Positions 1-64,000 of a stretch of DNA of 64,000 nt are shown in pieces. The stretch spans positions 16,012 through 80,011 of the forward strand of contig JAGBLL010000059.1 of the NCBI GenBank assembly GCA_017635465.1. Reading direction: 5' to 3'. The DNA is from Bacilli bacterium. GTDB lineage: Bacteria; Bacillota_I; Bacilli_A; RFN20; CAG-826. The notes beneath the pieces were generated by a model. It was not told where the DNA came from. It searched no databases and was given only the letters and a program-made list of their open reading frames with translations. Numbering within the stretch: the stretch's first letter is position 1; every line of letters starts with the position of its first letter. The position numbers and the translations under genes were made by a program.

Positions 1-655
1 TAAATGTATCCACTTCTAAACGGCAGACCATGCCGGAGATATTAGGCATAACCGCTTTCAAGCGCTTTGAAAAGCGGACTAATAAGCTATCACTAAATTG
101 AGCGCCAAAACGTTCTTTAATAACGTGGAATGATCTAATGCCAATTGCAATAGCGTCCATCTCTTGATTTGGATTATTCTTATCTGCATCAGCAACATAC
201 TTATAAAAGTACGATCTTGTATAGAGTCTTGTTAACGCATCCCTTTCAGTGGATTTAATTGTTTGTCTATCTTCGAATAATTCGATGACTCTATTAATTC
301 TTGCTTTAATGATTCTTGAATCTGGATAAGGTTTAGAAATAAAGTCAGAAGCACCATAAGATAAACATTGCACTTCAAGTTCTTTATCAGAAGTTAAAAC
401 AATGACAGGGATGTTATTTAATTTGCCATCACCTTCGATGATATTAAGTAATTCTAGACCAGATAATTTTGGCAAAAACAAATCGAGTAAAATCAAAGAA
501 AAGTTGTTTTTGTTACTCTTAAGTATTTCAAGAGCAGATTCGCCATCTTCCGCTTCACAAATTTCGTAATCATCTAATAAGATGTTTTTTAAAATTTCGC
601 GGTTAATAAATTCATCTTCAACAATTAGTAACTTGCGTTTATTTTTGTTTATCAT
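1..655 (-). CDS. Response regulator with CheY-like receiver + GGDEF (diguanylate-cyclase-type) domain; N-terminal part only, C-terminus lies beyond window start
   Basis: Open at the window edge, so absent from the ORF track. Minus-strand translation from ATG 653-655 gives MINKNKRKLLIVEDEFINREILKNILLDDYEICEAEDGESALEIL..FSLILLDLFLPKLSGLELL..IPVIVLTSD..SKPY (receiver hallmarks). This is followed by RDALTRLYTRSYF..AIGIRSFHVIKERFGAQFSDSLL (first half of a GGDEF domain). AAGGAG lies 8 nt upstream of the ATG. Confidence 0.8.
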   Translation of the reverse strand, partial: MINKNKRKLLIVEDEFINREILKNILLDDYEICEAEDGESALEILKSNKNNFSLILLDLFLPKLSGLELLNIIEGDGKLNNIPVIVLTSDKELEVQCLSYGASDFISKPYPDSRIIKARINRVIELFEDRQTIKSTERDALTRLYTRSYFYKYVADADKNNPNQEMDAIAIGIRSFHVIKERFGAQFSDSLLVRFSKRLKAVMPNISGMVCRLEVDTF

Positions 656-781
656 AGCGTTAACTCCTTTACTAGGATTAAAAGAAAGACTTTTTGTAAA
701 GGGATAAAACAAAAACTATCTATAGCAAAATGATAGCATAATTTTATTAATTTACTTTTAAAAAATTGTTTTTGTAATTAA

Positions 782-1408
782 TTACAGTTCTACTTTTGTG
801 GTGCGAATTGAGAATTTACAGCCACAGTAATGTTGAAAATATAGTCCATATTTACGGACAATATCTAAAGATTTTTCATATCCACCATTCTTTTTAAAGT
901 CAGCGGGTAACCATTGAACTTTCTTATCTTGAGATAATTCAAAACCGATTTTATTTAAATCTTGAGAATTCTTAAATCTGGAGATACTCATCACTGTACC
1001 AACAAAATCAAAACCATGCTCTTCAGCGTAATCAATAGCTTGGCCTAATCTCTTTCTAAAGCAAAGGCGGCAGCGATCCATTCCTTCTCTTTGGTCAGCG
1101 AATGGTTCTAAATCCTTGTTATAGGTTAAATTATCATAAGGGAATTCTATGACTTCAATATCCGCGGAAATAGCTTTTAGATAACCTTTTAATTCGTTTA
1201 AGCGACGATGGTATTCTTCTTCTGGATAAATATTGGAATTGTTATAAATGATTGTGATCTTAAAATAGTCTTTAATTATTTCATAAGGATAAGTAAAACA
1301 TGGTCCACAGCAGACATGTAAAAGTAATGTGGGTTTATTGTTAGATTCCACGAGTTTTTTAAGTAACTTCTCTTGTTCTTTTTGATAATTAATCTTTGTC
1401 TCTTCCAT
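782..1408 (-). CDS. queH: Epoxyqueuosine reductase QueH (DUF208 family)
   Basis: ORF track 782..1429. Start trimmed to ATG 1406-1408 ([11 protein letters not shown]..) because the track start is a [13 protein letters not shown] plus CRLCF and HYCGC cysteine clusters are typical of QueH. Same strand as queA, directly downstream and overlapping it. Confidence 0.8.
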
Positions 1409-2428
1409 AAATAAACATCGCATCACCAAAGGAGAAGAAACGGTATTTTTCTTCTACAGCATGCTTATAAACTTCTAAAGTAAACTCTCTTCCCATAAAC
1501 GCTGAAACAAGCATGATTAATGTTGATTTAGGTAAATGAAAATTAGTAATTAAAGCATCAATTGTTTTATATTCATAGCCTGGTTCAATGAAGATATTTG
1601 TTGCTTCTCTTGTAGGTTTAAAACATCCATACTTAGAATAATTAGCTTCTAATGTTCTAACTGATGTTGTACCAATAGCAATAATTCTTTGCCCGTTGGC
1701 TTTCGCTTTATTTAATCTATTAGCGGATTCTTCACTCATTTCATAGACTTCACTATGCATGACGTGGTCTTTAGTGTCTTCCACTTTAACTGGCCTAAAT
1801 GTTCCTAAACCAATATGTAAAGTAATATCCACTACTTCGACACCTTTAGCTTTAAGTTTTTCAAATATTTCTTCTGTGAAATGGAAACCCGCAGTTGGAG
1901 CAGCAGCACTTCCTTCGTATTTAGCATAAACAGTTTGATATCTATCGTTTGTACATAGTTGCTGTGCAATATATGGCGGTAAAGGCATTTTACCTAATTG
2001 ATCAAGAACTTCTAAAAAGATACCTTCATAAATAAATTTAAATACGCGAATGCCTTCTTCTCTTTCTTCGATACATTCAGCGATGAGTTTACCATCGCCA
2101 AAATCCACTCTTGCACCAACTTTTAACGATTTAGCGGGTCTAGTTAGACATTCCCAGTTATCGCCCTCTAATTGCTTTAAAAGTAGTAGTTCGCAGTGCG
2201 CACCAGTTACTTCTTTTATTCCTAATAATCTAGCAGGAATAACTTTAGTGTTATTTCTCACTAATACATCGCCTTCGTGAAGGTAATCGACAATATCATA
2301 AAAATGCTTATCTAAATAAGTATGTTCATCTTTATTAACAACACAAAGACGGGAATGATCTCTTTTTTCACTTGGTCTTTGAGCAATTAATTCTTCAGGA
2401 AGATAATAATCAAATAAATTAATATTCA

Positions 2429-2429
<1 letters not shown>
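1389..2429 (-). CDS. queA: S-adenosylmethionine:tRNA ribosyltransferase-isomerase
   Basis: 346 aa. [40 protein letters not shown] and [10 protein letters not shown] are characteristic QueA blocks. The start overlaps the tgt stop by 1 nt (TAATG at 2427-2431). Confidence 0.95.
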
Positions 2430-3590
<1,161 letters not shown>

Positions 3591-3592
3591 AC

Positions 3593-3615
3593 AAAAAGCG
3601 TAGCAGCCGCTACGC
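3593..3615 (-). terminator. Rho-independent terminator after the GH43 gene
   Basis: Minus-strand RNA has GCGUAGC-GGCU-GCUACGC (7-bp GC-rich stem, 3598-3615) followed by UUUUUGUUUG. Confidence 0.7.
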
Positions 3616-3633
3616 CTTATTGTTTTTGCTTTC

Positions 3634-5052
3634 TTATTTAAGAATTAATTTTCTCAAGTTGAGAGCGCCTTTACCTTCGTAAACGAATGTTACTTGATCT
3701 TTAGCGCCACCATTTTCAATTGGGAATTCGATGCAAGCTTCACCTTCAACATTGATTTCTTTAACGGCTTCTTTATCACCATATTTCATTACGAGCTTAC
3801 CATTGGCCTTACCATCTAACTTAATAGCGAATGTTTTGGTCTTTTGTAAATCGAAATACTTATAGGTAACGGAACAACCATCATTGAAATTCTTGATATA
3901 TTGGTTTGGATTTTCGTTTCTATCTCTACCTTCTTGAGTTAAGAATGGTTCTTTTGTGTGACCTGATTTGAAAACACCATAGAATCTATTACCATCTTTA
4001 GCTCTTAAGCCACAGCAGATAGAAGCAAAGTATTCGCCTTCACCTGGTAATGGTTTGCCATATAAACCTTGTGATGTTCTTTCAACTTGTTTGAAGGAAC
4101 CATCTTTTTCCATAAAGATTTCTTCTGCGAAACCTTGTCTAGAGAATTGGCATTTATTTGTTTGTCTATGAGCGAAGACATAGTATTTGCCATTAACTTC
4201 CACCATGGAACCATGTGTATTACCTGTGAAGTCACAAGCATCTTTACTATTTTCAATACCTCTTAAACCGATATCACCATTGGAGACTAATGTGCCACCT
4301 TTTCTGAATGGACCTTTTGGTGTATCACCGATACAGTAGAATAATTCATGGCCGGCTTGTGAAGAATAAATGAAGTAATATTTGCCGTTGAATTTACGCA
4401 TTGAACTAGCTTCGAAGAAAGCGTGCATGCCATATTCTTTATTCTTATCGTTTTGAATTGATGGAACTGTTGTAATTGGTTCAGTGATAACTGTCACCAT
4501 GTCTTTTGGATCGAGTTCAACAACCGCACCACCAAGAATCTTCTTAGCGCTTAAGCCAATAACTGGATAGAACAAAGCAGAACCGTAATAGAGATAGACG
4601 TGACCATCTTCCACATAAACTGCTGGGTCAAATGGTGCGTAACTCTTTTGCCATTTTCTTAAATCAACTTTGCCATGGAATTTGAATGGACCAGCTGGGG
4701 AATCACTGACTGCGCAGCGGATAACCCATGAACCTTTGGTGAAACCAGGTGCTGGTGAATAGTAAATATAATATTTGCCATCAGGACCTTGACAAACGTC
4801 TGGGGCATAAAATTGTGTTTTTCTTTTATTTAGTGGATCATCTGTCTTTTTCCAGATAACACCTTCATAACGCCAATCTGATAAATCGTCAATTGGTGCG
4901 GACCATGTAATATAGTCGTTTAAACAGAAACCGCTACTTCCGAAACGGTCATGAGAGCCATAGACGTAAACACGACCATTAAAAACGTGTGGTTCGCCAT
5001 CTGGGACGTACTCAAAATTAGGTAAGTAGGGATTAGTAACTACTTTTTTCAT
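3634..5052 (-). CDS. Glycoside hydrolase family 43 (beta-xylosidase / alpha-L-arabinofuranosidase-like)
   Basis: ORF track 3634..5076. Start moved to ATG 5050-5052 (MKKVVTNPYLPNFEYVPDGEPHVF..RVYVYGSHD), which has AGGAGA 7 nt upstream. N-terminal block and repeated W/Y-rich beta-propeller segments resemble GH43. No signal peptide, so probably cytoplasmic. Confidence 0.8.
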   Translation of the reverse strand: MKKVVTNPYLPNFEYVPDGEPHVFNGRVYVYGSHDRFGSSGFCLNDYITWSAPIDDLSDWRYEGVIWKKTDDPLNKRKTQFYAPDVCQGPDGKYYIYYSPAPGFTKGSWVIRCAVSDSPAGPFKFHGKVDLRKWQKSYAPFDPAVYVEDGHVYLYYGSALFYPVIGLSAKKILGGAVVELDPKDMVTVITEPITTVPSIQNDKNKEYGMHAFFEASSMRKFNGKYYFIYSSQAGHELFYCIGDTPKGPFRKGGTLVSNGDIGLRGIENSKDACDFTGNTHGSMVEVNGKYYVFAHRQTNKCQFSRQGFAEEIFMEKDGSFKQVERTSQGLYGKPLPGEGEYFASICCGLRAKDGNRFYGVFKSGHTKEPFLTQEGRDRNENPNQYIKNFNDGCSVTYKYFDLQKTKTFAIKLDGKANGKLVMKYGDKEAVKEINVEGEACIEFPIENGGAKDQVTFVYEGKGALNLRKLILK

Positions 5053-5158
5053 GATAAATCTCCTATGTGTGTACATTTATAATATCAATAAAAAAGCGCT
5101 CGCGATTATATCATTATGCGTTTTTTTAATGACTATCTTACGAAAGCGCTTTGTTTAG

Positions 5159-5677
5159 TTAAATAATTTTAATGAAATCGGCTTTTCTTTCCTTGACTGC
5201 TAATACAGTCCCTTCCTTTGGATAACCAAGGATACAAGAACCCACTACACGATGGTCTTCTGGGATGCCTAATTGCTTCTTAATTTTTAACCCATCTTTT
5301 GATTGGAACAATTCATCAAATTGATTGATCCAACAAGTAGCAATCTTTAGGGCAGATGCTGCGACAAACATGTTTTCAAGGATACAAGAGCAATCTTGGA
5401 AAGTGAACGCATCTTCTCTAGGACCAGTAACAATTAGAATAGTTTTAGCCCCATACATACAGTCTCTATTTAATTGTTCGACTGATAATTTGCGGAGACG
5501 TTCCACGTATTTTTTACTATTAACCACAAAGATATTAGCGATTTGTCTATTCTTTCCACTTGGTGCAAATTTGCCAGCTTCCGCAATTTCTAAAGCTTTC
5601 TTTAATGAGACTTTCTTGTCACTATATGTTCTGCAGCTGACACGTTCCTTAATTGTTTTGATTACTCTGTTTTCCAT
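5159..5677 (-). CDS. Nitroreductase-family flavoprotein
   Basis: 172 aa. RVSCRTYSDKKV and PSGKNRQ blocks and overall size fit the NADH/FMN nitroreductase fold. Confidence 0.75.
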   Translation of the reverse strand: MENRVIKTIKERVSCRTYSDKKVSLKKALEIAEAGKFAPSGKNRQIANIFVVNSKKYVERLRKLSVEQLNRDCMYGAKTILIVTGPREDAFTFQDCSCILENMFVAASALKIATCWINQFDELFQSKDGLKIKKQLGIPEDHRVVGSCILGYPKEGTVLAVKERKADFIKII

Positions 5678-5692
5678 ATTATTATTAACCTC

Positions 5693-6277
5693 TTATCTGT
5701 AATATTTAACAGTCATTAAAGCAATGTATTTATTTGTTTCATAATCACTCTTTAAAGGTGATTCATCAACATCGATACCTTTTGAATGGCAATACTTAAC
5801 AAAATCTTTTGTGAAGAACCATAAGCGAATGTCACGTTGGACAAAGTTGTCATTCGTTGTGAACTTTTCGACTTTGAATGGCATGTAATATAGTTTCCCA
5901 TTACTATAAACAAAGTTATCTGGTTTCATATCTAACGCCATACGGTCATTTCTTGCATACCAGAAGGCGGTAAACATTAATTTAATTATTTCTTCTGGGA
6001 GTTCTTCTCTCGCAAGCATTTCTAAACAGTTATCACCTTCAACATATTCGATAACAGCCCATCTTAAATTCTTGTCATATAAGAAACATTTTGGATTGGT
6101 CACTCCTGACACTCTTAAACGATGTTCGCAGTCGACAAATTTATCAAATCCTTCCTTATCGTTATCAAACTTCTTAAGGAAATAATAAGTACCCTTTCTT
6201 TCGACTTTGAAGGAGCGATCTCCTAGCTGTTCCACTACTTGATATACTTTTCTTTTAATTTCAATTTCTTCAACCAT
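5693..6277 (-). CDS. Small atypical protein-kinase-like protein (194 aa)
   Basis: Gly-rich start LGDRSFKVERKG and YYFLKKF (beta3 Lys-like). Hinge AVIEYVEGDN. Catalytic-loop-like LDMKPDNFVY. No DFG (YYMPFK instead) and no activation segment or C-lobe extension. Confidence 0.5.
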   Translation of the reverse strand: MVEEIEIKRKVYQVVEQLGDRSFKVERKGTYYFLKKFDNDKEGFDKFVDCEHRLRVSGVTNPKCFLYDKNLRWAVIEYVEGDNCLEMLAREELPEEIIKLMFTAFWYARNDRMALDMKPDNFVYSNGKLYYMPFKVEKFTTNDNFVQRDIRLWFFTKDFVKYCHSKGIDVDESPLKSDYETNKYIALMTVKYYR

Positions 6278-6373
6278 ATCTACATTTTATAGATATTTGT
6301 TTTCTTAGAAAAGAAAAAGATATTTTGTTTTTCTTCTAACAATATATAATATTGGCAATAAGAGGAAACGAAT

Positions 6374-7564
6374 ATGAACAAAAACGTTGAAAGATTTATT
6401 AGATACGCCAAAATTGATACTCAAGCTGATGAGAATACAGGTACTACTCCTTCTACTGAAAAGCAAAAGAATTTAGGTCGTTTATTAGTTAAAGAATTAA
6501 AAGAACTTGGCTTAGATGATGCTTACATGGATGAATATGGTATTGTCTACGCTCATCTTGATGGTGAAGGTGAAGTTATCGGCTTAAACGCTCATATGGA
6601 TACAGCTTTAGAAGTTAAAGATGAAGGTGTTAATCCTCAAATTGTTAATAATTGGGATGGCAAAGACATCAAATTAAATGAGCAATATTCTATTTCCTTA
6701 AATCAATTCCCACATATGAAAGCTTTTATCGGTAAAGACTTAGTCGTTACTGATGGTAATACATTATTAGGCGCTGATGATAAAGCGGGTATTGCAATCA
6801 TCATGGGTGTTTTAGATTACATTAAAGAACATCCAGAATTTAAACATCATCCATTAGCGGTAGCGTTTACTGTTGATGAAGAAATTGGTGAAGGTCCAAA
6901 GCATTTCTCTTTAGAAAAAATGGGTGCGGAATATGCTTTTACTGTTGATGGAGGTGCGATTGACGAAATCGCTATTGAGAATTTCAACGCTCAACAATTG
7001 AAAGTTAAGATTGATGGTGTTGCGGTCCATCCAGGCGAAGGCAAAAATACATTAATCAATGCTTTGCAAGTGCAATCAGAATTCATCTCTATGCTTCCTG
7101 AAAAAGAAACACCATTCTATGCTGACGAGGGCTACTGGCATTTAACAAGCGCAAATGGTACTTCTGAAAAGACTGAATTCGTAGCAATTTTAAGAAATTT
7201 CTCTAGAGAAAAATTAGAAGCATTAGATAAATGTATTTATGAAATTAGAGATAATTTATTAAAGAAATATCCAAAGGCTAAAATCAACGTTGAAATTTCT
7301 GAACAATATGAAAATATGAAACCATATGTTGATAAAGATCCTCGTCCAGTTAAAAAAGCAGAAGCCGCTTTAAGAAAAGTTGGTTTAGAACCTAAATTTG
7401 ACAGAATCAAAGGTGGCACTGACGGTGCGACTTTCTCTAAGATGGGTTTAGTAACACCAAACTTAGGGACAGGAAGTGGTAACCACCATGGTCGTTTTGA
7501 ATATTTAGTTATCCAAGATTTTGAGAAGATGATTGATATCGTTTTAGAAATTGTTAAGAATTAG
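6374..7564 (+). CDS. pepT: Peptidase T (tripeptide aminopeptidase, M20B)
   Basis: 396 aa. N-terminus ERFIRYAKIDTQADE; metal-ligand blocks NAHMDT, GADDKAGIA and DEEIG. AGAGGA lies upstream of the ATG. Confidence 0.9.
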   Translation: MNKNVERFIRYAKIDTQADENTGTTPSTEKQKNLGRLLVKELKELGLDDAYMDEYGIVYAHLDGEGEVIGLNAHMDTALEVKDEGVNPQIVNNWDGKDIKLNEQYSISLNQFPHMKAFIGKDLVVTDGNTLLGADDKAGIAIIMGVLDYIKEHPEFKHHPLAVAFTVDEEIGEGPKHFSLEKMGAEYAFTVDGGAIDEIAIENFNAQQLKVKIDGVAVHPGEGKNTLINALQVQSEFISMLPEKETPFYADEGYWHLTSANGTSEKTEFVAILRNFSREKLEALDKCIYEIRDNLLKKYPKAKINVEISEQYENMKPYVDKDPRPVKKAEAALRKVGLEPKFDRIKGGTDGATFSKMGLVTPNLGTGSGNHHGRFEYLVIQDFEKMIDIVLEIVKN

Positions 7565-7567
7565 GAT

Positions 7568-8110
7568 ATGAGAAAAACAAATACTTTACATGTCATATTA
7601 GAAATTGTTGCTATTATTAGTTTCATCTTTATCGGTGTTACTGTTTTAACATTTCTAGCTTATCCAGATGTTGATATTCATAATAAATCATTTATTGGTT
7701 CAATTATCTTAGCAATAGGCACCACTGAATTAGTGCAATTCTTGTCTTTAAACTATTTAGGAAAAAGAAGAAATGTGATTAACGCAGTTGTTGCAGGAAT
7801 AAGCATGGCATTAGGTATTGTCTTTATGGCGGCTAAGCTTGAACTAGATACCGTCTGCCTTATTTGGGCTATTCTCGCAATTGCATTCCAAATTGCCAAA
7901 ATCATCAACGGTGGTTTCAATTTGATGAAAAAACCACTACTAAATGCTGGTGTAATTATTCTTTGTATTGTTGAAATTATCTATTGTGTTTTCTTAATCA
8001 TCAATAGATCAAAATCATTAATTCCATTCTTTACATTCTTAGGCGTTTCATTACTCGTAAGAGCGTTCTTATACATCATTGAATTTTTCATTCACCGCTA
8101 TCAAAAATAG
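7568..8110 (+). CDS. Integral membrane protein, unknown function (about 6 TM)
   Basis: 180 aa, almost entirely hydrophobic helices. Starts 4 nt after the pepT stop, so probably co-transcribed. Confidence 0.6.
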   Translation: MRKTNTLHVILEIVAIISFIFIGVTVLTFLAYPDVDIHNKSFIGSIILAIGTTELVQFLSLNYLGKRRNVINAVVAGISMALGIVFMAAKLELDTVCLIWAILAIAFQIAKIINGGFNLMKKPLLNAGVIILCIVEIIYCVFLIINRSKSLIPFFTFLGVSLLVRAFLYIIEFFIHRYQK

Positions 8111-8179
8111 TGCGTATTTAAATTCATTGTCTTCTTTTGTGATTTGTCACTATTTTGGAAGGCTTTTTTTATTAATAGG

Positions 8180-8208
8180 TTGACAAAAAGGGTTATTGGC
8201 ATTAAGTT
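8180..8208 (+). promoter_or_regulatory. Promoter of the MFS-glycerophosphodiesterase pair
   Basis: TTGACA (8180-8185) - 17 nt - TAAGTT (8203-8208). Followed by the perfect hairpin ATGTGCT-ATTT-AGCACAT (8221-8238) in the 5' UTR. Confidence 0.5.
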
Positions 8209-8254
8209 GCTATTGTAAGCATGTGCTATTTAGCACATAGAAAGATAGGTAATT

Positions 8255-9748
8255 ATGGAACAAACTGTTTCGAATCAGTCTACGTTTAAGCTGAACTATA
8301 AACGTACATTTTTAATCGGCTTTGCCTTTTTTGGCATTTTGCTTTTATGGCAAGTTTATGATTTATGGTGCCCAACATTTTTAACAGAAATGTTCGCTAA
8401 AGCATTCTATCCAGAATATGAAGCACTTCGCCAAATCAATACAGCAGACGCCATTAAACAATGCGGTGACATTATTAAGAAAGTTCAATACCCTGTCGGT
8501 ATCATGATGGCTATCGATAACATCGCTGCATTAATCTTAATGCCAGTATTTGGTCATTTATCAGATAAGACAAACACTAAAATTGGTAAGCGTATGCCTT
8601 ACATCTTAATTGGTACATTTGTCTGTGCTATTGCTTTCCCATTTATTCCAGTGTTATTCCACTTCAATCAATTAGCTGGTGTCATCATCATGATGGCCGT
8701 TGTCGTATTATTTGCGATGATGTATAGAAACCCAGCGGTTGCTTTAATGCCTGATATTACTCCAAAACCATTACGTTCTAAAGCAAACGGTATTATTAAT
8801 ATCATGGGCTATATCGGTGGCGCTTTTGCCACAGTCGTTGGTCTTGTCTTCGTTTTAAGTAGATATTTAGGTACCGCGGTTGATAAAAATACAGGTTTAT
8901 ATGCTGACCATACATGGGCATATAACAATATTTGGGCGGTTGAAGGTCCATTCCTTGTGGCCTCTGTTTTGATGCTTATCTCCGCGATTGTCTTATTCGT
9001 TCTTGTTAAGGAAAATAAAATCAAAGAAGAAATGAAAGATGAATTAGCCAGAGGAGAAGCAGTCAGTGAAACCGCTGATAAGGTTGATGATGATAAACCA
9101 TTATCAAAAGCCAATAAGATTATGCTCTTCCTCATTTTAGGAGCAGAATTTTTCTGGTTTATGGCGGATAATGGTGTCTCTACATTCCTTAATAACTACG
9201 TTATTTACGGTACACATTCAGAATCAACAAGCACAATGATCTTAACAATTTTAGGTGGTCTTGGTAGCGTGGCAGGTTTTGCTCTTGGTGGTATTATCGC
9301 AAGTAAGATTGGCCGTAAATGGACATTATTTGGTGGCTTAGCTTTATCATTATTAAGCTATTTACTTTGGGCTTTATTAGCATTCACTGCCGGCTTACCA
9401 AAAGGTTCGATCCCAATTTGGCTATATATCATTTGGTTGGTTAAAGGCTTTGGCATGTCATTAGTGCATGTCAATTCCTTCCCAATGGTCGTTGAATTAT
9501 GTAACAGCAAAAAGATTGGTAGATTTACTGGTTATTATTACGCCGCCAGTATGTCCGCTCAAACAATCACCCCTATCGCTTTAGGTGGTTTATTATTCAT
9601 TCCTGCTTTTGACTGGAGATTCTTGCCAGTTTACGCTGGCGTTTGTATCGCCATTTCCTTAGTGGTATTCTTCTTTGTGAAGAATGTGAAGAGCACAAAG
9701 ACTAAATTCACATCTGGATTAGAAGCTATAGGAGACGCTGAAGAATAA
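8255..9748 (+). CDS. MFS / GPH-family transporter (12 TM with a charged central loop)
   Basis: 497 aa. Two blocks of about 6 TM separated by KENKIKEEMKDELARGEAVSETADKVDDDK. GHLSDKTNTKIGKRMPYIL resembles the GPH/MFS_2 loop motif. Adjacent downstream gene is a glycerophosphodiesterase. Confidence 0.75.
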   Translation: MEQTVSNQSTFKLNYKRTFLIGFAFFGILLLWQVYDLWCPTFLTEMFAKAFYPEYEALRQINTADAIKQCGDIIKKVQYPVGIMMAIDNIAALILMPVFGHLSDKTNTKIGKRMPYILIGTFVCAIAFPFIPVLFHFNQLAGVIIMMAVVVLFAMMYRNPAVALMPDITPKPLRSKANGIINIMGYIGGAFATVVGLVFVLSRYLGTAVDKNTGLYADHTWAYNNIWAVEGPFLVASVLMLISAIVLFVLVKENKIKEEMKDELARGEAVSETADKVDDDKPLSKANKIMLFLILGAEFFWFMADNGVSTFLNNYVIYGTHSESTSTMILTILGGLGSVAGFALGGIIASKIGRKWTLFGGLALSLLSYLLWALLAFTAGLPKGSIPIWLYIIWLVKGFGMSLVHVNSFPMVVELCNSKKIGRFTGYYYAASMSAQTITPIALGGLLFIPAFDWRFLPVYAGVCIAISLVVFFFVKNVKSTKTKFTSGLEAIGDAEE

Positions 9749-9753
9749 TAAAT

Positions 9754-10455
9754 ATGAAACCATTATGTATTGCACATCGTGGCAAGCACGATAAATACTT
9801 TGAGAATACTCTAAATGCCTTTAAAGAAGCGGCAAAAAGTGAATTCTTTGGTATTGAAACTGATATTCATTTAACTAAAGATAACTATTGGGTTATTCAT
9901 CATGATCCAGATTTCTTAAGCGATGGCAAAAAATACGTCATCGCGGACATGACAAAAGACGAAGTCGTTAAATTGCATTTAGACAATGACCAAGGCGATA
10001 AAGAAGCCTATATTCCCCTATTTGAGGACTATTTAAAGATTTGTAAAGAGAGTGGCAAACGCCCAATCATTGAATTCAAACCAAAGAATCCTAAAAAGAA
10101 ATATCTAAAACAAATCGTTAAATATATCGATGAATATATGGGCATTGAAAATGTTACATTTATCGCTTTCTATCCTTGGCCATTAATTAAATTAAGGAAC
10201 ATGTTACATAAGAAAGTCCATTTACAACAACTTCTGGAAGAAGGTCATTATAAGACATTATATAAATGGGCTAAATTCTTTAAGATGGATATTGATATCG
10301 AAGATAGATTATTAACTCAAGATTTAGTGGATATCTTCCATAAGAAAAATCTTAAAGTTAATTGTTGGACAGTTGATAATCCTGAAATGTTAAAAAAATT
10401 AGAAGACATGGGTGTTGATTACATCACCACGAATGTCTTCCAACAAAATTCATAA
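9754..10455 (+). CDS. Glycerophosphodiester phosphodiesterase (GDPD family)
   Basis: 233 aa. CIAHRG..ENTLNAF..GIETDIHLTKDNYWVIHHD is the GDPD catalytic signature. Confidence 0.85.
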   Translation: MKPLCIAHRGKHDKYFENTLNAFKEAAKSEFFGIETDIHLTKDNYWVIHHDPDFLSDGKKYVIADMTKDEVVKLHLDNDQGDKEAYIPLFEDYLKICKESGKRPIIEFKPKNPKKKYLKQIVKYIDEYMGIENVTFIAFYPWPLIKLRNMLHKKVHLQQLLEEGHYKTLYKWAKFFKMDIDIEDRLLTQDLVDIFHKKNLKVNCWTVDNPEMLKKLEDMGVDYITTNVFQQNS

Positions 10456-10475
10456 AAAGTTCTGCTAAAAGAACT
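10454..10475 (-). terminator. Weak AT-rich terminator after the HAD gene
   Basis: Minus-strand RNA has AGUUCU-UUUAGC-AGAACU followed by UUUUUAU. The stem is only 6 bp and AT-rich. Confidence 0.35.
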
Positions 10476-10500
10476 GAAACTTATAAGTATTTCAAACAAC

Positions 10501-11283
10501 TTATTTCTCAAGTAAATCAATTAAGTCGGCTATAGAATCAATAATATATGTCGGCTTTTTTGTTGCCTTTTGAAATTCTTCTAAAGTTGTTTCCCCACTT
10601 AATACCGCAACAGTATCAACATGAGCGTTAAGACCTGCGACTATATCGGTATAATAGCGGTCACCCACCATCATTGTTTCTTTGTTGCTAACACTAAATT
10701 TTTCCATCACTTGATAAATCATTGTGGGTTCTGGTTTACCTAAGAAAATTGGTGCTTTATTAGTGCACATCTCAATCCATTTGCATAAACCACCACAATC
10801 TGGAATATATAATCCATCTTCAATTGGGCAACGATAATCCATATTCGTGGCAATAAATTTACTGCCCTTTTGGATATATAGACATGCATTCTTTAATTCG
10901 TCATAAACGAGTTCAGTATCAAATGAGGCCAATACCACATCTGGTACTTCTTCTTGATAATCTTCAATAAGTTGGAAATGTTTCTTTAATTCTTCTTTAA
11001 AAGTTTTAACGCCTAAAACAAAAAGTGTTTTAACATTTTGATCTTTTAAATATCTAATTGTGGTGTCAATTGAAGAATAAAAATTATCTTCATTACATTC
11101 GATACCCATCCTTTTAATCTTTTCAACGTAAAACTTTAATGAGTGAGAAGAATTGTTAGTCAAAAAAACAAACGAAATATCGTTTTGTTTAAGATATTCG
11201 AATGTTTCTTTTGCGCCTTTAAAGAGATGCTCACCGAGATAGACGGTGCCATCCATGTCAAAGCATATAAGCTTTTTATTCAT
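10501..11283 (-). CDS. HAD-IIA family hydrolase (NagD-like sugar phosphatase)
   Basis: 260 aa. FDMDGTVYLG (motif I), FLTNNS (motif II) and MVGDRYYTDI (motif IV). Confidence 0.85.
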   Translation of the reverse strand: MNKKLICFDMDGTVYLGEHLFKGAKETFEYLKQNDISFVFLTNNSSHSLKFYVEKIKRMGIECNEDNFYSSIDTTIRYLKDQNVKTLFVLGVKTFKEELKKHFQLIEDYQEEVPDVVLASFDTELVYDELKNACLYIQKGSKFIATNMDYRCPIEDGLYIPDCGGLCKWIEMCTNKAPIFLGKPEPTMIYQVMEKFSVSNKETMMVGDRYYTDIVAGLNAHVDTVAVLSGETTLEEFQKATKKPTYIIDSIADLIDLLEK

Positions 11284-11289
11284 TAAAAC

Positions 11290-11664
11290 CTATTTCTTTT
11301 TAATTTTGCCTTTGTTAGCACCTTTAGAGTTGTGCGCTAAAATTGCACGACCAGTGTTGGATGCTTTTTCTTTAGCATAGGCTTCACCTTCAGCTTTTGT
11401 AGCAAATGTTTTGATAACTTTGTCACTACCTGTGATGAAGAGTTGCCATTTGCCATCTTCTCTCTTAGAAAGATGATAAGAAGCATTAGCGCTTGGAGCA
11501 GCTTTCTTTGGTTCTTCTTTCTTTGGAGCAGCTTTTGGTGCTGGTTTCTTTGCTGGTTCTGGCTTTTTAGCAGGAGCTGGCTTTTTAGCTGGTGCTGGTT
11601 TAGCAGCTTTCTTTGGTTCAGCTTTCTTTGGTGCTGGTTTAGCAGCAGGTTTTTTGACTGGCAT
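11290..11664 (-). CDS. DUF2188-domain protein with N-terminal Ala/Lys/Pro-rich histone-H1-like tail
   Basis: 124 aa. Residues 1-55 are PAAKPAPKKAEPKKAAKPAPAKKPAPAKKPEPAKKPAPKAAPKK. The C-terminal YHLSKREDGKWQLFITGSDKVIKTFATKAEGEAYAKEKA..ILAHNSKG matches the DUF2188 pattern. AAGGGGA is the SD. Confidence 0.75.
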   Translation of the reverse strand: MPVKKPAAKPAPKKAEPKKAAKPAPAKKPAPAKKPEPAKKPAPKAAPKKEEPKKAAPSANASYHLSKREDGKWQLFITGSDKVIKTFATKAEGEAYAKEKASNTGRAILAHNSKGANKGKIKKK

Positions 11665-11691
11665 GATAAATTTCCCCTTTTATTTATATTA

Positions 11692-11721
11692 ATTATAGAA
11701 ATAATTATTCTTTTTTGTCAA
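11692..11721 (-). promoter_or_regulatory. Near-consensus sigma-70 promoter of the DUF2188-HAD operon
   Basis: Minus strand reads TTGACA (11716-11721) - 18 nt - TATAAT (11692-11697). Confidence 0.6.
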
Positions 11722-11728
11722 AAAAGTA

Positions 11729-12688
11729 TCAATCACATGGGAAAACGACACCGATTTGCTTTCTGATCTCATCCATGATTTCCATGACATCTAGAGATGA
11801 TTCTAAAGAGACTAGTTCATTTGGTTTTTCACCTTTAAAGATTTCCGCAACCACTCTAAATTGACGAGCAAATTTCTTTTTCTTATCTTTAAATACTTCT
11901 TTGCCCTCTCTTGTTTTTAAGACGGCTTTACTTGTCATATGGAATAAAGGAACTTTAATTTTTCCTTTTTCACCAACGATATAGCAATGCTCGCCCACAA
12001 GGGCGTTGATTTGGCTACTAACATTAGCCTTGAAATCACCATAATCAAATATCGAATCGTTATAAAGATCGATGCCGTTATATAGTTTTCCAGTTGATTG
12101 AATTGATTTTGGCTTACCAAATAATTCATAAACATATCTCACTGGATAAACACCTAAATCAAGAAGTGCACCACCATATCTAGATGGATTGATGTATCTG
12201 CCTTTAGCTTTGTTATAGCCAAATATTGGCATATTGAATATGCAATCAACAAATTGTATTTTGCCTATTCTATCTTCTTGAATCCACTGCTTTACTTTAT
12301 GAGCAACGGGGTTATACCAAGTCCACATTGCTTCTTTAAGCATTGTGTTATTTTCTTTACTTAATTGGATTAATTGTTCTAATTCTCTAGCGTTACCAGT
12401 AATTGGCTTTTCGCATAAGACTGGTTTATGGTTTTCTAAACATAATTTACAAAATGAAAAGTGCGTTTCATTTGTGGTCGCAATATAAACCCCATCAACG
12501 CGAGGATCAATTATTGCGTCTAACGCACTTTCATAAACTGTAGAATTGTATTTTTTAGCGAATTTTTCCGCTTTCTTTTTGGTGCGATTGAAAACCGAGA
12601 CAATCTGATGGCCAGGATTGGTAACTAATTCTTTAGCAACTTTCTTGGCGATAGCGCCAGTTCCGATAAAGCACCAATTGAATGACAT
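11729..12688 (-). CDS. Gfo/Idh/MocA-family NAD(P)-dependent oxidoreductase
   Basis: ORF track 11729..12718. Start moved to ATG 12686-12688 (MSFNWCFIGTGAIAKKV, Rossmann GxGxxA), 1 nt after the kinase stop. EKP motif present (LCEKPI). Confidence 0.85.
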   Translation of the reverse strand: MSFNWCFIGTGAIAKKVAKELVTNPGHQIVSVFNRTKKKAEKFAKKYNSTVYESALDAIIDPRVDGVYIATTNETHFSFCKLCLENHKPVLCEKPITGNARELEQLIQLSKENNTMLKEAMWTWYNPVAHKVKQWIQEDRIGKIQFVDCIFNMPIFGYNKAKGRYINPSRYGGALLDLGVYPVRYVYELFGKPKSIQSTGKLYNGIDLYNDSIFDYGDFKANVSSQINALVGEHCYIVGEKGKIKVPLFHMTSKAVLKTREGKEVFKDKKKKFARQFRVVAEIFKGEKPNELVSLESSLDVMEIMDEIRKQIGVVFPCD

Positions 12689-12689
12689 A

Positions 12690-14267
12690 TTAGTTATGTT
12701 GTCCTTTAACGCATTCAACTGCTTTTGCTTCCACTGGAACAGCGGCTTTATATCTTTCTAAGAACTTATTGAAGCCATTAACTTCTTCTTTAGAAGCAAC
12801 AGCGACTTCTTCTTTAGCGTTGGCGAAGATCTTGTTTTGTAAATAATCTTCTAATGTTTCGCTTTTTTCTTTTTCGAGCATATAAGCGGCTAATAAGGCT
12901 TCACCATATGGGCCACCTTCACCCGCACTACTTAATGTCGCAACAGGAGCATTTAATGCCGCGCTTAATGCTTTAGCGCCAACGACAGGTGTTTTAAAGA
13001 AACCACCATGACCGTAGATCTTATTAACTTCAACACCTTGTTTAACTAAGATATCAACACCGATTCTTAAGATAGCAAGAACGGCTAAGATATGTGATTT
13101 CATGAAGTTCGCTAATGACATTTTAGCGTCTGGTTCACGAACGAATAATGGTCTACCTTCTTGAACGCCAACTGCGGCTTCACCAGAGAAGTAGTTAAAT
13201 GAGACAAGACCACCAGCATCTGGTTCGCCTTCTAATGATTTATTGAATAATCTCACGAATAATTCACCACGTTGGATAGAACCACCCGCTAAAACGATAG
13301 CTTGATGTAATAATTCAACCCAAGCATTAATATCGGTTGTGCAGTTATTGGCGTGAACTAGAACTGCTGGATAGCCACTTGGAGAAGCGATGACATCGAT
13401 TTCTTTATTCATAGCGATATCTTTATCGGTAACTAATGTGATGTTACCAGATGTACCTAATGAGGAGTTGCCATAGCCCACTCTAACTGAGTTAGTGGCA
13501 ATCATACCTGTGCCCATATCACCTTCTGGTGGGCAGAATGGGATACCTGGTTGTAAAACACCTGATGGGTCAATCAATAAGGCACCTTCTTTTGTTAAGT
13601 AACCAGCATTTTGTCCCGCAAGCATACATTTTGGTAAGATGTCTAAGATTCTCCATGGGACTTTATCTTTCACTAAGTCATTGAACTTAGCGACCATTGT
13701 AGCGTCATAGTCTTTTGTGTTCTTATCTAATGGGAACATACCAGAAGCATCGTTAGCACCGATAACTTTTTGGCCAGTTAATAAATAATGCATATAACCC
13801 GCTAAGGTGGTAGCAAAGACGATATCTTTAACTTCTTTTTCCCCATTTAATAAAGCTTGATAAATATGGGAGACACTCCAACGTTGTGGAACGTTGAAAT
13901 TAAATAAGGCAGACAATTGATCTTGCGCATCTGGGCAAATAGTGTTTTTCCAGGTGCGGAATTCTGCTAATTGGTTGCCATTCTTGTCAAAGACAAGATA
14001 ACCATGCATCATACCAGAAATACCAATCGCACCAACTTTAGATAATGGGCGACGATATTTTGTTTCGAATTTTTGTTTTAAACCAGCATAGCAATCCGCT
14101 AAACCGATTTTGGCTTGTTCTAACGTATAAATCCAAATACCGTTTTTTAATGTTGATTCCCAAGAATAATCGTTAGAAGCGATAATCTCGTGGTTTTCAT
14201 CAAGCATGACAGCTTTAATATTGGTAGAGCCAAATTCAATACCAATTACACACTTTTCTAAAATCAT
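12690..14267 (-). CDS. FGGY-family carbohydrate kinase
   Basis: 525 aa. N-terminal IGIEFGSTNIKAV (ATPase phosphate-1), GISGMMHG and C-terminal GHGGFFK. GGAGGG is the SD. Substrate cannot be assigned from sequence alone. Confidence 0.8.
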   Translation of the reverse strand: MILEKCVIGIEFGSTNIKAVMLDENHEIIASNDYSWESTLKNGIWIYTLEQAKIGLADCYAGLKQKFETKYRRPLSKVGAIGISGMMHGYLVFDKNGNQLAEFRTWKNTICPDAQDQLSALFNFNVPQRWSVSHIYQALLNGEKEVKDIVFATTLAGYMHYLLTGQKVIGANDASGMFPLDKNTKDYDATMVAKFNDLVKDKVPWRILDILPKCMLAGQNAGYLTKEGALLIDPSGVLQPGIPFCPPEGDMGTGMIATNSVRVGYGNSSLGTSGNITLVTDKDIAMNKEIDVIASPSGYPAVLVHANNCTTDINAWVELLHQAIVLAGGSIQRGELFVRLFNKSLEGEPDAGGLVSFNYFSGEAAVGVQEGRPLFVREPDAKMSLANFMKSHILAVLAILRIGVDILVKQGVEVNKIYGHGGFFKTPVVGAKALSAALNAPVATLSSAGEGGPYGEALLAAYMLEKEKSETLEDYLQNKIFANAKEEVAVASKEEVNGFNKFLERYKAAVPVEAKAVECVKGQHN

Positions 14268-14374
14268 ATTGTCCCTCCATGATAAATATGAAAATAATTC
14301 ACCTTCTTTATATAAGAAAAATGATATTTAGAACATGACAATATACAAATAAATGTCCGCTATTGTTGCGGTTT

Positions 14375-17300
14375 TTACATACTTAAAATAGATTTGAGGT
14401 CTTTGATGGATAAAGATTTGATGGAAGAATCATTATCGGAAATGACTTTATCAACGAGCTCTTTTTTCTCGTTTTGAAGATTAACAACTTTTTCTTCGAT
14501 ACTGTTTTCAGCGATAAGTTTAATTACTTCCACTGTTCTTGTTTGACCAATACGGTGCGCTCTATCACTAGCTTGACTTTCCGCAGAATAGTTCCACCAT
14601 GGATCAAGATGAATAACCACATCAGCGCCAACTAAATTGAGTCCCGTACCGCCTGCTTTTAAGGAAATCAGAACGATTTTATATTCTTCATCAGTATTGA
14701 AATCATTACAAATTTTTAATCTATCTTTCGCAGATGTATCACCAGCAATCATGAAATATTTGATGCCCATCTTTTCAATTCCATCTTTGACAATATTTAA
14801 AGCGGAGACAAATTGAGAGAAGATTAAAAATCTATGTCCTTCTTCTAATTTATCTTTGATAATGCCTTTTAAAGCGGTTATCTTACCGGATTCACCCACA
14901 AAGTTATCAACAAATGTTGATGGATCAACGCATATTTGCCTTAATCTAGTGATAATTGATAAGACTTCCATAATCTTAGAACCACCATCTTTTGATTTGA
15001 GTTCTTCTTTAGCTTTAAGACGGAAAGCATCATAAAGCTTTCTTTGTTCTTGACTCATTTCAGTGGTAATAATGACTTCATATTTTTCTGGTAAGTCTTT
15101 CAAGACGTCTTCTTTTCTTCTTCTCAAGATGAATGGAGCAACTTTATCTCTAACGATTTCATAATAGTCTTCATTATGTTCATATGAATCTTTGAAATCT
15201 TCATAATCTAAAAGATAATGTGGCATTAAGAAATCAAATATTGACCAAAGGTCATAAATATTGTTTTCAATCGGAGTGCCGGTTAAGGCAATTGTATGTA
15301 AGGCGTTGATTTGCTTAACCGCACCTGTCTTTTTAGCGTGCATATTCTTAATGAATTGTGCTTCATCAAGGATACACATATCAAAAGTAATATCAGAAAG
15401 GTTTTCATATTCATTTCTTAAGGAATCATAAGAGATGAAGAAGACACCAAATTTATCGTTTTTAATCTTCTTAATGATCTTCTTTCTTTCTTCCACTGTA
15501 CCAATAATAGCGGACACGGGTATATCTTTAGCGAACTTATTGAATTCACTAACCCAGTTGAACACTAATGATTTAGGGGAGACAATAAGAATTGGTTTTT
15601 CTTGCTTAATTGTGTTAATAAAAGCAATTGTTTCAATAGTTTTACCTAAACCCATATCATCAGCGAGGATACCTCCTAATGAATATTTGTATAAAACAGA
15701 TAACCATTTCACACCATCGATTTGATATGGTCTAAGATCACCATTAATCTTAGCGATTTCAAGATTGTTTTGTGAGAAGTTCTTTAATTCATTAAAGACA
15801 TCATCTAAATAGCTGTCCATTGATAAGAAACTATTATCTTTACCATAGGCTTTGAAAGCATAATAAAGCGGTAATTCTTTTTTATTGTTTAAAGAGTTTT
15901 CATTAATTAAATCTAAGTCTTTAGCTAAACTATAAAATTCTTGAGTGTCTTCACTCATTAAGTTGATGAAATTATCACCAATCTTTACGAATTTCTTTTT
16001 GCGTTTTAAACCAATTAGAATTGTTTTAAGCTCTTCTTCGCTATAAATAGAAGAATCCACGAGCACTTCTAACATTGAACCTTCTTTTTTAATAGAGATA
16101 TTTGGAGAAGTGAAAGAACTTGTCTTTCTTGAATCTAATTCTTTAGAGAAATAGACTTCAGCGACCGCTTGAAGATTTTCTAATGTGCTACTTAAGAAAT
16201 CCCAGACTTGACTACCATCAGTTAAAACATGATCAAAGAAACCATAACTCATTAGTATTTCTTGATAATGTTTGATTTGTGAAACTTCATAGAAATTAGT
16301 AATGTCTCTAACTTCGACTTCTTGCTCATTTTTAAAATATCTAGTCTTTTCATAGACATTATCTTTTTCATAATCAAAGTAGGCTTTAATAATGAGATTA
16401 GTGCCTTGTAGTTCTTTACTAATTGATTCTGCAATATTAAAGAACTGTGGATATTTTTCAAAAAATGAATATTTAAAATTATCGAAATTGTTTTGAATTG
16501 TGGACAATGGGTATGATTTAACTGAATCAATAAGGCTATTGATGTGATGGTTATTAGTTAATGGTTTGATCTCATTCGCGGATTTGCAGTAATAATAATT
16601 TCTCGTTAAAGGAATATAGCCTTTTTCCACACCATCGACCGATAAAGAATAGTTATCATTAACATTAATCACCACTGGCATCGCTTCTTTAGAAACGTAA
16701 TAGACTTCGTTATTAATATATAAATAATTGTCTTTAAGGATATCTAATAATTCATCAAAGAACGTTAATGATTTTTCATTTCTTAAATCGATAAAGAAAT
16801 TAGGATTGTATTTTTCTAAAAGCACGATGATTTTTTGACTTACTTCATCAAAAGAAGAAATTGAATGAGTAATTGTTAAATCTTTACCATATCTAAATTC
16901 TTCTTCGCTAATGAATCTCGCTAGGAAGCGGTCAATGGAGGCAATCTTATATTCTTTGCCTTTAGCGATTGTTAAATTAACACTATAGGAATATCTAGTA
17001 TCTTCTAAATAAACTTTTAATCTTGCTTTAGTAGAAGCGTTAGCGATTTCTTCTTTTCTAATTTCTTTAAAGACTTCACCAAGTTCTAAATCAAAAGCGC
17101 TTTGTTGTTCTCTTCTATCAACATCAGAAATCTCAAAAGCAAATTTCGTGGATAGTTGTTTTAATTGTTCATATTCTTCTTTTAATAAATTAGTCACTAA
17201 AATGGAGAAATGACGACATGGTTCTTTTTCACGGCATATTTGACATGAATAATGTAATCTACCTTTGAAATCTAATGAGAATTCAATAATTGGAATACGA

Positions 17301-17452
17301 TTTATTTTAGTAAATAGGTTGACAAAGAAAATAGGATGATTATTTTCATCATAATCAACACCATATTTATAATCATAGTAATAGAAAAGATCCATATCAC
17401 TTAGTGATAGTTTCTCAATCTTATAATGTTCTAATAATTCTAAAACGTTCAT
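14375..17452 (-). CDS. SNF2-family helicase/ATPase with N-terminal SWIM-type zinc finger
   Basis: 1025 aa. CQICREKEPCRH near the N-terminus. Helicase motifs LADDMGLGKT (I), ILDEAQFIKN (II, DEAQ), LTGTPIEN (III) and C-terminal QASDRAHRIGQ (VI). Confidence 0.9.
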   Translation of the reverse strand: MNVLELLEHYKIEKLSLSDMDLFYYYDYKYGVDYDENNHPIFFVNLFTKINRIPIIEFSLDFKGRLHYSCQICREKEPCRHFSILVTNLLKEEYEQLKQLSTKFAFEISDVDRREQQSAFDLELGEVFKEIRKEEIANASTKARLKVYLEDTRYSYSVNLTIAKGKEYKIASIDRFLARFISEEEFRYGKDLTITHSISSFDEVSQKIIVLLEKYNPNFFIDLRNEKSLTFFDELLDILKDNYLYINNEVYYVSKEAMPVVINVNDNYSLSVDGVEKGYIPLTRNYYYCKSANEIKPLTNNHHINSLIDSVKSYPLSTIQNNFDNFKYSFFEKYPQFFNIAESISKELQGTNLIIKAYFDYEKDNVYEKTRYFKNEQEVEVRDITNFYEVSQIKHYQEILMSYGFFDHVLTDGSQVWDFLSSTLENLQAVAEVYFSKELDSRKTSSFTSPNISIKKEGSMLEVLVDSSIYSEEELKTILIGLKRKKKFVKIGDNFINLMSEDTQEFYSLAKDLDLINENSLNNKKELPLYYAFKAYGKDNSFLSMDSYLDDVFNELKNFSQNNLEIAKINGDLRPYQIDGVKWLSVLYKYSLGGILADDMGLGKTIETIAFINTIKQEKPILIVSPKSLVFNWVSEFNKFAKDIPVSAIIGTVEERKKIIKKIKNDKFGVFFISYDSLRNEYENLSDITFDMCILDEAQFIKNMHAKKTGAVKQINALHTIALTGTPIENNIYDLWSIFDFLMPHYLLDYEDFKDSYEHNEDYYEIVRDKVAPFILRRRKEDVLKDLPEKYEVIITTEMSQEQRKLYDAFRLKAKEELKSKDGGSKIMEVLSIITRLRQICVDPSTFVDNFVGESGKITALKGIIKDKLEEGHRFLIFSQFVSALNIVKDGIEKMGIKYFMIAGDTSAKDRLKICNDFNTDEEYKIVLISLKAGGTGLNLVGADVVIHLDPWWNYSAESQASDRAHRIGQTRTVEVIKLIAENSIEEKVVNLQNEKKELVDKVISDNDSSIKSLSIKDLKSILSM

Positions 17453-17453
17453 A

Positions 17454-18821
17454 TTACACTCTTGATTTCTTTGGTCTTCTAATATTGGCTTCCACTACTT
17501 CGTTAACAAATGTGCCATGTGGAATTTTCTTACTTAATTCAATCGCTAAGCGAATTGTTCTTTCGTCGATATAATCGTGCTGCAAAGCCACACCAATTAA
17601 TAATTCTGAAATTAAAGGATAATCTTCTTCTTTAATAGATTCATAATTCGCGTGAACGATTTGGATATATCTACTCTTATCATTGCTATAAGGCGCAACT
17701 TTTAAGAAATATTCTAATGGGATTTGTTTAATCTTTGCTTCATCAAATGGAAGTTCATCAAATAGCAATAAATAAATGCTTAATCTATTCTTCGCTGGTG
17801 AAGCGAATAAATCTTGCATGTAGTAACGGTGATTCATTTGGAATAAATAGCAATCTTTTAACTCCGCGATTTCCTCAATAGTTAAGTCTTGATATTTGAT
17901 ATATTCCATCATTACTTGGCTTGCTAATCTTTCTTCTGAATAGTTATCTTCCGCGTGTTTTAATAATTCAATTAAAGATTTAGAATTAGGGGCTAATAAA
18001 ATGTCATATAAATTAGCTTTTCTAGTGACCCCTCTTCTTTTTTCTAATTCTTCAGAAAGATTGTTAAAAATATTGTCCGCTTCAATAAGCATTGCTTTTG
18101 TTTCTTCAGAGGCGGTTTCCACTATTTTTTGGAAGTTTTCAACGTTGTGTTGATTAAAAAATAATGGCGATAGTATATCATTAACTACTCTAGATCTATA
18201 TTGGCCTCTTTGATAATAAGGTAATAATTCTTCAATAAATTTTTGGCATTTTTCAAAGCTCTTTATTTGATAAGATAGTTTACTAACTAATGGGAGATTA
18301 TCTCCTCCTCTTAGATAAAGATATCTTTCAAAAGTATCTTTGAATGTCTTTTCTTCAGCGTTCACTAATGGTGTCATTCTGTCGCTTTTCGGATTGATTA
18401 ATTTCTTAATTGTTAAAAAGACAGCATAAAGATGTTTACAAGCGCCTTCGACAGGACATGTGCAAGATAAAGTAATCATTGAATTGGAATCAATTGAAAT
18501 CTTAAAAGAATATTCTTTAGTGCCCACGATTGAGCCATTACATTCATTCTCACTTAGATGCATGTCTTTAATCGCACCATTTAGATAATCCATCGCTTTA
18601 TTTTTTGTATTTGCATCAAAGATGCCTTCATATAAACCTAAACTAACGAATTTAGAAAGTGAGATATTATCCGCAACAGATAACATTGGGTGAGACAAGA
18701 TGACATTTTTTGTGGCTTTTGTTTCAGCGAAAAAGACACGACCGATGTCGTTTGGTTCTCTTTTAATTAAGATTCCATACCCGAGCGAAACATGCTTGAG
18801 TATTAAATAACGAACTGCCAT
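17454..18821 (-). CDS. SWIM zinc-finger protein, function unknown
   Basis: 455 aa. CTCPVEGACKH is a canonical CxCxnCxH SWIM finger; the rest is helical and unassignable. Stop lies 1 nt before the SNF2 start, so the pair is an operon. Confidence 0.7.
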   Translation of the reverse strand: MAVRYLILKHVSLGYGILIKREPNDIGRVFFAETKATKNVILSHPMLSVADNISLSKFVSLGLYEGIFDANTKNKAMDYLNGAIKDMHLSENECNGSIVGTKEYSFKISIDSNSMITLSCTCPVEGACKHLYAVFLTIKKLINPKSDRMTPLVNAEEKTFKDTFERYLYLRGGDNLPLVSKLSYQIKSFEKCQKFIEELLPYYQRGQYRSRVVNDILSPLFFNQHNVENFQKIVETASEETKAMLIEADNIFNNLSEELEKRRGVTRKANLYDILLAPNSKSLIELLKHAEDNYSEERLASQVMMEYIKYQDLTIEEIAELKDCYLFQMNHRYYMQDLFASPAKNRLSIYLLLFDELPFDEAKIKQIPLEYFLKVAPYSNDKSRYIQIVHANYESIKEEDYPLISELLIGVALQHDYIDERTIRLAIELSKKIPHGTFVNEVVEANIRRPKKSRV

Positions 18822-18832
18822 ACCTAACCCTT

Positions 18833-18841
18833 ATTATAGCA
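18833..18841 (-). promoter_or_regulatory. Extended -10 promoter of the SWIM-SNF2 operon
   Basis: Minus strand reads TGcTATAAT, with the ATG 11 nt downstream. No good -35. Confidence 0.4.
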
Positions 18842-18906
18842 AAACATCAAAAAACAAAATATATTTTTATCTATTTGTTTCAAAAAGGAGTACAATAGTC
18901 GAGGCT

Positions 18907-19434
18907 ATGGATAAAGCGAAACAAATTAAACGTATGACTAGAAACGCAATTATGCTAGCGTTACTATGCATAATCGGGATGTTTTCTATACCTTTAGGAA
19001 CAAATATTAAAGTTTCATTACAACTTTTAATGGTCTTTATTATTGGTTTAACTTCTGTTTCGTTTATCGATACATTTATTATTACCGCTTTATATTTAGT
19101 AATAGGATTATTCATACCTGTGTACGCGGGATTTAACGCTGGTGTTTCTCCAACATTTGGCTTTGTTATTTCCTTTGTGGTTTTATCTTTCCCGTTATAT
19201 TTCTTAAATAAATTACCAATTAAGAATCAATTCATTAGAATGGGTATTGCTTGTTTAGTATCTTTACTAATTTGCTATATCGTCGGTTCTATTTTCTTAA
19301 TGCTTTATTTGAAGTTAAGCATAGAAAAAGCACTACTTATTTCAGTAGTGCCTTATATTCCATTTGATATTGCAAAGATCATTATTGCAACATTAGTGGT
19401 TTCTGTTCTTCCCAGAGAAAAACTTAAGATTTAA
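18907..19434 (+). CDS. bioY: BioY-family biotin transporter S-component
   Basis: 175 aa, 5-6 TM. SIPLGTNIKVSLQLLMVFIIGL and PVYAGFNAGVSPTFGFVISF resemble conserved BioY blocks. SD spacing is poor, so the exact start is uncertain. Confidence 0.65.
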   Translation: MDKAKQIKRMTRNAIMLALLCIIGMFSIPLGTNIKVSLQLLMVFIIGLTSVSFIDTFIITALYLVIGLFIPVYAGFNAGVSPTFGFVISFVVLSFPLYFLNKLPIKNQFIRMGIACLVSLLICYIVGSIFLMLYLKLSIEKALLISVVPYIPFDIAKIIIATLVVSVLPREKLKI

Positions 19435-20430
19435 TTATTTCTTTTTTCTTAAAAGTAAGCCTCTAATTACCGCAACAACAGAAACAATAATTGGTGTAAA
19501 CGCAACGATTAATGTCGCGATATTTACACTTGCAGCAAACGCTACTGGTAAAACACCAAAGCCCGCATTACTTGGTCCATCTAAACCTGTTGTTAAACCA
19601 ACAAGATATAACACGATAGCGATTATGGCGACCACTAAACCAGCAATAGCTAATGGAAGTAAGAATGCTTTCTTATTTTCTTCTTTGAGTTCGTTATAGT
19701 AGAATTCCCAAACGCCGATGAAGAGCATGTTAACAAAGAAGATTAGCATTAATCCGATGCAGTATAAGAGATAGCCATGGACAAAGTCCACGATGAATAA
19801 GCCTAAGAAGAAACTAGCGGTTGAGAATAATGCGATTAACATCCAGAATGACATAAATGTGCAATATAAGCCTCTAAATTTGCTCACTACTGCGCCTCTT
19901 GAAGGAACAACATAAGGAATCTTTTCTTGTAACTTCTTGAGATACACTAAAGCGAAAACACCAATAGCCACATAAATTAAGGAATAAATAATAGAATCTA
20001 ATGGATATAAAGGTGAAGGTGCACCTTCCACGATAGAGTGGAATTTACCCATAATTAACATCACGATAATAGCGATGAAGTTAACCGTGGCAAACGCTAA
20101 TAAAGCAATGGCGTTTTTCTTAATGGATTTAATTCTTTTTTCATCACTCACATTTCTAAATAAAGCATGGAATAATAACATGCCCCAGATAGACATAAAG
20201 CAAGAAAGAATTAATGGAAGAGATCTTGTGATATCTCTAATTGCAGCGTCAGGTGAACCACTAACGATGGAACCGACGAAATCTGCAAATGCGTATAATG
20301 CATTAAAGAATGTTAATGCTGAGAAAATGAATAAAACAACAAGAACGATAGAAACTAGAAGAGATTGTCTTCTTTGTGCTTTGCCAAAAGATGAAAGAAC
20401 AAAGCTATCTTTACTAAAAAACTTTTTCAT
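19435..20430 (-). CDS. Polytopic membrane protein, unknown function (about 8 TM)
   Basis: ORF track 19435..20445. Start moved to ATG 20428-20430 (MKKFFSKDSF..), which overlaps the upstream stop as TAATG. Confidence 0.6.
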   Translation of the reverse strand: MKKFFSKDSFVLSSFGKAQRRQSLLVSIVLVVLFIFSALTFFNALYAFADFVGSIVSGSPDAAIRDITRSLPLILSCFMSIWGMLLFHALFRNVSDEKRIKSIKKNAIALLAFATVNFIAIIVMLIMGKFHSIVEGAPSPLYPLDSIIYSLIYVAIGVFALVYLKKLQEKIPYVVPSRGAVVSKFRGLYCTFMSFWMLIALFSTASFFLGLFIVDFVHGYLLYCIGLMLIFFVNMLFIGVWEFYYNELKEENKKAFLLPLAIAGLVVAIIAIVLYLVGLTTGLDGPSNAGFGVLPVAFAASVNIATLIVAFTPIIVSVVAVIRGLLLRKKK

Positions 20431-21617
20431 TAGTATTTCACCCATGCGACAAAGTCGCCGCCCTTTCTTTCATTTAAATATAAGTGTTCTAAATCGAACT
20501 TACCTTCGATATTGCTTTCTTCATCAGTAATAGTTACTAAGGAAGCACCAATTAAATCGAAGTTTTCAGTGATACCTGTATCCGCTAAACCCTTCTTCAT
20601 GTCTGGATCTTCACTCTTAGTATCGATATGAGCGTAATATAATTCGATACCAGTTTTGACACCTAAGCCTATTACTAAATCATCCCAGGTAACAGTCCAG
20701 TCAACGTTATGAGCGTGGCCCATGAATGCACCTTTAAGATTGCGTTGTTTTGCTTCATCTAAGAAATTAGAAGCATATTTTTCGTTTCCGTTATCGGCAA
20801 ATCCTTCTAATTTGAAGAATTTATTTTTATGAGAAGTTGGATTCTTTTGGACTTCGTCATATAACTTTTGGTTTTCTTCTTGTGGAATGTGGTAATAAGC
20901 AATACCAGGAATGTCATCGCTACCACCTAAATTTTGGTTATTAACAACTGCTTTGTTGTATTCGCTAATCCACCATTCAGTTTGATCTTTACGAATGTAA
21001 TCATAATCTCTAAATGGTGATAAGGCTGTTTCAGAGAATGATGCACCTGAGTCAAGATTAGAAATTTGCCATTTAACTTCGGAGCCTTTATTACCATCAG
21101 CGGTTAAGTTAATCATAAAATTACTTCTACCGTATAAGTCATCGTTTGGTTCGTAATATAAAGAATTCTTGGCTTTAGCAAATCTTTCTGCGATCCAGTT
21201 TGGATTATACATGCCATGTCTATCATGGTTACCCCAGATAGAAGCATATTTAAAGCCATATTCTTCTGATTTCTTTTCAAAATATTTGATAAATGAATCG
21301 ACATGGTATGCGTTTGCAAGCATAAACATATCGCCTGTTAATTCAACTAGGTCGATTTTAGCGCCAGCTCCTTGAGTGGCGGTAATGTGCTTATTTGCTT
21401 CCGCAAGAACTTTGTCCATGTACTTTTCAGATTCATATGTGGAAGAGTTAATGTTCCAGTGAATATCGGTTAATTGCAAGATGTTGAAGTTCTTATGATA
21501 TTTCATTGTAAAGACATAATCATCAAGATGTTCAGCATATTTCTTAACCTGACCACAGCTCGTAAGAACAAATGGCGTTAGTAGAAGTAAAGGAAATACC
21601 TTTGCGTTTTTCTTCAT
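20430..21617 (-). CDS. Lipoprotein metallophosphoesterase (calcineurin-like)
   Basis: 395 aa. Signal peptide with lipobox VLTSC. LTDIHW, GDMF, WGNHD and GHAH are metallophosphoesterase motifs. Confidence 0.8.
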   Translation of the reverse strand: MKKNAKVFPLLLLTPFVLTSCGQVKKYAEHLDDYVFTMKYHKNFNILQLTDIHWNINSSTYESEKYMDKVLAEANKHITATQGAGAKIDLVELTGDMFMLANAYHVDSFIKYFEKKSEEYGFKYASIWGNHDRHGMYNPNWIAERFAKAKNSLYYEPNDDLYGRSNFMINLTADGNKGSEVKWQISNLDSGASFSETALSPFRDYDYIRKDQTEWWISEYNKAVVNNQNLGGSDDIPGIAYYHIPQEENQKLYDEVQKNPTSHKNKFFKLEGFADNGNEKYASNFLDEAKQRNLKGAFMGHAHNVDWTVTWDDLVIGLGVKTGIELYYAHIDTKSEDPDMKKGLADTGITENFDLIGASLVTITDEESNIEGKFDLEHLYLNERKGGDFVAWVKY

Positions 21618-21745
21618 AAAAAAGTCCCTTTCTAAATACCGGCAAAGAAAACAATAACTATTCGCTAGTCATAATCTTTGCTCTAGAAAGGATTATAACA
21701 CTTTAAAGGCAACACAAAATTGAACAGAAAGTGACATGTGTCAAT

Positions 21746-23116
21746 CTATTGACCGTATTTAATATCCTTAGTCCAAGACATATCTTTAAATTTAAATGTC
21801 CAGTTATGATCGCTGACTGTGCCAGGGGCATTGATTCTTGCTTTATCATCAAGCTTTAATAAATCTTGAAGTGGCACAATGGTAATTAAGCTTGTCATGT
21901 TCCAAACATAATTGAATATTGCACCATATAAATCTTGAGGATGTTTGAACTTTTTACGGAGAGTTTTTATTTGTTCTTTATTTAATGATTTAAGCCAACC
22001 ATATAATGTTTGGTTATCATGTGTACCAGGATAAAGAATGATATTATTGTTTTCTTCTAATTGTTCAAAAATACAGAATTGAATAACTCTCATGCCTGGT
22101 AGATGATAGAAATTCCTCAATTCATGAACACTATCAAAGAGCATGCCTAAATCTTCGGCAATAATTTCAATATTTGGATACTTCTGATACAAAGTATCAA
22201 AGAAGTCATTTCTTGGTCCGATACGCCACTCACCACGTCTAGCGTTTTCATCTTCCGCAGGGATGACACAATATGTATCAAACGCTCTAAAGTGATCGAG
22301 TCTTAACAAATTAGCCCTGCTTGCTAGACAAGCGATTCTATTAATAAGAAAGCTATAACCATTTTCTTTCATCTTATCGAAGTTATAAATTGGTGTACCC
22401 CATAATTGACCATCCTCTGAAAAGCCATCAGGTGGACAACCAGAAACAACTGTTGGATGATAATGTTCATCAAGCATGAATTCATCTTTATTTAAATAGC
22501 AATCCACACTATCGAGACCAACATAGAATGGGCAATCCGCGATAATCTTGATACCGTTTTTATTAGCGTATTTTAAAATCTTATTCCATTGATTGAAGGC
22601 AATGTATTGGCACCAAATATGGAAATCAATTTCATCTTGTGCAAAGCTAGGAATCTTAGTAATGGCCCATTCATTCCATGGCTTATTATCATTAATCATT
22701 TTAAGCACTAAATATTTAGCGTATTCTTCACACCATGGATTATTTTTCTTAAATTTATCTAATGAAATTTTGGAGTTTTTATATGCCCGTCTTAAATATT
22801 TTTCTTTAAATGATAAAACCTCACCATATTTAACTTGAGTGGAATTCTTTTGGAAATTTGGTACTTTTTCTAATAAGCCATCTTTCACTAATTCATCTAA
22901 AGAAATATATCTAATATCAAACGCTTCACTACAAACAGTGATGTATGGAGAGTTAGCGGGTCCAACTGGATTAAGAGGCAATATTTGCCAGTAATGATAA
23001 CGATGTTTCTTCAACCAATCGATAAATTCATAGGCATAATTAGAAAAGTCACCAATCCCATGATTGCCTGGTAATGAGAATACTGGAAGAAGGACACCGA
23101 CATTTTGTTTTTTCAT
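21746..23116 (-). CDS. malQ: 4-alpha-glucanotransferase (amylomaltase, GH77)
   Basis: 456 aa. GVLLPVFSLPG..GIGDF, LRLDHFRAF, IAEDLG and YPGTHDN blocks. Confidence 0.9.
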   Translation of the reverse strand: MKKQNVGVLLPVFSLPGNHGIGDFSNYAYEFIDWLKKHRYHYWQILPLNPVGPANSPYITVCSEAFDIRYISLDELVKDGLLEKVPNFQKNSTQVKYGEVLSFKEKYLRRAYKNSKISLDKFKKNNPWCEEYAKYLVLKMINDNKPWNEWAITKIPSFAQDEIDFHIWCQYIAFNQWNKILKYANKNGIKIIADCPFYVGLDSVDCYLNKDEFMLDEHYHPTVVSGCPPDGFSEDGQLWGTPIYNFDKMKENGYSFLINRIACLASRANLLRLDHFRAFDTYCVIPAEDENARRGEWRIGPRNDFFDTLYQKYPNIEIIAEDLGMLFDSVHELRNFYHLPGMRVIQFCIFEQLEENNNIILYPGTHDNQTLYGWLKSLNKEQIKTLRKKFKHPQDLYGAIFNYVWNMTSLITIVPLQDLLKLDDKARINAPGTVSDHNWTFKFKDMSWTKDIKYGQ

Positions 23117-23163
23117 GGAAAAAAGTATACTCTTTCCATCTTAAAGAAAAAAGGGGCAACTTG

Positions 23164-23191
23164 TTGCGGATATCTTTAAGGGTTATATAAT
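23164..23191 (+). promoter_or_regulatory. Promoter of the PPTase gene; ATG 6 nt after the -10 (leaderless candidate)
   Basis: TTGCGG (23164-23169) - 16 nt - TATAAT (23186-23191) - aaaggc - ATG (23198). Confidence 0.45.
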
Positions 23192-23197
23192 AAAGGC

Positions 23198-23812
23198 ATG
23201 GAAATAGTAAAACTTTACACCGTTGATACAGATTTAGGATTTAAGCACAAAAAGTTTCTTTTAGAAAACGTTAATGAAGAACAAAAAGAAAAAGCTTTGA
23301 AATTTGCTATAGAAATTGATCAAATCAGATCGTTACTATCTTCGTACTTAAAGAACTTATTATCTAAAGAAACACTGCTTAAAAACGAAAACGGTAAACC
23401 ATATTTTGATAATGGTCCATTTTTTAATATTTCTCATTCTGGTCGTTATGTTTTAATGGCGGTTTCCACTTCTGAAGTCGGTGTGGATATTGAAGAAATC
23501 AAAAATAAAGACATGTCCGCTTTAGTGAGAATATTTAATGAAGCGGAAGCTAAGATGATTAAAGAGCATAGTGACTTCTATTACTTATGGTGCGCGAAAG
23601 AGAGCTTAATAAAATGTATTGGTTCTTCTGTTAGTAAAGTTAGAGAAATACCAGCCCTACCACTAAATGGTTTAAAAACTTTCAAAGGTAAAGATTATCA
23701 ATGTCAAAGTTTTATTTATGATAAGCATATTGTTTCTATTACTCGTGAAGGAAAAGAAGAATTCGAAATAGAAACTAAAAAGGTCGATAGACTACCATAT
23801 ATCTTGAAGTAA
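23198..23812 (+). CDS. 4'-phosphopantetheinyl transferase, Sfp type
   Basis: 204 aa. GKPYF, FNISHSGRYVLMAV, GVDIEEI and WCAKESLIKCIG. Confidence 0.85.
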   Translation: MEIVKLYTVDTDLGFKHKKFLLENVNEEQKEKALKFAIEIDQIRSLLSSYLKNLLSKETLLKNENGKPYFDNGPFFNISHSGRYVLMAVSTSEVGVDIEEIKNKDMSALVRIFNEAEAKMIKEHSDFYYLWCAKESLIKCIGSSVSKVREIPALPLNGLKTFKGKDYQCQSFIYDKHIVSITREGKEEFEIETKKVDRLPYILK

Positions 23813-23867
23813 TATTCCTCTTTGCGTTGCAAAAAAGGTAATTAAAGTTTATTCTTTCTATGTTGTT

Positions 23868-24716
23868 ATGAATGCATTACAAGAAAAACAATTAAATATT
23901 TTGAAGCACTTCATTAAGGTGTGTGAAAAGCACAACTTACAATATTTTCTTGTCGGTGGCTCAACATTAGGGGCCATTAGACATAAAGGCTTCATCCCTT
24001 GGGATGATGATATTGATGTTGGCATGCCTAGAAAAGATTATGACAAATTCGTGGAATTACAACATGAATTTGATGGCACTCCATATTTCATTCAAACTTT
24101 TAAAACTGATCCTTGTTATATTTATAACTATGGCAAGTTAAGAGATTCATCCACTACTTTTATTGAAAATACATACAAACAGCATCGTATCAATCATGGT
24201 GTCTGGATTGATATTTTCCCGATTGATGGTTTTTCTAAAGTTGTTAAACCAAGAGAAAAATTCGCTAAAAAAGTAAGACATATCTGGTGGCAAGTATATT
24301 TAAGTTATCTACCAGCATTAAGAAGAAAGGTTCACGCTAGAACATTCTTTAAAGACATCTTACTTAATATTGTTGCGGGTTTATTCTATATCTTTGACAT
24401 TGCTCATTATCGCAATAAACATGTTGAAAAATACGTGAGAAAAATACCATTAGAAGAATCCGTTATGGCGGGTAACTATTTTGGTTTCAACATGAAAAGA
24501 GAGGCGATGGACACTAATATCTTTAAGGAATTCATCAAAGTTCCATTTGAAGATATTGAGGCCTATGTACCAAAAGACTATGACACATATTTAAAAAATC
24601 TTTATGGTGATTATATGAAATTCCCACCACTTGATAAACAAGTTGGCCATCACTACAACTCTGGTTTCTCTTTAGAACAGGGATATGAAGATTATCTAAA
24701 AGAACATAAAATATAG
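23868..24716 (+). CDS. licD: LicD-family phosphotransferase
   Basis: 282 aa. LVGGSTLGAIRHKGFIPWDDDIDVGMPRKDY is the LicD nucleotidyltransferase-fold signature. Confidence 0.85.
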   Translation: MNALQEKQLNILKHFIKVCEKHNLQYFLVGGSTLGAIRHKGFIPWDDDIDVGMPRKDYDKFVELQHEFDGTPYFIQTFKTDPCYIYNYGKLRDSSTTFIENTYKQHRINHGVWIDIFPIDGFSKVVKPREKFAKKVRHIWWQVYLSYLPALRRKVHARTFFKDILLNIVAGLFYIFDIAHYRNKHVEKYVRKIPLEESVMAGNYFGFNMKREAMDTNIFKEFIKVPFEDIEAYVPKDYDTYLKNLYGDYMKFPPLDKQVGHHYNSGFSLEQGYEDYLKEHKI

Positions 24717-24733
24717 TAAAGGAGTCATCCAAT

Positions 24734-25450
24734 ATGAATATTGCTCTAATTCTTGCCGCTGGTAGCGGAACACGCATGGGTAATGCTGATAAACCAAAAC
24801 AATTCTTACCTATTTATGGTAAGCCTTTAATGATTCACACTATTGAAGCTTTTGAAGTTAATGACAATGTCGATAAAATTGTTATCGTTACTAATGAACA
24901 ATATATTGACCAAGTTAAGGTTTGGTGCAAGCAATACGATTTAAGTAAAGTTAGAGCGGTTGTCGCCGGTGGTAACTCTCGTCAAATATCTGTTTATAAT
25001 GGCTTAAAAGCGGTTGAAGAATTAATCTCTTCTCCTGATGACATCATCGTCATCCACGACGCTGCCAGACCATTAATTAGTCAAAAGATTATTGATGACA
25101 ATATTGAAGTTTGTCAAAAATATGGTGCAGTTGATACTGTTATTAAAGCAAGCGACACAATTATTAGAAGTAAAGATAACGAAATCATTTCTGATATTCC
25201 AAATCGTAACGAATTATATCAAGGACAAACTCCTCAAACTTTTAAATTCAAAGTTATTAAAGACGCTCATGAAAAAGCGATTAAAGATGAAATTCCAAAC
25301 GTTACTGATGACGCTAAATTAGTTTTATCATTTGGTATTGATGTCCATTTAGTTGCTGGCAGCGCACAAAACTTTAAAATTACCACATTCGATGACTTAA
25401 TGATGCTAAAAGCATTATTAAAGATTGGAAAGACTGAGGTTGTTCTTTAA
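24734..25450 (+). CDS. tarI: Ribitol-5-phosphate cytidylyltransferase (IspD/TarI family)
   Basis: 238 aa. LAAGSGTRMG..KPKQF and IHDAARP. AGGAG is the SD. Adjacent to a TarJ-like reductase, which favours TarI over IspD. Confidence 0.8.
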   Translation: MNIALILAAGSGTRMGNADKPKQFLPIYGKPLMIHTIEAFEVNDNVDKIVIVTNEQYIDQVKVWCKQYDLSKVRAVVAGGNSRQISVYNGLKAVEELISSPDDIIVIHDAARPLISQKIIDDNIEVCQKYGAVDTVIKASDTIIRSKDNEIISDIPNRNELYQGQTPQTFKFKVIKDAHEKAIKDEIPNVTDDAKLVLSFGIDVHLVAGSAQNFKITTFDDLMMLKALLKIGKTEVVL

Positions 25451-26490
25451 TGTTTACCAATATATTTAAGGTAACTTCTCCGGGTGTCATTGAAAAATTC
25501 ATCGACACTGTGGAAGATATGGACAATAAAGTCCTAGTTAAAGTCGATATGATGGCTATTTGTAAAGCGGATATCCGTTACTTTTTAGGCAACCGCGATA
25601 TTAACGTTTTAAATCATAAATATCCTTTAGCCCCTATTCATGAAGCTGTTGGTGAAGTTATCAAAGATCCAACTGGTACATATCAAAAAGGTGATAAAGT
25701 CATCCTTGTTCCTAATTCATTTGATGACAAATATTTTACTGATAAATCTAATCGTAGATGCTTTAGAAAAGACTTAGGTGATAATTATTATCCTAAAGCT
25801 GTTTTTAGAAGCTCCACTGCGGATGGTTTTTTAAGAAACTATTACACATGTAGTCCAGAATTACTTGTGAAATATGATGAAAGTATAGACCCATCCATCG
25901 CGGTTTTCTCTGAATTACTATCTGTCGCTAGTGCCGCTTTAAGAAGAATTGATTTTGATGAAGTTGAGAAATTAGCCTTATTTGGCGATGGCATTATGGC
26001 CTATATCGTTTATATTATGTTAGTCCATGACCATCCTGATTTAGATTTAACTGTCTTTGGTATTGATGACCATAAACTCGCGGCGTTTAAAGAGGCAAAG
26101 ACTGCGAAAGTTGATGAATATAAAGGTGATAAATTTGATACATTAATTGAAGCAGTTGGTGGTAAGTTCTCTGAAGTCGCGATTAATCAAATGATTGATT
26201 TAGCCATTCCAGGAGCGGACCTTATCTTAATGGGTGTCAGTGAAGAAAAAGTACAAATTAACACTCGTGTAATTTTAGATAAAGGTTTATCACTTAAAGG
26301 CGTTACTAGAAGCATGAGAGCGGACTTTGTCCATGTTTCGCAAGCTATTAAAGATAAAAAAGTACAAGAACAATTATCAATCATGGTCTTATCAAAGACT
26401 AAGATTAATAATGTTAGTGATATTTATAAATGTTTTGACGCGGATATCCATAACAAAACTGAAATCGGTAAAAACATTATGCATTGGTAA
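25450..26490 (+). CDS. tarJ: Ribulose-5-phosphate reductase (TarJ-like, MDR family)
   Basis: 346 aa. ICKADIRY..PLAPIHEAVGEV and nucleotide-binding LFGDGIMAY. ATG overlaps the tarI stop (TAATG). Confidence 0.75.
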   Translation: MFTNIFKVTSPGVIEKFIDTVEDMDNKVLVKVDMMAICKADIRYFLGNRDINVLNHKYPLAPIHEAVGEVIKDPTGTYQKGDKVILVPNSFDDKYFTDKSNRRCFRKDLGDNYYPKAVFRSSTADGFLRNYYTCSPELLVKYDESIDPSIAVFSELLSVASAALRRIDFDEVEKLALFGDGIMAYIVYIMLVHDHPDLDLTVFGIDDHKLAAFKEAKTAKVDEYKGDKFDTLIEAVGGKFSEVAINQMIDLAIPGADLILMGVSEEKVQINTRVILDKGLSLKGVTRSMRADFVHVSQAIKDKKVQEQLSIMVLSKTKINNVSDIYKCFDADIHNKTEIGKNIMHW

Positions 26491-26520
26491 TTAGTTATGA
26501 CCACAAAACAAATTCTAATA

Positions 26521-26544
26521 GAAAAGCCCATCATGTGATGGGCT
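26521..26544. terminator. Terminator hairpin between convergent tarJ and mscS
   Basis: AGCCCATCA-TG-TGATGGGCT is a perfect 9-bp inverted repeat (26525-26544). A U-run follows on the minus-strand transcript (UUUUCUAUU). The + side has a poor U-run. Confidence 0.65.
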
Positions 26545-26566
26545 CTATTAATATAATAAGAGGTAA

Positions 26567-27655
26567 TTATTTTTCCACAGAAATATCTTGTGATAATTCT
26601 TTTTGTTCTTCGTTGAATCTATCAGCTTTATTAATATCTTTTTGACTGACTTTGTCTTGATCAGCATCTTCACCCATATGCACAACGAGTTGATTGAATG
26701 GAATTTCGATATTGTTATCGTCAAACATGATTTTGATTTCACGGTTGAGATCTCTTTGTACTTGATAGATATCATCTTCTTTACATTTGGCAACGAATAA
26801 TAATTGCACACCAGATTCCCCTAATTCAGCGACACCTTTATAGAATGGGCCTTCTTCAATCGCAGGAATCTTTTCTTTGATCTTATTAATATTATCGGCG
26901 ATAACCGCTTCGACTTTTTCAATTCTCACGTTATATGAAACGGAAACATAAGCTTTCGCTAATGATAATTCTTGAGTTTGGTTAATGATTGTTTTGATTT
27001 CACTATTGTTAACAATCTTAACGTTACCACCGGCATCTAATAATTTAGTTGTTCTAATACCGATTTCTTTAACTTCACCTCTCCAACCATCAATGATGAC
27101 GATATCACCAACTTGGAATTCACCTTCAAAAACGATGAAGATACCAGCAAGGATATCAGCCACTAAGGATTGGGAACCAAGACCTATGATCAGGGCGAGA
27201 ACACCAGCACCAGTTAATGTTGCGGTTGCGGGAGCACCCCAAGCATCTAAAACAAAGAAGACAGCGGTTAAGCCAATTGCCCATTTAATAAAGGAGACTA
27301 ATAAACGAGAGATTGTTTTACCTTTCTTGCTTCTAAAGACAATCTTCGCTAAGAAGTGTAAAGCGATAGCAAATGTTACTGCCACACCAATGATTTGGAT
27401 TGTTCTTAATGTGTTAGGAATCGCGTGTTCTAAGAAATAATCCGCAAAGGCATTACCTGTGTTGGACTTATAAAACATAGGTTCAACATCCCAAGCATAA
27501 TCAGTGCCATTCCAATAACCGTTTTCATCAAGCACTTTATGATAGTTTTTGCCAAAGATTTGAGTGCTGAAAACGAAGATGAGAATAGTCGCTATCATTA
27601 ATAGAGCGTATAGCGACCACTTAATAATTGTGTTTCTTGTTTCTTTTTTCATCAT
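26567..27655 (-). CDS. Small-conductance mechanosensitive channel (MscS family)
   Basis: ORF track 26567..27667. Start moved to ATG 27653-27655 (MMKKETR..), 5 nt after GGAGG. Three TM helices, then GDIVIIDGWRGEVKEIGIRTTKL, the MscS beta-domain signature. Confidence 0.85.
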   Translation of the reverse strand: MMKKETRNTIIKWSLYALLMIATILIFVFSTQIFGKNYHKVLDENGYWNGTDYAWDVEPMFYKSNTGNAFADYFLEHAIPNTLRTIQIIGVAVTFAIALHFLAKIVFRSKKGKTISRLLVSFIKWAIGLTAVFFVLDAWGAPATATLTGAGVLALIIGLGSQSLVADILAGIFIVFEGEFQVGDIVIIDGWRGEVKEIGIRTTKLLDAGGNVKIVNNSEIKTIINQTQELSLAKAYVSVSYNVRIEKVEAVIADNINKIKEKIPAIEEGPFYKGVAELGESGVQLLFVAKCKEDDIYQVQRDLNREIKIMFDDNNIEIPFNQLVVHMGEDADQDKVSQKDINKADRFNEEQKELSQDISVEK

Positions 27656-27678
27656 AATTACCTCCAAAAAATCAATTA

Positions 27679-30108
27679 TTAAACCGAGATACTAAATTGA
27701 TAATTCTCGAATAAAACCATAGTTTGATAGTCCGATTCAGATGGAGAGGTACCTGTTTGGACTTTGCAATATTTAATAGAGATTTTAACTGGCGAGTCAA
27801 AATCACTCATAAATGTGTCTTGATTAAATCCTTCTTCACTAAGTTGTAAATCAATATATGTGTAATTGCCCATATTTGGCAAAGTAAATTGACACGTGTA
27901 TGTGTTTCCACTTTCACATTCAAAGATGAGATAAGCGCTATATTCATCTGGTTTACCAGCATAAATTGGCATAAAGCTGACTTGGAAATCACCACCAGTG
28001 ATATTGTCACTAATAATTCTACCGCCATAGACTGTTGGGTTTTCGTTTAATGTGAATTTCACATTTTTCTCAACATAAACATCTTCATCGATGTATTCTG
28101 GTCCACCATTTTCTTCAGCGTCAACGTTGAGCATTGTGGCAGTTACTTTAAGTGTGACATTATCCGCTTCAATGATTGATGCTTGATCATAAGAATCATC
28201 AGTGCTGTTCATTAATGTGGAATACATCCAATCATGAGTAACTGTCTCGCCTTCAAACATTAAATAAGCATAATCTTCATCATTTAAAAGAATATGTACT
28301 GCAAAGCCTGAATAGATGTGCGCAGCGTCATCATATAAGAATCTAATTGGAAGATTATATGGATATTCAGAATAGTTTGCATCGCCAGAGAAGTCATATG
28401 GAGTTTCAATACCTTGGAAAGTAGAAACTAAACTATTTTTGAATTTAAATTCTTCGCCTTCTACGACCACGACACTTGTGTCTCTATCCATATATTTAAA
28501 TGAATAGGCCATTCTGTGCTCAACAATATCAATTAAATAAACTGGGCCACCTGTAGTGCTTTGTTCGGTTTCATTCACGGTAATAGTTTGAACTTCAGTT
28601 GTTTCTGTTAAGATGAACGTTCTTTCATTAGAAGTTTCTAAGTCTTGTAAAGTTAATTCAAAGTTATATAAGTAACCTAAATCATTTTGATAATCTAATT
28701 GGACCTCAAATGTTCTTGTATCAAAGTTAGCTTTCTTATCAAATATTAATTTATTAAATTGGGTAACGGCGCCACTATTGTCAGTAAAGGTAACATCACC
28801 TTCATCTAGTGTTTCAAGGACGTTTTGATTTAAGCATGTAAGTTTGTAGTGATAAGATTCAGATAATACTACTTCATAGCCATCTAAATTGACTGTTTGA
28901 ACTTCGTTGGTCTTTTGAAGTGGAACATCAACACTCATATCATCGATGAGAGTCATACCTTCTTGTTCATAAGTTAAGAAGAAAGACATCACAAAATTAT
29001 CATAGAAATTAAAGTCATCAACATAGTCTAATTGCACTTCAAATGTGCGATCCATGAAGTTAGCGGTTTTATCGAAGATAAATTTATTGAATTTAGTTTC
29101 AGCGCCACTATTATCTTCAAAGTGTACTGTACCAGATTCAGCGGTCACTAGTATATCTTCATCCATATAAGTGAATGAATAGTCATATGTTTGTGCTAAG
29201 TTAAAAGCGCTATCACTGCTTAAATCAATTTCTTGTTCTTCGGTAGTCTTAGTAAGGTTGTAAGATATTTCAGCAGGCGCAGTGTCACTAACGACCTCGG
29301 ATTTAAGATTCAATTTGAAATCTGAGAAGCGGTCATAATCATCTTGATAATCAAGTTTGACTTTCATCATCATTGTTAAGAAATTGCATGTCTTATCCCA
29401 AGTAATACCGTTGAATTCTGATACACGTGTCTCTTCTTTTAATGTTGTAAACTGTTCATCAAAAATAATTTCACCACCAAAACGATTCTCGCTTAAAACA
29501 ATGTTATAAGTTTCTTCTGGCTTTAAATTATTGAACTCGCCCCAGTTATAATCAAGATAAGTTGGAATTGAAAAATCATAATATTCGTTATAGACCCTAA
29601 GTTTTAATGGAGCGTTACTTTCCTCACTGCTTTCTTCACGTGGCTTATCATATTCTTCATATGGTTCATCATCTGGTCTTTTTTCGTTATTAAGATCTTT
29701 AACAAATAATTCATAAGACAATGAATTTGATGTCACCACGAAATCATTAAAATTATATTGATAATTATGAAGGGCAACAGAAATACCAGTGCCCACTGCC
29801 ACAACAGTAACCGCGACAACACTAGCAGCAGTTGCAACTGAAGCTACAGCACTAGCAGCGCTTGTCGCTGTAGTCGAAGATGAAACCACAGTTGAAGAAC
29901 CATGAATAGGAGTTTTATTCATGTATTCGACATTAACTTCTGTTTTCTTCTTTATTGTTTTACCAATGTATTTTTCATTTAAATCGCCTTCGGGGACAGT
30001 GTTATCTTTTTGGGGAGTAAACTCTATTTTTTGAGTTTTTCCAAACTCCACCCCTCTGACTTGCTTGTCATTGGTGATCTCTATTTTGTTAAATTCATCA
30101 TTACGCAT
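27679..30108 (-). CDS. Single-pass (N-in) membrane protein with four tandem ~110-aa repeats of unknown family
   Basis: 809 aa. Ser/Thr/Ala/Val-rich TM segment SSTTATSAASAVASVATAASVVAVTVVAVGTGISVAL at about residues 75-112. Repeat anchors are FNGITWDKTCNF..KVKLDYQDDYDRF, FNKFIFDKTANF..EVQLDYVDDFNFY, FNKLIFDKKANF..EVQLDYQNDLGYL and a weaker fourth (FQGIETPYDF). No SD. I recognise no family. Confidence 0.7.
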   Translation of the reverse strand: MRNDEFNKIEITNDKQVRGVEFGKTQKIEFTPQKDNTVPEGDLNEKYIGKTIKKKTEVNVEYMNKTPIHGSSTVVSSSTTATSAASAVASVATAASVVAVTVVAVGTGISVALHNYQYNFNDFVVTSNSLSYELFVKDLNNEKRPDDEPYEEYDKPREESSEESNAPLKLRVYNEYYDFSIPTYLDYNWGEFNNLKPEETYNIVLSENRFGGEIIFDEQFTTLKEETRVSEFNGITWDKTCNFLTMMMKVKLDYQDDYDRFSDFKLNLKSEVVSDTAPAEISYNLTKTTEEQEIDLSSDSAFNLAQTYDYSFTYMDEDILVTAESGTVHFEDNSGAETKFNKFIFDKTANFMDRTFEVQLDYVDDFNFYDNFVMSFFLTYEQEGMTLIDDMSVDVPLQKTNEVQTVNLDGYEVVLSESYHYKLTCLNQNVLETLDEGDVTFTDNSGAVTQFNKLIFDKKANFDTRTFEVQLDYQNDLGYLYNFELTLQDLETSNERTFILTETTEVQTITVNETEQSTTGGPVYLIDIVEHRMAYSFKYMDRDTSVVVVEGEEFKFKNSLVSTFQGIETPYDFSGDANYSEYPYNLPIRFLYDDAAHIYSGFAVHILLNDEDYAYLMFEGETVTHDWMYSTLMNSTDDSYDQASIIEADNVTLKVTATMLNVDAEENGGPEYIDEDVYVEKNVKFTLNENPTVYGGRIISDNITGGDFQVSFMPIYAGKPDEYSAYLIFECESGNTYTCQFTLPNMGNYTYIDLQLSEEGFNQDTFMSDFDSPVKISIKYCKVQTGTSPSESDYQTMVLFENYQFSISV
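28309..29751 (-). repeat. Tandem coding repeats (4 x ~330 nt, diverged) inside the 809-aa gene
   Basis: Repeat anchors at protein residues about 232, 340, 451 and 564. Boundaries are approximate. Confidence 0.6.
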
Positions 30109-30274
30109 AAGGGAGTATAAAGAAAATATATAATATTTCTGTTAATTTTTCATTAAAAATAGGAATAAATGTAACAATTGAAAATTGAGTGAGAAAAAAT
30201 CTTTGCGTAATATAAATGAATAATTTATTATTAAAGAGTATTTGTTTACACAATTATCATTAGGAGGTCATTTT

Positions 30275-32305
30275 ATGGCTGAAAAAACAAAAAAGAGTTT
30301 TTTCGAGACTCGCTTAATGCGCACCAAGATTAAGAGCAGTACAGTTTCTCTTTTTCCTGAAGCAGGCCTTGGCTACTTATTAGGACCTATCCTAGCGTTA
30401 ATGGGCAACGGTGTTATTAACATTTGGCTTGTCCAATACTGGGATAAAGTTTTAGGCTTAGGCACTTGGGCACCACTTGTTCAAACTCTAGTTCCACTCA
30501 TTTCCTCAATCGTTATCATCGCTGGTAACATCCTCGTCGGTAGATTGATGGAAAGAAAACCAAGTCTTGCAGGTAAAGCAAGACCACTTATCTTGCTCGG
30601 TATGCCAGTTATCTTGGTATCCATGCTCGTATTATTCCTCGTTCCATTCCCAGGAGCTGCGAAAGAAAGCGCTTGGATTGCGGGCGGTAGTTCCTTCGAA
30701 GGTGGCGCATTAGCATCCGTCTTCATGGCAGTTGGCTATAACTTATACTATGCATTTGCATGGCCACTTTACTACACCTCTCACTCCGCGTTAGTTAACT
30801 TATCCACCCGTGATGGTGGCAAACGTGGCTTACTCGGTACCGCGATTATGGCCGCACAATTAGGTGCTGCTGGTGTCTCCGGTATGGCTGGTGGTTTCTT
30901 GGTTGAATTATTACACTTAATGCCAGTTTATCGTTATACAGATTTATTCTATACCGCTCACGCTGACAAATTAGGTGACTTAAAGTTCACTAACGACTTC
31001 CAAGACATCTTAAAGAACACAATCGTTAATAGAGAATTAATCCCAGAAGCTGAATACACCATTGAAGTTTCTCGTGAAGCCGCTAACAAGAACTGGACAA
31101 TCTTAATGATCGTCATGATTGTCGCATTAATTCTTGGCTGCTTATTAGAATACTTCTTCACACGTGAACGTATTACAGAAGAAGCAGTTAGAAACGCTGA
31201 AGCCGCAGGTGGCACTGAAGCAGCTGCTCCAAAGAAAGTCAAGATGAGTCAACAAATCAAGATTTGTATGAAAGACAAATTCTGGTGGATGCTCATGATC
31301 TTCTGGTTCTTATACCAATTCGGTGGCATGATGAAGAACAACGATATTTCCTTCTTCTCTCAAGCTTTAACCGCTGGTACAAGTGTCTCCTCTGTTATTA
31401 ATACTGTTGGTGCTATTCCAACCGCTCTCGGTATGGTCATTGTCTGGCCATTAGCCGCGAAGTTTACAAAAGCAAAGACAATTTCATTAGGTGGTGTCGT
31501 AGCCGCTCTTGCTGCCGCTGCATCATTCACATGTTTAGGCTTTATTGGTAACGTCGGTGCTATTACAGGTATCTCTGTTGCATCCTTCTGTATCAAAGCC
31601 TTAGGTACTGCTCCTGCTATGTACATCTCCATTGCTTTAATGGCTAACGTCTTAGATCACCAAGAAGCAGTTCACGGTGTCCGTACTGATGGCTTCACCA
31701 TGGCAGTCTATGGTTCCATCATGGTCGCTATGAGCGGTATTTGTAACGGTATCATCGTCGGTCTTAAAGCTGTTGTTCCACAAGAAAACCAAGCCTTCTT
31801 ACACACCTTCTTATCTTATGGCGTTGAAGGTATCTGCTACTTAATCATCGCTGTCATGTTCATCTTCATGAACGTTGAAAAATTCACCAACGTTGATAAT
31901 AAAGCCATTGTTGCTGACCAAAAAGCTAAAATTTTAGCCGCTGGTGGTAACTGGGTTGAACCTGAAGAAAGAGCTAAAGCTGAAGATGCTGAAAACGCAC
32001 GTTTAGTCGAAGAAGCTAGAGTGGCTGAACTTAAAGCAAAATGCGAAAAGAAAGGCCTCAACTTCGAAGAAGAAAACGGCAAAGTCTTAGCCGCTAAGAA
32101 GGAAGCTGAAGAAAAAGCTGCTGCTAAGAAAGCAGACGCTGAAGCTAAGAAACAAGCTAAACTTGACGCCATGACTCCAGAACAAAAGAAAGCCATGGAA
32201 GATAAAGAAGCTGCTAAGAAAGCAAAGCAAGAAGAAAGAGATGCCGCTGCTCTTGTCGAACTCAATAAGATTAGAGAAGAAAACGGTAGACCTGCTATTG
32301 CTTAA
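30275..32305 (+). CDS. GPH/MFS-type transporter with 116-aa Lys/Glu/Ala-rich C-terminal tail
   Basis: ORF track 30242..32305 starts at a TTG. ATG 30275 is preferred (AGGAGG 7 nt upstream; MAEKTKKSFFETRL..). About 12 TM helices. The tail is [65 protein letters not shown]. Confidence 0.8.
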   Translation: MAEKTKKSFFETRLMRTKIKSSTVSLFPEAGLGYLLGPILALMGNGVINIWLVQYWDKVLGLGTWAPLVQTLVPLISSIVIIAGNILVGRLMERKPSLAGKARPLILLGMPVILVSMLVLFLVPFPGAAKESAWIAGGSSFEGGALASVFMAVGYNLYYAFAWPLYYTSHSALVNLSTRDGGKRGLLGTAIMAAQLGAAGVSGMAGGFLVELLHLMPVYRYTDLFYTAHADKLGDLKFTNDFQDILKNTIVNRELIPEAEYTIEVSREAANKNWTILMIVMIVALILGCLLEYFFTRERITEEAVRNAEAAGGTEAAAPKKVKMSQQIKICMKDKFWWMLMIFWFLYQFGGMMKNNDISFFSQALTAGTSVSSVINTVGAIPTALGMVIVWPLAAKFTKAKTISLGGVVAALAAAASFTCLGFIGNVGAITGISVASFCIKALGTAPAMYISIALMANVLDHQEAVHGVRTDGFTMAVYGSIMVAMSGICNGIIVGLKAVVPQENQAFLHTFLSYGVEGICYLIIAVMFIFMNVEKFTNVDNKAIVADQKAKILAAGGNWVEPEERAKAEDAENARLVEEARVAELKAKCEKKGLNFEEENGKVLAAKKEAEEKAAAKKADAEAKKQAKLDAMTPEQKKAMEDKEAAKKAKQEERDAAALVELNKIREENGRPAIA

Positions 32306-32326
32306 TAGCAAAATACAAATGAAATA

Positions 32327-32352
32327 GGCGACATTGATTGTCGCCTTTTCTT
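32327..32352 (+). terminator. Rho-independent terminator after the GPH transporter
   Basis: GGCGACA-TTGAT-TGTCGCC (32327-32345) followed by TTTTCTTT. Confidence 0.75.
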
Positions 32353-32370
32353 TATCCTTAATTATTTAAT

Positions 32371-33234
32371 TTATTTCTTTTTGGGAAGTATTAATAAGAC
32401 AGATGTTTCTTTCTTATATTGCTCGTAATCTGGTTTATAATCTTTGAAATGTTTTTCTTCCATTGGAATGGAGATAAATAAAAACATTAATAAGTTAACA
32501 ATCGAACCCGCCGCTAAATACCAGTAATTTAAATGAGAAACAATAAGAGTTAAAGCAACGCCGAACCAAATTACAATCTCGCCTAAGTAATTAGGATGTC
32601 TTGAATATTTCCATAAGCCCTTATTTAAGACCTCAGAGCGGTCATTTCTAACTTTGACAAACTTCTTCATTTGTAGATCAGAAACAAACTCTAAAAGAGT
32701 GCCAAAAAGAATAATACTTAATCCAATTGCGTCTAAAAATGAATATTCTGTCAAATTAGCGTAGGCGATCGCTGGTAATGAGGCGGAATAGACCACTAAA
32801 GTAGGAAACATACAAATACCAAATAAATTAACTAATTGATATGCTTTACTGCTTTTCTCTTTAAGCATTTTATAACGCCAATCGACATATGATAATGAAT
32901 GGAAACCAACGATAAAGTTCATTGTTAAACGTAAAGAATAAATAAAAATCACAACGAATAGTGAAATCGTGGCGAAATTCCAGTTGTTGTGTTTGCTAAC
33001 AATAAAAGTATAAATAATTAATGTTTGAATTGACCAATATGGATCATAAGCGGAGGCGGTTCTAAGCAGTACACCACCAAGCCACACGATAACAGTAGCG
33101 ATAACATCCACCACTAAGATGTTGATATATTCATTCATCCCTGCCTTTTCAAAAACAGTAAATAGCACTACTGCGGCTACTGTCGCAAGTGCGTAAAGAA
33201 TGAATAAGGATAATAAGCCTAGTAATCTTTTCAT
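32371..33234 (-). CDS. DUF1295 / steroid-5-alpha-reductase-like membrane protein
   Basis: 287 aa, multi-TM. C-terminal YSRHPNYLGEIVIWFGVAL is the DUF1295/ICMT-like signature. Lies 5 nt downstream of the EAL gene. Confidence 0.7.
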   Translation of the reverse strand: MKRLLGLLSLFILYALATVAAVVLFTVFEKAGMNEYINILVVDVIATVIVWLGGVLLRTASAYDPYWSIQTLIIYTFIVSKHNNWNFATISLFVVIFIYSLRLTMNFIVGFHSLSYVDWRYKMLKEKSSKAYQLVNLFGICMFPTLVVYSASLPAIAYANLTEYSFLDAIGLSIILFGTLLEFVSDLQMKKFVKVRNDRSEVLNKGLWKYSRHPNYLGEIVIWFGVALTLIVSHLNYWYLAAGSIVNLLMFLFISIPMEEKHFKDYKPDYEQYKKETSVLLILPKKK

Positions 33235-33239
33235 ATTGC

Positions 33240-35183
33240 CTAGGCTATTTTATTAGCGACAAGAAATTTTTGCAAGTCTTCTTCCTTTAACGGTTTTGAG
33301 AAATAGTAACCTTGGATAAATTCAATTTTCTTAGTTTTAGATGTTGCAAGTTGGGTTTCTGTTTCAACACCTTCAATGACAATTGGAATACCAAGTGATT
33401 TAAATAAATTAACTGCGGAATCAAAGAAGATCTTAATATTTTTAGATTCTTCTAATAATGTTTTATCAAGTTTAGCGATTGAGAATGGTAAAGTAATAAA
33501 TCTAGCAATATTAGAATAACCACTACCGAAATCATCCATCGCAAATTGCACACCATATTGGCCTAAATCTGCCATAAACTCCTTTGTTTTTTCAGGATAT
33601 TTAACCGCAATGGTTTCTGTAATTTCTAAGCATATTCTCTTTGGGTCAACATTGTGCTCTTTGATTATTTTTAAAAACCTACTACTTGGGTTATTAAAGA
33701 ATTCAGCGCAAGAGATGTTGACTTCTAATATGCCCACTTGTGGGTTTCTAGCTAAGAAAGCACATGTTTCATTTAAAACAAAATAATCAATCTCATTAGC
33801 GAGGCCAGAGCTTTCCGCAATAGGAATAAATTCCGCTGGACCAACAAAACCAAGCTCATCGTTATCTAATCTAATTAATGCTTCAAAGTGATTAAATTCT
33901 TTATTATTAACGTCATATATTGGTTGGTAAACCATATATAGTCCACGTTTTTCTCTTAAACATTGTTCAAGTATTTCTTTAATTCTTCTATCTCTATTGA
34001 TTCTTTCCATGAATTTAGCGTCAAGTTCAACAAAATTAGAATCATTAAAGTTTAAAGTAGGCAATGTTCTTGTCACAAAGTCTTTATATGAATCAGTGTT
34101 TTTAAAAGCACCATTGTTTTCAAAATAGAATAAGTTAATTGTTAAAATAATTGATTTATCTTTGACGTTAAAGGAAGAAGAGAAGCGATGCCTGATAGCA
34201 GCGACCATTTGTAACTGTTCTTCTCTATTTCTAAGCATTAAGACAAAGCGTGAAGAATGGGTTTTAAATATGTATGTCTTTTTATTAACGCCTTCAATGA
34301 ACTTTCTAATTGATGAGAGAACTTCGTTAGCGTATAAGCTACCAAATTTCTCATTAAACATCCCAAAGCTTTCAATATCAAAGACGATGAAATGCTTTCT
34401 TTGTCTTTCAGTTCTTTGATTGTTGATATATTCCACGAATGCTTCGTTGTTGAAAGCCTTAGATATGCGGTCCACTTTTTCATCCGGATCATTAACAGTA
34501 ATGATAATAAAGACCATTGCCATTGTATAAACAATGCCATATAGGAGATGCTCAGGTTGAAATAGATGAATGATAATGGCAACAAGTAACAAAGCAATAA
34601 CAGTGAAAAGCACAAAAATCAATTTAACGTGCATCGATTTTCTAAATGTAATCGCATAGATAACCGTGGAAACAACATTAAGACCAGCGATGACATAAAG
34701 TAAAAAATAAGCGGGTCCATATTCAAAATCATAGACACCGCTTCCAATTTCCACAAATCTAAAGATGCCATGATGTAGACAGTTAGTAAAAATAATAACC
34801 GAACATATCACAGAAGGAACAATCGTTAAATAATAACGTGGTTCAAATCTAAGTGTTTTGCCAATGGAATAAAAGATATACGCGAATAATAAATAAGAGC
34901 AAAATATTTGAGAGAAATATAATAATTCGGTTATGGCTTCACACCAAAATAACGGTATTCTATCAGCGTTATCCAGTAGATAACACGATAATATATCGCA
35001 CGAAATTGTTATCGTGACTGAAATTAAACACACTCCGAACAGCTTAAAAACCGCAGTCGGAAATTTCTTCCTAGAATAATAGGCGATGACAATCGCCACC
35101 ATGAACACTAGGGAGCACAATTCCAAAAAGTAATTGCAGTGCATTTTTCCTGGAATAAACCAGGTGGTGAGGAGTTCTGCCAT
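33240..35183 (-). CDS. Membrane sensor with degenerate GGDEF + EAL domain (c-di-GMP phosphodiesterase)
   Basis: 647 aa. About 7 N-terminal TM helices. GGDEF-like region has THSSRF in place of GG(D/E)EF. EAL motifs are QPIY, EALIRL, EITE, DDFGSGYS, KLDK, EGVET and QGYYFSKP. Confidence 0.85.
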   Translation of the reverse strand: MAELLTTWFIPGKMHCNYFLELCSLVFMVAIVIAYYSRKKFPTAVFKLFGVCLISVTITISCDILSCYLLDNADRIPLFWCEAITELLYFSQIFCSYLLFAYIFYSIGKTLRFEPRYYLTIVPSVICSVIIFTNCLHHGIFRFVEIGSGVYDFEYGPAYFLLYVIAGLNVVSTVIYAITFRKSMHVKLIFVLFTVIALLLVAIIIHLFQPEHLLYGIVYTMAMVFIIITVNDPDEKVDRISKAFNNEAFVEYINNQRTERQRKHFIVFDIESFGMFNEKFGSLYANEVLSSIRKFIEGVNKKTYIFKTHSSRFVLMLRNREEQLQMVAAIRHRFSSSFNVKDKSIILTINLFYFENNGAFKNTDSYKDFVTRTLPTLNFNDSNFVELDAKFMERINRDRRIKEILEQCLREKRGLYMVYQPIYDVNNKEFNHFEALIRLDNDELGFVGPAEFIPIAESSGLANEIDYFVLNETCAFLARNPQVGILEVNISCAEFFNNPSSRFLKIIKEHNVDPKRICLEITETIAVKYPEKTKEFMADLGQYGVQFAMDDFGSGYSNIARFITLPFSIAKLDKTLLEESKNIKIFFDSAVNLFKSLGIPIVIEGVETETQLATSKTKKIEFIQGYYFSKPLKEEDLQKFLVANKIA

Positions 35184-35189
35184 AGTCGC

Positions 35190-35217
35190 ATTATAGCAAA
35201 TCGAAATTTGATATCAA
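35190..35217 (-). promoter_or_regulatory. Promoter of the EAL-DUF1295 operon; ATG 6 nt after the -10 (leaderless candidate)
   Basis: Minus strand reads TTGATA (35212-35217) - 16 nt - TATAAT (35190-35195) - gcgact - ATG (35183). Confidence 0.55.
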
Positions 35218-35298
35218 TGCGAAAAAACATAATCAAAAAGAAAGCAATGACACTATCATTAAATTGTCTATAAAATAACGATTGCTACTTGTGAAATG

Positions 35299-37122
35299 TT
35301 ATGAAATGGTCACACCAGAATCAATAAAACCATTAATTAAAGAATATAATTCAATATAACGATCATCAATTAGGCCAATATTAGTGTCTAATTCCATGAC
35401 TTTGCCATTAGATTCATATTTCTTCCATTCAGGTAAGCCGTTACCATTTGGATTACCGTTTTTAGCAAAATTGACCCAGTAATTAAGCATAATGCTTTCT
35501 AATTTATAATCTGAATCATTATATGCGTATGATTTATTTTGACGTTCTAAATTGCCATAACAATACGCTATTTCCCCAGAATGATATGTTGCATGAAAAC
35601 CGTTTTCTTTTGTAAATTGATAACGATAAACATCTAAACCATTATCTAAAGCGGCATTAGACCAGGTGTGATGTGGCATAATAAACCAATAGACAGAGAA
35701 TATTTCATTAAATGCTTCGAAGGCATTTTCATTAATCTTTGGTAAATATAAGTCATAAATCTTTTTACCATGTTCTTCACCAAAGACTTTTTGTAATCTT
35801 TCTAAGATGTTGTTCTTATTTGTTGGTGAGAATAAATAAGTTGGGACAACAAAAGCATCAGCTTCTTTAACGTTATAGCCGTTAAGTAATGCTTCTTCGT
35901 TATTCTCACGATCTAAATAAACTTGATATGGATCTTTAGTTAATGCATACCCATCAAGCATCATTTCTTGGTTTTTATTTTGAGTATTAACAAGACGCTC
36001 TGCTTTGACTTTACGTAAATCATCAATAGTTTTACAGTTAAATTCTTTTAAAATCTTTTCACTGACTTTATAAGCGGCTTCTTCTGTACGATAAGTATGT
36101 GGCGCTCTTTTAATAACTAAAGAAGAAGATTCCCCTATTGCTCTTTTAAATAAGCCTTTAGCTAATGGGGAGGTACATAAAGCAGATACAGAAGAACTGC
36201 CAGCGCTTTCTCCAGCAATTGTGATGTTATTCTTATCACCACCAAAATTAGCGACGTTATTATTAATCCAATTTAAAGCAAATATTTGGTCTAATAAACC
36301 ATAATTACCTGTTGTGGCGTGCCCAGTTTCTTTTTGTGCTTCATTTTTTAAATCTGGATGAGCAAAATAACCAAAGACACCTAAACGATATTGAATGGTA
36401 ATCATCACTATTCCCTTTTTAGCCATTGATTCGCCGTTATAATCTTCATAAGCGGAACTACCTGTAGTTAAAGAACCACCATGGATATAGACAAGTATTG
36501 GTAAATTAGTTTCCTCTGTTTTTGGTTTCCAAATATTAAGATATAACCCATCTTCACTCATATCTTGTTGTGGTCTCATTTGATAATTTGGATGCCAGCC
36601 TTTTTCTGAATAAATATCCACTAAACCACCGATAACTGGGTGATTGACTGGTTGCATCATTCTTGGGCCAAAATAACTACCATCTAATGTATTCTCCCAT
36701 GTATATGCCTTTGGTTCTTTCCATCTTTCTGCTTTCGCATATGGTATACCAGCGTATATTTCTACAGTTTTATCTTTGTTATATATGCCTTGGACTTTAC
36801 CTTCATTTAAAGATAAGACTTCATTAATTTTTTCTGGCTTGGAATAATAAGCCGCACTCTTTTTAGCGATACTCGGATTATTAGATAAGATAAGAACAGT
36901 AGTTAAAGCAATAAAACCCGCCCAAACCGCTAATCTAGTTAATGCTCTTCTATTTCTAACTAACACTCTTAAAACAAAGAACACTACTAAAAGTATTAAT
37001 TCCAAAATAAAGAAGATAATTGGCCCGTTAGCGAGGTCATAATAGAATATTAATAATAAGGATATAATGGTCCATCCGATTGGGAATAAAATCCAAAACA
37101 ATAAGTGATTTTTCTTTTTCAT
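35299..37122 (-). CDS. Membrane-anchored type-B carboxylesterase/lipase
   Basis: ORF track 35299..37161 starts at a TTG. ATG 37122 (MKKKNHLLFWILF..) is preferred, but the TTG start cannot be excluded. Three N-terminal TM helices, then an esterase domain with oxyanion block IHGGSL and nucleophile elbow GESAGS. Confidence 0.8.
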   Translation of the reverse strand: MKKKNHLLFWILFPIGWTIISLLLIFYYDLANGPIIFFILELILLVVFFVLRVLVRNRRALTRLAVWAGFIALTTVLILSNNPSIAKKSAAYYSKPEKINEVLSLNEGKVQGIYNKDKTVEIYAGIPYAKAERWKEPKAYTWENTLDGSYFGPRMMQPVNHPVIGGLVDIYSEKGWHPNYQMRPQQDMSEDGLYLNIWKPKTEETNLPILVYIHGGSLTTGSSAYEDYNGESMAKKGIVMITIQYRLGVFGYFAHPDLKNEAQKETGHATTGNYGLLDQIFALNWINNNVANFGGDKNNITIAGESAGSSSVSALCTSPLAKGLFKRAIGESSSLVIKRAPHTYRTEEAAYKVSEKILKEFNCKTIDDLRKVKAERLVNTQNKNQEMMLDGYALTKDPYQVYLDRENNEEALLNGYNVKEADAFVVPTYLFSPTNKNNILERLQKVFGEEHGKKIYDLYLPKINENAFEAFNEIFSVYWFIMPHHTWSNAALDNGLDVYRYQFTKENGFHATYHSGEIAYCYGNLERQNKSYAYNDSDYKLESIMLNYWVNFAKNGNPNGNGLPEWKKYESNGKVMELDTNIGLIDDRYIELYSLINGFIDSGVTIS

Positions 37123-37174
37123 ACAAATAATTCTATCATAGATAGCAAAAGAAAAGGTCAAATATGCTTTGACC

Positions 37175-38404
37175 TTATTTCTTTTCGTTTAACATCTTGC
37201 GATATTTTTCCATTTCTTCGGTGTTAGCCATAACGAAGTGTCCTGGAGTGATTTCTTGTAAAGAAGGAGCTTCTTTAGAATAATCATGTTCTTCTTGTGG
37301 CTTATACACATATCTCTTTCTCACCTTTTCACTTAATGGATCTGGCTTAGGAATCGCGGATAATAACGCTTTAGTATATGGATGTAATGGATGAGCGAAT
37401 AATTCATCACTACTAGCGAGTTCGACGATATTACCAAAATACATAACAGCAATTCTATCACAGAAGTACTTAACGACTGATAAGTCGTGAGCAATAAACA
37501 TGATAGTTAAACCCATTTCTTCTTTTAAGTTATTTAATAAGTTGATGATTTGGGCTCTAATAGACACGTCAAGCGCGGAAATTGGTTCGTCACAGATGAG
37601 GAAGTCTGGATTCATAATTAACGCTCTAGCGATGCCAATACGTTGTCTTTGACCACCAGAGAATTCGTGTGGATAACGAGATGCATATTCTGGTAATAAA
37701 CCGACCTTGATTAAGACTTCTTTCACTTTTTGTGAATTTTCAAATCTATTGTATTGACCTTGGATGTGTAAACCTTCTTGAATAATATCTTCAACGGTCA
37801 TACGTGGATCCAAAGAGTCAACTGGGTCTTGGAAGATCATTTGCATCTTACTCATTAACTTTTTATCGACATGTTTATTGTCGTAGTTATGTTGCGCGAT
37901 TTTTTCTTTTTCGTGCTTGACTAAGATTGATAAATCTTCTTGGAGTTTATTAATCTTTTCCGCATATTGGGCTTGAATCTTCGCGGATTCGTTAGCGATG
38001 AATTCTTGATTGCCTTGTTCATCAGAAAGGGCTTTAATCTTTTCATTCATCTCATTTTTGAGTTCTTTAATGCGACGATTAGTTTTAATTTTCTTCCATT
38101 TAATTTCTTTTTCATTCCATCTATTGCCAGCGACAATACGATAGCCTTTGAAATAAACAGAACCAGAAGTAGCCTTATACAGTCTAATTAAAGTTCTACC
38201 AGTTGTGGTTTTACCACATCCTGATTCACCAACGACACCGAAGCATTCACCTTTTTTAATATCAAAACTGATATTGTGAACGGCTTTAGTGACGAAAGCG
38301 TTTTTACCATGTCCAAACTTAAAGAATTGTTTTAAGTGTCTGACAGACAATTCGATATTGTTTTCCACTAATTCAGGAAGATAAGTAACTGTTCTTTTTG
38401 CCAT
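37175..38404 (-). CDS. oppF: Oligopeptide ABC transporter ATP-binding protein OppF with ~90-aa insertion
   Basis: 409 aa. Walker A GESGCGKTT, Q-loop MIFQDP, signature FSGGQRQRIGIARAL, Walker B LICDEPISALD and H-loop IAHDL. Residues about 93-180 between Walker A and the Q-loop are an extra charged helical segment. Confidence 0.9.
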   Translation of the reverse strand: MAKRTVTYLPELVENNIELSVRHLKQFFKFGHGKNAFVTKAVHNISFDIKKGECFGVVGESGCGKTTTGRTLIRLYKATSGSVYFKGYRIVAGNRWNEKEIKWKKIKTNRRIKELKNEMNEKIKALSDEQGNQEFIANESAKIQAQYAEKINKLQEDLSILVKHEKEKIAQHNYDNKHVDKKLMSKMQMIFQDPVDSLDPRMTVEDIIQEGLHIQGQYNRFENSQKVKEVLIKVGLLPEYASRYPHEFSGGQRQRIGIARALIMNPDFLICDEPISALDVSIRAQIINLLNNLKEEMGLTIMFIAHDLSVVKYFCDRIAVMYFGNIVELASSDELFAHPLHPYTKALLSAIPKPDPLSEKVRKRYVYKPQEEHDYSKEAPSLQEITPGHFVMANTEEMEKYRKMLNEKK

Positions 38405-38406
38405 GA

Positions 38407-40425
38407 TTATTTACCTCCCTTTGCTTTATCAGCGGATTTCTTCTCGAGACTCGCTCTCGCTTCTTTCATGATGTCTTCTTCGTGTTGAGCGTGTTCGAGT
38501 TCAGTGTGCTTTTTAATCTGTTCTCCTGCTTCAACTGGATTGATAACATTAGAGAAATCTTCTTTATCGTCAATAACTTGTTTACCAGCTTTTATTCTAG
38601 CTTTATTAGCCGCTAAAGAAGCTTCGATACGAGTTTTAACGATGGCTGGCATTTCTACTTTTGGCGCTCTTGGATCTAATAACCAAGTAGCGGCGTAGTG
38701 AGTATCAGAAACCTTGAAGTATGGAGGTTCTTTCTTGAAGTCAATCTTCATCGCATACTTACTACGTAAAGCGAAGGCATCGCCCTTTGGAGGATAGATA
38801 AGGTTTGGTGGAGTACCTGGAATGGCTTCCAATCTTTCTTTACTATCAATGTCAGGGATAGATGATAATAACGCCCATGTGTAAGGATGTTTTGGATCAT
38901 AGAAGATTTCTTCTTCTTTACCATATTCAACAATCTTACCAGCATACATAATAGCAACACGATCCGCCATATTGGCCACAACACCTAAGTCGTGGGTAAT
39001 GAAGATACATGTCATATTTCTTTCAGCTTTTAAACGATTAATTAATTCAAGGATTTGTGCTTGAATGGTCACGTCTAAAGCGGTTGTTGGTTCGTCACAG
39101 ATTAGGATGTCTGGGTCGGCAGTTAAGGCAATAGCGATAACGATACGTTGTCTCATACCACCAGAGAATTCAAATGGATATTGTTTGAATCTCTTTTCTG
39201 GGAATGGGATACCGACTTCTTCCATAATCTTTAAAGCTTTGGCCTTGGCTTCAGCTTTAGTAACTTTAATCTTTGCTTGATAATCAGTTTTAGCTTTAAC
39301 GATGGCTTGTTTAGCTTCTTTAATCTTTGGATTATATTCTTTATGTAATTCATCAATTTTGGCTTTCTTAGCACCATCATCTAAAGAAGTATCAGCGTTA
39401 ATAACACTAGTCTTTTGTGCTAGTTCATCTTGAATAGCTTTTAAATCAGCATTAGCTTTAGCGGAAGCTTCAGCGTATTCAGCATCATATTGCTTTTTAA
39501 CTTCAGCAACTTTAGCGTCAGCTTCTTTTTTCTTTTCTAAATATTTAGCTTTTGTTTCAGCAATTAATGGCTTATATTTTGCCGTTAATTCTTGACGGTT
39601 TGTAGCGTTACTTGTTTTTGCTTCAGTAATGCGACGATCAAAATCTGCTTTAACTTTAGCTAAAGATTGTTGATTAGAAGAATGATTGGCTTTGGCTTCA
39701 GAAATGATTTTAGCTTTTTCAGCGTTATATCTTTCTTTAGCAGCGTTTAATTCATCAAGCATTTGTTTATTTACGTCTTGAGGAATAGCGTCATCTTGCT
39801 TAGCTAATTCTTTGTATTTGTGTTTAATGGTAACTTTTTCTAGACCATAGTCTTGTTTTAAGGCATAGAGTCTACCACTGGATTCATTTTTTGCGACGTT
39901 TTTAATACGTTCGATTTCTTTTTTCTTTTCGCTCTTTAAGAATTTAACAGCTTCTTTACCTTTGTTAAGTTCACTGTTATAAGCGGTAATCGCATTCTTA
40001 TAAGCGACGAATTCGCTAGCGATAAGTTCATCTCTCATCTTTTTGAGATGGTTACCATTTAATAACATAGCTTCGGTAATTTGTTTACCGATACGCATGA
40101 TTGGGTTTAATGATGATAATGGGTCTTGGAAGATCATGCCAATCTTACGGCCTCTGATACGATGGAATTCATCTTCAGAAACCTTGGTTAAATCTTCACC
40201 TTCATACATGATAGAACCATCAACGATACGGCCGTTCGCCGCTAAAATGCCCATGATAGTTTTACTTGTAACGGATTTGCCTGAGCCTGATTCACCAACG
40301 ATACACAATGTTTCACCTTTATATAAGTCAAAGGAGACGCCTCTAACGGCTTGAACATAACCGTGGTCAGTGGAGAAGTTAACACGTAAATCTTTTACAG
40401 ATAATACGATTTCTTTATTTTCCAT
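38407..40425 (-). CDS. oppD: Oligopeptide ABC transporter ATP-binding protein OppD with ~260-aa Lys/Ala/Glu-rich insertion and C-terminal extension
   Basis: 672 aa. Walker A GESGSGKSV, MIFQDP, signature FSGGMRQRIVIAIAL, Walker B LICDEPTTALD and ITHDL. Residues about 126-388 are low-complexity helical sequence (..KAKYLEKKKEADAKVAEVKKQYDAEYAEASAKANADLKAIQDELAQK..). Confidence 0.9.
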   Translation of the reverse strand: MENKEIVLSVKDLRVNFSTDHGYVQAVRGVSFDLYKGETLCIVGESGSGKSVTSKTIMGILAANGRIVDGSIMYEGEDLTKVSEDEFHRIRGRKIGMIFQDPLSSLNPIMRIGKQITEAMLLNGNHLKKMRDELIASEFVAYKNAITAYNSELNKGKEAVKFLKSEKKKEIERIKNVAKNESSGRLYALKQDYGLEKVTIKHKYKELAKQDDAIPQDVNKQMLDELNAAKERYNAEKAKIISEAKANHSSNQQSLAKVKADFDRRITEAKTSNATNRQELTAKYKPLIAETKAKYLEKKKEADAKVAEVKKQYDAEYAEASAKANADLKAIQDELAQKTSVINADTSLDDGAKKAKIDELHKEYNPKIKEAKQAIVKAKTDYQAKIKVTKAEAKAKALKIMEEVGIPFPEKRFKQYPFEFSGGMRQRIVIAIALTADPDILICDEPTTALDVTIQAQILELINRLKAERNMTCIFITHDLGVVANMADRVAIMYAGKIVEYGKEEEIFYDPKHPYTWALLSSIPDIDSKERLEAIPGTPPNLIYPPKGDAFALRSKYAMKIDFKKEPPYFKVSDTHYAATWLLDPRAPKVEMPAIVKTRIEASLAANKARIKAGKQVIDDKEDFSNVINPVEAGEQIKKHTELEHAQHEEDIMKEARASLEKKSADKAKGGK
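39262..40050 (-). other. Coiled-coil-like insertion within the OppD nucleotide-binding domain
   Basis: Lies between the ITEAMLLNGN block and KALKIMEEVGIP, a position where canonical OppD has only a short helix. Boundaries are approximate. Confidence 0.6.
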
Positions 40426-40426
40426 A

Positions 40427-42565
40427 TTAGTCTTCTCCTTTCAAGCTTGGGTTAATCGCATCTCTTAAACCATTACCAAACAAGTTGAATGAGATCATGA
40501 TTAAAGCGATAACGACTGATGGGAATATGAGTAGGTATGGGTTGGTTAATAATTCTTTTTGGTTATCGGAAAGGATAACACCTAAGGAAGACATATTTTG
40601 TAAGCCTAAACCTAAATAGGAAATTGTCGCTTCTGAGAAGATAACACTTGGAATCATTAACACCGCACCGGTAATAATTGTACCTAAGGCGTTTGGTAAG
40701 ATGTGTTTAGTAATTAATCTAGCATCGGATGCACCTAATGTACGCGAGGCTAAAACATATTCACGTCCTCTAAATCTATAGAACTGTGTTCTTGTTCTAG
40801 CGGCGGTACCAATCCAACCAGTAAGACATAACGCTAAAGCAAATGTCCAGAATGTACTCTTGAAGTGAAGGATGATTAAAGTCATCACAACAATCCATGG
40901 AATACCAGAAAGAATATCAGTAAATCTTTCCATCACTAAGTCGACTGTGCCACCGAAGTAACCACAGATGGAACCCCAGAGTAAGCCGAATGTGAAACAG
41001 ACAGCGAATGTGAGGAAGCCGAGTAACAATGATGTTCTTAAACCTTCAAAGACATATTTGAACATATCTTTACCGGATTTATCTGTACCCATGAGATATG
41101 ATGGGACGCTTGTATAACCCATGTATTTATAGTTAATGACGGTCATCTTAACGCCGAGTGTACCTGGAACGTCATAACCATAGAAGTCATCAATTGTGAG
41201 TGGCTTAGCAAGTGGGCAGTTAACTGGATCTAAGATTTCACATGTAAAGTTAAATTCATCAATCCAATAGCCCATGTCATCTTTCCAAATGGTATCCCAA
41301 CCCTCTTTATCTTTGAAAGAGACCCAGCCTTTTTCTTGATATGTTAATAAGTCACTAACGTATTCACCATCAATAACTCTTAAACCGAAAACAGCTTCAT
41401 ATGTGTCATAAACGAATGAGCAGAAGTGAGCTTTGGATAGGTAGATTCTTCTAACACCAGTACTGCTCCAATATTCAAAACCATCGTTAATGGATTTAGC
41501 AACAGCATTTGTCGCATCAGTGAATGACATATTGTCGAAGATGGCTTGAGTTGTTTCGTTTGTGGAACCAGTTTCAAAAGTGATGCTTCTAATTAATGCG
41601 CAGACGTTATTGCCGTTATGTTTGGCAATCATTCTGACAGCGAAGCGTGCATCTTCAAATGTGGTTTTGCCTGTTTCATCTTTAATGATTTTAGCGATAT
41701 CGAGTTTGTCTTCTTTTAATGAAGCAACACTACTACCGATATTATGCTTAACAGCGTAATCCACTAATTTGACTTCTTTTTCTTCTTTTTCATTTGTTTC
41801 GGTGTTGAGTTCAGAATAGATGAAGTAGAAAGCAGATTCACCAATCTCATAGTTATCAGGAGCGGTTAAGTCTTTCTTTTCTTCCATCAAATTGATCTTT
41901 TCTACATCGTATGTATCAAATGATGTGAGATATAAGTTCTCATTTAAGTCTAAAGAAGCGATGGCTTTAGAAGAGAATTCAACATTGTCACCTTTTTCAC
42001 GGTCTTCATAGTAACCGAATTGGACATAGCCTTCTTTACCGAAAGAACCGAGTGTAGAAATATCATTGCTGTATTTTTCTTCGGTGAATTTCTTTTTGCT
42101 GATAGCGCTTCTTTGTGGGAATTTGTCACTTGATGGCCACCAGTATTCTTGTTTTTCTTCTTCTGTTTTGGCATCTGGTTTACCACTGATATCAACAGCG
42201 ATGTTGGTGTATTTTGTGGTGCCATCCCAGAAGCCTGTTCCCGCTTTAAATAATTTTGGAGCGAGGAATGTTTCGTGTGGCTTTGGATGTTTGGTATCGC
42301 TCTTATTGAAAGCAGGTACCGCAAATGAAAGAATCAATAATGCGCCTAAGATATAAGCGGCCACAACGGAAGATTTATTTTTACTAAATCTCTTAAGTGA
42401 GTCTTTCAAGAATGTTGTTGGTTTTGTTTGGAACTTCTGTTCGTGAACTGTGGAATCCACTTGTGTTAACACAAAGTCGTCTTTAGTGATTGGTTCATCA
42501 TCGACCACTTCATTAGCATTATTAGAGGATTCGTCTAATAGTTCGAAATCTTTTTCTTCTAACAT
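40427..42565 (-). CDS. oppC: Oligopeptide ABC permease OppC with ~420-aa extracytoplasmic insertion after TM1
   Basis: ORF track 40427..42622. Start moved to ATG 42563-42565 (MLEEKDFELL..), 1 nt after the oppB stop. TM1 is VVAAYILGALLILSFAVPAF. A long soluble region follows, then a permease core with EAA-type loop LASRTLGASDARLITKHILPN. Confidence 0.85.
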   Translation of the reverse strand: MLEEKDFELLDESSNNANEVVDDEPITKDDFVLTQVDSTVHEQKFQTKPTTFLKDSLKRFSKNKSSVVAAYILGALLILSFAVPAFNKSDTKHPKPHETFLAPKLFKAGTGFWDGTTKYTNIAVDISGKPDAKTEEEKQEYWWPSSDKFPQRSAISKKKFTEEKYSNDISTLGSFGKEGYVQFGYYEDREKGDNVEFSSKAIASLDLNENLYLTSFDTYDVEKINLMEEKKDLTAPDNYEIGESAFYFIYSELNTETNEKEEKEVKLVDYAVKHNIGSSVASLKEDKLDIAKIIKDETGKTTFEDARFAVRMIAKHNGNNVCALIRSITFETGSTNETTQAIFDNMSFTDATNAVAKSINDGFEYWSSTGVRRIYLSKAHFCSFVYDTYEAVFGLRVIDGEYVSDLLTYQEKGWVSFKDKEGWDTIWKDDMGYWIDEFNFTCEILDPVNCPLAKPLTIDDFYGYDVPGTLGVKMTVINYKYMGYTSVPSYLMGTDKSGKDMFKYVFEGLRTSLLLGFLTFAVCFTFGLLWGSICGYFGGTVDLVMERFTDILSGIPWIVVMTLIILHFKSTFWTFALALCLTGWIGTAARTRTQFYRFRGREYVLASRTLGASDARLITKHILPNALGTIITGAVLMIPSVIFSEATISYLGLGLQNMSSLGVILSDNQKELLTNPYLLIFPSVVIALIMISFNLFGNGLRDAINPSLKGED

Positions 42566-42566
42566 A

Positions 42567-43628
42567 TTATTTCTTTTCCCCCATTCTGATTCTTGGATCG
42601 ATGAATCCATATGATAAGTCAAGGATGATACCGGCTAATAAACCAACTGTAGTGAAGATAGCCATATCAACCATTAAGACATTGTAGTCTTTCGCGTTTA
42701 ACGCTTGGATGTATAAATTACCAATACCTGGAATGCCATATAAGCTTTCTAAGATCATTGAGCCACCAAAGATACCGATAAATTCCGCTAAGATGGATGG
42801 CAAGATTGGGACGAATGCGTTTCTTAATGCGTGTCTCACGATGGCTTGGTTTTTGGTTAAGCCTTTTGTTCTTGCTAATAATAAATATTCACTAGACATA
42901 ACTTCGCAAAGTTCAGCTCTGACGAATCTGGTGTAACCGCAGATAGAACCAAATGACAAAGACATGACTGGAATAATAAAGGCAAGAATCTTTGTTTTAA
43001 GTGATTGGTCAGGTGTTGGCCACATTGTTGGTAGCCAGCCACTCTTGAATGCTAATAAGTAGATGAGGAAGGAAATAACAACGAATGATGGGATAGAGAT
43101 AAAGACCATGACTAATGTGGAGATTGTATGGTCAACCCATGTATTTTTCTTTAAGCCTGCTAAGATACCTAAGGCAATACCTAATGGCACGGAAATAACA
43201 ACGGAAACAATATTAACAGACATGGAAGCTGGTAAACGTTGAAGGATGATTAACATCGCAGAAGCGTTTGGTTCGATAACTGTGGATGTACCCCAGTCCC
43301 ATCTAGTAACAATATTGCCTAACCATGAGAAATATTGCTCAACGATTGGCTTAGTGTAGAAATAATAATAATCGGTACCGATTTTAACTTGGTCTAGAGG
43401 CGTGACTTCTGGAATGAATCCAGTCGTCTCAACTTCCACTGCCGGCTTAGTGAAATAAGTGACATAACCCAAATCGTACTGATTCATGTAGAAAGCCCAT
43501 CTAACGTTTTCATCTGGAGAAATAACTCTTGTTTGAGGCAAGGATTTCACCAAGAAGAATGTCAACGTTAAGATAATAAACGCTGTTATAAGCGCTAAGA
43601 TTACTCTTTTTAATGAATACTTTAACAT
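42567..43628 (-). CDS. oppB: Oligopeptide ABC permease OppB
   Basis: 353 aa. MLKYSLKRVILALITAF start and EAA loop LLARTKGLTKNQAIVRHALRNA. AAGGAG is the SD. Confidence 0.9.
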   Translation of the reverse strand: MLKYSLKRVILALITAFIILTLTFFLVKSLPQTRVISPDENVRWAFYMNQYDLGYVTYFTKPAVEVETTGFIPEVTPLDQVKIGTDYYYFYTKPIVEQYFSWLGNIVTRWDWGTSTVIEPNASAMLIILQRLPASMSVNIVSVVISVPLGIALGILAGLKKNTWVDHTISTLVMVFISIPSFVVISFLIYLLAFKSGWLPTMWPTPDQSLKTKILAFIIPVMSLSFGSICGYTRFVRAELCEVMSSEYLLLARTKGLTKNQAIVRHALRNAFVPILPSILAEFIGIFGGSMILESLYGIPGIGNLYIQALNAKDYNVLMVDMAIFTTVGLLAGIILDLSYGFIDPRIRMGEKK

Positions 43629-43670
43629 TGCTTTCTCCTTTCCCGCATTTGACTATATAAATGCTGTTAA

Positions 43671-43699
43671 ACTATACCACAATACGGACCATTCTTCAA
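43671..43699 (-). promoter_or_regulatory. Internal promoter for oppBCDF-esterase
   Basis: Minus strand reads TTGAAG (43694-43699) - 17 nt (the last 3 nt are TGG, giving an extended -10 TGn) - TATAGT (43671-43676). The AAGGAG SD and ATG (43628) lie about 35 nt downstream. Confidence 0.55.
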
Positions 43700-43706
43700 G
43701 AATGGT
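43688..43706. promoter_or_regulatory. Perfect 19-bp palindrome overlapping the -35 of the oppB promoter (operator candidate)
   Basis: ACCATTCTT-C-AAGAATGGT: 9-bp arms with a single central base. Confidence 0.45.
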
Positions 43707-43772
43707 ATTGTTTAAAAGGCCCTGAGGGCTAAATTTTCTAACAATACTAATAAAATATCTTGATTATTTCAA

Positions 43773-43802
43773 GAAAAAAAGCGACGCTTTGGCAGCATCG
43801 CT
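43773..43802 (-). terminator. Strong rho-independent terminator between the 524-aa lipoprotein gene and oppB
   Basis: Minus-strand RNA has AGCGAUGCU-GCCAA-AGCGUCGCU (9 bp with one G-U) followed by UUUUUUU. An A-run on the other side makes it potentially bidirectional. Confidence 0.8.
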
Positions 43803-43829
43803 TGTTTTTTTGGTTGATTCGTCAACTAA

Positions 43830-45404
43830 TTAGACGGCGAATAAGTAGTCAACTAAAGTGTATTCACTCTTATCTGGAAGTGTGATGTAAGTATCTCTAT
43901 TTTCATCAGTAATTCTTTCATAAGTGTGATCAATGAAGTATGTTTTTTGATACACGTCTCCACCGAATTCATAGTTTTGAACGAGTTCAATACTGAAGTT
44001 AACTAATTTACCATCTCTAATGGTGTACATCATTTTTTGAGTGGCTGGCATTGGTGTGCCAAATGGAATACCACTGTTAGATTCATCATCTTGATCAGCT
44101 TTTTCATCGTTGAAGATGATTGTTGCGTCAAGGAAGAAATCTTTTTCTGATGGATTGCCTTGTTCGTCTAAAAGCATACCGGCTTGGTTTCTTTCGACGT
44201 TAGAGTAATTGGCAGTAATTAATTCTAATGAATCGGCTGTGATGCGAGCGTCTTCAAGGCTATCTGTGAAGATATCTCTACCAATAGTGAACATGTTATC
44301 AAGAATGTCGAGTAATGGCGCCACTCTGTTATTCACTGTTGGATCTTCTGGCATGTAGTCAACCGTGGAAACTGGGAAGTAGTTTTTCACATCACCTTTT
44401 GTATGATAAACATAAGTATCATAGTATTGGTTTGTGTTGAAAATCCATTCCATATCGACGAATGACATAGCGCCGTCTTCGGTTTTTGTATCACCATCAG
44501 TTTCAATGATACGGAAGTAAGCTTCGTCTTCACTGACAACCATTGTTTCATCCCAAACATGGTAGAGTTGACGTTTGCCATTTTTATAAGTAGCCATTTC
44601 ACGTAATTCGTGATCGACGATTTCGGTTAATCCAGAATCATCGATTTCGCCAACCTTATTTGCAAGAGTATTGATTTGATCTTGGTCATTTCTAACTGGT
44701 TCAACCTTGTAATCATTTGTTGTCTTACCATAAGCAGGATCACCTTCGACAGCGGCATCAATTTCTGCTTGTGTATAGTAGACACCTGGAGTTTCAGGAA
44801 CAAGACCATTATAGACATCAACAACAACGTTTCTCTTCACATCTGGGTGAGCTTTATCACTCACTTCGATGACAGTTTGGCCAGCCTTTAAACCCTTAAC
44901 GTTACCGTTAGCGTCAACACTTGCCACTGTTTCATCGAGTGATTTGAATGATAAATTATCCGCTGGTTGAAGAAGTCTAGCGAGACCTCTGATTTGTTTT
45001 GTGCTGTATTGGCTATTGTTGCCATTGTCGACTACAAGAGCTAAGTTTCTGTAGTTCAAAAGTAAGTAATCAGAATAGTCTTTATCAGCTGGATAGCTTT
45101 CTTCTGCTTCAACATCAGGAATGATGATGTCAGTAGTCACTGGCTCTGGAGTTGAGCTAGAAGAAGGTGCTTGTGAGCTCGATGGAGCTTGTGAACTTGA
45201 TGGAGTTTGAGAGCTGGATGATGGAGCTGCTGAACTTGATGGAGCTTGTGAACTTGGAGCAGCAGAGCTTGGTTCAGAAGATGGAACAACTGAACTAACT
45301 GGTGCTGGTTCAGAAGAAGGTTCAGCAGATGATGTTTTTGTGTGGCAAGCGGCTAAGCTTGCGACAGCCGCAATAGAAAGGAGTAAAAGTACTTTCTTTT
45401 TCAT
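43830..45404 (-). CDS. Lipoprotein with Ser/Pro/Ala linker, Big_2-like Ig domain and ~330-aa unknown C-terminal domain
   Basis: 524 aa. MKKKVLLLLSIAAVASLAAC lipobox, then a linker of about 70 aa (SSEPSSAAPSSQAPSSS..). SLDETVASVDANGNVKGLKAGQTVIEVSD resembles bacterial Ig-like group 2. GGAGG is the SD. Confidence 0.75.
   Translation of the reverse strand: MKKKVLLLLSIAAVASLAACHTKTSSAEPSSEPAPVSSVVPSSEPSSAAPSSQAPSSSAAPSSSSQTPSSSQAPSSSQAPSSSSTPEPVTTDIIIPDVEAEESYPADKDYSDYLLLNYRNLALVVDNGNNSQYSTKQIRGLARLLQPADNLSFKSLDETVASVDANGNVKGLKAGQTVIEVSDKAHPDVKRNVVVDVYNGLVPETPGVYYTQAEIDAAVEGDPAYGKTTNDYKVEPVRNDQDQINTLANKVGEIDDSGLTEIVDHELREMATYKNGKRQLYHVWDETMVVSEDEAYFRIIETDGDTKTEDGAMSFVDMEWIFNTNQYYDTYVYHTKGDVKNYFPVSTVDYMPEDPTVNNRVAPLLDILDNMFTIGRDIFTDSLEDARITADSLELITANYSNVERNQAGMLLDEQGNPSEKDFFLDATIIFNDEKADQDDESNSGIPFGTPMPATQKMMYTIRDGKLVNFSIELVQNYEFGGDVYQKTYFIDHTYERITDENRDTYITLPDKSEYTLVDYLFAV
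45165..45290 (-). repeat. Short direct repeats encoding the Ser/Pro/Ala linker
   Basis: The 19-mer gatggagcttgtgaacttg occurs at 45181-45199 and 45238-45256, within a run of related 15-21-nt units. Confidence 0.6.
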
Positions 45405-45417
45405 CTTAGTCTACCTC

Positions 45418-48400
45418 CTAGTTATCAATCCAAGCATCTTTGTTCTTCGCGGAAGTAACAAAGTTTTCTGATGGAGCACCCCAATCGCCTGTAGCACCGT
45501 CTTTAATACTTAAGTTGTAATAAACTTCAATATTCCAGTACTTGCCATAGTTATCGACTTTGAATGGATCTCTAATCCAATCGGTTTCTGGTTTCTTTTC
45601 ATCCATCAATTTGAAGACTCTGATAATTTCGTCTCTAATTTCATTAGCGACTTGTTTGCTCATCACAATCTTGTAACCATATGTGGCATCTGGGACGAAT
45701 TCGAGGTCATAGTTACCACTACCGAAGACGTAGATGGAAATACGTGTAACATCAAATTTCACTGTATTGTTAACATCTTTGAAGAAGTCTGTTGTGACGT
45801 AGAATGTCGCACCATCATTGAAATCATTTTGAGTATAGGTCATGTATGATTTCTTAACGGATTTGATGTTTTGACCATTGTCAACAACACCGCCGTGGTC
45901 AGCAACAGCCCATAAGGCATCGAATGACCAAATCTTGTCATCATAGACTAATGGTTTCTTTGTGTTAACTTTAGAAGTATCACTGCCCCAGTTAAGTGTG
46001 AAGCCAGAGGAGTTATCACTCTTTAAGACTTCTAAGAAGTTTAATGGGTTATATGTATTACCACTAATAGCACCAAAGCCTAAGTCGAATTGACCTTTCA
46101 TAAGGTATTCGTTATAAACTTGTTGCCAGTCAGTAACTGCATCTTGTTCAACTTCAAGTTTAACTGTACCATTACAAACTCTATCATCGTTGAATGCGCT
46201 TTCGAAGTAACCTTTGATTTCTTCGCCGTATTCTTTGACGTCAGTTTGATACATCCACTTAATGTGAATTGTAATAACTGTTGGTTTGGATTTGGTACCT
46301 TTAACGAGTTTGCCTTCTTTAACTAATTCTTTAACAGCGTTAGAGAAGCATAAGATTGCTTTATCTTTGGAGTAACCGAATAATGAATTACCTTCACTAT
46401 CTTTAACTTCATAAGCGTGGACAGCGGCCTTATGGGCATCACTATCGTTATATGATTTACCATTTTCTGGATCATTTAAGTATGAATCAGCGAAATAGTT
46501 AATGGATGGATTAACACCACGGTTACCAGCGAATGTCTTTCTATCGATGGAGTAGAATAAACCGTTTAAGAAGTTATCGTTACTCATCCATGGTTTGACA
46601 TCCCAGTTGGAGTTCTTATTGATCTTACCGTTAGGACCAAATAATTCATCCCACATTTCTTGTGTACAAGAGTTGACGTTTAATTTGAATGTGGAGTCAC
46701 CTCTGGTCTTATAAACACGTGGTTTACCTGTTTCTTCAGAAATGTGTTTTGTTGGAATACCACAGCTATCAAGCATACCAGCGTTAAATTGTTTATAAAT
46801 GGCATCAGCGTCGCTAGAAGCATCGATGACGATTAATTTAACACCAGCAATTTTATATCTGCCTGGTTCGTTCCAATTGTCGTTCTTTTTGAAGACGATT
46901 GTTTTGTTCTTTTGCCATTCTTCTAACATGTATGGGCCAACAGATAATGTGTAGTCAACAATTTTGTCTCTGTGAGCTGCGGAAACAGCAGTGTTGTTGT
47001 TGAATGTACCATATCTTTGGGCACCATCTTTTAAGGAACCTTCACCAATGGTTCTGATGAAATCTTCACTCATTGGGGAGAGTAAGTTAGAAGAGAATGT
47101 GTACATCGCGGTGAATCTATCGATAGCGTTTAAGATTGTTAATTCGATGTAGTCACCGTTTGTGTTATCATGACCAGTTTTGACACCTAAGCTGCCTTCA
47201 CTTGTCATCTTATTCCATAAGTTCTTTGCATCTTCATCAGATAATTCTTTAGATCTGGTGTTGAATGAAAGAGCACCTTTGATACCGTATGTTTGGTCAG
47301 CGGCCATTTCGGTACCACGTTTTAAGTTGTGGGAACCTGTGAGGAGTAAACGATAAGCGAATTCATAGTCATCAATTGTGACAGGAACATTATCGAAATC
47401 TTTACCCCATGATGTGCCGTTATAGCGATATTTGATACCACCATCGGCACCAGTCTTAACATAGATTCTCCATGTTTTGTATAAACCTAATGGGTTTGGA
47501 TTTTCACCTGGTTTGACTTCATTGCCATTGAAAACTGGAATTGGTCTGGTGAAATCTTGAGAAACACCATTATATGTGACTTTATCTTTAGCGAGAACTG
47601 GATACCAGACGTATTGGTCTTTAGTAGCGTTCATCTTTGTGCCCCAGAAGGAAGCAGTAATGTAACCTTCTAAGTCAGAAACTTGGCTACCTGTATCGTT
47701 TCTAGCATTGATGGTCTTTGGATCGCTTGAAGAAGCGCTGTGGAGGTATCTTTTGTAATTTGGATTTTCTTCAGTAGCTAAATCCGCATCAACTGTACCT
47801 TCACTTAATAAACCAAAGCCATAACCAGTAATGTAGTTAGTGGTTGGTAAAGTAACACGTTCACTATATTTAACGAAACCACCATTTTCGAAAAGGGTGA
47901 TACCTGTTAAATGGTTATCCATGGCGTATTTTTCTAATTGGCCAAGGATTTCTGTTCTCTTTGTAACAGCTTCAGCACCCGCTAAAGAAGCGTAGTTATA
48001 ACCGCCAGAAGCTAAGACAGCATCGGTAATGGTTAAATCTAAGTATCTTTGGAGTCTGGAAGTGGATTCTCTAACAGTAATTCTCACAGAACCTTTGCTA
48101 ACAGCGGTTACAACACCGTTTTCAACGGTAGCAACGGCTGGAGCATTGGAGATGTAAGAATAAACTCTAGCGGTTCCATTATTGTTTTGTTCAGTAATTT
48201 CAATGACGTCTGTTTGACCTTTGTTAAGGGAAACAGCACCGCTTTGTAAAGCAACACTGAAACTGAATTGAGCAGATGGAGTAGAGGATGTTGTTGGAGT
48301 CGCACTGCTTTGGCCACCAGGTTGGCTAGAAGCTGAAGTTTGTGAGCTGGTTGGTGGAACACTTGCGCCACCATCACTAGATGGTCCAGGAACAAGGGAA

Positions 48401-48525
48401 GAAGTTTGACTTGTTGGAGTAACACTAGCTGGAGTGGATTCTTTTGGTTTGTTATCGCAGCCGACTAAAGCACCGACTGTCATTAAACCAGTAACAACTA
48501 AAATCGCAGGAAATTTCTTTTTCAT
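45418..48525 (-). CDS. oppA: Giant oligopeptide-binding lipoprotein (OppA-like, SBP family 5) with N-terminal Big_2-like domain
   Basis: 1035 aa. Lipobox ALVGC, then a Ser/Thr/Pro linker. NAPAVATVENGVVTAVSKGSVRITV is Ig-like. SBP5-like blocks are VTIDDYEFAYRLLL, VGPYMLEEWQKNKTIVFKKNDNW and IDASSDADAIYKQFNAGMLD. GGAGG is the SD. Confidence 0.8.
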   Translation of the reverse strand: MKKKFPAILVVTGLMTVGALVGCDNKPKESTPASVTPTSQTSSLVPGPSSDGGASVPPTSSQTSASSQPGGQSSATPTTSSTPSAQFSFSVALQSGAVSLNKGQTDVIEITEQNNNGTARVYSYISNAPAVATVENGVVTAVSKGSVRITVRESTSRLQRYLDLTITDAVLASGGYNYASLAGAEAVTKRTEILGQLEKYAMDNHLTGITLFENGGFVKYSERVTLPTTNYITGYGFGLLSEGTVDADLATEENPNYKRYLHSASSSDPKTINARNDTGSQVSDLEGYITASFWGTKMNATKDQYVWYPVLAKDKVTYNGVSQDFTRPIPVFNGNEVKPGENPNPLGLYKTWRIYVKTGADGGIKYRYNGTSWGKDFDNVPVTIDDYEFAYRLLLTGSHNLKRGTEMAADQTYGIKGALSFNTRSKELSDEDAKNLWNKMTSEGSLGVKTGHDNTNGDYIELTILNAIDRFTAMYTFSSNLLSPMSEDFIRTIGEGSLKDGAQRYGTFNNNTAVSAAHRDKIVDYTLSVGPYMLEEWQKNKTIVFKKNDNWNEPGRYKIAGVKLIVIDASSDADAIYKQFNAGMLDSCGIPTKHISEETGKPRVYKTRGDSTFKLNVNSCTQEMWDELFGPNGKINKNSNWDVKPWMSNDNFLNGLFYSIDRKTFAGNRGVNPSINYFADSYLNDPENGKSYNDSDAHKAAVHAYEVKDSEGNSLFGYSKDKAILCFSNAVKELVKEGKLVKGTKSKPTVITIHIKWMYQTDVKEYGEEIKGYFESAFNDDRVCNGTVKLEVEQDAVTDWQQVYNEYLMKGQFDLGFGAISGNTYNPLNFLEVLKSDNSSGFTLNWGSDTSKVNTKKPLVYDDKIWSFDALWAVADHGGVVDNGQNIKSVKKSYMTYTQNDFNDGATFYVTTDFFKDVNNTVKFDVTRISIYVFGSGNYDLEFVPDATYGYKIVMSKQVANEIRDEIIRVFKLMDEKKPETDWIRDPFKVDNYGKYWNIEVYYNLSIKDGATGDWGAPSENFVTSAKNKDAWIDN

Positions 48526-48528
48526 ATA

Positions 48529-51500
48529 CTATTTACCTCCTTCTTTTCTTTTTTTAAGGATTAGTAATGATGCGCCCATTAAAGCTGGGATAGCAATTGT
48601 AAGACTTAATGTCGCTAAAGCACCATTGCAACCTGATTTGGCGGCTGTCGCTTCTGGAATCACCACTGTTTGTGATGGATTTGTTGGAGCTGGTGTATTA
48701 GCAGGACCTGTAGCGGCGAACTTGGTGAGTCTGACATCACCTTTAATCTTTTCGCTCGCGCCTGTATTAGTATTAACAAAGGATACTTTATTATCAGCGG
48801 CTAATGTGAAGTCGTGATTGACGCTAAGGCCTGTGCCTTGGACCATGTCCGCACCTGCCATAAAGTCATCGAAGTCCTTGAAGTGAACGATACAACCTGT
48901 TCTGCCTCTAGCGAAGTCAGTCGCGCCGATGAATAATCTCTTATTGGCTAAACCTTCGGAGATTTCTTCGATACATTCATCAACGAATTCTTTGGATTCA
49001 TCAATGTAGTAGAGTTTCTTTTCATTATCGTATTGAAGATCAACACGGTTGTAACCGATAACACCATAGGAGAGTTTAACGTCGTCTAAGTAAATTCTGA
49101 CACGGTCTTCACCCACTAATTTGTATTGGGAAACACTCTTCACTACTGGAGCATCAGAGTCAATGTGGATGGTGTAAGAATTACTAACCCATGACTTGTC
49201 ATAAGCTAATTGATAATTGAATGTTAATTCGTATTCACCACTAGCGAATTTTTCGCCTGTTGTTTCATCGAATAATGGAACAATGGCGTAAGCTCTATGG
49301 GCAACGTAACCTGCTGATAAGTAACCAGCATCAACGTGTGATTTGTATAATGCCCATCTATCAGCGGTATCGCCGAAGAGCATATCTTCTAAAGCGGAGG
49401 TGTAAATTGCTTTACCTGTGGCTTTATCTTTAATTGTGAAATAGTTATCGTTAACAGATCTAAGCATGAATTGTTGGATGATCATTGTGTTGGTGTTTTC
49501 ACTACCAATGTAGATATCCTTGCTTGGTTCACTTGTGTATTCGTTATCAAGTGGATCTGTACCAACTTTGTAGAAGCCTGTTAAGCCATCGAACGCTAAG
49601 TCGTTTTCTAAAACTTTATCGATATTGATCTTTTGTGGAGCTTCAGCATAACCGGCAACGATCATGGATTCCATGTTAGCTTTATCTTTACCGACTAATG
49701 ATTTAGCAATGTCGTTAGCTAAATATGATGGATAAACTTTTGTTGGATCTTTTTCAAAGTTGAATGGTTCAGCAACTGGGACAGTTCTATAAGAAGCATC
49801 TGGGTTCTTATCTGTACCAGAATAGAAACCTAAATATGGGATGGATAAGTCAACACCATTGGCAGCTTTGTCTTTTAATGTGACGAAGCCTTCAATCATA
49901 CAACCATTTTCATAAACATCTAAGATTTCTTTCTTTTGTGTTTCTGTTAATGAGTATGGATTGATGGTAATTGTGCTTGTACCTGGGGCAACAGAGACTT
50001 GTTGACCAGTAATCTTGGCGATTTCAACATCTTTAACGGATTGAGCAGTATAGCTTGGAAGTGGTTCCCAGAAAACATCCGTTGTCGCGGAGTTGTAATA
50101 GTAACCTTTCTTAATAACTGTCTTTCTTGTTTCTTTGCCACCAGCGGCAACAGCAGCTTGGTCAGCTTCGTAGTCTTCTTGGCTAGCATAGTATTCGATG
50201 TCTTTGTCCGCTTTCACGGCGTCTTTATAAGCGACTTTACCAGTAGCGGTCATCATCTTTTCAAGATCTTTATCGTAATATCTCATACCACTGAACATTT
50301 CGATACTGTCAACAGTACCTTTGAAGTTATATTCTTTGGTAACGATATCATTTGGTTTAGCAATAGCTGGTCTCATGACTGTTAAGGTAACGTCATAATT
50401 CTTTGTTTCTTCGCTTTCATTGTGAGCTAAGAATGATAATTTGATATCACCTCTAGCGATGTCAGCGTTGTTTCTTAAAGCAATTTTGGCTTTACCGATT
50501 GGATTACCAGCAAGGTCTTTACCTTCTAAATAAACCTTTGTATTTAAAGCGCCGTTGAGGTCAACCATACCTGCGCCTTGAATTCTTGGTGAGGTGACGG
50601 AGAATGTTTCAACTTTGTCTTCTGGATTAGCTGTATAGTCTTTCATTGGATCAGCAGTTGACATCATTCTCATGTTAACTGTTTCTCTATAAGTATTGAT
50701 TTGGGCTAATTCTTCGTTTGTTAACTTTCTACCAGCAGCTTTAGCGGCTTGATAAATAGGAGCAGTAACTTCAGAAAGAACAACGGCTTGTGCACCAGCG
50801 TTATTTGGAGCGGACATAGATGTACCACTTAAGTATTGGTAGCATTTATATTTCATCGCTTCACGTTCTTCTTTTGTTAAGTTTGTCATGGCGTGTTCTG
50901 GAACAGCACCTCTAATGTTATCACCAGGAGCGGTGATTTCTGGTTTGAGATCTAAGTCAAATGTGGCACCATCAGTGGAGAATTCACTAACTGTGTATTT
51001 GGCTGGGTTATCACTAACTTGTTTGTTGATGATACCGAAAGAACCAGATTCAGCACTTTCAAAGAACGCTTTATCTTTAAATAAGACAAGGGCACATGGC
51101 ATTGTTGGGTTGAAACCATCACCGAAGCTACAACGGAAGTTGAAGCTGGAGGCTGTTGGGTCGTTATTGATAATGACAAGGGCGATAGCACCTTTATCAG
51201 CGGCAACAGCGTATTTATCAGCGAACGCTGTACTACCACGGTTAACGACGGCGATTTTGCCTTCAACGTTTAAGTTCTTATAATCAGCGGATGTACCAAA
51301 ACCTGGAACATAAACCCAATCAACTGTGCCGGTTGGATTACCTTCACCGTCTTGTGGGAAAACTTCTTTAATACGGAATTCTTTATCGTAGTCATCATCT
51401 AAACCTGGTCTATTGACGATTTGGTCTTCGAAGGCGATGTTCTTATTGCCGGCTACGAAAGCGTTTTCGTAGAAGATTTTGGTTGGGTGACCAGAAGCAA

Positions 51501-52731
51501 TGGTCATGACAGCAGCGTTATTAGCGTAGCTGGACATGATACCTGTTTCGACTGATTCTGGCATCCAGTTAGCATATGCACCTGTTGATGAATATGAGGA
51601 TTTACCAGAGTTACCAGCGGAAATAGAAGTTAAGATGGCTGGGATGCCATTTTCTGGATCGCCTTTGGCTAATCTTGTTAATGTTTTTAAAGTGATGGAT
51701 TCACTATCGAAGTCATCTAAGTCACTACCTAATGACATGTTGATGCCATCAACTTTCAATTTAATGCAGTCTTCTAAGGCATCTAAGATGGATGTGTCAT
51801 AAGCACCTGTTCTGTTGCTTAAGCCAATCTTTTCACCAATACCTTTAGCATCATAGTCTGTGAAGACCTTCATTAACGCTAATTGGGCTTTTGGAGCGAT
51901 ACCTTTGTAAGTTGGAGCATTAGCAGCGGTAATTGAGGAAACGTGTGAACCATGGTATGAAAGATCACTATGGACATCGTGTTGTAATGGACCACGTTTA
52001 CCGTAAACTTTACTATAACCGCCGTAGTCGTAATAGAATGGAACTTTATTGTTAAGATATAAAGAACCTTCTTGACCAGCCTTTTTAATTTTGTTTCTAG
52101 AAGCGACTAAGCCAACTGTACCTTTGATGTCGTCAAATGTGTATCTGACAGCCACATCGCTGGCCAATGGATCAAAGACTTCGTGGTGCCATTCAGGAAT
52201 GGTGACACCATTGACTTTGGTTTCGGCTCTAAAATGGAATTCGTTATCGAGAATAGCAACAATTGTACCTTCACCTTCGTTATTGTCTTCAGGCAAATGC
52301 ATTGTTTCAGCAGAGATATTCTTGCTTTCATCGACTGCGTCATTAGCATTACCTCCATCGAGTGTAATGTAGGAGTCATTGTTGATTTCTCTTTCCCAGT
52401 GGAGTCTATCAACAGTCACGCTCTTGACGCCAGGAACTGATTTAATGCTCTCAATGTCATTAGAATTTACTTCAAGAACAAATGCGTTATTCAAGACTGT
52501 GTAATTTCCAATCATTCTAATGTTGGATGTTGCGGCTTGTTTAATATTTTCATAAACAGCAGCTTGAGCCTTTTTGGTTTCGTTTGCGTCTAATTTATTG
52601 AGTTTCTTGTTAACTTCAACAATGACGCGAGCATCACGTTCTGGTAAATCTTTGAGCTGAGAAGCAATTGCACCACATCCGGCTAAAACCATAGCACCAG
52701 TGGCACAGAGTAGTAGTCCCAGTTTTTTCAT
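48529..52731 (-). CDS. Cell-envelope subtilisin-like serine protease (S8, lactocepin/C5a-peptidase-like) with lipobox and C-terminal TM anchor
   Basis: 1400 aa. Lipobox VLAGC and an I9-like propeptide. Catalytic blocks are VAILDNEF (Asp), HGSHVSSI (His) and LSGTSMSAPNNAG (Ser). A PA-domain insertion is present (GKIAVVNRGSTAFADK..ALVIINND). A long beta-rich stalk follows. C-terminus is SGCNGALATLSLTIAIPALMGASLLILKKRKEGGK. GGAGG is the SD. Confidence 0.9.
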   Translation of the reverse strand: MKKLGLLLCATGAMVLAGCGAIASQLKDLPERDARVIVEVNKKLNKLDANETKKAQAAVYENIKQAATSNIRMIGNYTVLNNAFVLEVNSNDIESIKSVPGVKSVTVDRLHWEREINNDSYITLDGGNANDAVDESKNISAETMHLPEDNNEGEGTIVAILDNEFHFRAETKVNGVTIPEWHHEVFDPLASDVAVRYTFDDIKGTVGLVASRNKIKKAGQEGSLYLNNKVPFYYDYGGYSKVYGKRGPLQHDVHSDLSYHGSHVSSITAANAPTYKGIAPKAQLALMKVFTDYDAKGIGEKIGLSNRTGAYDTSILDALEDCIKLKVDGINMSLGSDLDDFDSESITLKTLTRLAKGDPENGIPAILTSISAGNSGKSSYSSTGAYANWMPESVETGIMSSYANNAAVMTIASGHPTKIFYENAFVAGNKNIAFEDQIVNRPGLDDDYDKEFRIKEVFPQDGEGNPTGTVDWVYVPGFGTSADYKNLNVEGKIAVVNRGSTAFADKYAVAADKGAIALVIINNDPTASSFNFRCSFGDGFNPTMPCALVLFKDKAFFESAESGSFGIINKQVSDNPAKYTVSEFSTDGATFDLDLKPEITAPGDNIRGAVPEHAMTNLTKEEREAMKYKCYQYLSGTSMSAPNNAGAQAVVLSEVTAPIYQAAKAAGRKLTNEELAQINTYRETVNMRMMSTADPMKDYTANPEDKVETFSVTSPRIQGAGMVDLNGALNTKVYLEGKDLAGNPIGKAKIALRNNADIARGDIKLSFLAHNESEETKNYDVTLTVMRPAIAKPNDIVTKEYNFKGTVDSIEMFSGMRYYDKDLEKMMTATGKVAYKDAVKADKDIEYYASQEDYEADQAAVAAGGKETRKTVIKKGYYYNSATTDVFWEPLPSYTAQSVKDVEIAKITGQQVSVAPGTSTITINPYSLTETQKKEILDVYENGCMIEGFVTLKDKAANGVDLSIPYLGFYSGTDKNPDASYRTVPVAEPFNFEKDPTKVYPSYLANDIAKSLVGKDKANMESMIVAGYAEAPQKINIDKVLENDLAFDGLTGFYKVGTDPLDNEYTSEPSKDIYIGSENTNTMIIQQFMLRSVNDNYFTIKDKATGKAIYTSALEDMLFGDTADRWALYKSHVDAGYLSAGYVAHRAYAIVPLFDETTGEKFASGEYELTFNYQLAYDKSWVSNSYTIHIDSDAPVVKSVSQYKLVGEDRVRIYLDDVKLSYGVIGYNRVDLQYDNEKKLYYIDESKEFVDECIEEISEGLANKRLFIGATDFARGRTGCIVHFKDFDDFMAGADMVQGTGLSVNHDFTLAADNKVSFVNTNTGASEKIKGDVRLTKFAATGPANTPAPTNPSQTVVIPEATAAKSGCNGALATLSLTIAIPALMGASLLILKKRKEGGK

Positions 52732-52778
52732 ATTTTACCTCCTTGTTGTGTGCGTACACAAAAAATGTTATGCCTACA

Positions 52779-52806
52779 ATTATACACGCATGAAAAAGTG
52801 TGTAAA
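52779..52806 (-). promoter_or_regulatory. Promoter of the S8 protease-oppA-lipoprotein operon
   Basis: Minus strand reads TTTACA (52801-52806) - 16 nt - TATAAT (52779-52784). The roughly 40-nt leader contains the inverted repeat TTGTGT-GCGT-ACACAA (52746-52761). Confidence 0.55.
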
Positions 52807-52840
52807 TAGTTTTTTGCGTTACACTTCCAAGAAGGGTTTC

Positions 52841-53272
52841 TTATGAAAAAGACGAATATAGTTTGACGTTATAAATAATTTCAAGAACGATTAAAACGAT
52901 TGTAAGTAATATTCCCGCTAATAAAATGGCAATGAAATTAAATGAGGAATTATCTCTCTTTTTTATCTTATCAGCACGGTAATCCGCAAAGCTTCCATCT
53001 CTTCTAGCATCTTTAGCAAAGAGCATGCTGCCCACTTGCTTAAAACCAAAAGAAATAGTATCAAAAGCCCCTAAATGTGCCATCCAGGACAATAAACCAA
53101 GCAAAAGGATGATGATTGTCGCAAAGCCAACGGAGCTCACTGCGTCACCAAAAGTTCTATCTCTTAAGAAGAACATCAAACAGAAAATAAGTGCTGCAAT
53201 CATCAAAGAAATAATGAATGTAACAAGATTCATAATCCAATGCTTTTTAAACTGTTCAAATGCTCTTTTCAT
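52841..53272 (-). CDS. Small membrane protein (DUF3899-like)
   Basis: 143 aa. Four hydrophobic helices with a central GAFDTISFGFKQ..F loop reminiscent of DUF3899. Confidence 0.55.
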   Translation of the reverse strand: MKRAFEQFKKHWIMNLVTFIISLMIAALIFCLMFFLRDRTFGDAVSSVGFATIIILLLGLLSWMAHLGAFDTISFGFKQVGSMLFAKDARRDGSFADYRADKIKKRDNSSFNFIAILLAGILLTIVLIVLEIIYNVKLYSSFS

Positions 53273-53332
53273 AATTCGTTTTCTAACTTCTCAATAAAGT
53301 TACCAAATCTCAGATTAGTAAACAAATATTTT

Positions 53333-53845
53333 TTATTTTTCGATAGCGTAATAGTAGCAGCGATGACTAGCATTTCGATACTCCACCACATCAGTTCTAT
53401 CAATCTTTTTCATGCCGCTTTTTTGCATCACTCTAGCACTTGCAGGATTATCTTCAAAGTAACCAGCGATAACGCGTTTAAAACCTAAGCGAAATAGTTC
53501 TTGTATTGCCGCTTTTAAAGCTTCAGTAGCGTAACCTTTATTCCACTCGTTTGAATCAATAAAATATCCAACTTCTATCTCATCATTTTTCATTTCGACA
53601 TCATTTAAAAAACCTATGATTTTATCAGTATAAATTCCATAGACAAAATGATTCTTATCAAGCGAATAATTCATGAGTTTTTTAAAGAATTTTTCTTCCT
53701 CGTTTTCATCGTTAAAATCAGGAAGCATATATGACTTTTTAACAAGCGGATCTTTAACGATTTTTAGCATGTTATTTTTGTCTTTTTCTTCGATTGATTT
53801 TAGTGTTAAATGTGAGGTCAAAAGTATATCATTTTTATTTAGCAT
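53333..53845 (-). CDS. GNAT-family N-acetyltransferase (RimJ/RimL-like)
   Basis: ORF track 53333..53860 starts at a GTG. ATG 53845 (MLNKNDILLTSHLTLKSIEEKD) is preferred because TATAAT (53852-53857) lies 6 nt upstream. Acetyl-CoA block EWNKGYATEALKAAI. Confidence 0.75.
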   Translation of the reverse strand: MLNKNDILLTSHLTLKSIEEKDKNNMLKIVKDPLVKKSYMLPDFNDENEEEKFFKKLMNYSLDKNHFVYGIYTDKIIGFLNDVEMKNDEIEVGYFIDSNEWNKGYATEALKAAIQELFRLGFKRVIAGYFEDNPASARVMQKSGMKKIDRTDVVEYRNASHRCYYYAIEK

Positions 53846-53874
53846 ATTTTCATTATACACTCGCGTGTTTTTAT

Positions 53875-53904
53875 AAAAAAGTTAGAGCGCCCGTATGAGC
53901 GCTC
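53875..53904 (-). terminator. Terminator after the M13 peptidase gene
   Basis: Minus-strand RNA has GAGCGC-UCAUACGG-GCGCUC followed by UAACUUUUUU. Confidence 0.6.
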
Positions 53905-53919
53905 ATATCTTATAAATCA

Positions 53920-56811
53920 TTACCAAATTTTAATTCTTTGTTCTTCTGGAACATACATCGCATCACCTGGTTCAATGCCATATGTTTCCACGAATTCATC
54001 GAATTGAGAAAGAGTAACATTAACTCTTAAATAATTGAATGGGTGAGGATCTTGTGCTCTATTTTCAACCTCACCAAGATTAATTGGATGGCTTGCCCAG
54101 ACATAGGCAAATGTTCTAAAGAATTTATCATAGTCAAAGTTTTCAACTTTCTTCGCCAATTGAAGAGCAATTTTCATACCACCCATATCAGCGGTCGCTT
54201 CACCATCAACAGTGTCGCCGTTGACGTTATAATTGTGCTTTAGTTCGATTTTATTATAGAAAGATATTAATTTGTTAACTTTAGTGTTGAAAGCAGACTT
54301 ATCTTCCGCAGTCCACCACTCATTTTGGTTACCATTTTCATCGAATTGAGAACCGCTCGAGTCAAAGGCGTGGGTAATTTCGTGGCCAATAACCATCGCT
54401 AGCATACCATATTTTTCTTCAACACTACTACCAAGGAAGCCTGATACTAAACCATTCAGAATGACAAATGAATTATCGGTAGGAGAATAGAAAGCGTTAA
54501 CCACGTAGCAGCGCATTGAATCAAACATTGCTAATTCCTCACTGCTCGCAAGAAGCATAGTGTCGACGTCTTTATTTAAATATGCTTTATAGATATCAAA
54601 CAAATTTTGAGGAGTAAGGCCTTCGCCTATCACCTTGCCAAATTTTGTATAGTAATCTGCAAAGCATGAGACGTATGACATCTTTTCTAGTTTTCTTTTC
54701 ATCTTGTACTTTGTCATAGCACTAAGCCAAGAATTATCCGCTAATGTTTTGTATGCATCTAAAACATCTTCGATTAATGCAGCAACTTCTGCCTTAATTT
54801 CTTCAGAACTGATAGTTTCAACATATGCTTGTTCAAATATGGTTGAGAAACATGTTTTAAGCATACCTTTTGCGATAGTGTCATCGTCATACCAATATAG
54901 GTTCGCTTCTTGGCTATAATAATCTGCCATCTGTGAAATGTATTGGTTAATGGTTTTATACTTATCAATACCCACTAAGAAACGCATATCATAAGCCAAG
55001 CGAGTGATAACCATATCTTTAAGATATTGATCTGAATTATTGAACATCATATTCAAACCATTAAGGTATATCTTATTGAATGAAATTCTTGTAGTAGGAG
55101 CCATGCCTAAATCAGTCAATGCAGATTTAACTTCAGCCCACGGCAATTGACTTAGTTTATATGTTGTTGTGCCAGAAACTCCACTATAGGCATCTGAATA
55201 AATCTTATAAAATATTTGATATTCCCGATCCTTAATTGAAGAAATATCGCTATTGCTATAACCGAGATTAAAGTAACTTGATAATTTAGTGAGAATGTTT
55301 GCAGCGCTAGAAGTTGTATTACCAAACAGCCATGCAAATTGAAGCGTGGAATAGGCTCCATTAAAGTATCCATCGTTAAGAGTAAGTTTATAACCATCAT
55401 CTGTTGGAGAAAGTTTTAATAATGAACTCTTAGAAGCAAAAATAGCTTTGGAATTAAGATATGTTTCTGCATCAAAATTTTGGAAATATGATGTCACAGC
55501 ATCAATAGCACCGTTTTTGAAATAGCCTAGAGCATCTCTTAATGCATCACCATTAGTGGTTTCATTAACAACATCACCACTATAAATGGCATCAAATACA
55601 GAATCTGCGATATCGCTGCATTCATCGAAAGCGCCACCACCGTTATCTCTAATTCTTTCGTAGTTAATTGATGTATAGAAGTCATCCTTCAATGACGGCT
55701 TTTTGATTTTATTAATTTCACCAACAATATTTGCGTTAATCCAAGGAGCGCCATTGATGTCACTTAATGTATATCCTGTTCTAGTTTCATATTGGACAGG
55801 GGTGAAAACAAATGTACCTGTCGCATTATATTCGGCGGTATATGTGACATTTTCGGTCACTTTTTTAATTTCTGGTGACCAACCCTTGAAAGTAAATTCG
55901 GCATTAGGTTTATTATTTCTTACTGGTTCTTGTCCATCATATGTTGGAACTGTGCCATATAGAACTTCTTTATCAACTTCTAAAACAGAACCATCATAAT
56001 TAACCCAAGTGACAATATATTTTCTAACTTCACTATTATATGAAGCTGTATATTCAGCATCACCGGTCACAGATGTAACACTTGGTGACCATTTATCAAA
56101 GACATATGAAAATTCAGCGGTGCTTTCTTTAACTGGGACTTCATCTCCATAGCTTGGAACAGTGCCATATGGGACTTCATCTTCTTTTAAAACAGTACCG
56201 TCATCATCTTTCCATGTGACTTTATATTTTCTTAACTCTTGTTTAAAAGAAGCTACATATGTTGTATTTCCAGTAATTGGACCTTCGTTAGGAGACCATT
56301 TATCAAATGTATAATCGTATTCAGCAGTACTAGCTTTAGTTGGTGTTTCTCCATCGTATGTAGGAGTGGTTCCATAGAAGACATCTTCGCTCTTTAACAC
56401 ACTACCGTCTTCGTTCTTCCAGGTAACTGTGTACTTATTTGTTTCGGTTTTAAATGTGGCGACATATTCAGCATTACCGGAAACTGGCTTCACTTCTGGA
56501 GTCCAACCAGTCCAAATATATGTGAACTGTGCATCACTTGCGCGGCTTGGGGTTAAACCATCGTATGTTGGAGTCGTATCTTTTTGAACATTTTCGTCAA
56601 TTTCTAAAACCTTGCCATCATAGTTTTTCCATGTGATGGTATAGGTTACTGGTTTTGGTGCTTCAGAACTACTGCTAAAAACACTACTTGGAGCAGCGCT
56701 TGATTGATCACTAGATTGACTTAATGATTCACTGCTTGTTTTAACATTGCAGCTGGTTAATAGGATAGATAATGTTCCGATAACCGCTAGTAAATTAATA
56801 GACTTTTTCAT
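53920..56811 (-). CDS. Lipoprotein M13-family zinc metallopeptidase (PepO/neprilysin-like) with four N-terminal InlB-type B repeats
   Basis: 963 aa. Lipobox LLTSC and a Ser-rich linker. Four ~67-aa repeats (YTITWKNYDGKVLE..TPTYDG..FTYIWTGWTPEV..). C-terminal HEITHAFD (HExxH), GEATADMGG (ENIAD-type block), NAFYSP and final W. Confidence 0.9.
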   Translation of the reverse strand: MKKSINLLAVIGTLSILLTSCNVKTSSESLSQSSDQSSAAPSSVFSSSSEAPKPVTYTITWKNYDGKVLEIDENVQKDTTPTYDGLTPSRASDAQFTYIWTGWTPEVKPVSGNAEYVATFKTETNKYTVTWKNEDGSVLKSEDVFYGTTPTYDGETPTKASTAEYDYTFDKWSPNEGPITGNTTYVASFKQELRKYKVTWKDDDGTVLKEDEVPYGTVPSYGDEVPVKESTAEFSYVFDKWSPSVTSVTGDAEYTASYNSEVRKYIVTWVNYDGSVLEVDKEVLYGTVPTYDGQEPVRNNKPNAEFTFKGWSPEIKKVTENVTYTAEYNATGTFVFTPVQYETRTGYTLSDINGAPWINANIVGEINKIKKPSLKDDFYTSINYERIRDNGGGAFDECSDIADSVFDAIYSGDVVNETTNGDALRDALGYFKNGAIDAVTSYFQNFDAETYLNSKAIFASKSSLLKLSPTDDGYKLTLNDGYFNGAYSTLQFAWLFGNTTSSAANILTKLSSYFNLGYSNSDISSIKDREYQIFYKIYSDAYSGVSGTTTYKLSQLPWAEVKSALTDLGMAPTTRISFNKIYLNGLNMMFNNSDQYLKDMVITRLAYDMRFLVGIDKYKTINQYISQMADYYSQEANLYWYDDDTIAKGMLKTCFSTIFEQAYVETISSEEIKAEVAALIEDVLDAYKTLADNSWLSAMTKYKMKRKLEKMSYVSCFADYYTKFGKVIGEGLTPQNLFDIYKAYLNKDVDTMLLASSEELAMFDSMRCYVVNAFYSPTDNSFVILNGLVSGFLGSSVEEKYGMLAMVIGHEITHAFDSSGSQFDENGNQNEWWTAEDKSAFNTKVNKLISFYNKIELKHNYNVNGDTVDGEATADMGGMKIALQLAKKVENFDYDKFFRTFAYVWASHPINLGEVENRAQDPHPFNYLRVNVTLSQFDEFVETYGIEPGDAMYVPEEQRIKIW
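55825..56646 (-). repeat. Four tandem ~200-nt coding repeats (Listeria-Bacteroides / InlB B-repeat-like)
   Basis: Protein residues 56-329. Each unit starts Y(T/K/I)(I/V)TW(K/V)N.DG.VL and ends Y.A.(F/Y). Confidence 0.7.
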
Positions 56812-56845
56812 ACTCGGCCCTAGCCTTTATTTCATTTGTTAATAA

Positions 56846-56873
56846 ATAATACACGAGTGTGAGAGCATTGCAA
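56846..56873 (-). promoter_or_regulatory. Candidate promoter of the M13 peptidase gene
   Basis: Minus strand reads TTGCAA (56868-56873) - 16 nt - TATTAT (56846-56851). The spacer contains the ACAC-GA-GTGT inverted repeat. Confidence 0.4.
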
Positions 56874-57020
56874 GAAATAAACGCATTAATATTTTCAAAA
56901 AAGTACAACAAAAAGAATTTGTATTTATCTTTCATTAAAGTTGATTGTTATCTACCACTGTTTCTACATAAATTGTATGGTAAATCAAAATAAATTTTTT
57001 TACATTTTTTAAAATAATAG

Positions 57021-57049
57021 TTGAATATTTGATTTAACATCAATATAAT
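57021..57049 (+). promoter_or_regulatory. Near-consensus sigma-70 promoter in the 577-bp spacer
   Basis: TTGAAT (57021-57026) - exactly 17 nt - TATAAT (57044-57049). Lies 340 nt upstream of the next start codon. Confidence 0.6.
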
Positions 57050-57054
57050 CATTC

Positions 57055-57248
57055 TTCTGGCTGTAAGAAAGGCACTCCATTTTACGGAATAGGCAGTTAA
57101 AAATTACGGTCCGAGATTTTTGGTATACAGATTCCAATTTTTGTAACATTCTAGATTTGGCTCATTTTTCTTCTCAAATCACACGTGAGTCACATCTTAA
57201 GAATAGATTTATCACACCATTCACCACTTGTGGTGAATTTTTCTTGTT
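57055..57248 (+). ncRNA. Candidate ~190-nt small RNA or terminator-containing cis-regulatory leader of unknown class
   Basis: Bounded by the promoter above and the intrinsic terminator at 57219-57248. Contains no ATG and no SD-preceded ORF. I could not match it to any riboswitch consensus I know. Confidence 0.35.
57219..57248 (+). terminator. Intrinsic terminator-like hairpin inside the leader of the collagen-like lipoprotein gene
   Basis: ATTCACCA-CTTG-TGGTGAAT (8-bp perfect stem, tetraloop) followed by TTTTCTTGTT. Lies 141 nt upstream of ATG 57389. Confidence 0.6.
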
Positions 57249-57261
57249 ATTTCTTTCATAC

Positions 57262-57275
57262 GTGAGCGCGTTCAC
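57262..57275. promoter_or_regulatory. GC-rich imperfect palindrome just upstream of a weak second promoter
   Basis: GTGAGCG-CGTTCAC (6 of 7 arm positions pair) stands out in otherwise AT-rich DNA. Followed by TTGATA (57279-57284) - 17 nt - TATTTT (57302-57307). Confidence 0.3.
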
Positions 57276-57388
57276 TCATTGATAATATTTTTCCTAATTT
57301 TTATTTTTTAAATTTTTTGTTGTTTTCTGCTCTTTGAGGTAATACCATTTTAAACAAATTTAAACACGAAAAGGAGAAAACGCAGTTT

Positions 57389-60300
57389 ATGAAAAAAATT
57401 TCAAAATTGTTTGTCGGCTTGGCTTTAGGTGGCATGCTCTTAACTGGCTGTAACTTAAGTGGCCCAGCTGCATCTTACAATGCTACAAACTATAGACAAC
57501 AAGATGTCTACAAGTTGTACGTTGCCGAAGGTGGCGCTCTAACATACGAAGAGTGGTTAGAATCAATCAGAGGCGCCGACGGCTCACAATTCTATGCTGA
57601 TGTCAATGACCCAACTGCAGCAGGTGGTAAAGATGGTGACGTGTTTGTTAACATCTCTTCCTGGGATCTCTTCTTAAAGATCGGTGGCAATTGGCAAAAG
57701 ATCGGCAACCTCAAAGGTGAACAAGGTCCAAAAGGTGACAAAGGTGATAAGGGTGACAAAGGTGACCAAGGTCTTCCTGGCGCTGATGGTTCCCAAATCT
57801 ATGCTGATGTCAATGATCCAGCAGCCGCTGCTGGTAAAGACAACGACTTATTCATCAACATCAACTCTTGGGATGTCTTCCTTAAAGTGAATGGTGCTTG
57901 GAATAAAGTCGGTAACATTAAAGGTGCTCAAGGCTTACAAGGTGAACAAGGCTTACAAGGTGTTGCAGGTTCACAAATCTTCGCCGACGCACAAGACCCA
58001 GCCGCTGATGGCGGTAAAGAAGGCGATTTATTCATTAATATCGCTACATGGGATGTCTTCCTCAAATTAAACGGTGCTTGGGCAAAAATTGGTAACATCA
58101 AAGGTGCTCAAGGTGAACAAGGTCCAAAAGGCGACAAAGGTGACAAAGGTGATCAAGGTGATAAGGGTGATACTGGTGAAGCTGGTAACTCATTCAGCAA
58201 TGGTTACGGTCGTCCAGATGATGCCGATGGCAAAGATGGTGACACATATCTCGATTTAAATAATTTAGATATCTACGCCAAGAACAATGGTCACTGGGCT
58301 AAAGTCAACAACATGAAAGAAGAACTCAGATGGGACTTAGAAGTCGAAACCGAAATGAACAAATATCTCGGTGGCGCACTCCCATTTGTTGATCTCAATC
58401 CTGATACAATGTATCACAGCTTCAGCACTTATTATGAAAGTTGGTATGGATTCGATCTTTATGTCATCGGTGATGATAACCCATACAACTTAGTCGAAGA
58501 CTATGGTGAAAGATTAATTGCTGCTGGTTTCGAATATAATCCAGCCGCAGCTGAATTCGGTGGAGATTACATCAAAACAACTCCAAGAGGCTATCAAATC
58601 GAAGTTTCCTTCAACTGGTTTGAAGCTTCATCAAGCTACGAAGCTGGTAACGAAATTGATGTTTACATGCCTCCATATGTTGATCCATATTCAGCAGAAT
58701 TCTTTGAAGATCTCGGATTCGAATTAGTCGAAGGTTATCCAAAAGATCTTGTCGACGCAACCCTTCAACTAGATCCTCAAGACCTTCCAGGTGTCAACCT
58801 TGATGGTGATTGGTATGTTGATAGTGACAAAAACGATATGGGCGCTGATGGTGTCTACTACTACGTTTTAGCCGCTACAGAAGGCGAATTCGCTGCTGAT
58901 TTAGCTGGCCAAGTTGAAGCACTCGGTTTTGAATATAATGAAGAATATGAATGTTGGCTTGATGAAAACCAAGATCGCGAAGTCGATATTATACAAAGAG
59001 ATGGTTGGACATTTGCTAAATTCTTTGGTCCAACACTCATGGAACCATACGATGAAGCATACTTCCTTGAAAACGGTTACAATGCAGTTGAAGGATTCCC
59101 AGATGAAATCGTTGAATTAGCTTACAAAGAAGACAACTGGTTCGATGGCGTTAATGTTGATGGTGATTGGTTTGCCAAGTACTCAACAACAAAATATGCA
59201 AGTGGTTCACACGCTGGTACAATGAGAACAACTGCTTATTTAGCAACAGAAGGTGACTACGTTGCTGAATTTGAAGCCAACATCCAAGAAGCTGGATTCT
59301 CGTGGGTTAGCAAATACTCTGACTGGGAATTAGCAACTAACGATATGGCTTGCATCACAGTCGAATATGTCCGTGGTTACACAATGATTTACATCGGTGG
59401 TGACTATCTCGATGATCCAGATTATGTTCCTGCAGAAAACGTTGAAGCACCAGAAGTTGCCGCTGCAATCGATGCATTCTTCGCTGATTATGACATTGAA
59501 ACAAATGCTCCAGCTTACTATGCTCCATCAACATACAGAGTTGAAGCAGGTAATGGCTTCATTAGAATCTACAATTCAGTTTTAGCTGATATGCAAGCTT
59601 ATGAAACAGCCTTAGTCGCTGCTGGTTGGACAACATCTCACCCAAGTGCAAGTCGGCCAAATGACTATGTTGCTACCCTTGGTGAAACAGGCGCTACATT
59701 AGCGATTGAAGAATATTCTTCATATGTCAAAATTACATTCTCTTACGAAGAACCAGTTCCTCCAATGACTGCTGCTGATGCCACTGCTGAATTATTAGCA
59801 TACTGGGCTACATTAGGAATTGATCCAGCTGATATCGAATTACCAGATTTCGAAACAGCTAACGGTGTCTATCTCTCTTCTGACCAATATGTTGAATCAA
59901 GTGGCTTCTATTTAGTGCAAGTTGGCAATGCTACTGCTGAAGAATACGCTGCTTACATCGAAGACTTAGAAACAGCTGGTTGGAATCTTGAATACTTCAA
60001 TAACACAGAAAGTGGCCTTACTGGTTATGCCTGTACATTCGGTGAATCAGGCACAGTCCCATGCATGGAAGTTCAAGATCACCTTGATGCTGGTTATGTT
60101 GCTATCTTAGCTTACAGTACATTCATTATGGGTGAAATCACACCTCAATCAGTTATCGCTAACATCGCTAGTATGGTTACACAAACAGGCGAATACGATG
60201 ATTTAGGTAACAATACATATGCTCTTGAAGCTGGTTACTTAGCTTCCAGCGTTTCACTTGACAAGATTATTGGTTGGATTGAAACAGCCTTTGTTCCAGA

Positions 60301-60478
60301 AGGCTTCACAATGGTTGAAGACTGGACACCAGATGTCTATGAAGGTATCGCTGCTCAAACTCGTACATATTACAACGAAGATGCTGACGTCGTTCTTGAA
60401 TTCAAAATCTTCTCATGGTCACATCCTACTGCTGGTGACATCAACTCATTCTACGCTAAAGCTTACTACGGTAACTAA
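57389..60478 (+). CDS. Lipoprotein with collagen-like Gly-X-Y tracts alternating with a ~45-aa conserved module, plus repeated acidic C-terminal modules
   Basis: 1029 aa. Lipobox LLTGC. G-X-Y runs are GEQGPKGDKGDKGDKGDQGLPGADG, GAQGLQGEQGLQGVAG and GAQGEQGPKGDKGDKGDQGDKGDTGEAG. Intervening modules read Q(F/I)(Y/F)AD..DP.A.GGK.GD.F(V/I)NI..WD.FLK..G.W.K.GN(L/I)KG. AAGGAG is the SD. Confidence 0.85.
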   Translation: MKKISKLFVGLALGGMLLTGCNLSGPAASYNATNYRQQDVYKLYVAEGGALTYEEWLESIRGADGSQFYADVNDPTAAGGKDGDVFVNISSWDLFLKIGGNWQKIGNLKGEQGPKGDKGDKGDKGDQGLPGADGSQIYADVNDPAAAAGKDNDLFININSWDVFLKVNGAWNKVGNIKGAQGLQGEQGLQGVAGSQIFADAQDPAADGGKEGDLFINIATWDVFLKLNGAWAKIGNIKGAQGEQGPKGDKGDKGDQGDKGDTGEAGNSFSNGYGRPDDADGKDGDTYLDLNNLDIYAKNNGHWAKVNNMKEELRWDLEVETEMNKYLGGALPFVDLNPDTMYHSFSTYYESWYGFDLYVIGDDNPYNLVEDYGERLIAAGFEYNPAAAEFGGDYIKTTPRGYQIEVSFNWFEASSSYEAGNEIDVYMPPYVDPYSAEFFEDLGFELVEGYPKDLVDATLQLDPQDLPGVNLDGDWYVDSDKNDMGADGVYYYVLAATEGEFAADLAGQVEALGFEYNEEYECWLDENQDREVDIIQRDGWTFAKFFGPTLMEPYDEAYFLENGYNAVEGFPDEIVELAYKEDNWFDGVNVDGDWFAKYSTTKYASGSHAGTMRTTAYLATEGDYVAEFEANIQEAGFSWVSKYSDWELATNDMACITVEYVRGYTMIYIGGDYLDDPDYVPAENVEAPEVAAAIDAFFADYDIETNAPAYYAPSTYRVEAGNGFIRIYNSVLADMQAYETALVAAGWTTSHPSASRPNDYVATLGETGATLAIEEYSSYVKITFSYEEPVPPMTAADATAELLAYWATLGIDPADIELPDFETANGVYLSSDQYVESSGFYLVQVGNATAEEYAAYIEDLETAGWNLEYFNNTESGLTGYACTFGESGTVPCMEVQDHLDAGYVAILAYSTFIMGEITPQSVIANIASMVTQTGEYDDLGNNTYALEAGYLASSVSLDKIIGWIETAFVPEGFTMVEDWTPDVYEGIAAQTRTYYNEDADVVLEFKIFSWSHPTAGDINSFYAKAYYGN
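57572..58309 (+). repeat. Three and a half tandem ~195-nt coding repeats (collagen tract + module), including 9-nt GGTGA(C/T)AA(A/G) Gly-Asp-Lys units
   Basis: Protein residues 62-307. Nucleotide similarity between units is visible, for example tgggatgtcttcct(t/c)aaa..aa(t/c)ggtgcttgg recurs at about 57869 and 58049. Confidence 0.75.
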
Positions 60479-60502
60479 GAATAGAGCTTAAAAAAACAAA
60501 TT

Positions 60503-60529
60503 AGGATCAGAGTAATCTGATCCTTTTTT
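60503..60529 (+). terminator. Rho-independent terminator after the collagen-like gene
   Basis: AGGATCAGA-GTAA-TCTGATCCT (9-bp stem) followed by TTTTTT. Confidence 0.85.
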
Positions 60530-60627
60530 AACGCACGCAATATTACACTTTTCTTAGTTTTGTCATTGTTTGATAAAATCAAAAAATATTACTTTTTCTT
60601 GCTAAATTCATCAATAAGCATAAAATG

Positions 60628-60644
60628 TATACTAAATTAGTATA
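60628..60644. promoter_or_regulatory. Perfect 17-bp palindrome upstream of the C11 protease gene (operator candidate overlapping a TATACT -10-like hexamer)
   Basis: TATACTAA-A-TTAGTATA. Lies 24 nt upstream of ATG 60669 and just upstream of AAGGAGG. Confidence 0.45.
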
Positions 60645-60668
60645 TCCATCAAGAAAAGGAGGAATAAC

Positions 60669-63600
60669 ATGGCAAACAAGTTAAAAAAATTGTTAGTTGC
60701 AGGTTCATTGGTGTCTAGCATCTTTGTAGCGTTAGTTGCTTGTAATAAACCACAAGGCCAATCTAATCAAAGCAATGCATCCACCACTCCCGCTGCTAGT
60801 GTTGTTTCTAGCGTTCCGGCTAGTAGCTTGCCAGGTGTTTCATCTGTGACACCTACACCAAGTTCATCTGCCGCGCCAAGTTCATCAGAAGCAATTTCTT
60901 CAAGTGAAGCTCCAGCGCCAGTCGTGTTAACAGGCATTACAGCAGTTAATAACCAAACAAGTTATGCATATGGCAACGAACAATTAGATCTTACAGTTAC
61001 CGCTAATTATTCTGACGGCACCTCTGTAACTATTACCGATTATCAAGTTACAGGTTATGATGCCACAAAGACTGGTGAGCAGAGCCTCACAGTGTCATTC
61101 GAAGGAAAGACATGCTCAGTCAAAGTTAAAGTTGATAATCCAGTGTTAGTCAATATCAGTGCTAGCACAAATAAAGAAGCCTACGAATACGGTGAAGACT
61201 TAGATATCATTGTCAAAGCCCACTACTCCGATGGTTCTGAAGTTGTAATCGATAATTACACAGTTACTGGTTACAACGCTGAAAATCCTGGTGAACAAGA
61301 TTTAACAGTTACTTATGAAGGTAAAACATGTAACTTAAAGGTTCTTGTTAATGATCCAGTATTAGTGAATATCACCGCAGTTAGTAACAAAGAAAGCTAC
61401 GAATACGGTGAAGACTTAGATATCATTGTTGTGGCTAAATACTCCGATGGTTCTGAAGTAACATTAGATAACTATGAAGTTACTGGTTATGACGCTCAAA
61501 ATCCAGGTGAACAAAACTTAACAGTTACTTATAAAGGTAAAACATGTAACTTAAAAGTTCTTGTTAACGAAAGGGAGAACAAATTCCCACTCGATAAGTT
61601 AAATAGTTTCTTACAATTAGAAAATATTACCACTCCTGTCATCTCCCCAGTCGGTTATGATGCTTGGGAAGAAAAAACTGAACCAGAACAAGATGGTAGC
61701 AAATACTTCATTGCTTCCACTAATGATGAAGGACAAGCGGGTGTTGATACAATTGCTGACCAATACGCTGTTGCCTTGCAAGCGGAAGGTTGGACAGTCA
61801 ACAACGATAATGGTTCCTATGTCGCTTACAAAGCAGAAGGCGACGTTGAAGTATCATTTAAAACAGTTAACAAAGTGTTCTCATTACGTATCAATTCATT
61901 CGTTGAATTCCCAAATCAAAAAATTACTGCTTCCCCAATTAAAACAAAAGCCACTATTGAAGATGGCCAAACAATTATCTTCGGTAATGTTGCAAAAGGT
62001 TTAGTTATTAATGACTTTGCAGATGGCAAATTAAAAGCAGAAAGTTGCAGATCTACTGATACCAAATTAGATGGTATTGAAAAAGATGTCTGGCGTTTCA
62101 CAATTAATAAAGTTGGTACCAGTTTCACATTCACTGATATCTATGGCAGAAAATTAGGCGCTACTGGTCTTGGTCAATTAGCTTTTGATGAAGGTTCTAC
62201 AGAATGGTCAATGGTTATCACATCTAGATCCACTATTATCGCTAACGCTAATAAAGATTTTGGTAAACTTTGCATCAATTTAGATAACAATACACTTACC
62301 ACTTATTCAAACGTTTTCGATGGTAACTTAGTGTACACACAAATTCTCAAATTATCTCAAGAAGAAATTATCTATCCAACAGGCATCGCTCTTGAAGGTA
62401 AACAAGAACTCGCAATCGGTAAAAAGAATAGCATCGATGTAAAATACATCCCAGAAAACGCTAATTCATTAAGCAAGATTACATGGTCTTCATCCAATGA
62501 AAGCATTGCTAAAGTTGATGAAAATGGTTTAGTTACTGCCATTGCAGCAGGTAACGCCACCATTACCGCTAAAACATTTGCTAAGAGAACAGTATTAGAA
62601 GCTTCATTCAATGTTGAAGTTAAAGAAGTTGTCTTAGATGCTTGGACCATTATGCTCTACATCTGTGGCGCTGACCTTGAAAGCGATAACGGCTTAGCAT
62701 CTTCTGACATTACTGAAATCTTAAAAGTCAACAATCAACCAGAAGACGTCAATATCATTATCGAAACAGGTGGTTCAACATCATGGCACAACTATGGTAT
62801 TGATGCTTCCAAACTATCCCGTTACCACGTTGAAAACAAATCCCTCGTCTTAGATGAAAAACTCACAAAAGAAAATATGGGTAAGCAATCAGTGTTTGAA
62901 TCATTCTTAACTTGGGGCTTACAAGAATATCCAGCAGAAAAAATGGGTGTTATCTTATGGAACCACGGTGGTGCTTTAGATGGTGTTTGCTTCGATAGCA
63001 CTGTTGGCTCAGACAATAGCTTAACCAATTCTGAAACCAAAGCAGCTTTCGAAAACGTCTTCCCAGCATTTGGTGTTAATAAGCTCGAATTCATCGGTTA
63101 TGACGCTTGCTTAATGCAAATTCAAGATATCGCTGAATTCAATTCACACTACTTCAACTATATGGTTGGTTCTGAAGAAGCTGAAGCCGGTGAAGGTTGG
63201 GTTTATGATAAGTGGCTTGATGATTTATATGAAGGCAAAGATACTCCAACAATTTTAAAAGCTAACTGTGATGCCTTCGTTGCTCAATATGGCGATGATC
63301 AAACTCTTTCTTACTTGAATTTATCCAAGATGGAAAACTATCACGCTAAATTTGAAGCGATGGCTGAAGCCATTAAGAGTACCGCTAAATCTAATTACAG
63401 TGCATTCAAAACATTGTTAAAGAGTGTCAAAGACTTTGGTGATATTAACTACTATTGGTATTCACAAAACGGCTATGATGCATATGGTGAAATCGATGGC
63501 TTAGACTTATTGAACAAACTTGGAAATAACGCCACTTATAGCGCATTCCAAGATGTGATTAATGAAGCTAAGACAGCATATACCTCATTAGTGGCATATT

Positions 63601-63716
63601 CTAGAAAAGGTAATGCCGCTGGCAACGCCAATGGCTTAGGCGTTATCTCTGGTGCTCCAGTTAACTATCCATCAAGTGAAACAGCATTCACTACTTGGAG
63701 AAGCATCTTCTACTAG
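60669..63716 (+). CDS. Lipoprotein clostripain-like cysteine protease (C11) with three Big_3-like repeats, an acidic AGW module, an unknown middle domain and a Big_2-like domain
   Basis: 1015 aa. Lipobox ALVAC and a Ser/Pro linker. Three ~72-aa repeats (..YEYGEDLDIIV.A.YSDGSEV..DNY.VTGY.A.NPGEQ.LTVTY.GKTCNLKVLV). ITWSSSNESIAKVDENGLVTAIAAGNATITA resembles Big_2. C-terminal C11 blocks are WTIMLYICGADLESDNG, VILWNHGGA (His) and FIGYDACLMQ (Cys). Confidence 0.85.
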   Translation: MANKLKKLLVAGSLVSSIFVALVACNKPQGQSNQSNASTTPAASVVSSVPASSLPGVSSVTPTPSSSAAPSSSEAISSSEAPAPVVLTGITAVNNQTSYAYGNEQLDLTVTANYSDGTSVTITDYQVTGYDATKTGEQSLTVSFEGKTCSVKVKVDNPVLVNISASTNKEAYEYGEDLDIIVKAHYSDGSEVVIDNYTVTGYNAENPGEQDLTVTYEGKTCNLKVLVNDPVLVNITAVSNKESYEYGEDLDIIVVAKYSDGSEVTLDNYEVTGYDAQNPGEQNLTVTYKGKTCNLKVLVNERENKFPLDKLNSFLQLENITTPVISPVGYDAWEEKTEPEQDGSKYFIASTNDEGQAGVDTIADQYAVALQAEGWTVNNDNGSYVAYKAEGDVEVSFKTVNKVFSLRINSFVEFPNQKITASPIKTKATIEDGQTIIFGNVAKGLVINDFADGKLKAESCRSTDTKLDGIEKDVWRFTINKVGTSFTFTDIYGRKLGATGLGQLAFDEGSTEWSMVITSRSTIIANANKDFGKLCINLDNNTLTTYSNVFDGNLVYTQILKLSQEEIIYPTGIALEGKQELAIGKKNSIDVKYIPENANSLSKITWSSSNESIAKVDENGLVTAIAAGNATITAKTFAKRTVLEASFNVEVKEVVLDAWTIMLYICGADLESDNGLASSDITEILKVNNQPEDVNIIIETGGSTSWHNYGIDASKLSRYHVENKSLVLDEKLTKENMGKQSVFESFLTWGLQEYPAEKMGVILWNHGGALDGVCFDSTVGSDNSLTNSETKAAFENVFPAFGVNKLEFIGYDACLMQIQDIAEFNSHYFNYMVGSEEAEAGEGWVYDKWLDDLYEGKDTPTILKANCDAFVAQYGDDQTLSYLNLSKMENYHAKFEAMAEAIKSTAKSNYSAFKTLLKSVKDFGDINYYWYSQNGYDAYGEIDGLDLLNKLGNNATYSAFQDVINEAKTAYTSLVAYSRKGNAAGNANGLGVISGAPVNYPSSETAFTTWRSIFY
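60924..61568 (+). repeat. Three tandem ~216-nt coding repeats (Ig-like Big_3-type domains)
   Basis: Protein residues 86-300. Units 2 and 3 share an identical 33-nt stretch, ctacgaatacggtgaagacttagatatcattgt. Confidence 0.75.
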
Positions 63717-63740
63717 AATATATAAATAATTATAAAAACA

Positions 63741-63766
63741 GGCGGTTCCGTGAGGTTCCGCCTTTT
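63741..63766. terminator. Bidirectional terminator between the C11 gene and a convergent partial gene
   Basis: GGCGG-TT-CC-GTGA-GG-TT-CCGCC hairpin (63741-63762) followed by TTTT on the + strand and UGUUUUUAU on the minus transcript. Confidence 0.65.
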
Positions 63767-63776
63767 CATATAAGCA

Positions 63777-64000
63777 TTATCTAATGAAATCCAATATAGC
63801 TTTAATTATTTCTGGATCTTGTTCCACTAGACGGTCTAATGAAACGTTTTTGAAATAATTAATTTTATCTTCATCTGTTTTTATTTCTTTATTTTTAATT
63901 AAAAGATTATATTTACCAAAAACATCGTTCATATAAGCCACTGCTTCAGCGGTGTAGTTTGGATTATGCTTCTTATTATTTAATTTAATTGTTTTAATAT
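63777..64000 (-). CDS. Hypothetical protein, C-terminal 74 codons only (N-terminus beyond window end)
   Basis: Open at the window edge and not in the ORF track. Minus-strand translation reads ..LKTIKLNNKKHNPNYTAEAVAYMNDVFGKYNLLIKNKEIKTDEDKINYFKNVSLDRLVEQDPEIIKAILDFIR, with stop at 63777-63779. No family recognised. Confidence 0.45.
   Translation of the reverse strand, partial: IKTIKLNNKKHNPNYTAEAVAYMNDVFGKYNLLIKNKEIKTDEDKINYFKNVSLDRLVEQDPEIIKAILDFIR

Follow-up and report, generated by a model that had tools for sequence, protein, structure and literature searches.

In lactococci, the proteinase PrtP, the importer Opp and peptidases form one route, and in L. lactis the pepO gene directly adjoins the opp genes. 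Giant OppA lipoproteins are found in the Opp operons of Mollicutes, e.g. P100/OppA of Mycoplasma hominis; to our knowledge, no S8 proteinase is located inside these operons. The opp operon of Enterococcus faecalis also contains a DUF3899 gene. Among the C11 peptidases, fragipain is a lipoprotein enzyme of Bacteroides.

In the locus described here, the unit consists of DUF3899, an S8 protease, a 1035-aa OppA-like lipoprotein, a 524-aa lipoprotein and oppBCDF, in this order. We consider it likely that this is a peptide-foraging operon, in which the lactococcal type of route, from proteinase via Opp to peptidase, is brought together in one operon and anchored without sortase. The organism, an uncultured bacterium from the rumen, is the species of MAG RUG12224; judged by the related loci, its group includes RFN20/CAG-826-type Bacilli.

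Six lipobox proteins in the window

The original prediction described an unbroken row of six giant lipoprotein genes. All six open reading frames exist exactly where, and on the strands, it had placed them. They encode the 524-aa lipoprotein (43830-45404, minus strand, lipobox LAAC), the OppA-like protein (45418-48525, minus, LVGC), the S8 protease (48529-52731, minus, LAGC), an M13 metallopeptidase (53920-56811, minus, LTSC), a collagen-like protein (57389-60478, plus, LTGC) and a C11 cysteine peptidase (60669-63716, plus, LVAC). However, the same span also contains two small non-lipoprotein genes, a GNAT gene (53333-53860) and DUF3899.

Each of the six N termini has a Lys-rich n-region followed by a hydrophobic core and a canonical lipobox. 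In a pattern scan ([LVI][ASTVI][GAS]C closing the signal peptide) that covered all ORFs of 100 aa or more in the window, i.e. the whole 64-kb stretch of DNA analysed, these six were the only lipobox ORFs, so their clustering is not due to chance. Four of these proteins, namely the 524-aa protein, OppA, M13 and C11, continue after the lipobox Cys with a Ser/Pro/Ala/Thr linker. For three of the predicted lipoproteins (OppA, M13 and the 524-aa protein), the lipobox is also kept among the relatives.

The protease families S8, M13 and C11 had been assigned correctly, according to Pfam and to alignment with solved enzymes. The motifs that had been singled out coincide with catalytic residues of the C5a peptidase (1xf1/3eif), of an M13 enzyme (9eyg) and of a C11 enzyme (6n9j), and no misalignment was found. 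Catalytic residues are invariant among the relatives (33/33 for S8, 15/15 for M13 and 89/89 for C11). As far as the sequences tell, all three proteases appear catalytically competent. A pepT gene had also been reported; the window does contain an M20 peptidase gene (6374-7564), but it lies 37 kb off and is unlinked to the cluster. The G+C content is higher at 44-52 kb. Horizontal transfer is an unlikely cause, because the operon is conserved throughout the group.

Conservation of the S8-Opp unit

We compared 33 species-level loci with enough upstream sequence, from rumen and horse-gut "Bacilli"/RFN20-type MAGs. In 30 out of 33 the end of the S8 gene is no more than about 20 bp away from oppA; a locus with a mis-called start, if included, raises this number to 31. 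The adjacency persists down to 39-45% OppA identity. Among remote S8 representatives (32-42% identity), six out of six adjoin an Opp locus, in several gene orders: oppF followed by S8; S8 convergent with oppABCDF; S8, DUF3899, oppA; M20, S8, DUF3899, oppA; and S8, an ORF, oppA. In one relative S8 and OppA are fused in a single ORF. The predicted linkage of S8 with Opp, for which a synteny check had been suggested, thus holds across many species and gene rearrangements.

DUF3899 (52841..53272, minus strand; 143 aa, Pfam E 7e-10) is a small membrane protein. In most related loci its gene precedes S8; in remote loci it separates S8 from oppA. The gene for the 524-aa lipoprotein adjoins oppA in 24 out of 33 loci. 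No PPIase or PrtM/PrsA-like maturase was seen in the cluster or the related loci. We found no description of the module in the literature on subtilisins and oligopeptide permeases in mollicutes/Acholeplasma, or on cell-envelope proteinases with a C-terminal transmembrane (TM) helix.

The S8 protease

The S8 protein is a 1400-aa subtilase of the cell-envelope-proteinase type (Pfam S8 E 1.9e-27). It is formed by a signal peptide, a probable I9 prodomain, a catalytic domain with a PA insert, an Fn3-like region, a stalk and a C-terminal TM anchor. Inhibitor_I9 matches residues 36-109 (E 7e-4) with 20.7 bits, just under the Pfam cut-off of 21.2, and this prodomain is probably shed. The catalytic set D162/H260/N374/S638 corresponds to the Asp-His-Ser triad in subtilisin order plus the oxyanion Asn, and the contexts of His, Asn and Ser align with the C5a peptidase ScpA. 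The PA domain (residues 473-549, Pfam E 8e-12) is inserted between N374 and S638. The fn3_5 match at residues 882-967 is weak (E 1.9e-4, 22.5 bits against a cut-off of 27.6); the same region also aligns with the Fn region of ScpA. Residues 201-1400 were the query in the exhaustive search.

The S8 protein ends in KSGCNGALATLSLTIAIPALMGASLLILKKRKEGGK (48532..48639, minus strand), in which a Cys motif is followed by a TM helix and a basic tail, without LPXTG. This C-terminal TM anchor had been overlooked in the original prediction. Lipid rather than sortase anchoring, as proposed there, does not hold for the S8 protein: the TM helix with its K/R tail is kept in 32 out of 33 related S8 loci, the lipobox in just six. 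In addition, the lipobox is N-terminal to the probable prodomain, so cleavage would remove the lipid anchor too. Among 123 full-length representatives of the S8 family, 84 have a TM helix with basic tail, 40 have a G-C-x-G motif and none has LPXTG. The conserved S8 anchor, as predicted from these sequences, is a C-terminal TM helix followed by a basic tail, often after a G-C-G/N-G motif and never with LPXTG.

A known sorting signal was sought by scanning the S8 tails against NCBIfam. The LPXTG model TIGR01167 matches only positions 10-34, the TM and charged part, and the matches to Synerg-CTERM (about 9 bits, with the cut-off at 22.5) and NPXTG are insignificant. The scan thus assigns the tail to none of the known sorting signals. 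Nor is a general sorting system that uses this tail indicated: in about 1 Mb of related loci the tail occurs on S8 proteases only, among them a small one of 422 aa. According to PMC10868615, RFN20 is without srtA/B and CAG-826 is predicted to be peptidoglycan-deficient; a conserved C-terminal TM tail without LPXTG fits both. UBA3207, present in our related set as locus L041, is RFN20/CAG-826 (PMC8957277).

The binding protein and the importer

In the OppA-like protein (Pfam SBP_bac_5 E 2e-16), the lipobox is followed by an S/P/T linker that is disordered and by a Big_2 Ig-like domain. Next comes the peptide-binding fold, of cluster C, and an additional beta domain forms the C-terminal part. 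Its sequence is very divergent. A phmmer search against PDB gave no match, and a profile search found DppE at E 2.5e-6. The AlphaFold2 (AF2) model has a pLDDT of 83.9 overall and below 50 for residues 1-83. The best PDB folds for this model are AliB/C/D, AmiA and OppA (E down to 4.6e-18, TMt 0.55-0.69), including the B. subtilis OppA with a bound PhrE-derived peptide. The model and the fold search agree with the earlier reading of this protein as an oligopeptide-binding-protein fold.

The 524-aa protein has an S/P/A linker, a Big_2 domain, which is the only Pfam match, and an open beta-sheet/helix domain. Its gene start is translationally coupled to oppA, as the AGGAGG overlaps the oppA stop. 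The AF2 model is of high quality (pLDDT 92.7), and beyond the Ig-like domain the fold search against PDB found no convincing match (TMq <=0.23). A likeness to lipid-binding beta-troughs is weak and was not counted as evidence.

Downstream, all on the minus strand, follow the permeases oppB (42567..43628, 353 aa, BPD_transp_1 E 6.5e-38) and oppC (40427..42622, about 712-731 aa), and the ATPases oppD (38407..40425, 672 aa) and oppF (37175..38404, 409 aa). In OppC, about 430 inserted residues separate the OppC_N helix (residues 70-110) from the permease core (BPD_transp_1, 546-728). In OppD, ABC_tran extends over residues 28-448 and is followed by oligo_HPY; a large Lys/Ala/Glu-rich insert is located within the nucleotide-binding domain. 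OppF has ABC_tran and oligo_HPY. The expected OppA-like protein and oppBCDF (37175-43628) are all present, with one SBP_bac_5 protein, two BPD_transp_1 permeases and two oligo_HPY ATPases. By these families OppABCDF is an Opp-type ABC importer, with peptides as the predicted substrate.

The GGAGG Shine-Dalgarno sequence of oppA (48536..48540, minus strand) is located inside the last S8 codons, GAA GGA GGT AAA TAG, which encode Glu-Gly-Gly-Lys, and the oppA ATG follows at 48523-48525. This leaves no room for a separate promoter. The same embedding is seen in 29 out of 34 related loci. The best promoter-like site of the region, TTTACA-16-TATAAT (52779..52806, minus strand), agrees with the consensus in 11 of 12 positions, a consensus match only, and lies just upstream of the S8 start. 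Between the 524-aa gene and oppB there is a terminator-like hairpin (43779..43803, minus strand; a 10-bp stem and then a T run), again a consensus match only. This hairpin makes it uncertain whether oppBCDF is transcribed together with S8-oppA, and could act as an attenuator to raise the ratio of binding protein to permease. Another terminator-like hairpin is found after the M13 gene, at 53885-53904.

Neighbouring proteases and the collagen-like protein

The M13 protein (963 aa; Pfam M13 2e-41, NCBIfam PepO 3e-43) is a predicted lipoprotein of the PepO/neprilysin type. Four repeats of about 67 aa, for which Pfam and PDB searches gave no assignment, precede the M13 domain. The HExxH motif HEITH (810-814), GEATADMGG with the ExxxD zinc-ligand motif (E871, D875) and VNAFYS with the NAxY/F substrate-binding motif (N772) align with 9eyg, and the invariant residues are H810, E811, H814, E871 and D875. 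M13_N is matched only weakly, with 29 bits where the cut-off is 32.

The C11 protein (1015 aa; Pfam C11 4e-29, Big_3 3e-29), also a predicted lipoprotein, is of the clostripain family. The C11 domain comes after an S/P/A linker, a set of three Big_3 domains and a single Big_2 domain. In the alignment with 6n9j, its WNHGGA (H766) is paired with WSHGDG and its YDACLM (C814) with FDACYM. The invariant dyad is H766/C814.

In the collagen-like predicted lipoprotein (1029 aa, Pfam Collagen 1e-8), G-X-Y runs at 110-136, 179-196 and 239-268 alternate with modules of about 45 aa, and the C-terminal ~730 aa have no Pfam or PDB match. A Pfam match to Phage_Cox was treated as spurious.

The M13 gene is linked to the S8-opp operon in one subclade only. 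For the C11 and collagen-like genes, linkage is confined to the closest relatives, with S8 at about 79% identity; C11 lipoproteins at 43-46% identity are located elsewhere, beside a GGDEF gene. Three protease classes clustered with Opp are thus not the conserved unit, and the membership of M13, C11 and the collagen-like gene in one apparatus is weak.

Proposed role and alternatives

From these observations we infer the following route. An S8 subtilase of the cell-envelope-proteinase type would be secreted and would probably lose its N-terminal I9 prodomain, in this genome along with the lipid anchor. The C-terminal TM helix with its basic cytoplasmic tail would keep it on the cell surface, where it would cut extracellular protein to oligopeptides near the membrane. 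The giant lipid-anchored OppA, made from the same message as S8, would bind peptides and deliver them to OppBCDF, and cytoplasmic peptidases would complete the breakdown. The conserved 524-aa lipoprotein and the DUF3899 membrane protein would be accessory parts. The M13 PepO-like endopeptidase, the C11 peptidase and the collagen-like lipoprotein have gathered beside the operon in this lineage only, where M13 and C11 probably widen the substrate range or trim long peptides.

Subtilisin-type proteases of Bacillus mature Phr peptides, and in both Bacillus and Enterococcus signalling peptides are taken up through Opp systems. The S8 protease could similarly mature secreted pro-peptides (pheromones), with OppA/OppBCDF importing them for quorum sensing and not for nutrition. 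The fold matches of OppA, which include AliB/AliC/AliD, AmiA and the PhrE-bound B. subtilis protein, point in this direction, and the tight coupling of S8 and oppA would suit a dedicated pair. However, no RRNPP-type regulator or small pro-peptide gene was seen in the conserved module, the large PA and Fn3 architecture of S8 is typical of bulk protein degradation, and nutrition fits better with the M20, M13 and C11 peptidases recruited nearby in different lineages. We therefore regard a signalling role as improbable. A similarly low probability is given to a colonisation or host-interaction locus, where the proteases and the collagen-like lipoprotein would mainly serve adhesion and the degradation of surface proteins of the host or of competitors, in the manner of C5a peptidase or a fragipain-like C11, and the link to Opp would be secondary. 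Among solved enzymes the streptococcal C5a peptidase is nearest to the S8 domain, the neighbouring collagen-like lipoprotein resembles Scl-type adhesins and Ig-like Big_2/Big_3 stalks are common in adhesins. Yet the likeness to the C5a peptidase (E 4e-13) does not go beyond the family level. Linkage of the collagen-like and C11 genes is restricted to the closest relatives, while the conserved unit is S8-OppA-Opp, and the MAGs are from the lumen of rumen and hindgut, with host contact not indicated. The host-matrix-degrading role that had been suggested is not supported.

The 33 loci are mostly from a single related group of MAGs, and the synteny could simply be inherited in a slowly rearranging lineage, without functional coupling. 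This explanation is already disfavoured and very improbable: the adjacency survives at least five gene orders or orientations in remote relatives, the ribosome-binding site of oppA is embedded in S8 codons, and the linkage of M13 and C11 decays quickly in the same genomes. The peptide-foraging operon is thus the reading we prefer. A more speculative one, which we hold to be rather unlikely, treats the S8 protease with its G-C-G/N-G motif, TM helix and basic tail, DUF3899, the giant OppA, the 524-aa lipoprotein and OppBCDF as a hitherto undescribed, self-contained surface machine of wall-reduced, sortase-less gut Bacilli. There, the Cys tail would be a new sortase-independent sorting or lipidation signal like MYXO-CTERM, and a physical link between proteinase and importer would be provided by DUF3899, the 524-aa lipoprotein or both, with peptides channelled and not released.

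Rumen protein breakdown sets dietary nitrogen loss, and RFN20-type Bacilli, though uncultured, are common in the guts of ruminants and equines. The translational coupling of a proteinase gene to its own oligopeptide importer is, at the genomic level, strong evidence for life on extracellular protein in these reduced-genome bacteria. The locus is also a clear example of a cell-envelope proteinase that would be held on the surface after the loss of sortase, and perhaps of the wall. DUF3899, the 524-aa lipoprotein and the Cys-containing tail are candidate new accessory parts of Opp.

Comparison with known systems

PmC11, the clostripain-related 6n9j/6mzo and fragipain have the same His-Gly and Asp-Ala-Cys contexts as the C11 protein here. 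In contrast to these, the C11 domain here is placed behind three Big_3 domains, one Big_2 and a further domain without assignment, in a Bacilli-type organism. MYXO-CTERM and Synerg-CTERM resemble the S8 tail in their three parts: at the very C-terminal end of a secreted protease, a short motif of Gly and Cys precedes a TM helix, which is followed by a basic cluster. Unlike them, the tail here occurs on S8 proteins alone (in ~1 Mb), and no candidate processing enzyme was identified.

The streptococcal C5a peptidases ScpA/ScpB and related cell-envelope proteinases (1xf1, 3eif) are the best solved sequence match to S8. ScpA shares the His/Asn/Ser contexts, the position of the PA insertion and an Fn3-type domain after the catalytic domain, a family-level likeness; unlike S8 here, it is a sortase-anchored, specific virulence factor unlinked to opp. 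Mollicutes Opp systems, as usually described, have an oversized lipid-anchored OppA and inserted ATPases/permeases in wall-reduced, low-GC, host-associated relatives of the Bacilli, as here.

The lactococcal/lactobacillal system (PrtP/PrtM, OppABCDF, PepO, PepT) follows the same logic with the same enzyme families. Common to both are an S8 subtilase, here predicted to be on the surface, in which a PA insert is combined with Fn3-like domains, a family-5 oligopeptide-binding lipoprotein and OppBCDF. An M13 PepO-type gene adjoins opp here, as pepO does in L. lactis, and an M20 PepT-like peptidase is also found in the genome. The M13 protein here is a predicted surface lipoprotein, whereas lactococcal PepO is cytoplasmic. 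No PrtM-like maturase was seen here, unlike in the PrtP/PrtM pair, and a C-terminal TM helix takes the place of the LPXTG/sortase anchor. OppA is about twice the usual size, with Ig-like and extra beta domains that distinguish it from the lactococcal OppA. The lactococcal prtP is separate and often on a plasmid, whereas here the proteinase gene is inside the opp operon and coupled to oppA, with DUF3899 and the 524-aa lipoprotein as additional conserved partners.

Six predicted lipoprotein genes and the catalytic sites of three

All six large ORFs of the original prediction were found with exact coordinates, and in each of them the lipobox (LAAC, LVGC, LAGC, LTSC, LTGC or LVAC) follows a Lys-rich n-region and a hydrophobic core. 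The clustering of predicted lipoproteins is real, because when every ORF of 100 aa or more across the 64-kb window was scanned for the pattern, these six alone were identified. According to Pfam, the 1400-aa subtilase (S8; 48529-52731, -) contains a Peptidase_S8 domain interrupted by a PA domain, plus a weak Fn3-like match and a borderline Inhibitor_I9-type (I9) prodomain. The second peptidase carries a Peptidase_M13 domain (M13; 53920-56811, -), and the third combines three Big_3 domains and one Big_2 with Peptidase_C11 (C11; 60669-63716, +). The remaining three are an OppA-like protein with an SBP_bac_5 domain (45418-48525, -), a 524-aa protein whose sole Pfam domain is one Big_2 (43830-45404, -), and a collagen-like protein recognised by its collagen repeats (57389-60478, +). 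Pfam also identifies oppB, oppC, oppD and oppF at 37175-43628 (-). Between M13 and S8 are two small genes whose products are not lipoproteins, one for a GNAT acetyltransferase and one for the membrane protein DUF3899.

The catalytic motif sets predicted for the three peptidases hold. When aligned to solved structures, the S8 His, oxyanion Asn and Ser line up with C5a peptidase (1xf1/3eif), HEITH and GEATADMGG of M13 with HEMTH and GETLADYGG of 9eyg, and WNHGGA and YDACLM of C11 with WSHGDG and FDACYM of 6n9j. In alignments of relatives, D162/H260/N374/S638 of S8 are invariant (33/33), as are the zinc-site residues of M13 (15/15) and H766/C814 of C11 (89/89). We looked for misaligned or substituted catalytic residues and found none; the claim stands, since the residues agree with the structures and never vary among the relatives.

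The G+C content is 0.40-0.41 in the lipoprotein genes (44000-52000, 58000-60000) and about 0.32-0.35 across most of the window. As the operon is conserved throughout the group, the increase probably reflects the composition of these Ser/Pro/Ala/Gly-rich proteins and not a foreign origin. Elsewhere in the window, the interval 14375-21617 (-) encodes an SNF2-family helicase (1025 aa), then a SWIM-domain protein and two ORFs (336 and 395 aa). The two ORFs have no Pfam match, and neither has a separate 809-aa ORF at 27679-30108 (-).

Conservation of the gene cluster

The same proteins are present on ruminant metagenome scaffolds, and a contig of the MAG RUG12224, labelled 'uncultured Erysipelotrichaceae', encodes them with 98% identity. 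Among species-representative genomes, relatives of the OppA-like protein occur in 41 loci, almost all from MAGs named 'Bacilli bacterium' of the rumen, the omasum or horse faeces. Among the genomes are Firmicutes bacterium CAG:449 and UBA3207, which has been assigned to the order RFN20, family CAG-826 (PMC8957277). Judging from these related loci, the organism of the window probably belongs to this group or close to it.

Using tblastn with the window proteins, we found a recurring gene order in the related loci: DUF3899, S8, OppA, the 524-aa lipoprotein and oppB-C-D-F. Adjacency was counted in the 33 loci whose sequence extends 4.5 kb or more upstream of oppA. The end of S8 is at most about 20 bp from oppA in 30 of them (31 with one mis-called start counted in); CAG:449 and one fragment are the exceptions. 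oppB starts less than 7 kb after oppA in 32/33 loci, and the gene of the 524-aa lipoprotein adjoins oppA in 24/33. The synteny check across relatives therefore shows that the cluster of S8, OppA and Opp is kept.

The other peptidases are less firmly attached. M13 and GNAT genes are found upstream in closer relatives only (tblastn), and the C11 and collagen-like genes adjoin M13 and S8 only at loci with an S8 identity of about 79%. The original prediction of three proteases and Opp as one unit is thus not upheld; the conserved unit is S8, OppA and Opp, because the linkage of M13, C11 and the collagen-like gene is limited to close relatives. A pepT gene had also been noted in the window; it is an M20 peptidase gene (6374-7564), 37 kb distant. 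C11 homologues of 43-46% identity are located elsewhere, beside a GGDEF gene and hydrolases. A GGDEF-EAL membrane protein is encoded near the operon (33240-35183, -), and in two loci of other lineages (L045, L049) the C11 lipoprotein gene is directly 3' of a GGDEF gene. These neighbours hint at a connection to c-di-GMP.

Coupling of S8 and oppA

In the window, S8 ends in ...AAA AGA AAA GAA GGA GGT AAA TAG, and the ATG of oppA is three bases past the stop. The Shine-Dalgarno sequence of oppA is the GGAGG that codes for Gly-Gly at the S8 C terminus, an arrangement also seen in 29/34 related loci, and the Gly-Gly ending is missing from S8 relatives without oppA downstream. The translation signal of oppA is in the last codons of S8 (GAA GGA GGT AAA TAG; 48529-48545, -), therefore the conserved C-terminal Gly-Gly is dictated by the downstream gene. 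The link between oppA and the 524-aa gene is of the same kind, with an AGGAGG overlapping the oppA stop. In a consensus scan the best promoter-like site is just upstream of S8, and terminator-like hairpins follow M13 and the 524-aa gene, the latter at 43779-43803; these are pattern matches only, i.e. candidates.

An exhaustive search with S8 residues 201-1400 gave 2589 relatives. All six remote representatives that we looked up (32-42% identity) adjoin an Opp locus, in several arrangements: S8 follows oppF, is convergent with oppABCDF, or precedes DUF3899, oppA and oppBCDF, and a 2533-aa S8 with LRR domains is followed by an ORF, oppA and oppBC. In L054 and L058, remote relatives of a distant lineage, the module adjoins dnaA-dnaN, and dnaN is followed by a ~1200-aa protein without any domain match, an M20 peptidase, S8, DUF3899, oppA and oppBCDF. 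This module is near the replication origin and has a PepT-like peptidase directly attached. Gene adjacency that outlasts rearrangement is a classical sign of functional coupling, and the alternative that the genes are together by mere inherited synteny is less well supported.

In the metagenome protein P0315 (2488 aa, a relative with 73% identity), S8 and OppA form a single ORF, in which the S8 transmembrane (TM) tail (..NKRKGGKQS) directly joins the signal peptide and lipobox of OppA. The single ORF may be a true fusion or may reflect an error in sequencing. With this topology, S8 could still be split from OppA by signal peptidase II.

Anchoring of the S8 proteinase

The original prediction proposed lipid rather than sortase anchoring. 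This agrees with the relatives of OppA, the 524-aa protein and M13, where the lipobox is kept, but not with S8, where a canonical lipobox is present in only 6/33 related loci and the rest have ordinary signal peptides. The S8 lipobox is also followed by the probable I9 prodomain, which subtilases normally cleave off. At the other end of the protein, a hydrophobic helix with a Lys/Arg cluster is kept in 32/33 related loci, often preceded by G-C-N-G or G-C-G-G, and it matches the LPXTG-anchor model in the TM/charged part only. Among 123 full-length representatives of the wider S8 family, 84 have the TM helix and basic tail, 40 the Cys motif, six a lipobox and none an LPXTG. Because the lipobox is rarely kept and precedes the prodomain, while the tail is conserved without LPXTG, the anchor of the mature proteinase is most likely its C-terminal TM helix.

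[quoted passage not shown] A TM anchor is what we would expect for the cell-envelope proteinase of a lineage without sortase.

In the window, G-C-(G/N/F/R)-G is located just ahead of the TM helix and basic tail (48532-48639, -). The same Cys motif is found on a small 422-aa subtilase, convergent to oppF, in a horse-gut MAG (L035, 11067-12335, -). In form the tail resembles the Cys-containing sorting signals MYXO-CTERM and Synerg-CTERM, and no NCBIfam model matched it.

Non-catalytic components

A plain sequence search of the PDB gave no match for the OppA-like protein; its family profile matches DppE. The AlphaFold model (pLDDT 83.9) matches pneumococcal AliB/AliC/AliD/AmiA and OppA of Listeria, Bacillus, Haemophilus and E. 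coli (lowest E-value 4.6e-18; target TM-scores 0.55-0.69). The protein as modelled has the fold of oligopeptide-binding proteins, with an Ig-like domain at the N terminus and an additional beta domain at the C terminus. The model of the 524-aa lipoprotein is very confident (pLDDT 92.7) and consists of an Ig-like domain and a main domain of an open curved beta-sheet packed with helices, for which a fold search found no convincing PDB match.

In the collagen-like lipoprotein, three G-X-Y runs alternate with four ~45-aa modules (..DP.A..GK.GD.F.NI..WD.FLK..G.W.K.GN.KG). No domain could be assigned outside the G-X-Y runs, and the C-terminal ~730 aa, formed by repeated small domains, have no database match. 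Ahead of its peptidase domain, M13 has four tandem repeats of about 67 aa (residues ~55-335; Y-x-V-T-W-x-N-x-D-G ... T-P-T-Y-D-G ... W-S-P) for which no Pfam match had a useful E-value.

Within its nucleotide-binding domain, OppD (38407-40425, -) has an insert of about 250 aa that is rich in Lys, Ala and Glu and probably forms a coiled coil, and OppC (40427-42622, -) has one of about 430 aa between the first helix and the permease core; the length of both inserts is conserved in related loci. DUF3899 (52841-53272, -) is found together with S8 and oppA in various gene orders (L054, L057, L058). Since Enterococcus faecalis V583 is also reported to have DUF3899 within its oppA-oppBCDF operon (bioRxiv 10.64898/2026.09.22.753285), the link may be to Opp in general. 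DUF3899 may be an unrecognised Opp accessory protein.

Proposed function

Beyond the gene content, catalytic residues, folds, anchors, translational coupling and conservation demonstrated here, we propose the following route. The S8 enzyme would be exported, shed its prodomain and remain on the surface via the C-terminal helix, where it would cut up extracellular protein. OppA, produced in step with S8, would take the oligopeptides to OppBCDF, and cytoplasmic peptidases would finish the hydrolysis. The predicted surface lipoprotein peptidases M13 and C11, added nearby in this lineage, probably broaden or trim the peptide pool. The same genes could be read as a system for pheromone processing and import, or as a host-interaction locus; both readings are less well supported. 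The observation behind the original prediction is confirmed and its interpretation partly supported. The proposed S8-OppA-Opp system is well supported by comparative genomics. Its interest would be greater should the tail with the Cys motif, or the accessory proteins, turn out to be new machinery.

Comparison with the lactococcal system

Literature searches found no description of an S8-OppA-Opp module. As proposed, it would work like the lactococcal route from PrtP through Opp to peptidases. However, here the proteinase gene is within the opp operon, its predicted anchor is a TM helix and not LPXTG, and no PrtM-type maturase was seen in the cluster or in related loci. OppA is about twice the normal size, and DUF3899 and the 524-aa lipoprotein are conserved extras. 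The location of M13 beside opp recalls the opp-pepO arrangement of L. lactis, with the difference that the M13 enzyme here is predicted to be extracellular.

What the first reader, a model, noticed from the sequence alone, without database searches (positions are those of the whole stretch)
57572..58309. Collagen-like lipoprotein: Gly-X-Y tracts alternating with a conserved WD.FLK..G.W.K.GN.KG module
Three and a half tandem units each combine two parts. One is a ~45-aa module Q(F/I)(Y/F)AD(V/A)(N/Q)DP.A.GGK.GD(V/L)F(V/I)NI..WD(L/V)FLK(I/V/L).G.W.K(I/V)GN(L/I)KG. The other is a 5-9-triplet Gly-X-Y run rich in GDK/GEQ/GPK. Short collagen triple-helix tracts followed by GD.Y.D...W-type modules are familiar from phage tail fibres and spore or streptococcal collagen-like proteins. 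Here the architecture is fused to a lipobox and a ~720-aa acidic repeat region in a chromosomal protease neighbourhood. The 9-nt GGTGAYAAR units and ~195-nt repeats are obvious substrates for slippage or recombination, so the gene may be size-variable.
Basis: partly seen in the sequence, partly recalled or inferred. Interest (0 to 1): 0.7.

Follow-up and report, generated by a model that had tools for sequence, protein, structure and literature searches.

The report
Lipid-anchored collagen-like surface stalk protein
An uncultured rumen-type Erysipelotrichaceae bacterium encodes a lipoprotein whose membrane anchor is joined to an uncharacterised six-domain head by a stalk of short collagen tracts alternating with a small beta module also found in phage tail fibres; it is a real and interesting variant of the known bacterial collagen-like surface proteins, not a new kind of system.

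Summary
ORF 57389-60478 (+, 1029 aa) has a lipobox (Cys21). It then has four copies of a ~45-aa module (three at 60-69% identity, one divergent) separated by Gly-X-Y tracts of 9, 6 and 10 triplets, followed by a 719-aa acidic region (pI ~4) made of six related ~115-aa alpha/beta domains.

The module has no matching Pfam or NCBIfam model but is widespread. It occurs 427 times in 113 of the 120 best hits and is usually flanked by collagen. Carriers include pneumococcal PclA, a Haemophilus YadA-like autotransporter, phage tail fibres and, by fold search, giant-virus collagen-like proteins.

The gene is chromosomal, with no phage genes nearby. It lies among S8, M13 and C11 peptidases and an Opp-type transporter. 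A C11 peptidase lipoprotein follows it in 6 of 7 loci examined.

The head is rare (85 clusters among 1.84 billion representatives). Elsewhere it sits directly behind a lipobox on a short linker, so the collagen/module segment is an inserted stalk.

Triplet number varies within clusters of at least 90% identity, but almost only in relatives with one long tract.

Best reading: a trimeric, lipid-anchored stalk of roughly 25-30 nm displaying a binding head. Trimerisation and head function are inferred. It is a new variant of a known kind, of moderate interest.

The parts
57279..57307 (+). Promoter-like site (TTGATA, 17-nt spacer, TATTTT) about 80 nt upstream of the start codon. This is a weak consensus match only.
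   Evidence: The number of such sites in the region is no higher than in shuffled sequence, so this is only a candidate.
57371..57376 (+). Shine-Dalgarno sequence AAGGAG, 12 nt before the ATG.
   Evidence: Read directly from the sequence.
57389..60478 (+). Whole coding sequence of the collagen-like lipoprotein (1029 aa plus stop codon).
   Evidence: The identical protein is encoded on two ENA metagenome contigs. A 93%-identical orthologue is present in Erysipelotrichaceae MAG RUG12224.
57389..57451 (+). Lipoprotein signal peptide MKKISKLFVGLALGGMLLTGC. The lipobox is LTGC and Cys21 is the predicted lipidated residue.
   Evidence: Sequence. Cys21 and Leu18 are conserved in at least 90% of 37 family members. 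The AF2 model puts helix 2-20 here.
57491..57571 (+). Conserved two-helix motif YRQQDVYKLYVAEGGALTYEEWLESIRG (aa 35-61), immediately before module 1.
   Evidence: The family consensus is YRQQDIYQLYKAAGGxMTYEEWLxTVRG. AF2 predicts helices at 37-46 and 53-60. phrog_14726 (tail fibre) aligns with aa 38-136 at E 9e-9. A similar motif occurs in the Hena1 tail fibre.
57572..57715 (+). Module 1 (aa 62-109): GADGSQFYADVNDPTAAGGKDGDVFVNISSWDLFLKIGGNWQKIGNLK.
   Evidence: AF2 predicts four strands at 68-71, 85-88, 93-98 and 101-107.
57716..57796 (+). Gly-X-Y tract 1 (aa 110-136), 9 triplets, containing four KGD motifs.
57797..57922 (+). Module 2 (aa 137-178).
   Evidence: strands 137-140, 154-157, 162-167 and 170-176.
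57923..57976 (+). Gly-X-Y tract 2 (aa 179-196), 6 triplets, rich in GLQ and GEQ.
57977..58102 (+). Module 3 (aa 197-238).
58103..58192 (+). Gly-X-Y tract 3 (aa 239-268), 10 triplets, containing four KGD motifs. It is one triplet shorter than in the RUG12224 orthologue.
58193..58318 (+). Module 4 (aa 269-310), the divergent copy, of GKDGDTYLDLNNLDIYAKNNGHWAKVNN type. It joins the stalk to the head.
   Evidence: Most of its key residues (G281, G284, D285, D289, Y296, K298, G301, W303) are at least 90% conserved in the family.
58319..60475 (+). Acidic head (aa 311-1029) made of six related alpha/beta domains of about 115 aa each. The nucleotide ranges are D1 58319-58678, D2 58679-59023, D3 59024-59413, D4 59414-59758, D5 59759-60133 and D6 60134-60475.
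   Evidence: hhalign gives D2~D3 at P 99.9, D4~D5 at P 99.8 and D3~D4 at P 93.5. AF2 pLDDT is about 90 for the head in the full model and 95.3 for D1-D2 alone. The region has no Pfam, NCBIfam or PDB relatives. It matches only 85 representative clusters among 1.84 billion.
60503..60530 (+). Terminator-like hairpin with a 9-bp stem followed by TTTTTT, 25 nt after the stop codon.
60669..63716 (+). Adjacent lipoprotein with Big_3 (three copies), Big_2 and Peptidase_C11 (clostripain-like) domains. It is the conserved downstream neighbour and shares a head-type domain at aa ~308-405.
   Evidence: Pfam assignments are. The pairing is conserved in L003, L004, L006, L007 and L008. hhalign to head domain D4 gives P 93%, E 3e-7.

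Best explanation
The gene encodes a cell-surface lipoprotein built as anchor, stalk and head.

**Anchor.** After export and lipidation at Cys21, the N-terminus is held in the cytoplasmic membrane.

**Stalk.** Residues ~35-310 form a rod. A short two-helix motif is followed by four small beta modules that alternate with three Gly-X-Y tracts. Three chains are proposed to assemble in parallel. The Gly-X-Y tracts would form collagen triple helices, stabilised by Lys-Asp/Glu salt bridges (KGD/KGE triplets) rather than by hydroxyproline. The modules from the three chains would pack into trimeric beta nodes that nucleate each short helix and keep it in register. The 75 collagen residues give about 21 nm, and the four nodes would bring the stalk to roughly 25-30 nm. 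That is long enough to carry the head through or beyond a Gram-positive cell wall.

**Head.** The six-domain acidic, aromatic-rich C-terminal array is the functional, presumably ligand-binding part. It may work together with the adjacent C11 peptidase lipoprotein, which carries a homologous domain, in a locus devoted to extracellular proteolysis and peptide uptake.

**Origin.** The stalk cassette is shared with, and probably exchanged with, phage tail-fibre shafts.

**Shown:** the anatomy, the lipobox, the module's distribution, that the stalk is an insertion, the synteny, and the tract-length polymorphism.

**Inferred:** trimerisation, triple-helix formation, the node role of the modules, the stalk length, and what the head does.
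For: - **Gene and anchor.** The ORF has a lipobox, with Cys21 conserved in the family, and a Shine-Dalgarno sequence.
- **Collagen tracts.** Pfam Collagen scores above its threshold.
- **Selection on the Gly period.** Gly is kept at every third residue in all 63 tracts (743 triplets) of the family. Indels between close relatives are always whole triplets. This points to selection for a triple helix rather than a mere linker.
- **Helix stabilisation.** KGD is the commonest Yaa-Gly-Xaa triplet (18%), and KGE adds a further 3%. PMC11923368 reports that KGD/KGE form inter-chain salt bridges that stabilise triple helices across bacteria and viruses.
- **Module fold and context.** AF2 predicts each module as a four-strand beta unit with pLDDT 66-81. 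The module occurs between collagen tracts in proteins that are known or expected trimers: phage tail fibres and a YadA-like trimeric autotransporter.
- **Stalk as an insertion.** About 50 of the 85 head-domain relatives are lipoproteins in which the head motif W.xEIxxEMxxYLGExLPY follows the lipobox after a short Ser/Gly/Pro/Asn-rich linker, with no collagen.
- **Stalk length.** Collagen content per protein ranges from 36 to 84 residues. The window and P0006 both carry 75, in three tracts versus one.
- **Chromosomal context.** The locus contains a proteolysis and peptide-uptake gene set and no phage genes.
- **Link to the C11 peptidase.** A C11 peptidase follows the gene in 6 of 7 loci. It shares a head-type domain.
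Against: - No oligomer prediction or experiment was possible, so the trimer is inferred.
- The tracts are short (6-10 triplets) and poor in proline (12% at the X position, 5% at Y), so their thermal stability is uncertain.
- In the AF2 monomer model the tracts have pLDDT below 50. This is expected for a single chain and is uninformative.
- The head has no detectable relative of known function or fold, so a binding role is a guess.
- The gene has its own terminator-like hairpin, and the C11 gene has its own promoter-like sites. A head-only relative (P0190) is not next to a C11 peptidase. Because five of the seven loci are mutually syntenic, the pairing may simply be inherited gene order.
- The cell-wall architecture of this uncultured organism is unknown.
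Confidence: 0.6

Rival explanations
1. The protein is an adhesin in which the collagen-like region itself is the ligand-binding element, as in Scl1 of S. pyogenes. The stalk would then bind host, feed-particle or other microbial surfaces directly, rather than acting only as a spacer.
For: The closest characterised relative that has the same module/collagen alternation, PclA, mediates adherence to host cells (PMC9276737; PMC8968730). Tract length is polymorphic within near-identical lineages, as is usual for exposed, selected surface structures. This reading is not exclusive of the stalk model.
Against: NCBIfam Scl1, Scl2 and Lcl models score far below their cut-offs: 45, 31 and 26 bits against 400, 325 and 500. 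The tract sequences are simple charged repeats (GDK, GEQ) with no recognisable binding motif. The large conserved head domain would be left unexplained. The habitat is rumen or gut metagenomes, and no host-cell association is known.
Confidence: 0.18
2. The Gly-X-Y tracts do not form triple helices. They are flexible, charged low-complexity linkers between small independently folding beta domains, and the protein is a monomeric tethered lipoprotein.
For: The tracts are short and proline-poor. Head-only relatives use disordered Ser/Gly/Pro linkers in the same position. AF2 gives low confidence for the tracts.
Against: A plain linker does not need Gly at every third residue, yet the period is unbroken over 743 triplets and all indels are whole triplets. 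KGD enrichment fits helix stabilisation. The same cassette occurs in obligately trimeric fibres.
Confidence: 0.15
3. The gene is a prophage tail-fibre gene or a decayed remnant of one.
For: The N-terminal 300 aa match several PHROG tail-fibre families, the Erwinia phage Hena1 tail fibre and viral collagen-like proteins by fold search.
Against: No phage genes occur within about 25 kb upstream or in the 7 kb downstream seen on L001. The gene has a lipoprotein signal peptide. The locus is syntenic in genomes whose orthologues are only 35-45% identical. The C-terminal 70% of the protein is shared with non-collagen cellular lipoproteins, not with phage proteins. The best phage hit is 31% identical.
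Confidence: 0.03

Closest known systems
PclA, the pneumococcal collagen-like adhesin of Streptococcus pneumoniae (Paterson et al. 2008, as cited in PMC9276737 and PMC8968730)
   Same: It has the same ~45-aa module (GKDGDxYxDxxTGDxYxKxxGxWxKxGNIxG) alternating with Gly-X-Y tracts. It is surface-anchored. Its repeat number varies between strains. Its collagen region is described as interspersed with non-collagen segments.
   Different: PclA has a YSIRK signal peptide, a specific N-terminal domain (NF050821), a G5 domain, CFSR repeats and a C-terminal LPXTG anchor. The window protein has none of these. It is anchored at the opposite end by a lipid and carries an unrelated C-terminal head.
Phage tail-fibre shafts with collagen-like segments (PHROGs 3904, 15437, 819 and 14726; Erwinia phage Hena1 tail fibre) and giant-virus collagen-like proteins
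   Same: They share the cassette of a helical 'YE.W..S..G' motif, the beta module and short Gly-X-Y tracts. These are trimeric rod-like structures that hold a distal binding domain away from a base.
   Different: The window gene has no phage context, has a lipoprotein signal peptide, and has no phage-type N-terminal attachment domain or C-terminal receptor-binding domain. Identity to the best phage match is only about 31%.
Scl1/Scl2 of S. pyogenes, and the wider group of bacterial collagen-like surface proteins (BclA, Lcl, Bucl)
   Same: The logic is a collagen triple-helix stalk plus a globular domain on the cell surface. Triple helices form without hydroxyproline, and an adjacent folded domain nucleates trimerisation (PMC8968730).
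   Different: Scl proteins have one continuous collagen region, an N-terminal distal V domain and a C-terminal wall anchor. Here the polarity is reversed (N-terminal anchor, C-terminal head) and the helix is broken into three short tracts by folded modules. NCBIfam scores are far below the cut-offs.
Pfam CFSR (PF19079, collagen-flanked surface repeat)
   Same: The concept is the same: a ~45-50-aa repeat embedded between collagen tracts in Gram-positive surface proteins and trimeric autotransporters.
   Different: It is a different sequence family, of the type TPTVTVKDNGDGTHTITI... The window protein does not match it. In P0039 and P0090 the CFSR and the present module occupy different segments.
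[quoted passage not shown] This is an analogy only, from general knowledge.
   Same: N-terminal membrane anchor, an extracellular collagenous rod interrupted by non-collagenous segments, and a C-terminal ectodomain.
   Different: There is no homology. MACITs use a transmembrane helix rather than a lipid anchor, and a coiled coil rather than beta modules for trimerisation.

Membership tests
Bacterial collagen-like proteins (Pfam Collagen PF01391) | Uninterrupted (Gly-X-Y)n tracts recognised by the family model | tested here: met
   Three tracts of 9, 6 and 10 triplets. PF01391 scores 35.2 bits against a cut-off of 27.2.
Bacterial collagen-like proteins (Pfam Collagen PF01391) | Three chains form a collagen triple helix | not testable with these tools
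   Only monomer AF2 was available. The tracts have pLDDT below 50, which is uninformative. Indirect support comes from strict Gly periodicity, whole-triplet indels and KGD enrichment.
Bacterial collagen-like proteins (Pfam Collagen PF01391) | A folded trimerisation or nucleation domain next to the collagen region | tested here: inconclusive
   Four beta modules and a two-helix motif flank the tracts. They co-occur with collagen in trimeric fibres. Their oligomeric state was not tested.
Scl1/Scl2, Lcl and PclA adhesins (NCBIfam NF038330, NF038329, NF046116, NF050821) | Whole-protein score above the curated cut-off; LPXTG anchor (Scl, PclA); family-specific non-collagen domains | tested here: not met
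   Scores of 45.5, 30.7 and 26.2 bits against cut-offs of 400, 325 and 500, arising from the collagen tracts only. There is no hit to adhesin_PclA_N, which scores 1170 bits on true PclA. No LPXTG motif is present. The anchor is a lipobox.
Phage tail fibre | Sequence similarity to tail-fibre families | tested here: met
   phrog_3904 E 2.8e-27, phrog_15437 E 4e-18 and phrog_819 E 1.7e-15, all confined to aa ~38-310. The Hena1 tail fibre matches at 31% identity.
Phage tail fibre | Location in a phage or prophage, next to other virion genes | tested here: not met
   The neighbours are S8, M13 and C11 peptidases, an Opp-type ABC transporter, an acetyltransferase, a hydrolase and a VWA protein. The same chromosomal locus is found in diverged genomes.
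Phage tail fibre | No secretion signal; N-terminal virion-attachment domain and C-terminal receptor-binding domain | tested here: not met
   A lipoprotein signal peptide is present. The C-terminal 719 aa has no PHROG or viral match and is shared with cellular lipoproteins.
Bacterial lipoproteins (Lgt/Lsp substrates) | A positively charged n-region, a hydrophobic h-region and a lipobox [LVI][ASTVI][GAS]C within the first ~35 residues | tested here: met
   The signal peptide is MKKISK-LFVGLALGGMLL-TGC, with lipobox L-T-G-C21. Cys21 is conserved in at least 90% of the family. Actual lipidation was not testable.
Pfam CFSR (PF19079, collagen-flanked surface repeat) | Match to the CFSR model | tested here: not met
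   The target has no hit at E<=0.1. In P0039, P0090 and P0092 the CFSR matches different segments with a different sequence.
Pfam Phage_Cox (PF10743) | A single domain covering the Cox fold | tested here: not met
   The 36.6 bits are a sum of weak matches of the repeated module to profile positions 41-68 of 87, and no single stretch passes. The same artefact appears in P0002. I treat it as a false positive.

The most novel reading that the evidence does not exclude
A clade of rumen and gut Erysipelotrichaceae may have captured a phage tail-fibre shaft cassette and inserted it between the lipid anchor and a previously short-tethered head domain with no detectable structural relative. That would create a trimeric fibre of about 30 nm. 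Through the domain it shares with the neighbouring C11 peptidase, the fibre's head array could dock or organise surface proteases, giving a fibre-displayed proteolytic scaffold loosely analogous to a cellulosome scaffoldin. In this reading the collagen-flanked beta module would be a general, still unnamed 'register node' for short triple helices, used by phages, giant viruses and bacteria.
Probability: 0.1. Interest if true: 0.7.

Novelty: new variant of a known kind. Interest (0 to 1): 0.42.

Why it matters
Bacterial collagen-like surface proteins are studied as adhesins and as hydroxyproline-free collagen scaffolds for biomaterials. This family offers three things.

- It is a natural design in which very short triple-helix tracts are chained together by a small folded module. 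That module has no matching model in the Pfam and NCBIfam copies searched, no solved structure found by sequence search, and is used by phages, giant viruses, streptococci and Haemophilus autotransporters.
- It is a clear case of a phage-fibre shaft cassette placed in a cellular lipoprotein as a spacer.
- Its head domain is confidently predicted (pLDDT 95) but unlike any solved structure I could find, and it sits in a proteolysis locus of abundant but uncultured rumen bacteria.

A structure of the trimeric module would explain how interrupted bacterial and viral collagens keep their register. None of this overturns current understanding.

Tried and rejected
- **PDB sequence searches.** phmmer with aa 37-319 hit only collagens and the collagen part of the phage 80alpha fibre gp68. 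A profile of 65 diverse modules gave only sub-threshold hits to designed 'Cake' propeller blades. The head gave no hits.
- **Foldseek of the full model against PDB.** There were no credible matches, with TM at most 0.09 normalised by query length. It gave only weak hints of LpqN/PsbP/MTC28-like sandwiches.
- **Foldseek of the high-confidence D1-D2 model.** The best E-value was 0.29 and TM was at most 0.22. No fold could be assigned.
- **NCBIfam 'bluetail' domain.** E 0.097 on the target, and absent from other module-bearing proteins. It is not the module.
- **Pfam Phage_Cox, DUF6591, DNAG_N and DUF1799.** These were sub-threshold or summed-repeat artefacts.
- **Word-indexed homologue search with the head alone.** It returned only 7 proteins. 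The exhaustive search was needed.
- **BLASTP of the head against the C11 neighbour.** Nothing was found. Only the profile-profile comparison detected the shared domain.
- **HMM searches of all window ORFs** with the module and head-domain profiles found no further copies.
- **Literature searches.** I found no description of this module or of lipoprotein-anchored collagen-like proteins in Firmicutes. The Lukomski 2017 review was not held.
- **Rejected ideas.** Prophage remnant (context and lipobox); hypermutable contingency locus for this particular gene (the 9-nt units are imperfect at 75-76% matches, and the multi-module variants are nearly invariant in length).
Full report
**1. What is in the sequence**

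The finding lies inside one ORF, 57389-60478 on the + strand, which encodes 1029 aa. No ORF of 80 aa or more overlaps it on the opposite strand.

An AAGGAG Shine-Dalgarno sequence sits 12 nt before the ATG. A 9-bp hairpin followed by a T-run lies 25 nt after the stop codon.

The protein starts with a typical lipoprotein signal peptide, MKKISKLFVGLALGGMLLTGC. Next comes a conserved segment that AF2 predicts as two helices (aa 37-46 and 53-60).

After that, four copies of a module alternate with Gly-X-Y runs at aa 110-136, 179-196 and 239-268 (9, 6 and 10 triplets). The first three modules are 60-69% identical to each other. The fourth (aa 269-310) is 33% identical but keeps the key residues P, GK.GD, D, K, G.W and K.

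At DNA level the units are 192 nt long, spaced 207 and 180 nt apart, and only 67-70% identical. The period-9 arrays match at 75-76%.

Pfam Collagen passes its gathering threshold (35.2 bits against 27.2).

**2. The C-terminal region**

Residues 311-1029 are acidic (pI about 4.05) and rich in Tyr (9%). Profile-profile comparison of sub-alignments shows six related domains of about 115 aa:

- D2 to D3, probability 99.9
- D4 to D5, probability 99.8
- D3 to D4, probability 93.5

AF2 with a 37-sequence family alignment predicts them as alpha/beta domains at pLDDT of about 90. D1-D2 modelled alone reach pLDDT 95.3.

The region has no significant match in Pfam or NCBIfam and no PDB sequence relative. 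Foldseek finds no convincing structural relative for either the whole model or D1-D2; the best E-value for D1-D2 is 0.29 with TM at most 0.22.

**3. Organism and family**

The identical protein is encoded on two ENA metagenome contigs.

The closest genome is a MAG named 'uncultured Erysipelotrichaceae bacterium RUG12224'. It carries a 93%-identical orthologue in the same M13 / target / C11 arrangement.

About 36 further full-length relatives, at 32-60% identity, all come from metagenomes. Almost all have the same lipobox, N-terminal motif, modules, collagen and head. Several sample names carry study-style prefixes (STEW19, XIEF21, TONG22) that, together with the RUG name of the closest MAG, suggest ruminant-gut surveys. 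That reading is from memory and was not verified here.

**4. What the module is**

An HMM built from the window's four copies finds 427 copies in 113 of the 120 best hits. Of these, 315 have Gly-X-Y runs on both sides. The consensus over 65 diverse copies is G.....G.G.P....GKDGD.Y....T.D.Y.K..G.W...GNIKG.

Carriers include:

- PclA and related G5/LPXTG proteins of S. pneumoniae, S. mitis and S. vestibularis
- a Haemophilus haemolyticus YadA-like trimeric autotransporter
- other Bacilli lipoproteins and leucine-rich-repeat proteins
- the Erwinia phage Hena1 tail fibre
- a 'phage fiber-tail adaptor' protein

PHROG tail-fibre families match aa ~38-310 at E-values down to 3e-27. Foldseek against BFVD returns 79 viral proteins at E<=1e-3, including Orpheovirus, Megavirus and Mimivirus collagen-like proteins and many phage tail fibres.

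No curated model in the Pfam or NCBIfam copies searched corresponds to the module:

- Pfam CFSR (PF19079) is a different collagen-flanked repeat.
- NCBIfam 'bluetail' does not match it.
- The Pfam Phage_Cox score is a sum of weak repeats and is an artefact.

No solved structure contains the module by sequence or profile search.

AF2 predicts a four-strand beta meander for each copy at pLDDT 66-81. Hydrophobic residues alternate along the strands (VFVNI, LFLKI, WQKIG). That pattern suggests one buried face, which a 45-aa unit could bury by packing three copies around an axis. This last step is inference.

**5. The stalk is an insertion**

I ran an exhaustive phmmer search of the head against 1.84 billion representatives. 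It found only 85 clusters at E<=1e-3.

About 50 of these are lipoproteins of 150-735 aa. In them the head's opening motif, W(S)xEIxxEMxxYLGExLPY, follows the lipobox after a short Ser/Gly/Pro/Asn-rich linker, with no collagen. They have no significant Pfam domain and no names.

So the collagen/module segment occupies the position of a flexible tether in relatives. That is the strongest argument that it acts as a spacer or stalk.

Collagen content per protein ranges from 36 to 84 residues, or about 10-24 nm at 0.286 nm per residue. The window has 75 residues in three tracts, while P0006 has 75 in a single tract.

**6. Triple helix or linker**

This could not be tested directly. Three observations favour a helix:

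- Gly periodicity is unbroken across 63 tracts and 743 triplets in the family.
- Every indel between close relatives is a whole number of triplets.
- KGD is the commonest Yaa-Gly-Xaa triplet at 18%, with KGE at 3%. PMC11923368 shows that KGD/KGE form inter-chain salt bridges that kinetically stabilise triple helices, and that KGD is anomalously frequent across all domains of life and viruses.

Proline is scarce (12% at X, 5% at Y), so stability would depend on charge pairs and on the flanking nodes.

**7. Genomic context**

The surrounding genes are:

- *Upstream:* an Opp-type ABC transporter, including an unusually long SBP_bac_5 protein of 1035 aa; a 1400-aa S8 subtilase with a PA domain; and an M13 peptidase lipoprotein.
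- *Downstream:* a Big_3/Big_2/Peptidase_C11 lipoprotein, a hydrolase and a VWA protein.

No phage genes are present.

The downstream C11 peptidase accompanies the gene in the window, RUG12224 and the loci of P0002, P0006, P0016 and P0021. It is absent from the P0034 locus. The C11 proteins are 50-56% identical where the collagen-like proteins are 36-44% identical.

C11 residues ~308-405 are homologous to head domain D4 (hhalign probability 93%, E 3e-7).

Two cautions apply. Four of these loci share wider synteny with one another, and a head-only relative is not next to a C11 gene. The terminator-like hairpin and the promoter-like sites between the two genes also suggest separate transcription. 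A functional link is therefore possible but not shown.

**8. Size variation**

Within clusters of at least 90% identity, relatives with one long tract differ in triplet number while the rest of the protein keeps exactly the same length:

| Cluster representative | Triplets in the long tract | Length of the rest of the protein (aa) |
|---|---|---|
| P0020 | 13-21 | 729 |
| P0034 | 20-27 | 740 |
| P0030 | 16-26 | 740 |
| P0006 | 21-32 | 969 |

The multi-module, short-tract forms, like the window's, are almost invariant. Tract patterns such as 9,5,5; 9,10,4; 9,4,12 and 9,5 each show at most one variant member. The window and RUG12224 differ by one triplet, in tract 3.

Collapse of repeats in short-read assemblies is a caveat.

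**9. Comparison with known systems**

- **Function.** It resembles the stalk-plus-head design of Scl1/2, BclA and PclA, and of phage tail fibres. In topology (N-terminal membrane anchor, interrupted collagen, C-terminal ectodomain) it is closest to animal MACIT collagens, by analogy only.
- **Membership.** It meets the definition of a bacterial collagen-like protein (Gly-X-Y tracts, Pfam threshold). It fails the curated Scl1, Scl2, Lcl and PclA models and fails the contextual and architectural features of a phage tail fibre.
- **Sharing of parts.** It shares the module with PclA but none of PclA's other domains. Reviews describe PclA's collagen region as interspersed with non-collagen segments and variable in repeat number. 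The alternation itself is therefore known, though the module is not named in the papers I could read.

**10. Verdict**

The most likely mechanism is a lipid-anchored, trimeric collagen/beta-node stalk that projects an uncharacterised binding head from the surface of a Gram-positive gut bacterium. The stalk appears to be built from a cassette shared with phage fibres.

It is a new variant of a known kind. The new elements are the lipoprotein anchoring with reversed polarity, the head-domain family with no detectable relatives of known structure, the evidence that the stalk is an insertion, and the contrast between length-variable single-tract forms and length-stable multi-module forms.

Interest is moderate at 0.42.

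Noticed in passing
window 60669-63716 (+), aa ~308-405 of the C11 peptidase lipoprotein: This stretch ('...ADQYAVALQAEGWTVNNDNGSYVAYKAEG...') is homologous to head domain D4 of the collagen-like lipoprotein (hhalign P 93%, E 3e-7). BLASTP and single-profile HMM searches miss it. The two neighbouring lipoproteins therefore share an uncharacterised ~100-aa domain.
   Followed up: partly
window 37175-52731 (- strand): This is an extracellular proteolysis and peptide-uptake block. It holds a 1400-aa S8 subtilase with a PA domain, an unusually long (1035 aa) SBP_bac_5 binding protein, a 524-aa Big_2 protein, two Opp-type permeases (one 731 aa with a long N-terminal extension) and two ATPases with oligo_HPY domains.
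   Followed up: partly
window 53920-56811 (- strand), aa ~55-330 of the M13 peptidase lipoprotein: There are four tandem ~68-aa repeats of the type 'KYTVTWKNEDGSVLK...VFYGTTPTYDGETPTKASTAEYDYTFDKWSP' between the lipobox/Ser-rich linker and the M13 catalytic domain. They look like Listeria-Bacteroides (InlB B-repeat/Flg_new) repeats, but Pfam did not call them at E<=0.1.
   Followed up: no
window 57389-60478; also P0002: Pfam Phage_Cox (PF10743) scores above its gathering threshold (36.6 bits against 27.5) purely by summing weak matches of the repeated module to profile positions 41-68. No single stretch passes. This is a trap for automatic annotation.
   Followed up: yes
Family clusters of P0020, P0034, P0030 and P0006 versus those of P0021, P0016, P0004 and P0002: Within clusters of at least 90% identity, single long Gly-X-Y tracts vary by up to 11 triplets while the rest of the protein is constant in length. 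Tracts broken up by modules hardly vary. Interspersed modules may stabilise stalk length against slippage. Short-read assembly artefacts are not excluded.
   Followed up: partly
P0129-P0194 (relatives found): A sparse family of about 50 head-only lipoproteins has a lipobox, a short S/G/P/N-rich linker and then 'W.xEIxxEMxxYLGExLPY...'. They have no significant Pfam domain and no names in any source. It is an undescribed lipoprotein domain family.
   Followed up: partly
window 60503-60530 and 60560-60626: A strong terminator-like hairpin (9-bp stem plus T6) follows the collagen-like gene directly. Two promoter-like sites lie ahead of the C11 gene. The conserved neighbours are therefore probably transcribed separately.
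   Followed up: no
BFVD hits A0A2I2L5J8, A0A2I2L3G6, G5CS20 and others: Giant-virus (Orpheovirus, Megavirus, Mimivirus, Yasminevirus) collagen-like proteins are among the best structural matches to the N-terminal region, ahead of most phage tail fibres. This suggests the module/collagen cassette also circulates in Nucleocytoviricota. TM-scores are meaningless for such flexible models.
   Followed up: no
L004, L006, L007 and L008 (loci of P0002, P0006, P0016 and P0021): In these relatives the gene is preceded by a divergently oriented DUF6442 plus HTH_3-type (Xre-like) pair (the HTH gene was not detected in L007) and, in L006-L008, a GGDEF-EAL protein. It is followed by the C11 peptidase and, in all but the truncated L008, a PAD_porph (peptidylarginine deiminase-like) protein. 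In the window the upstream neighbour is instead the M13 peptidase.
   Followed up: no
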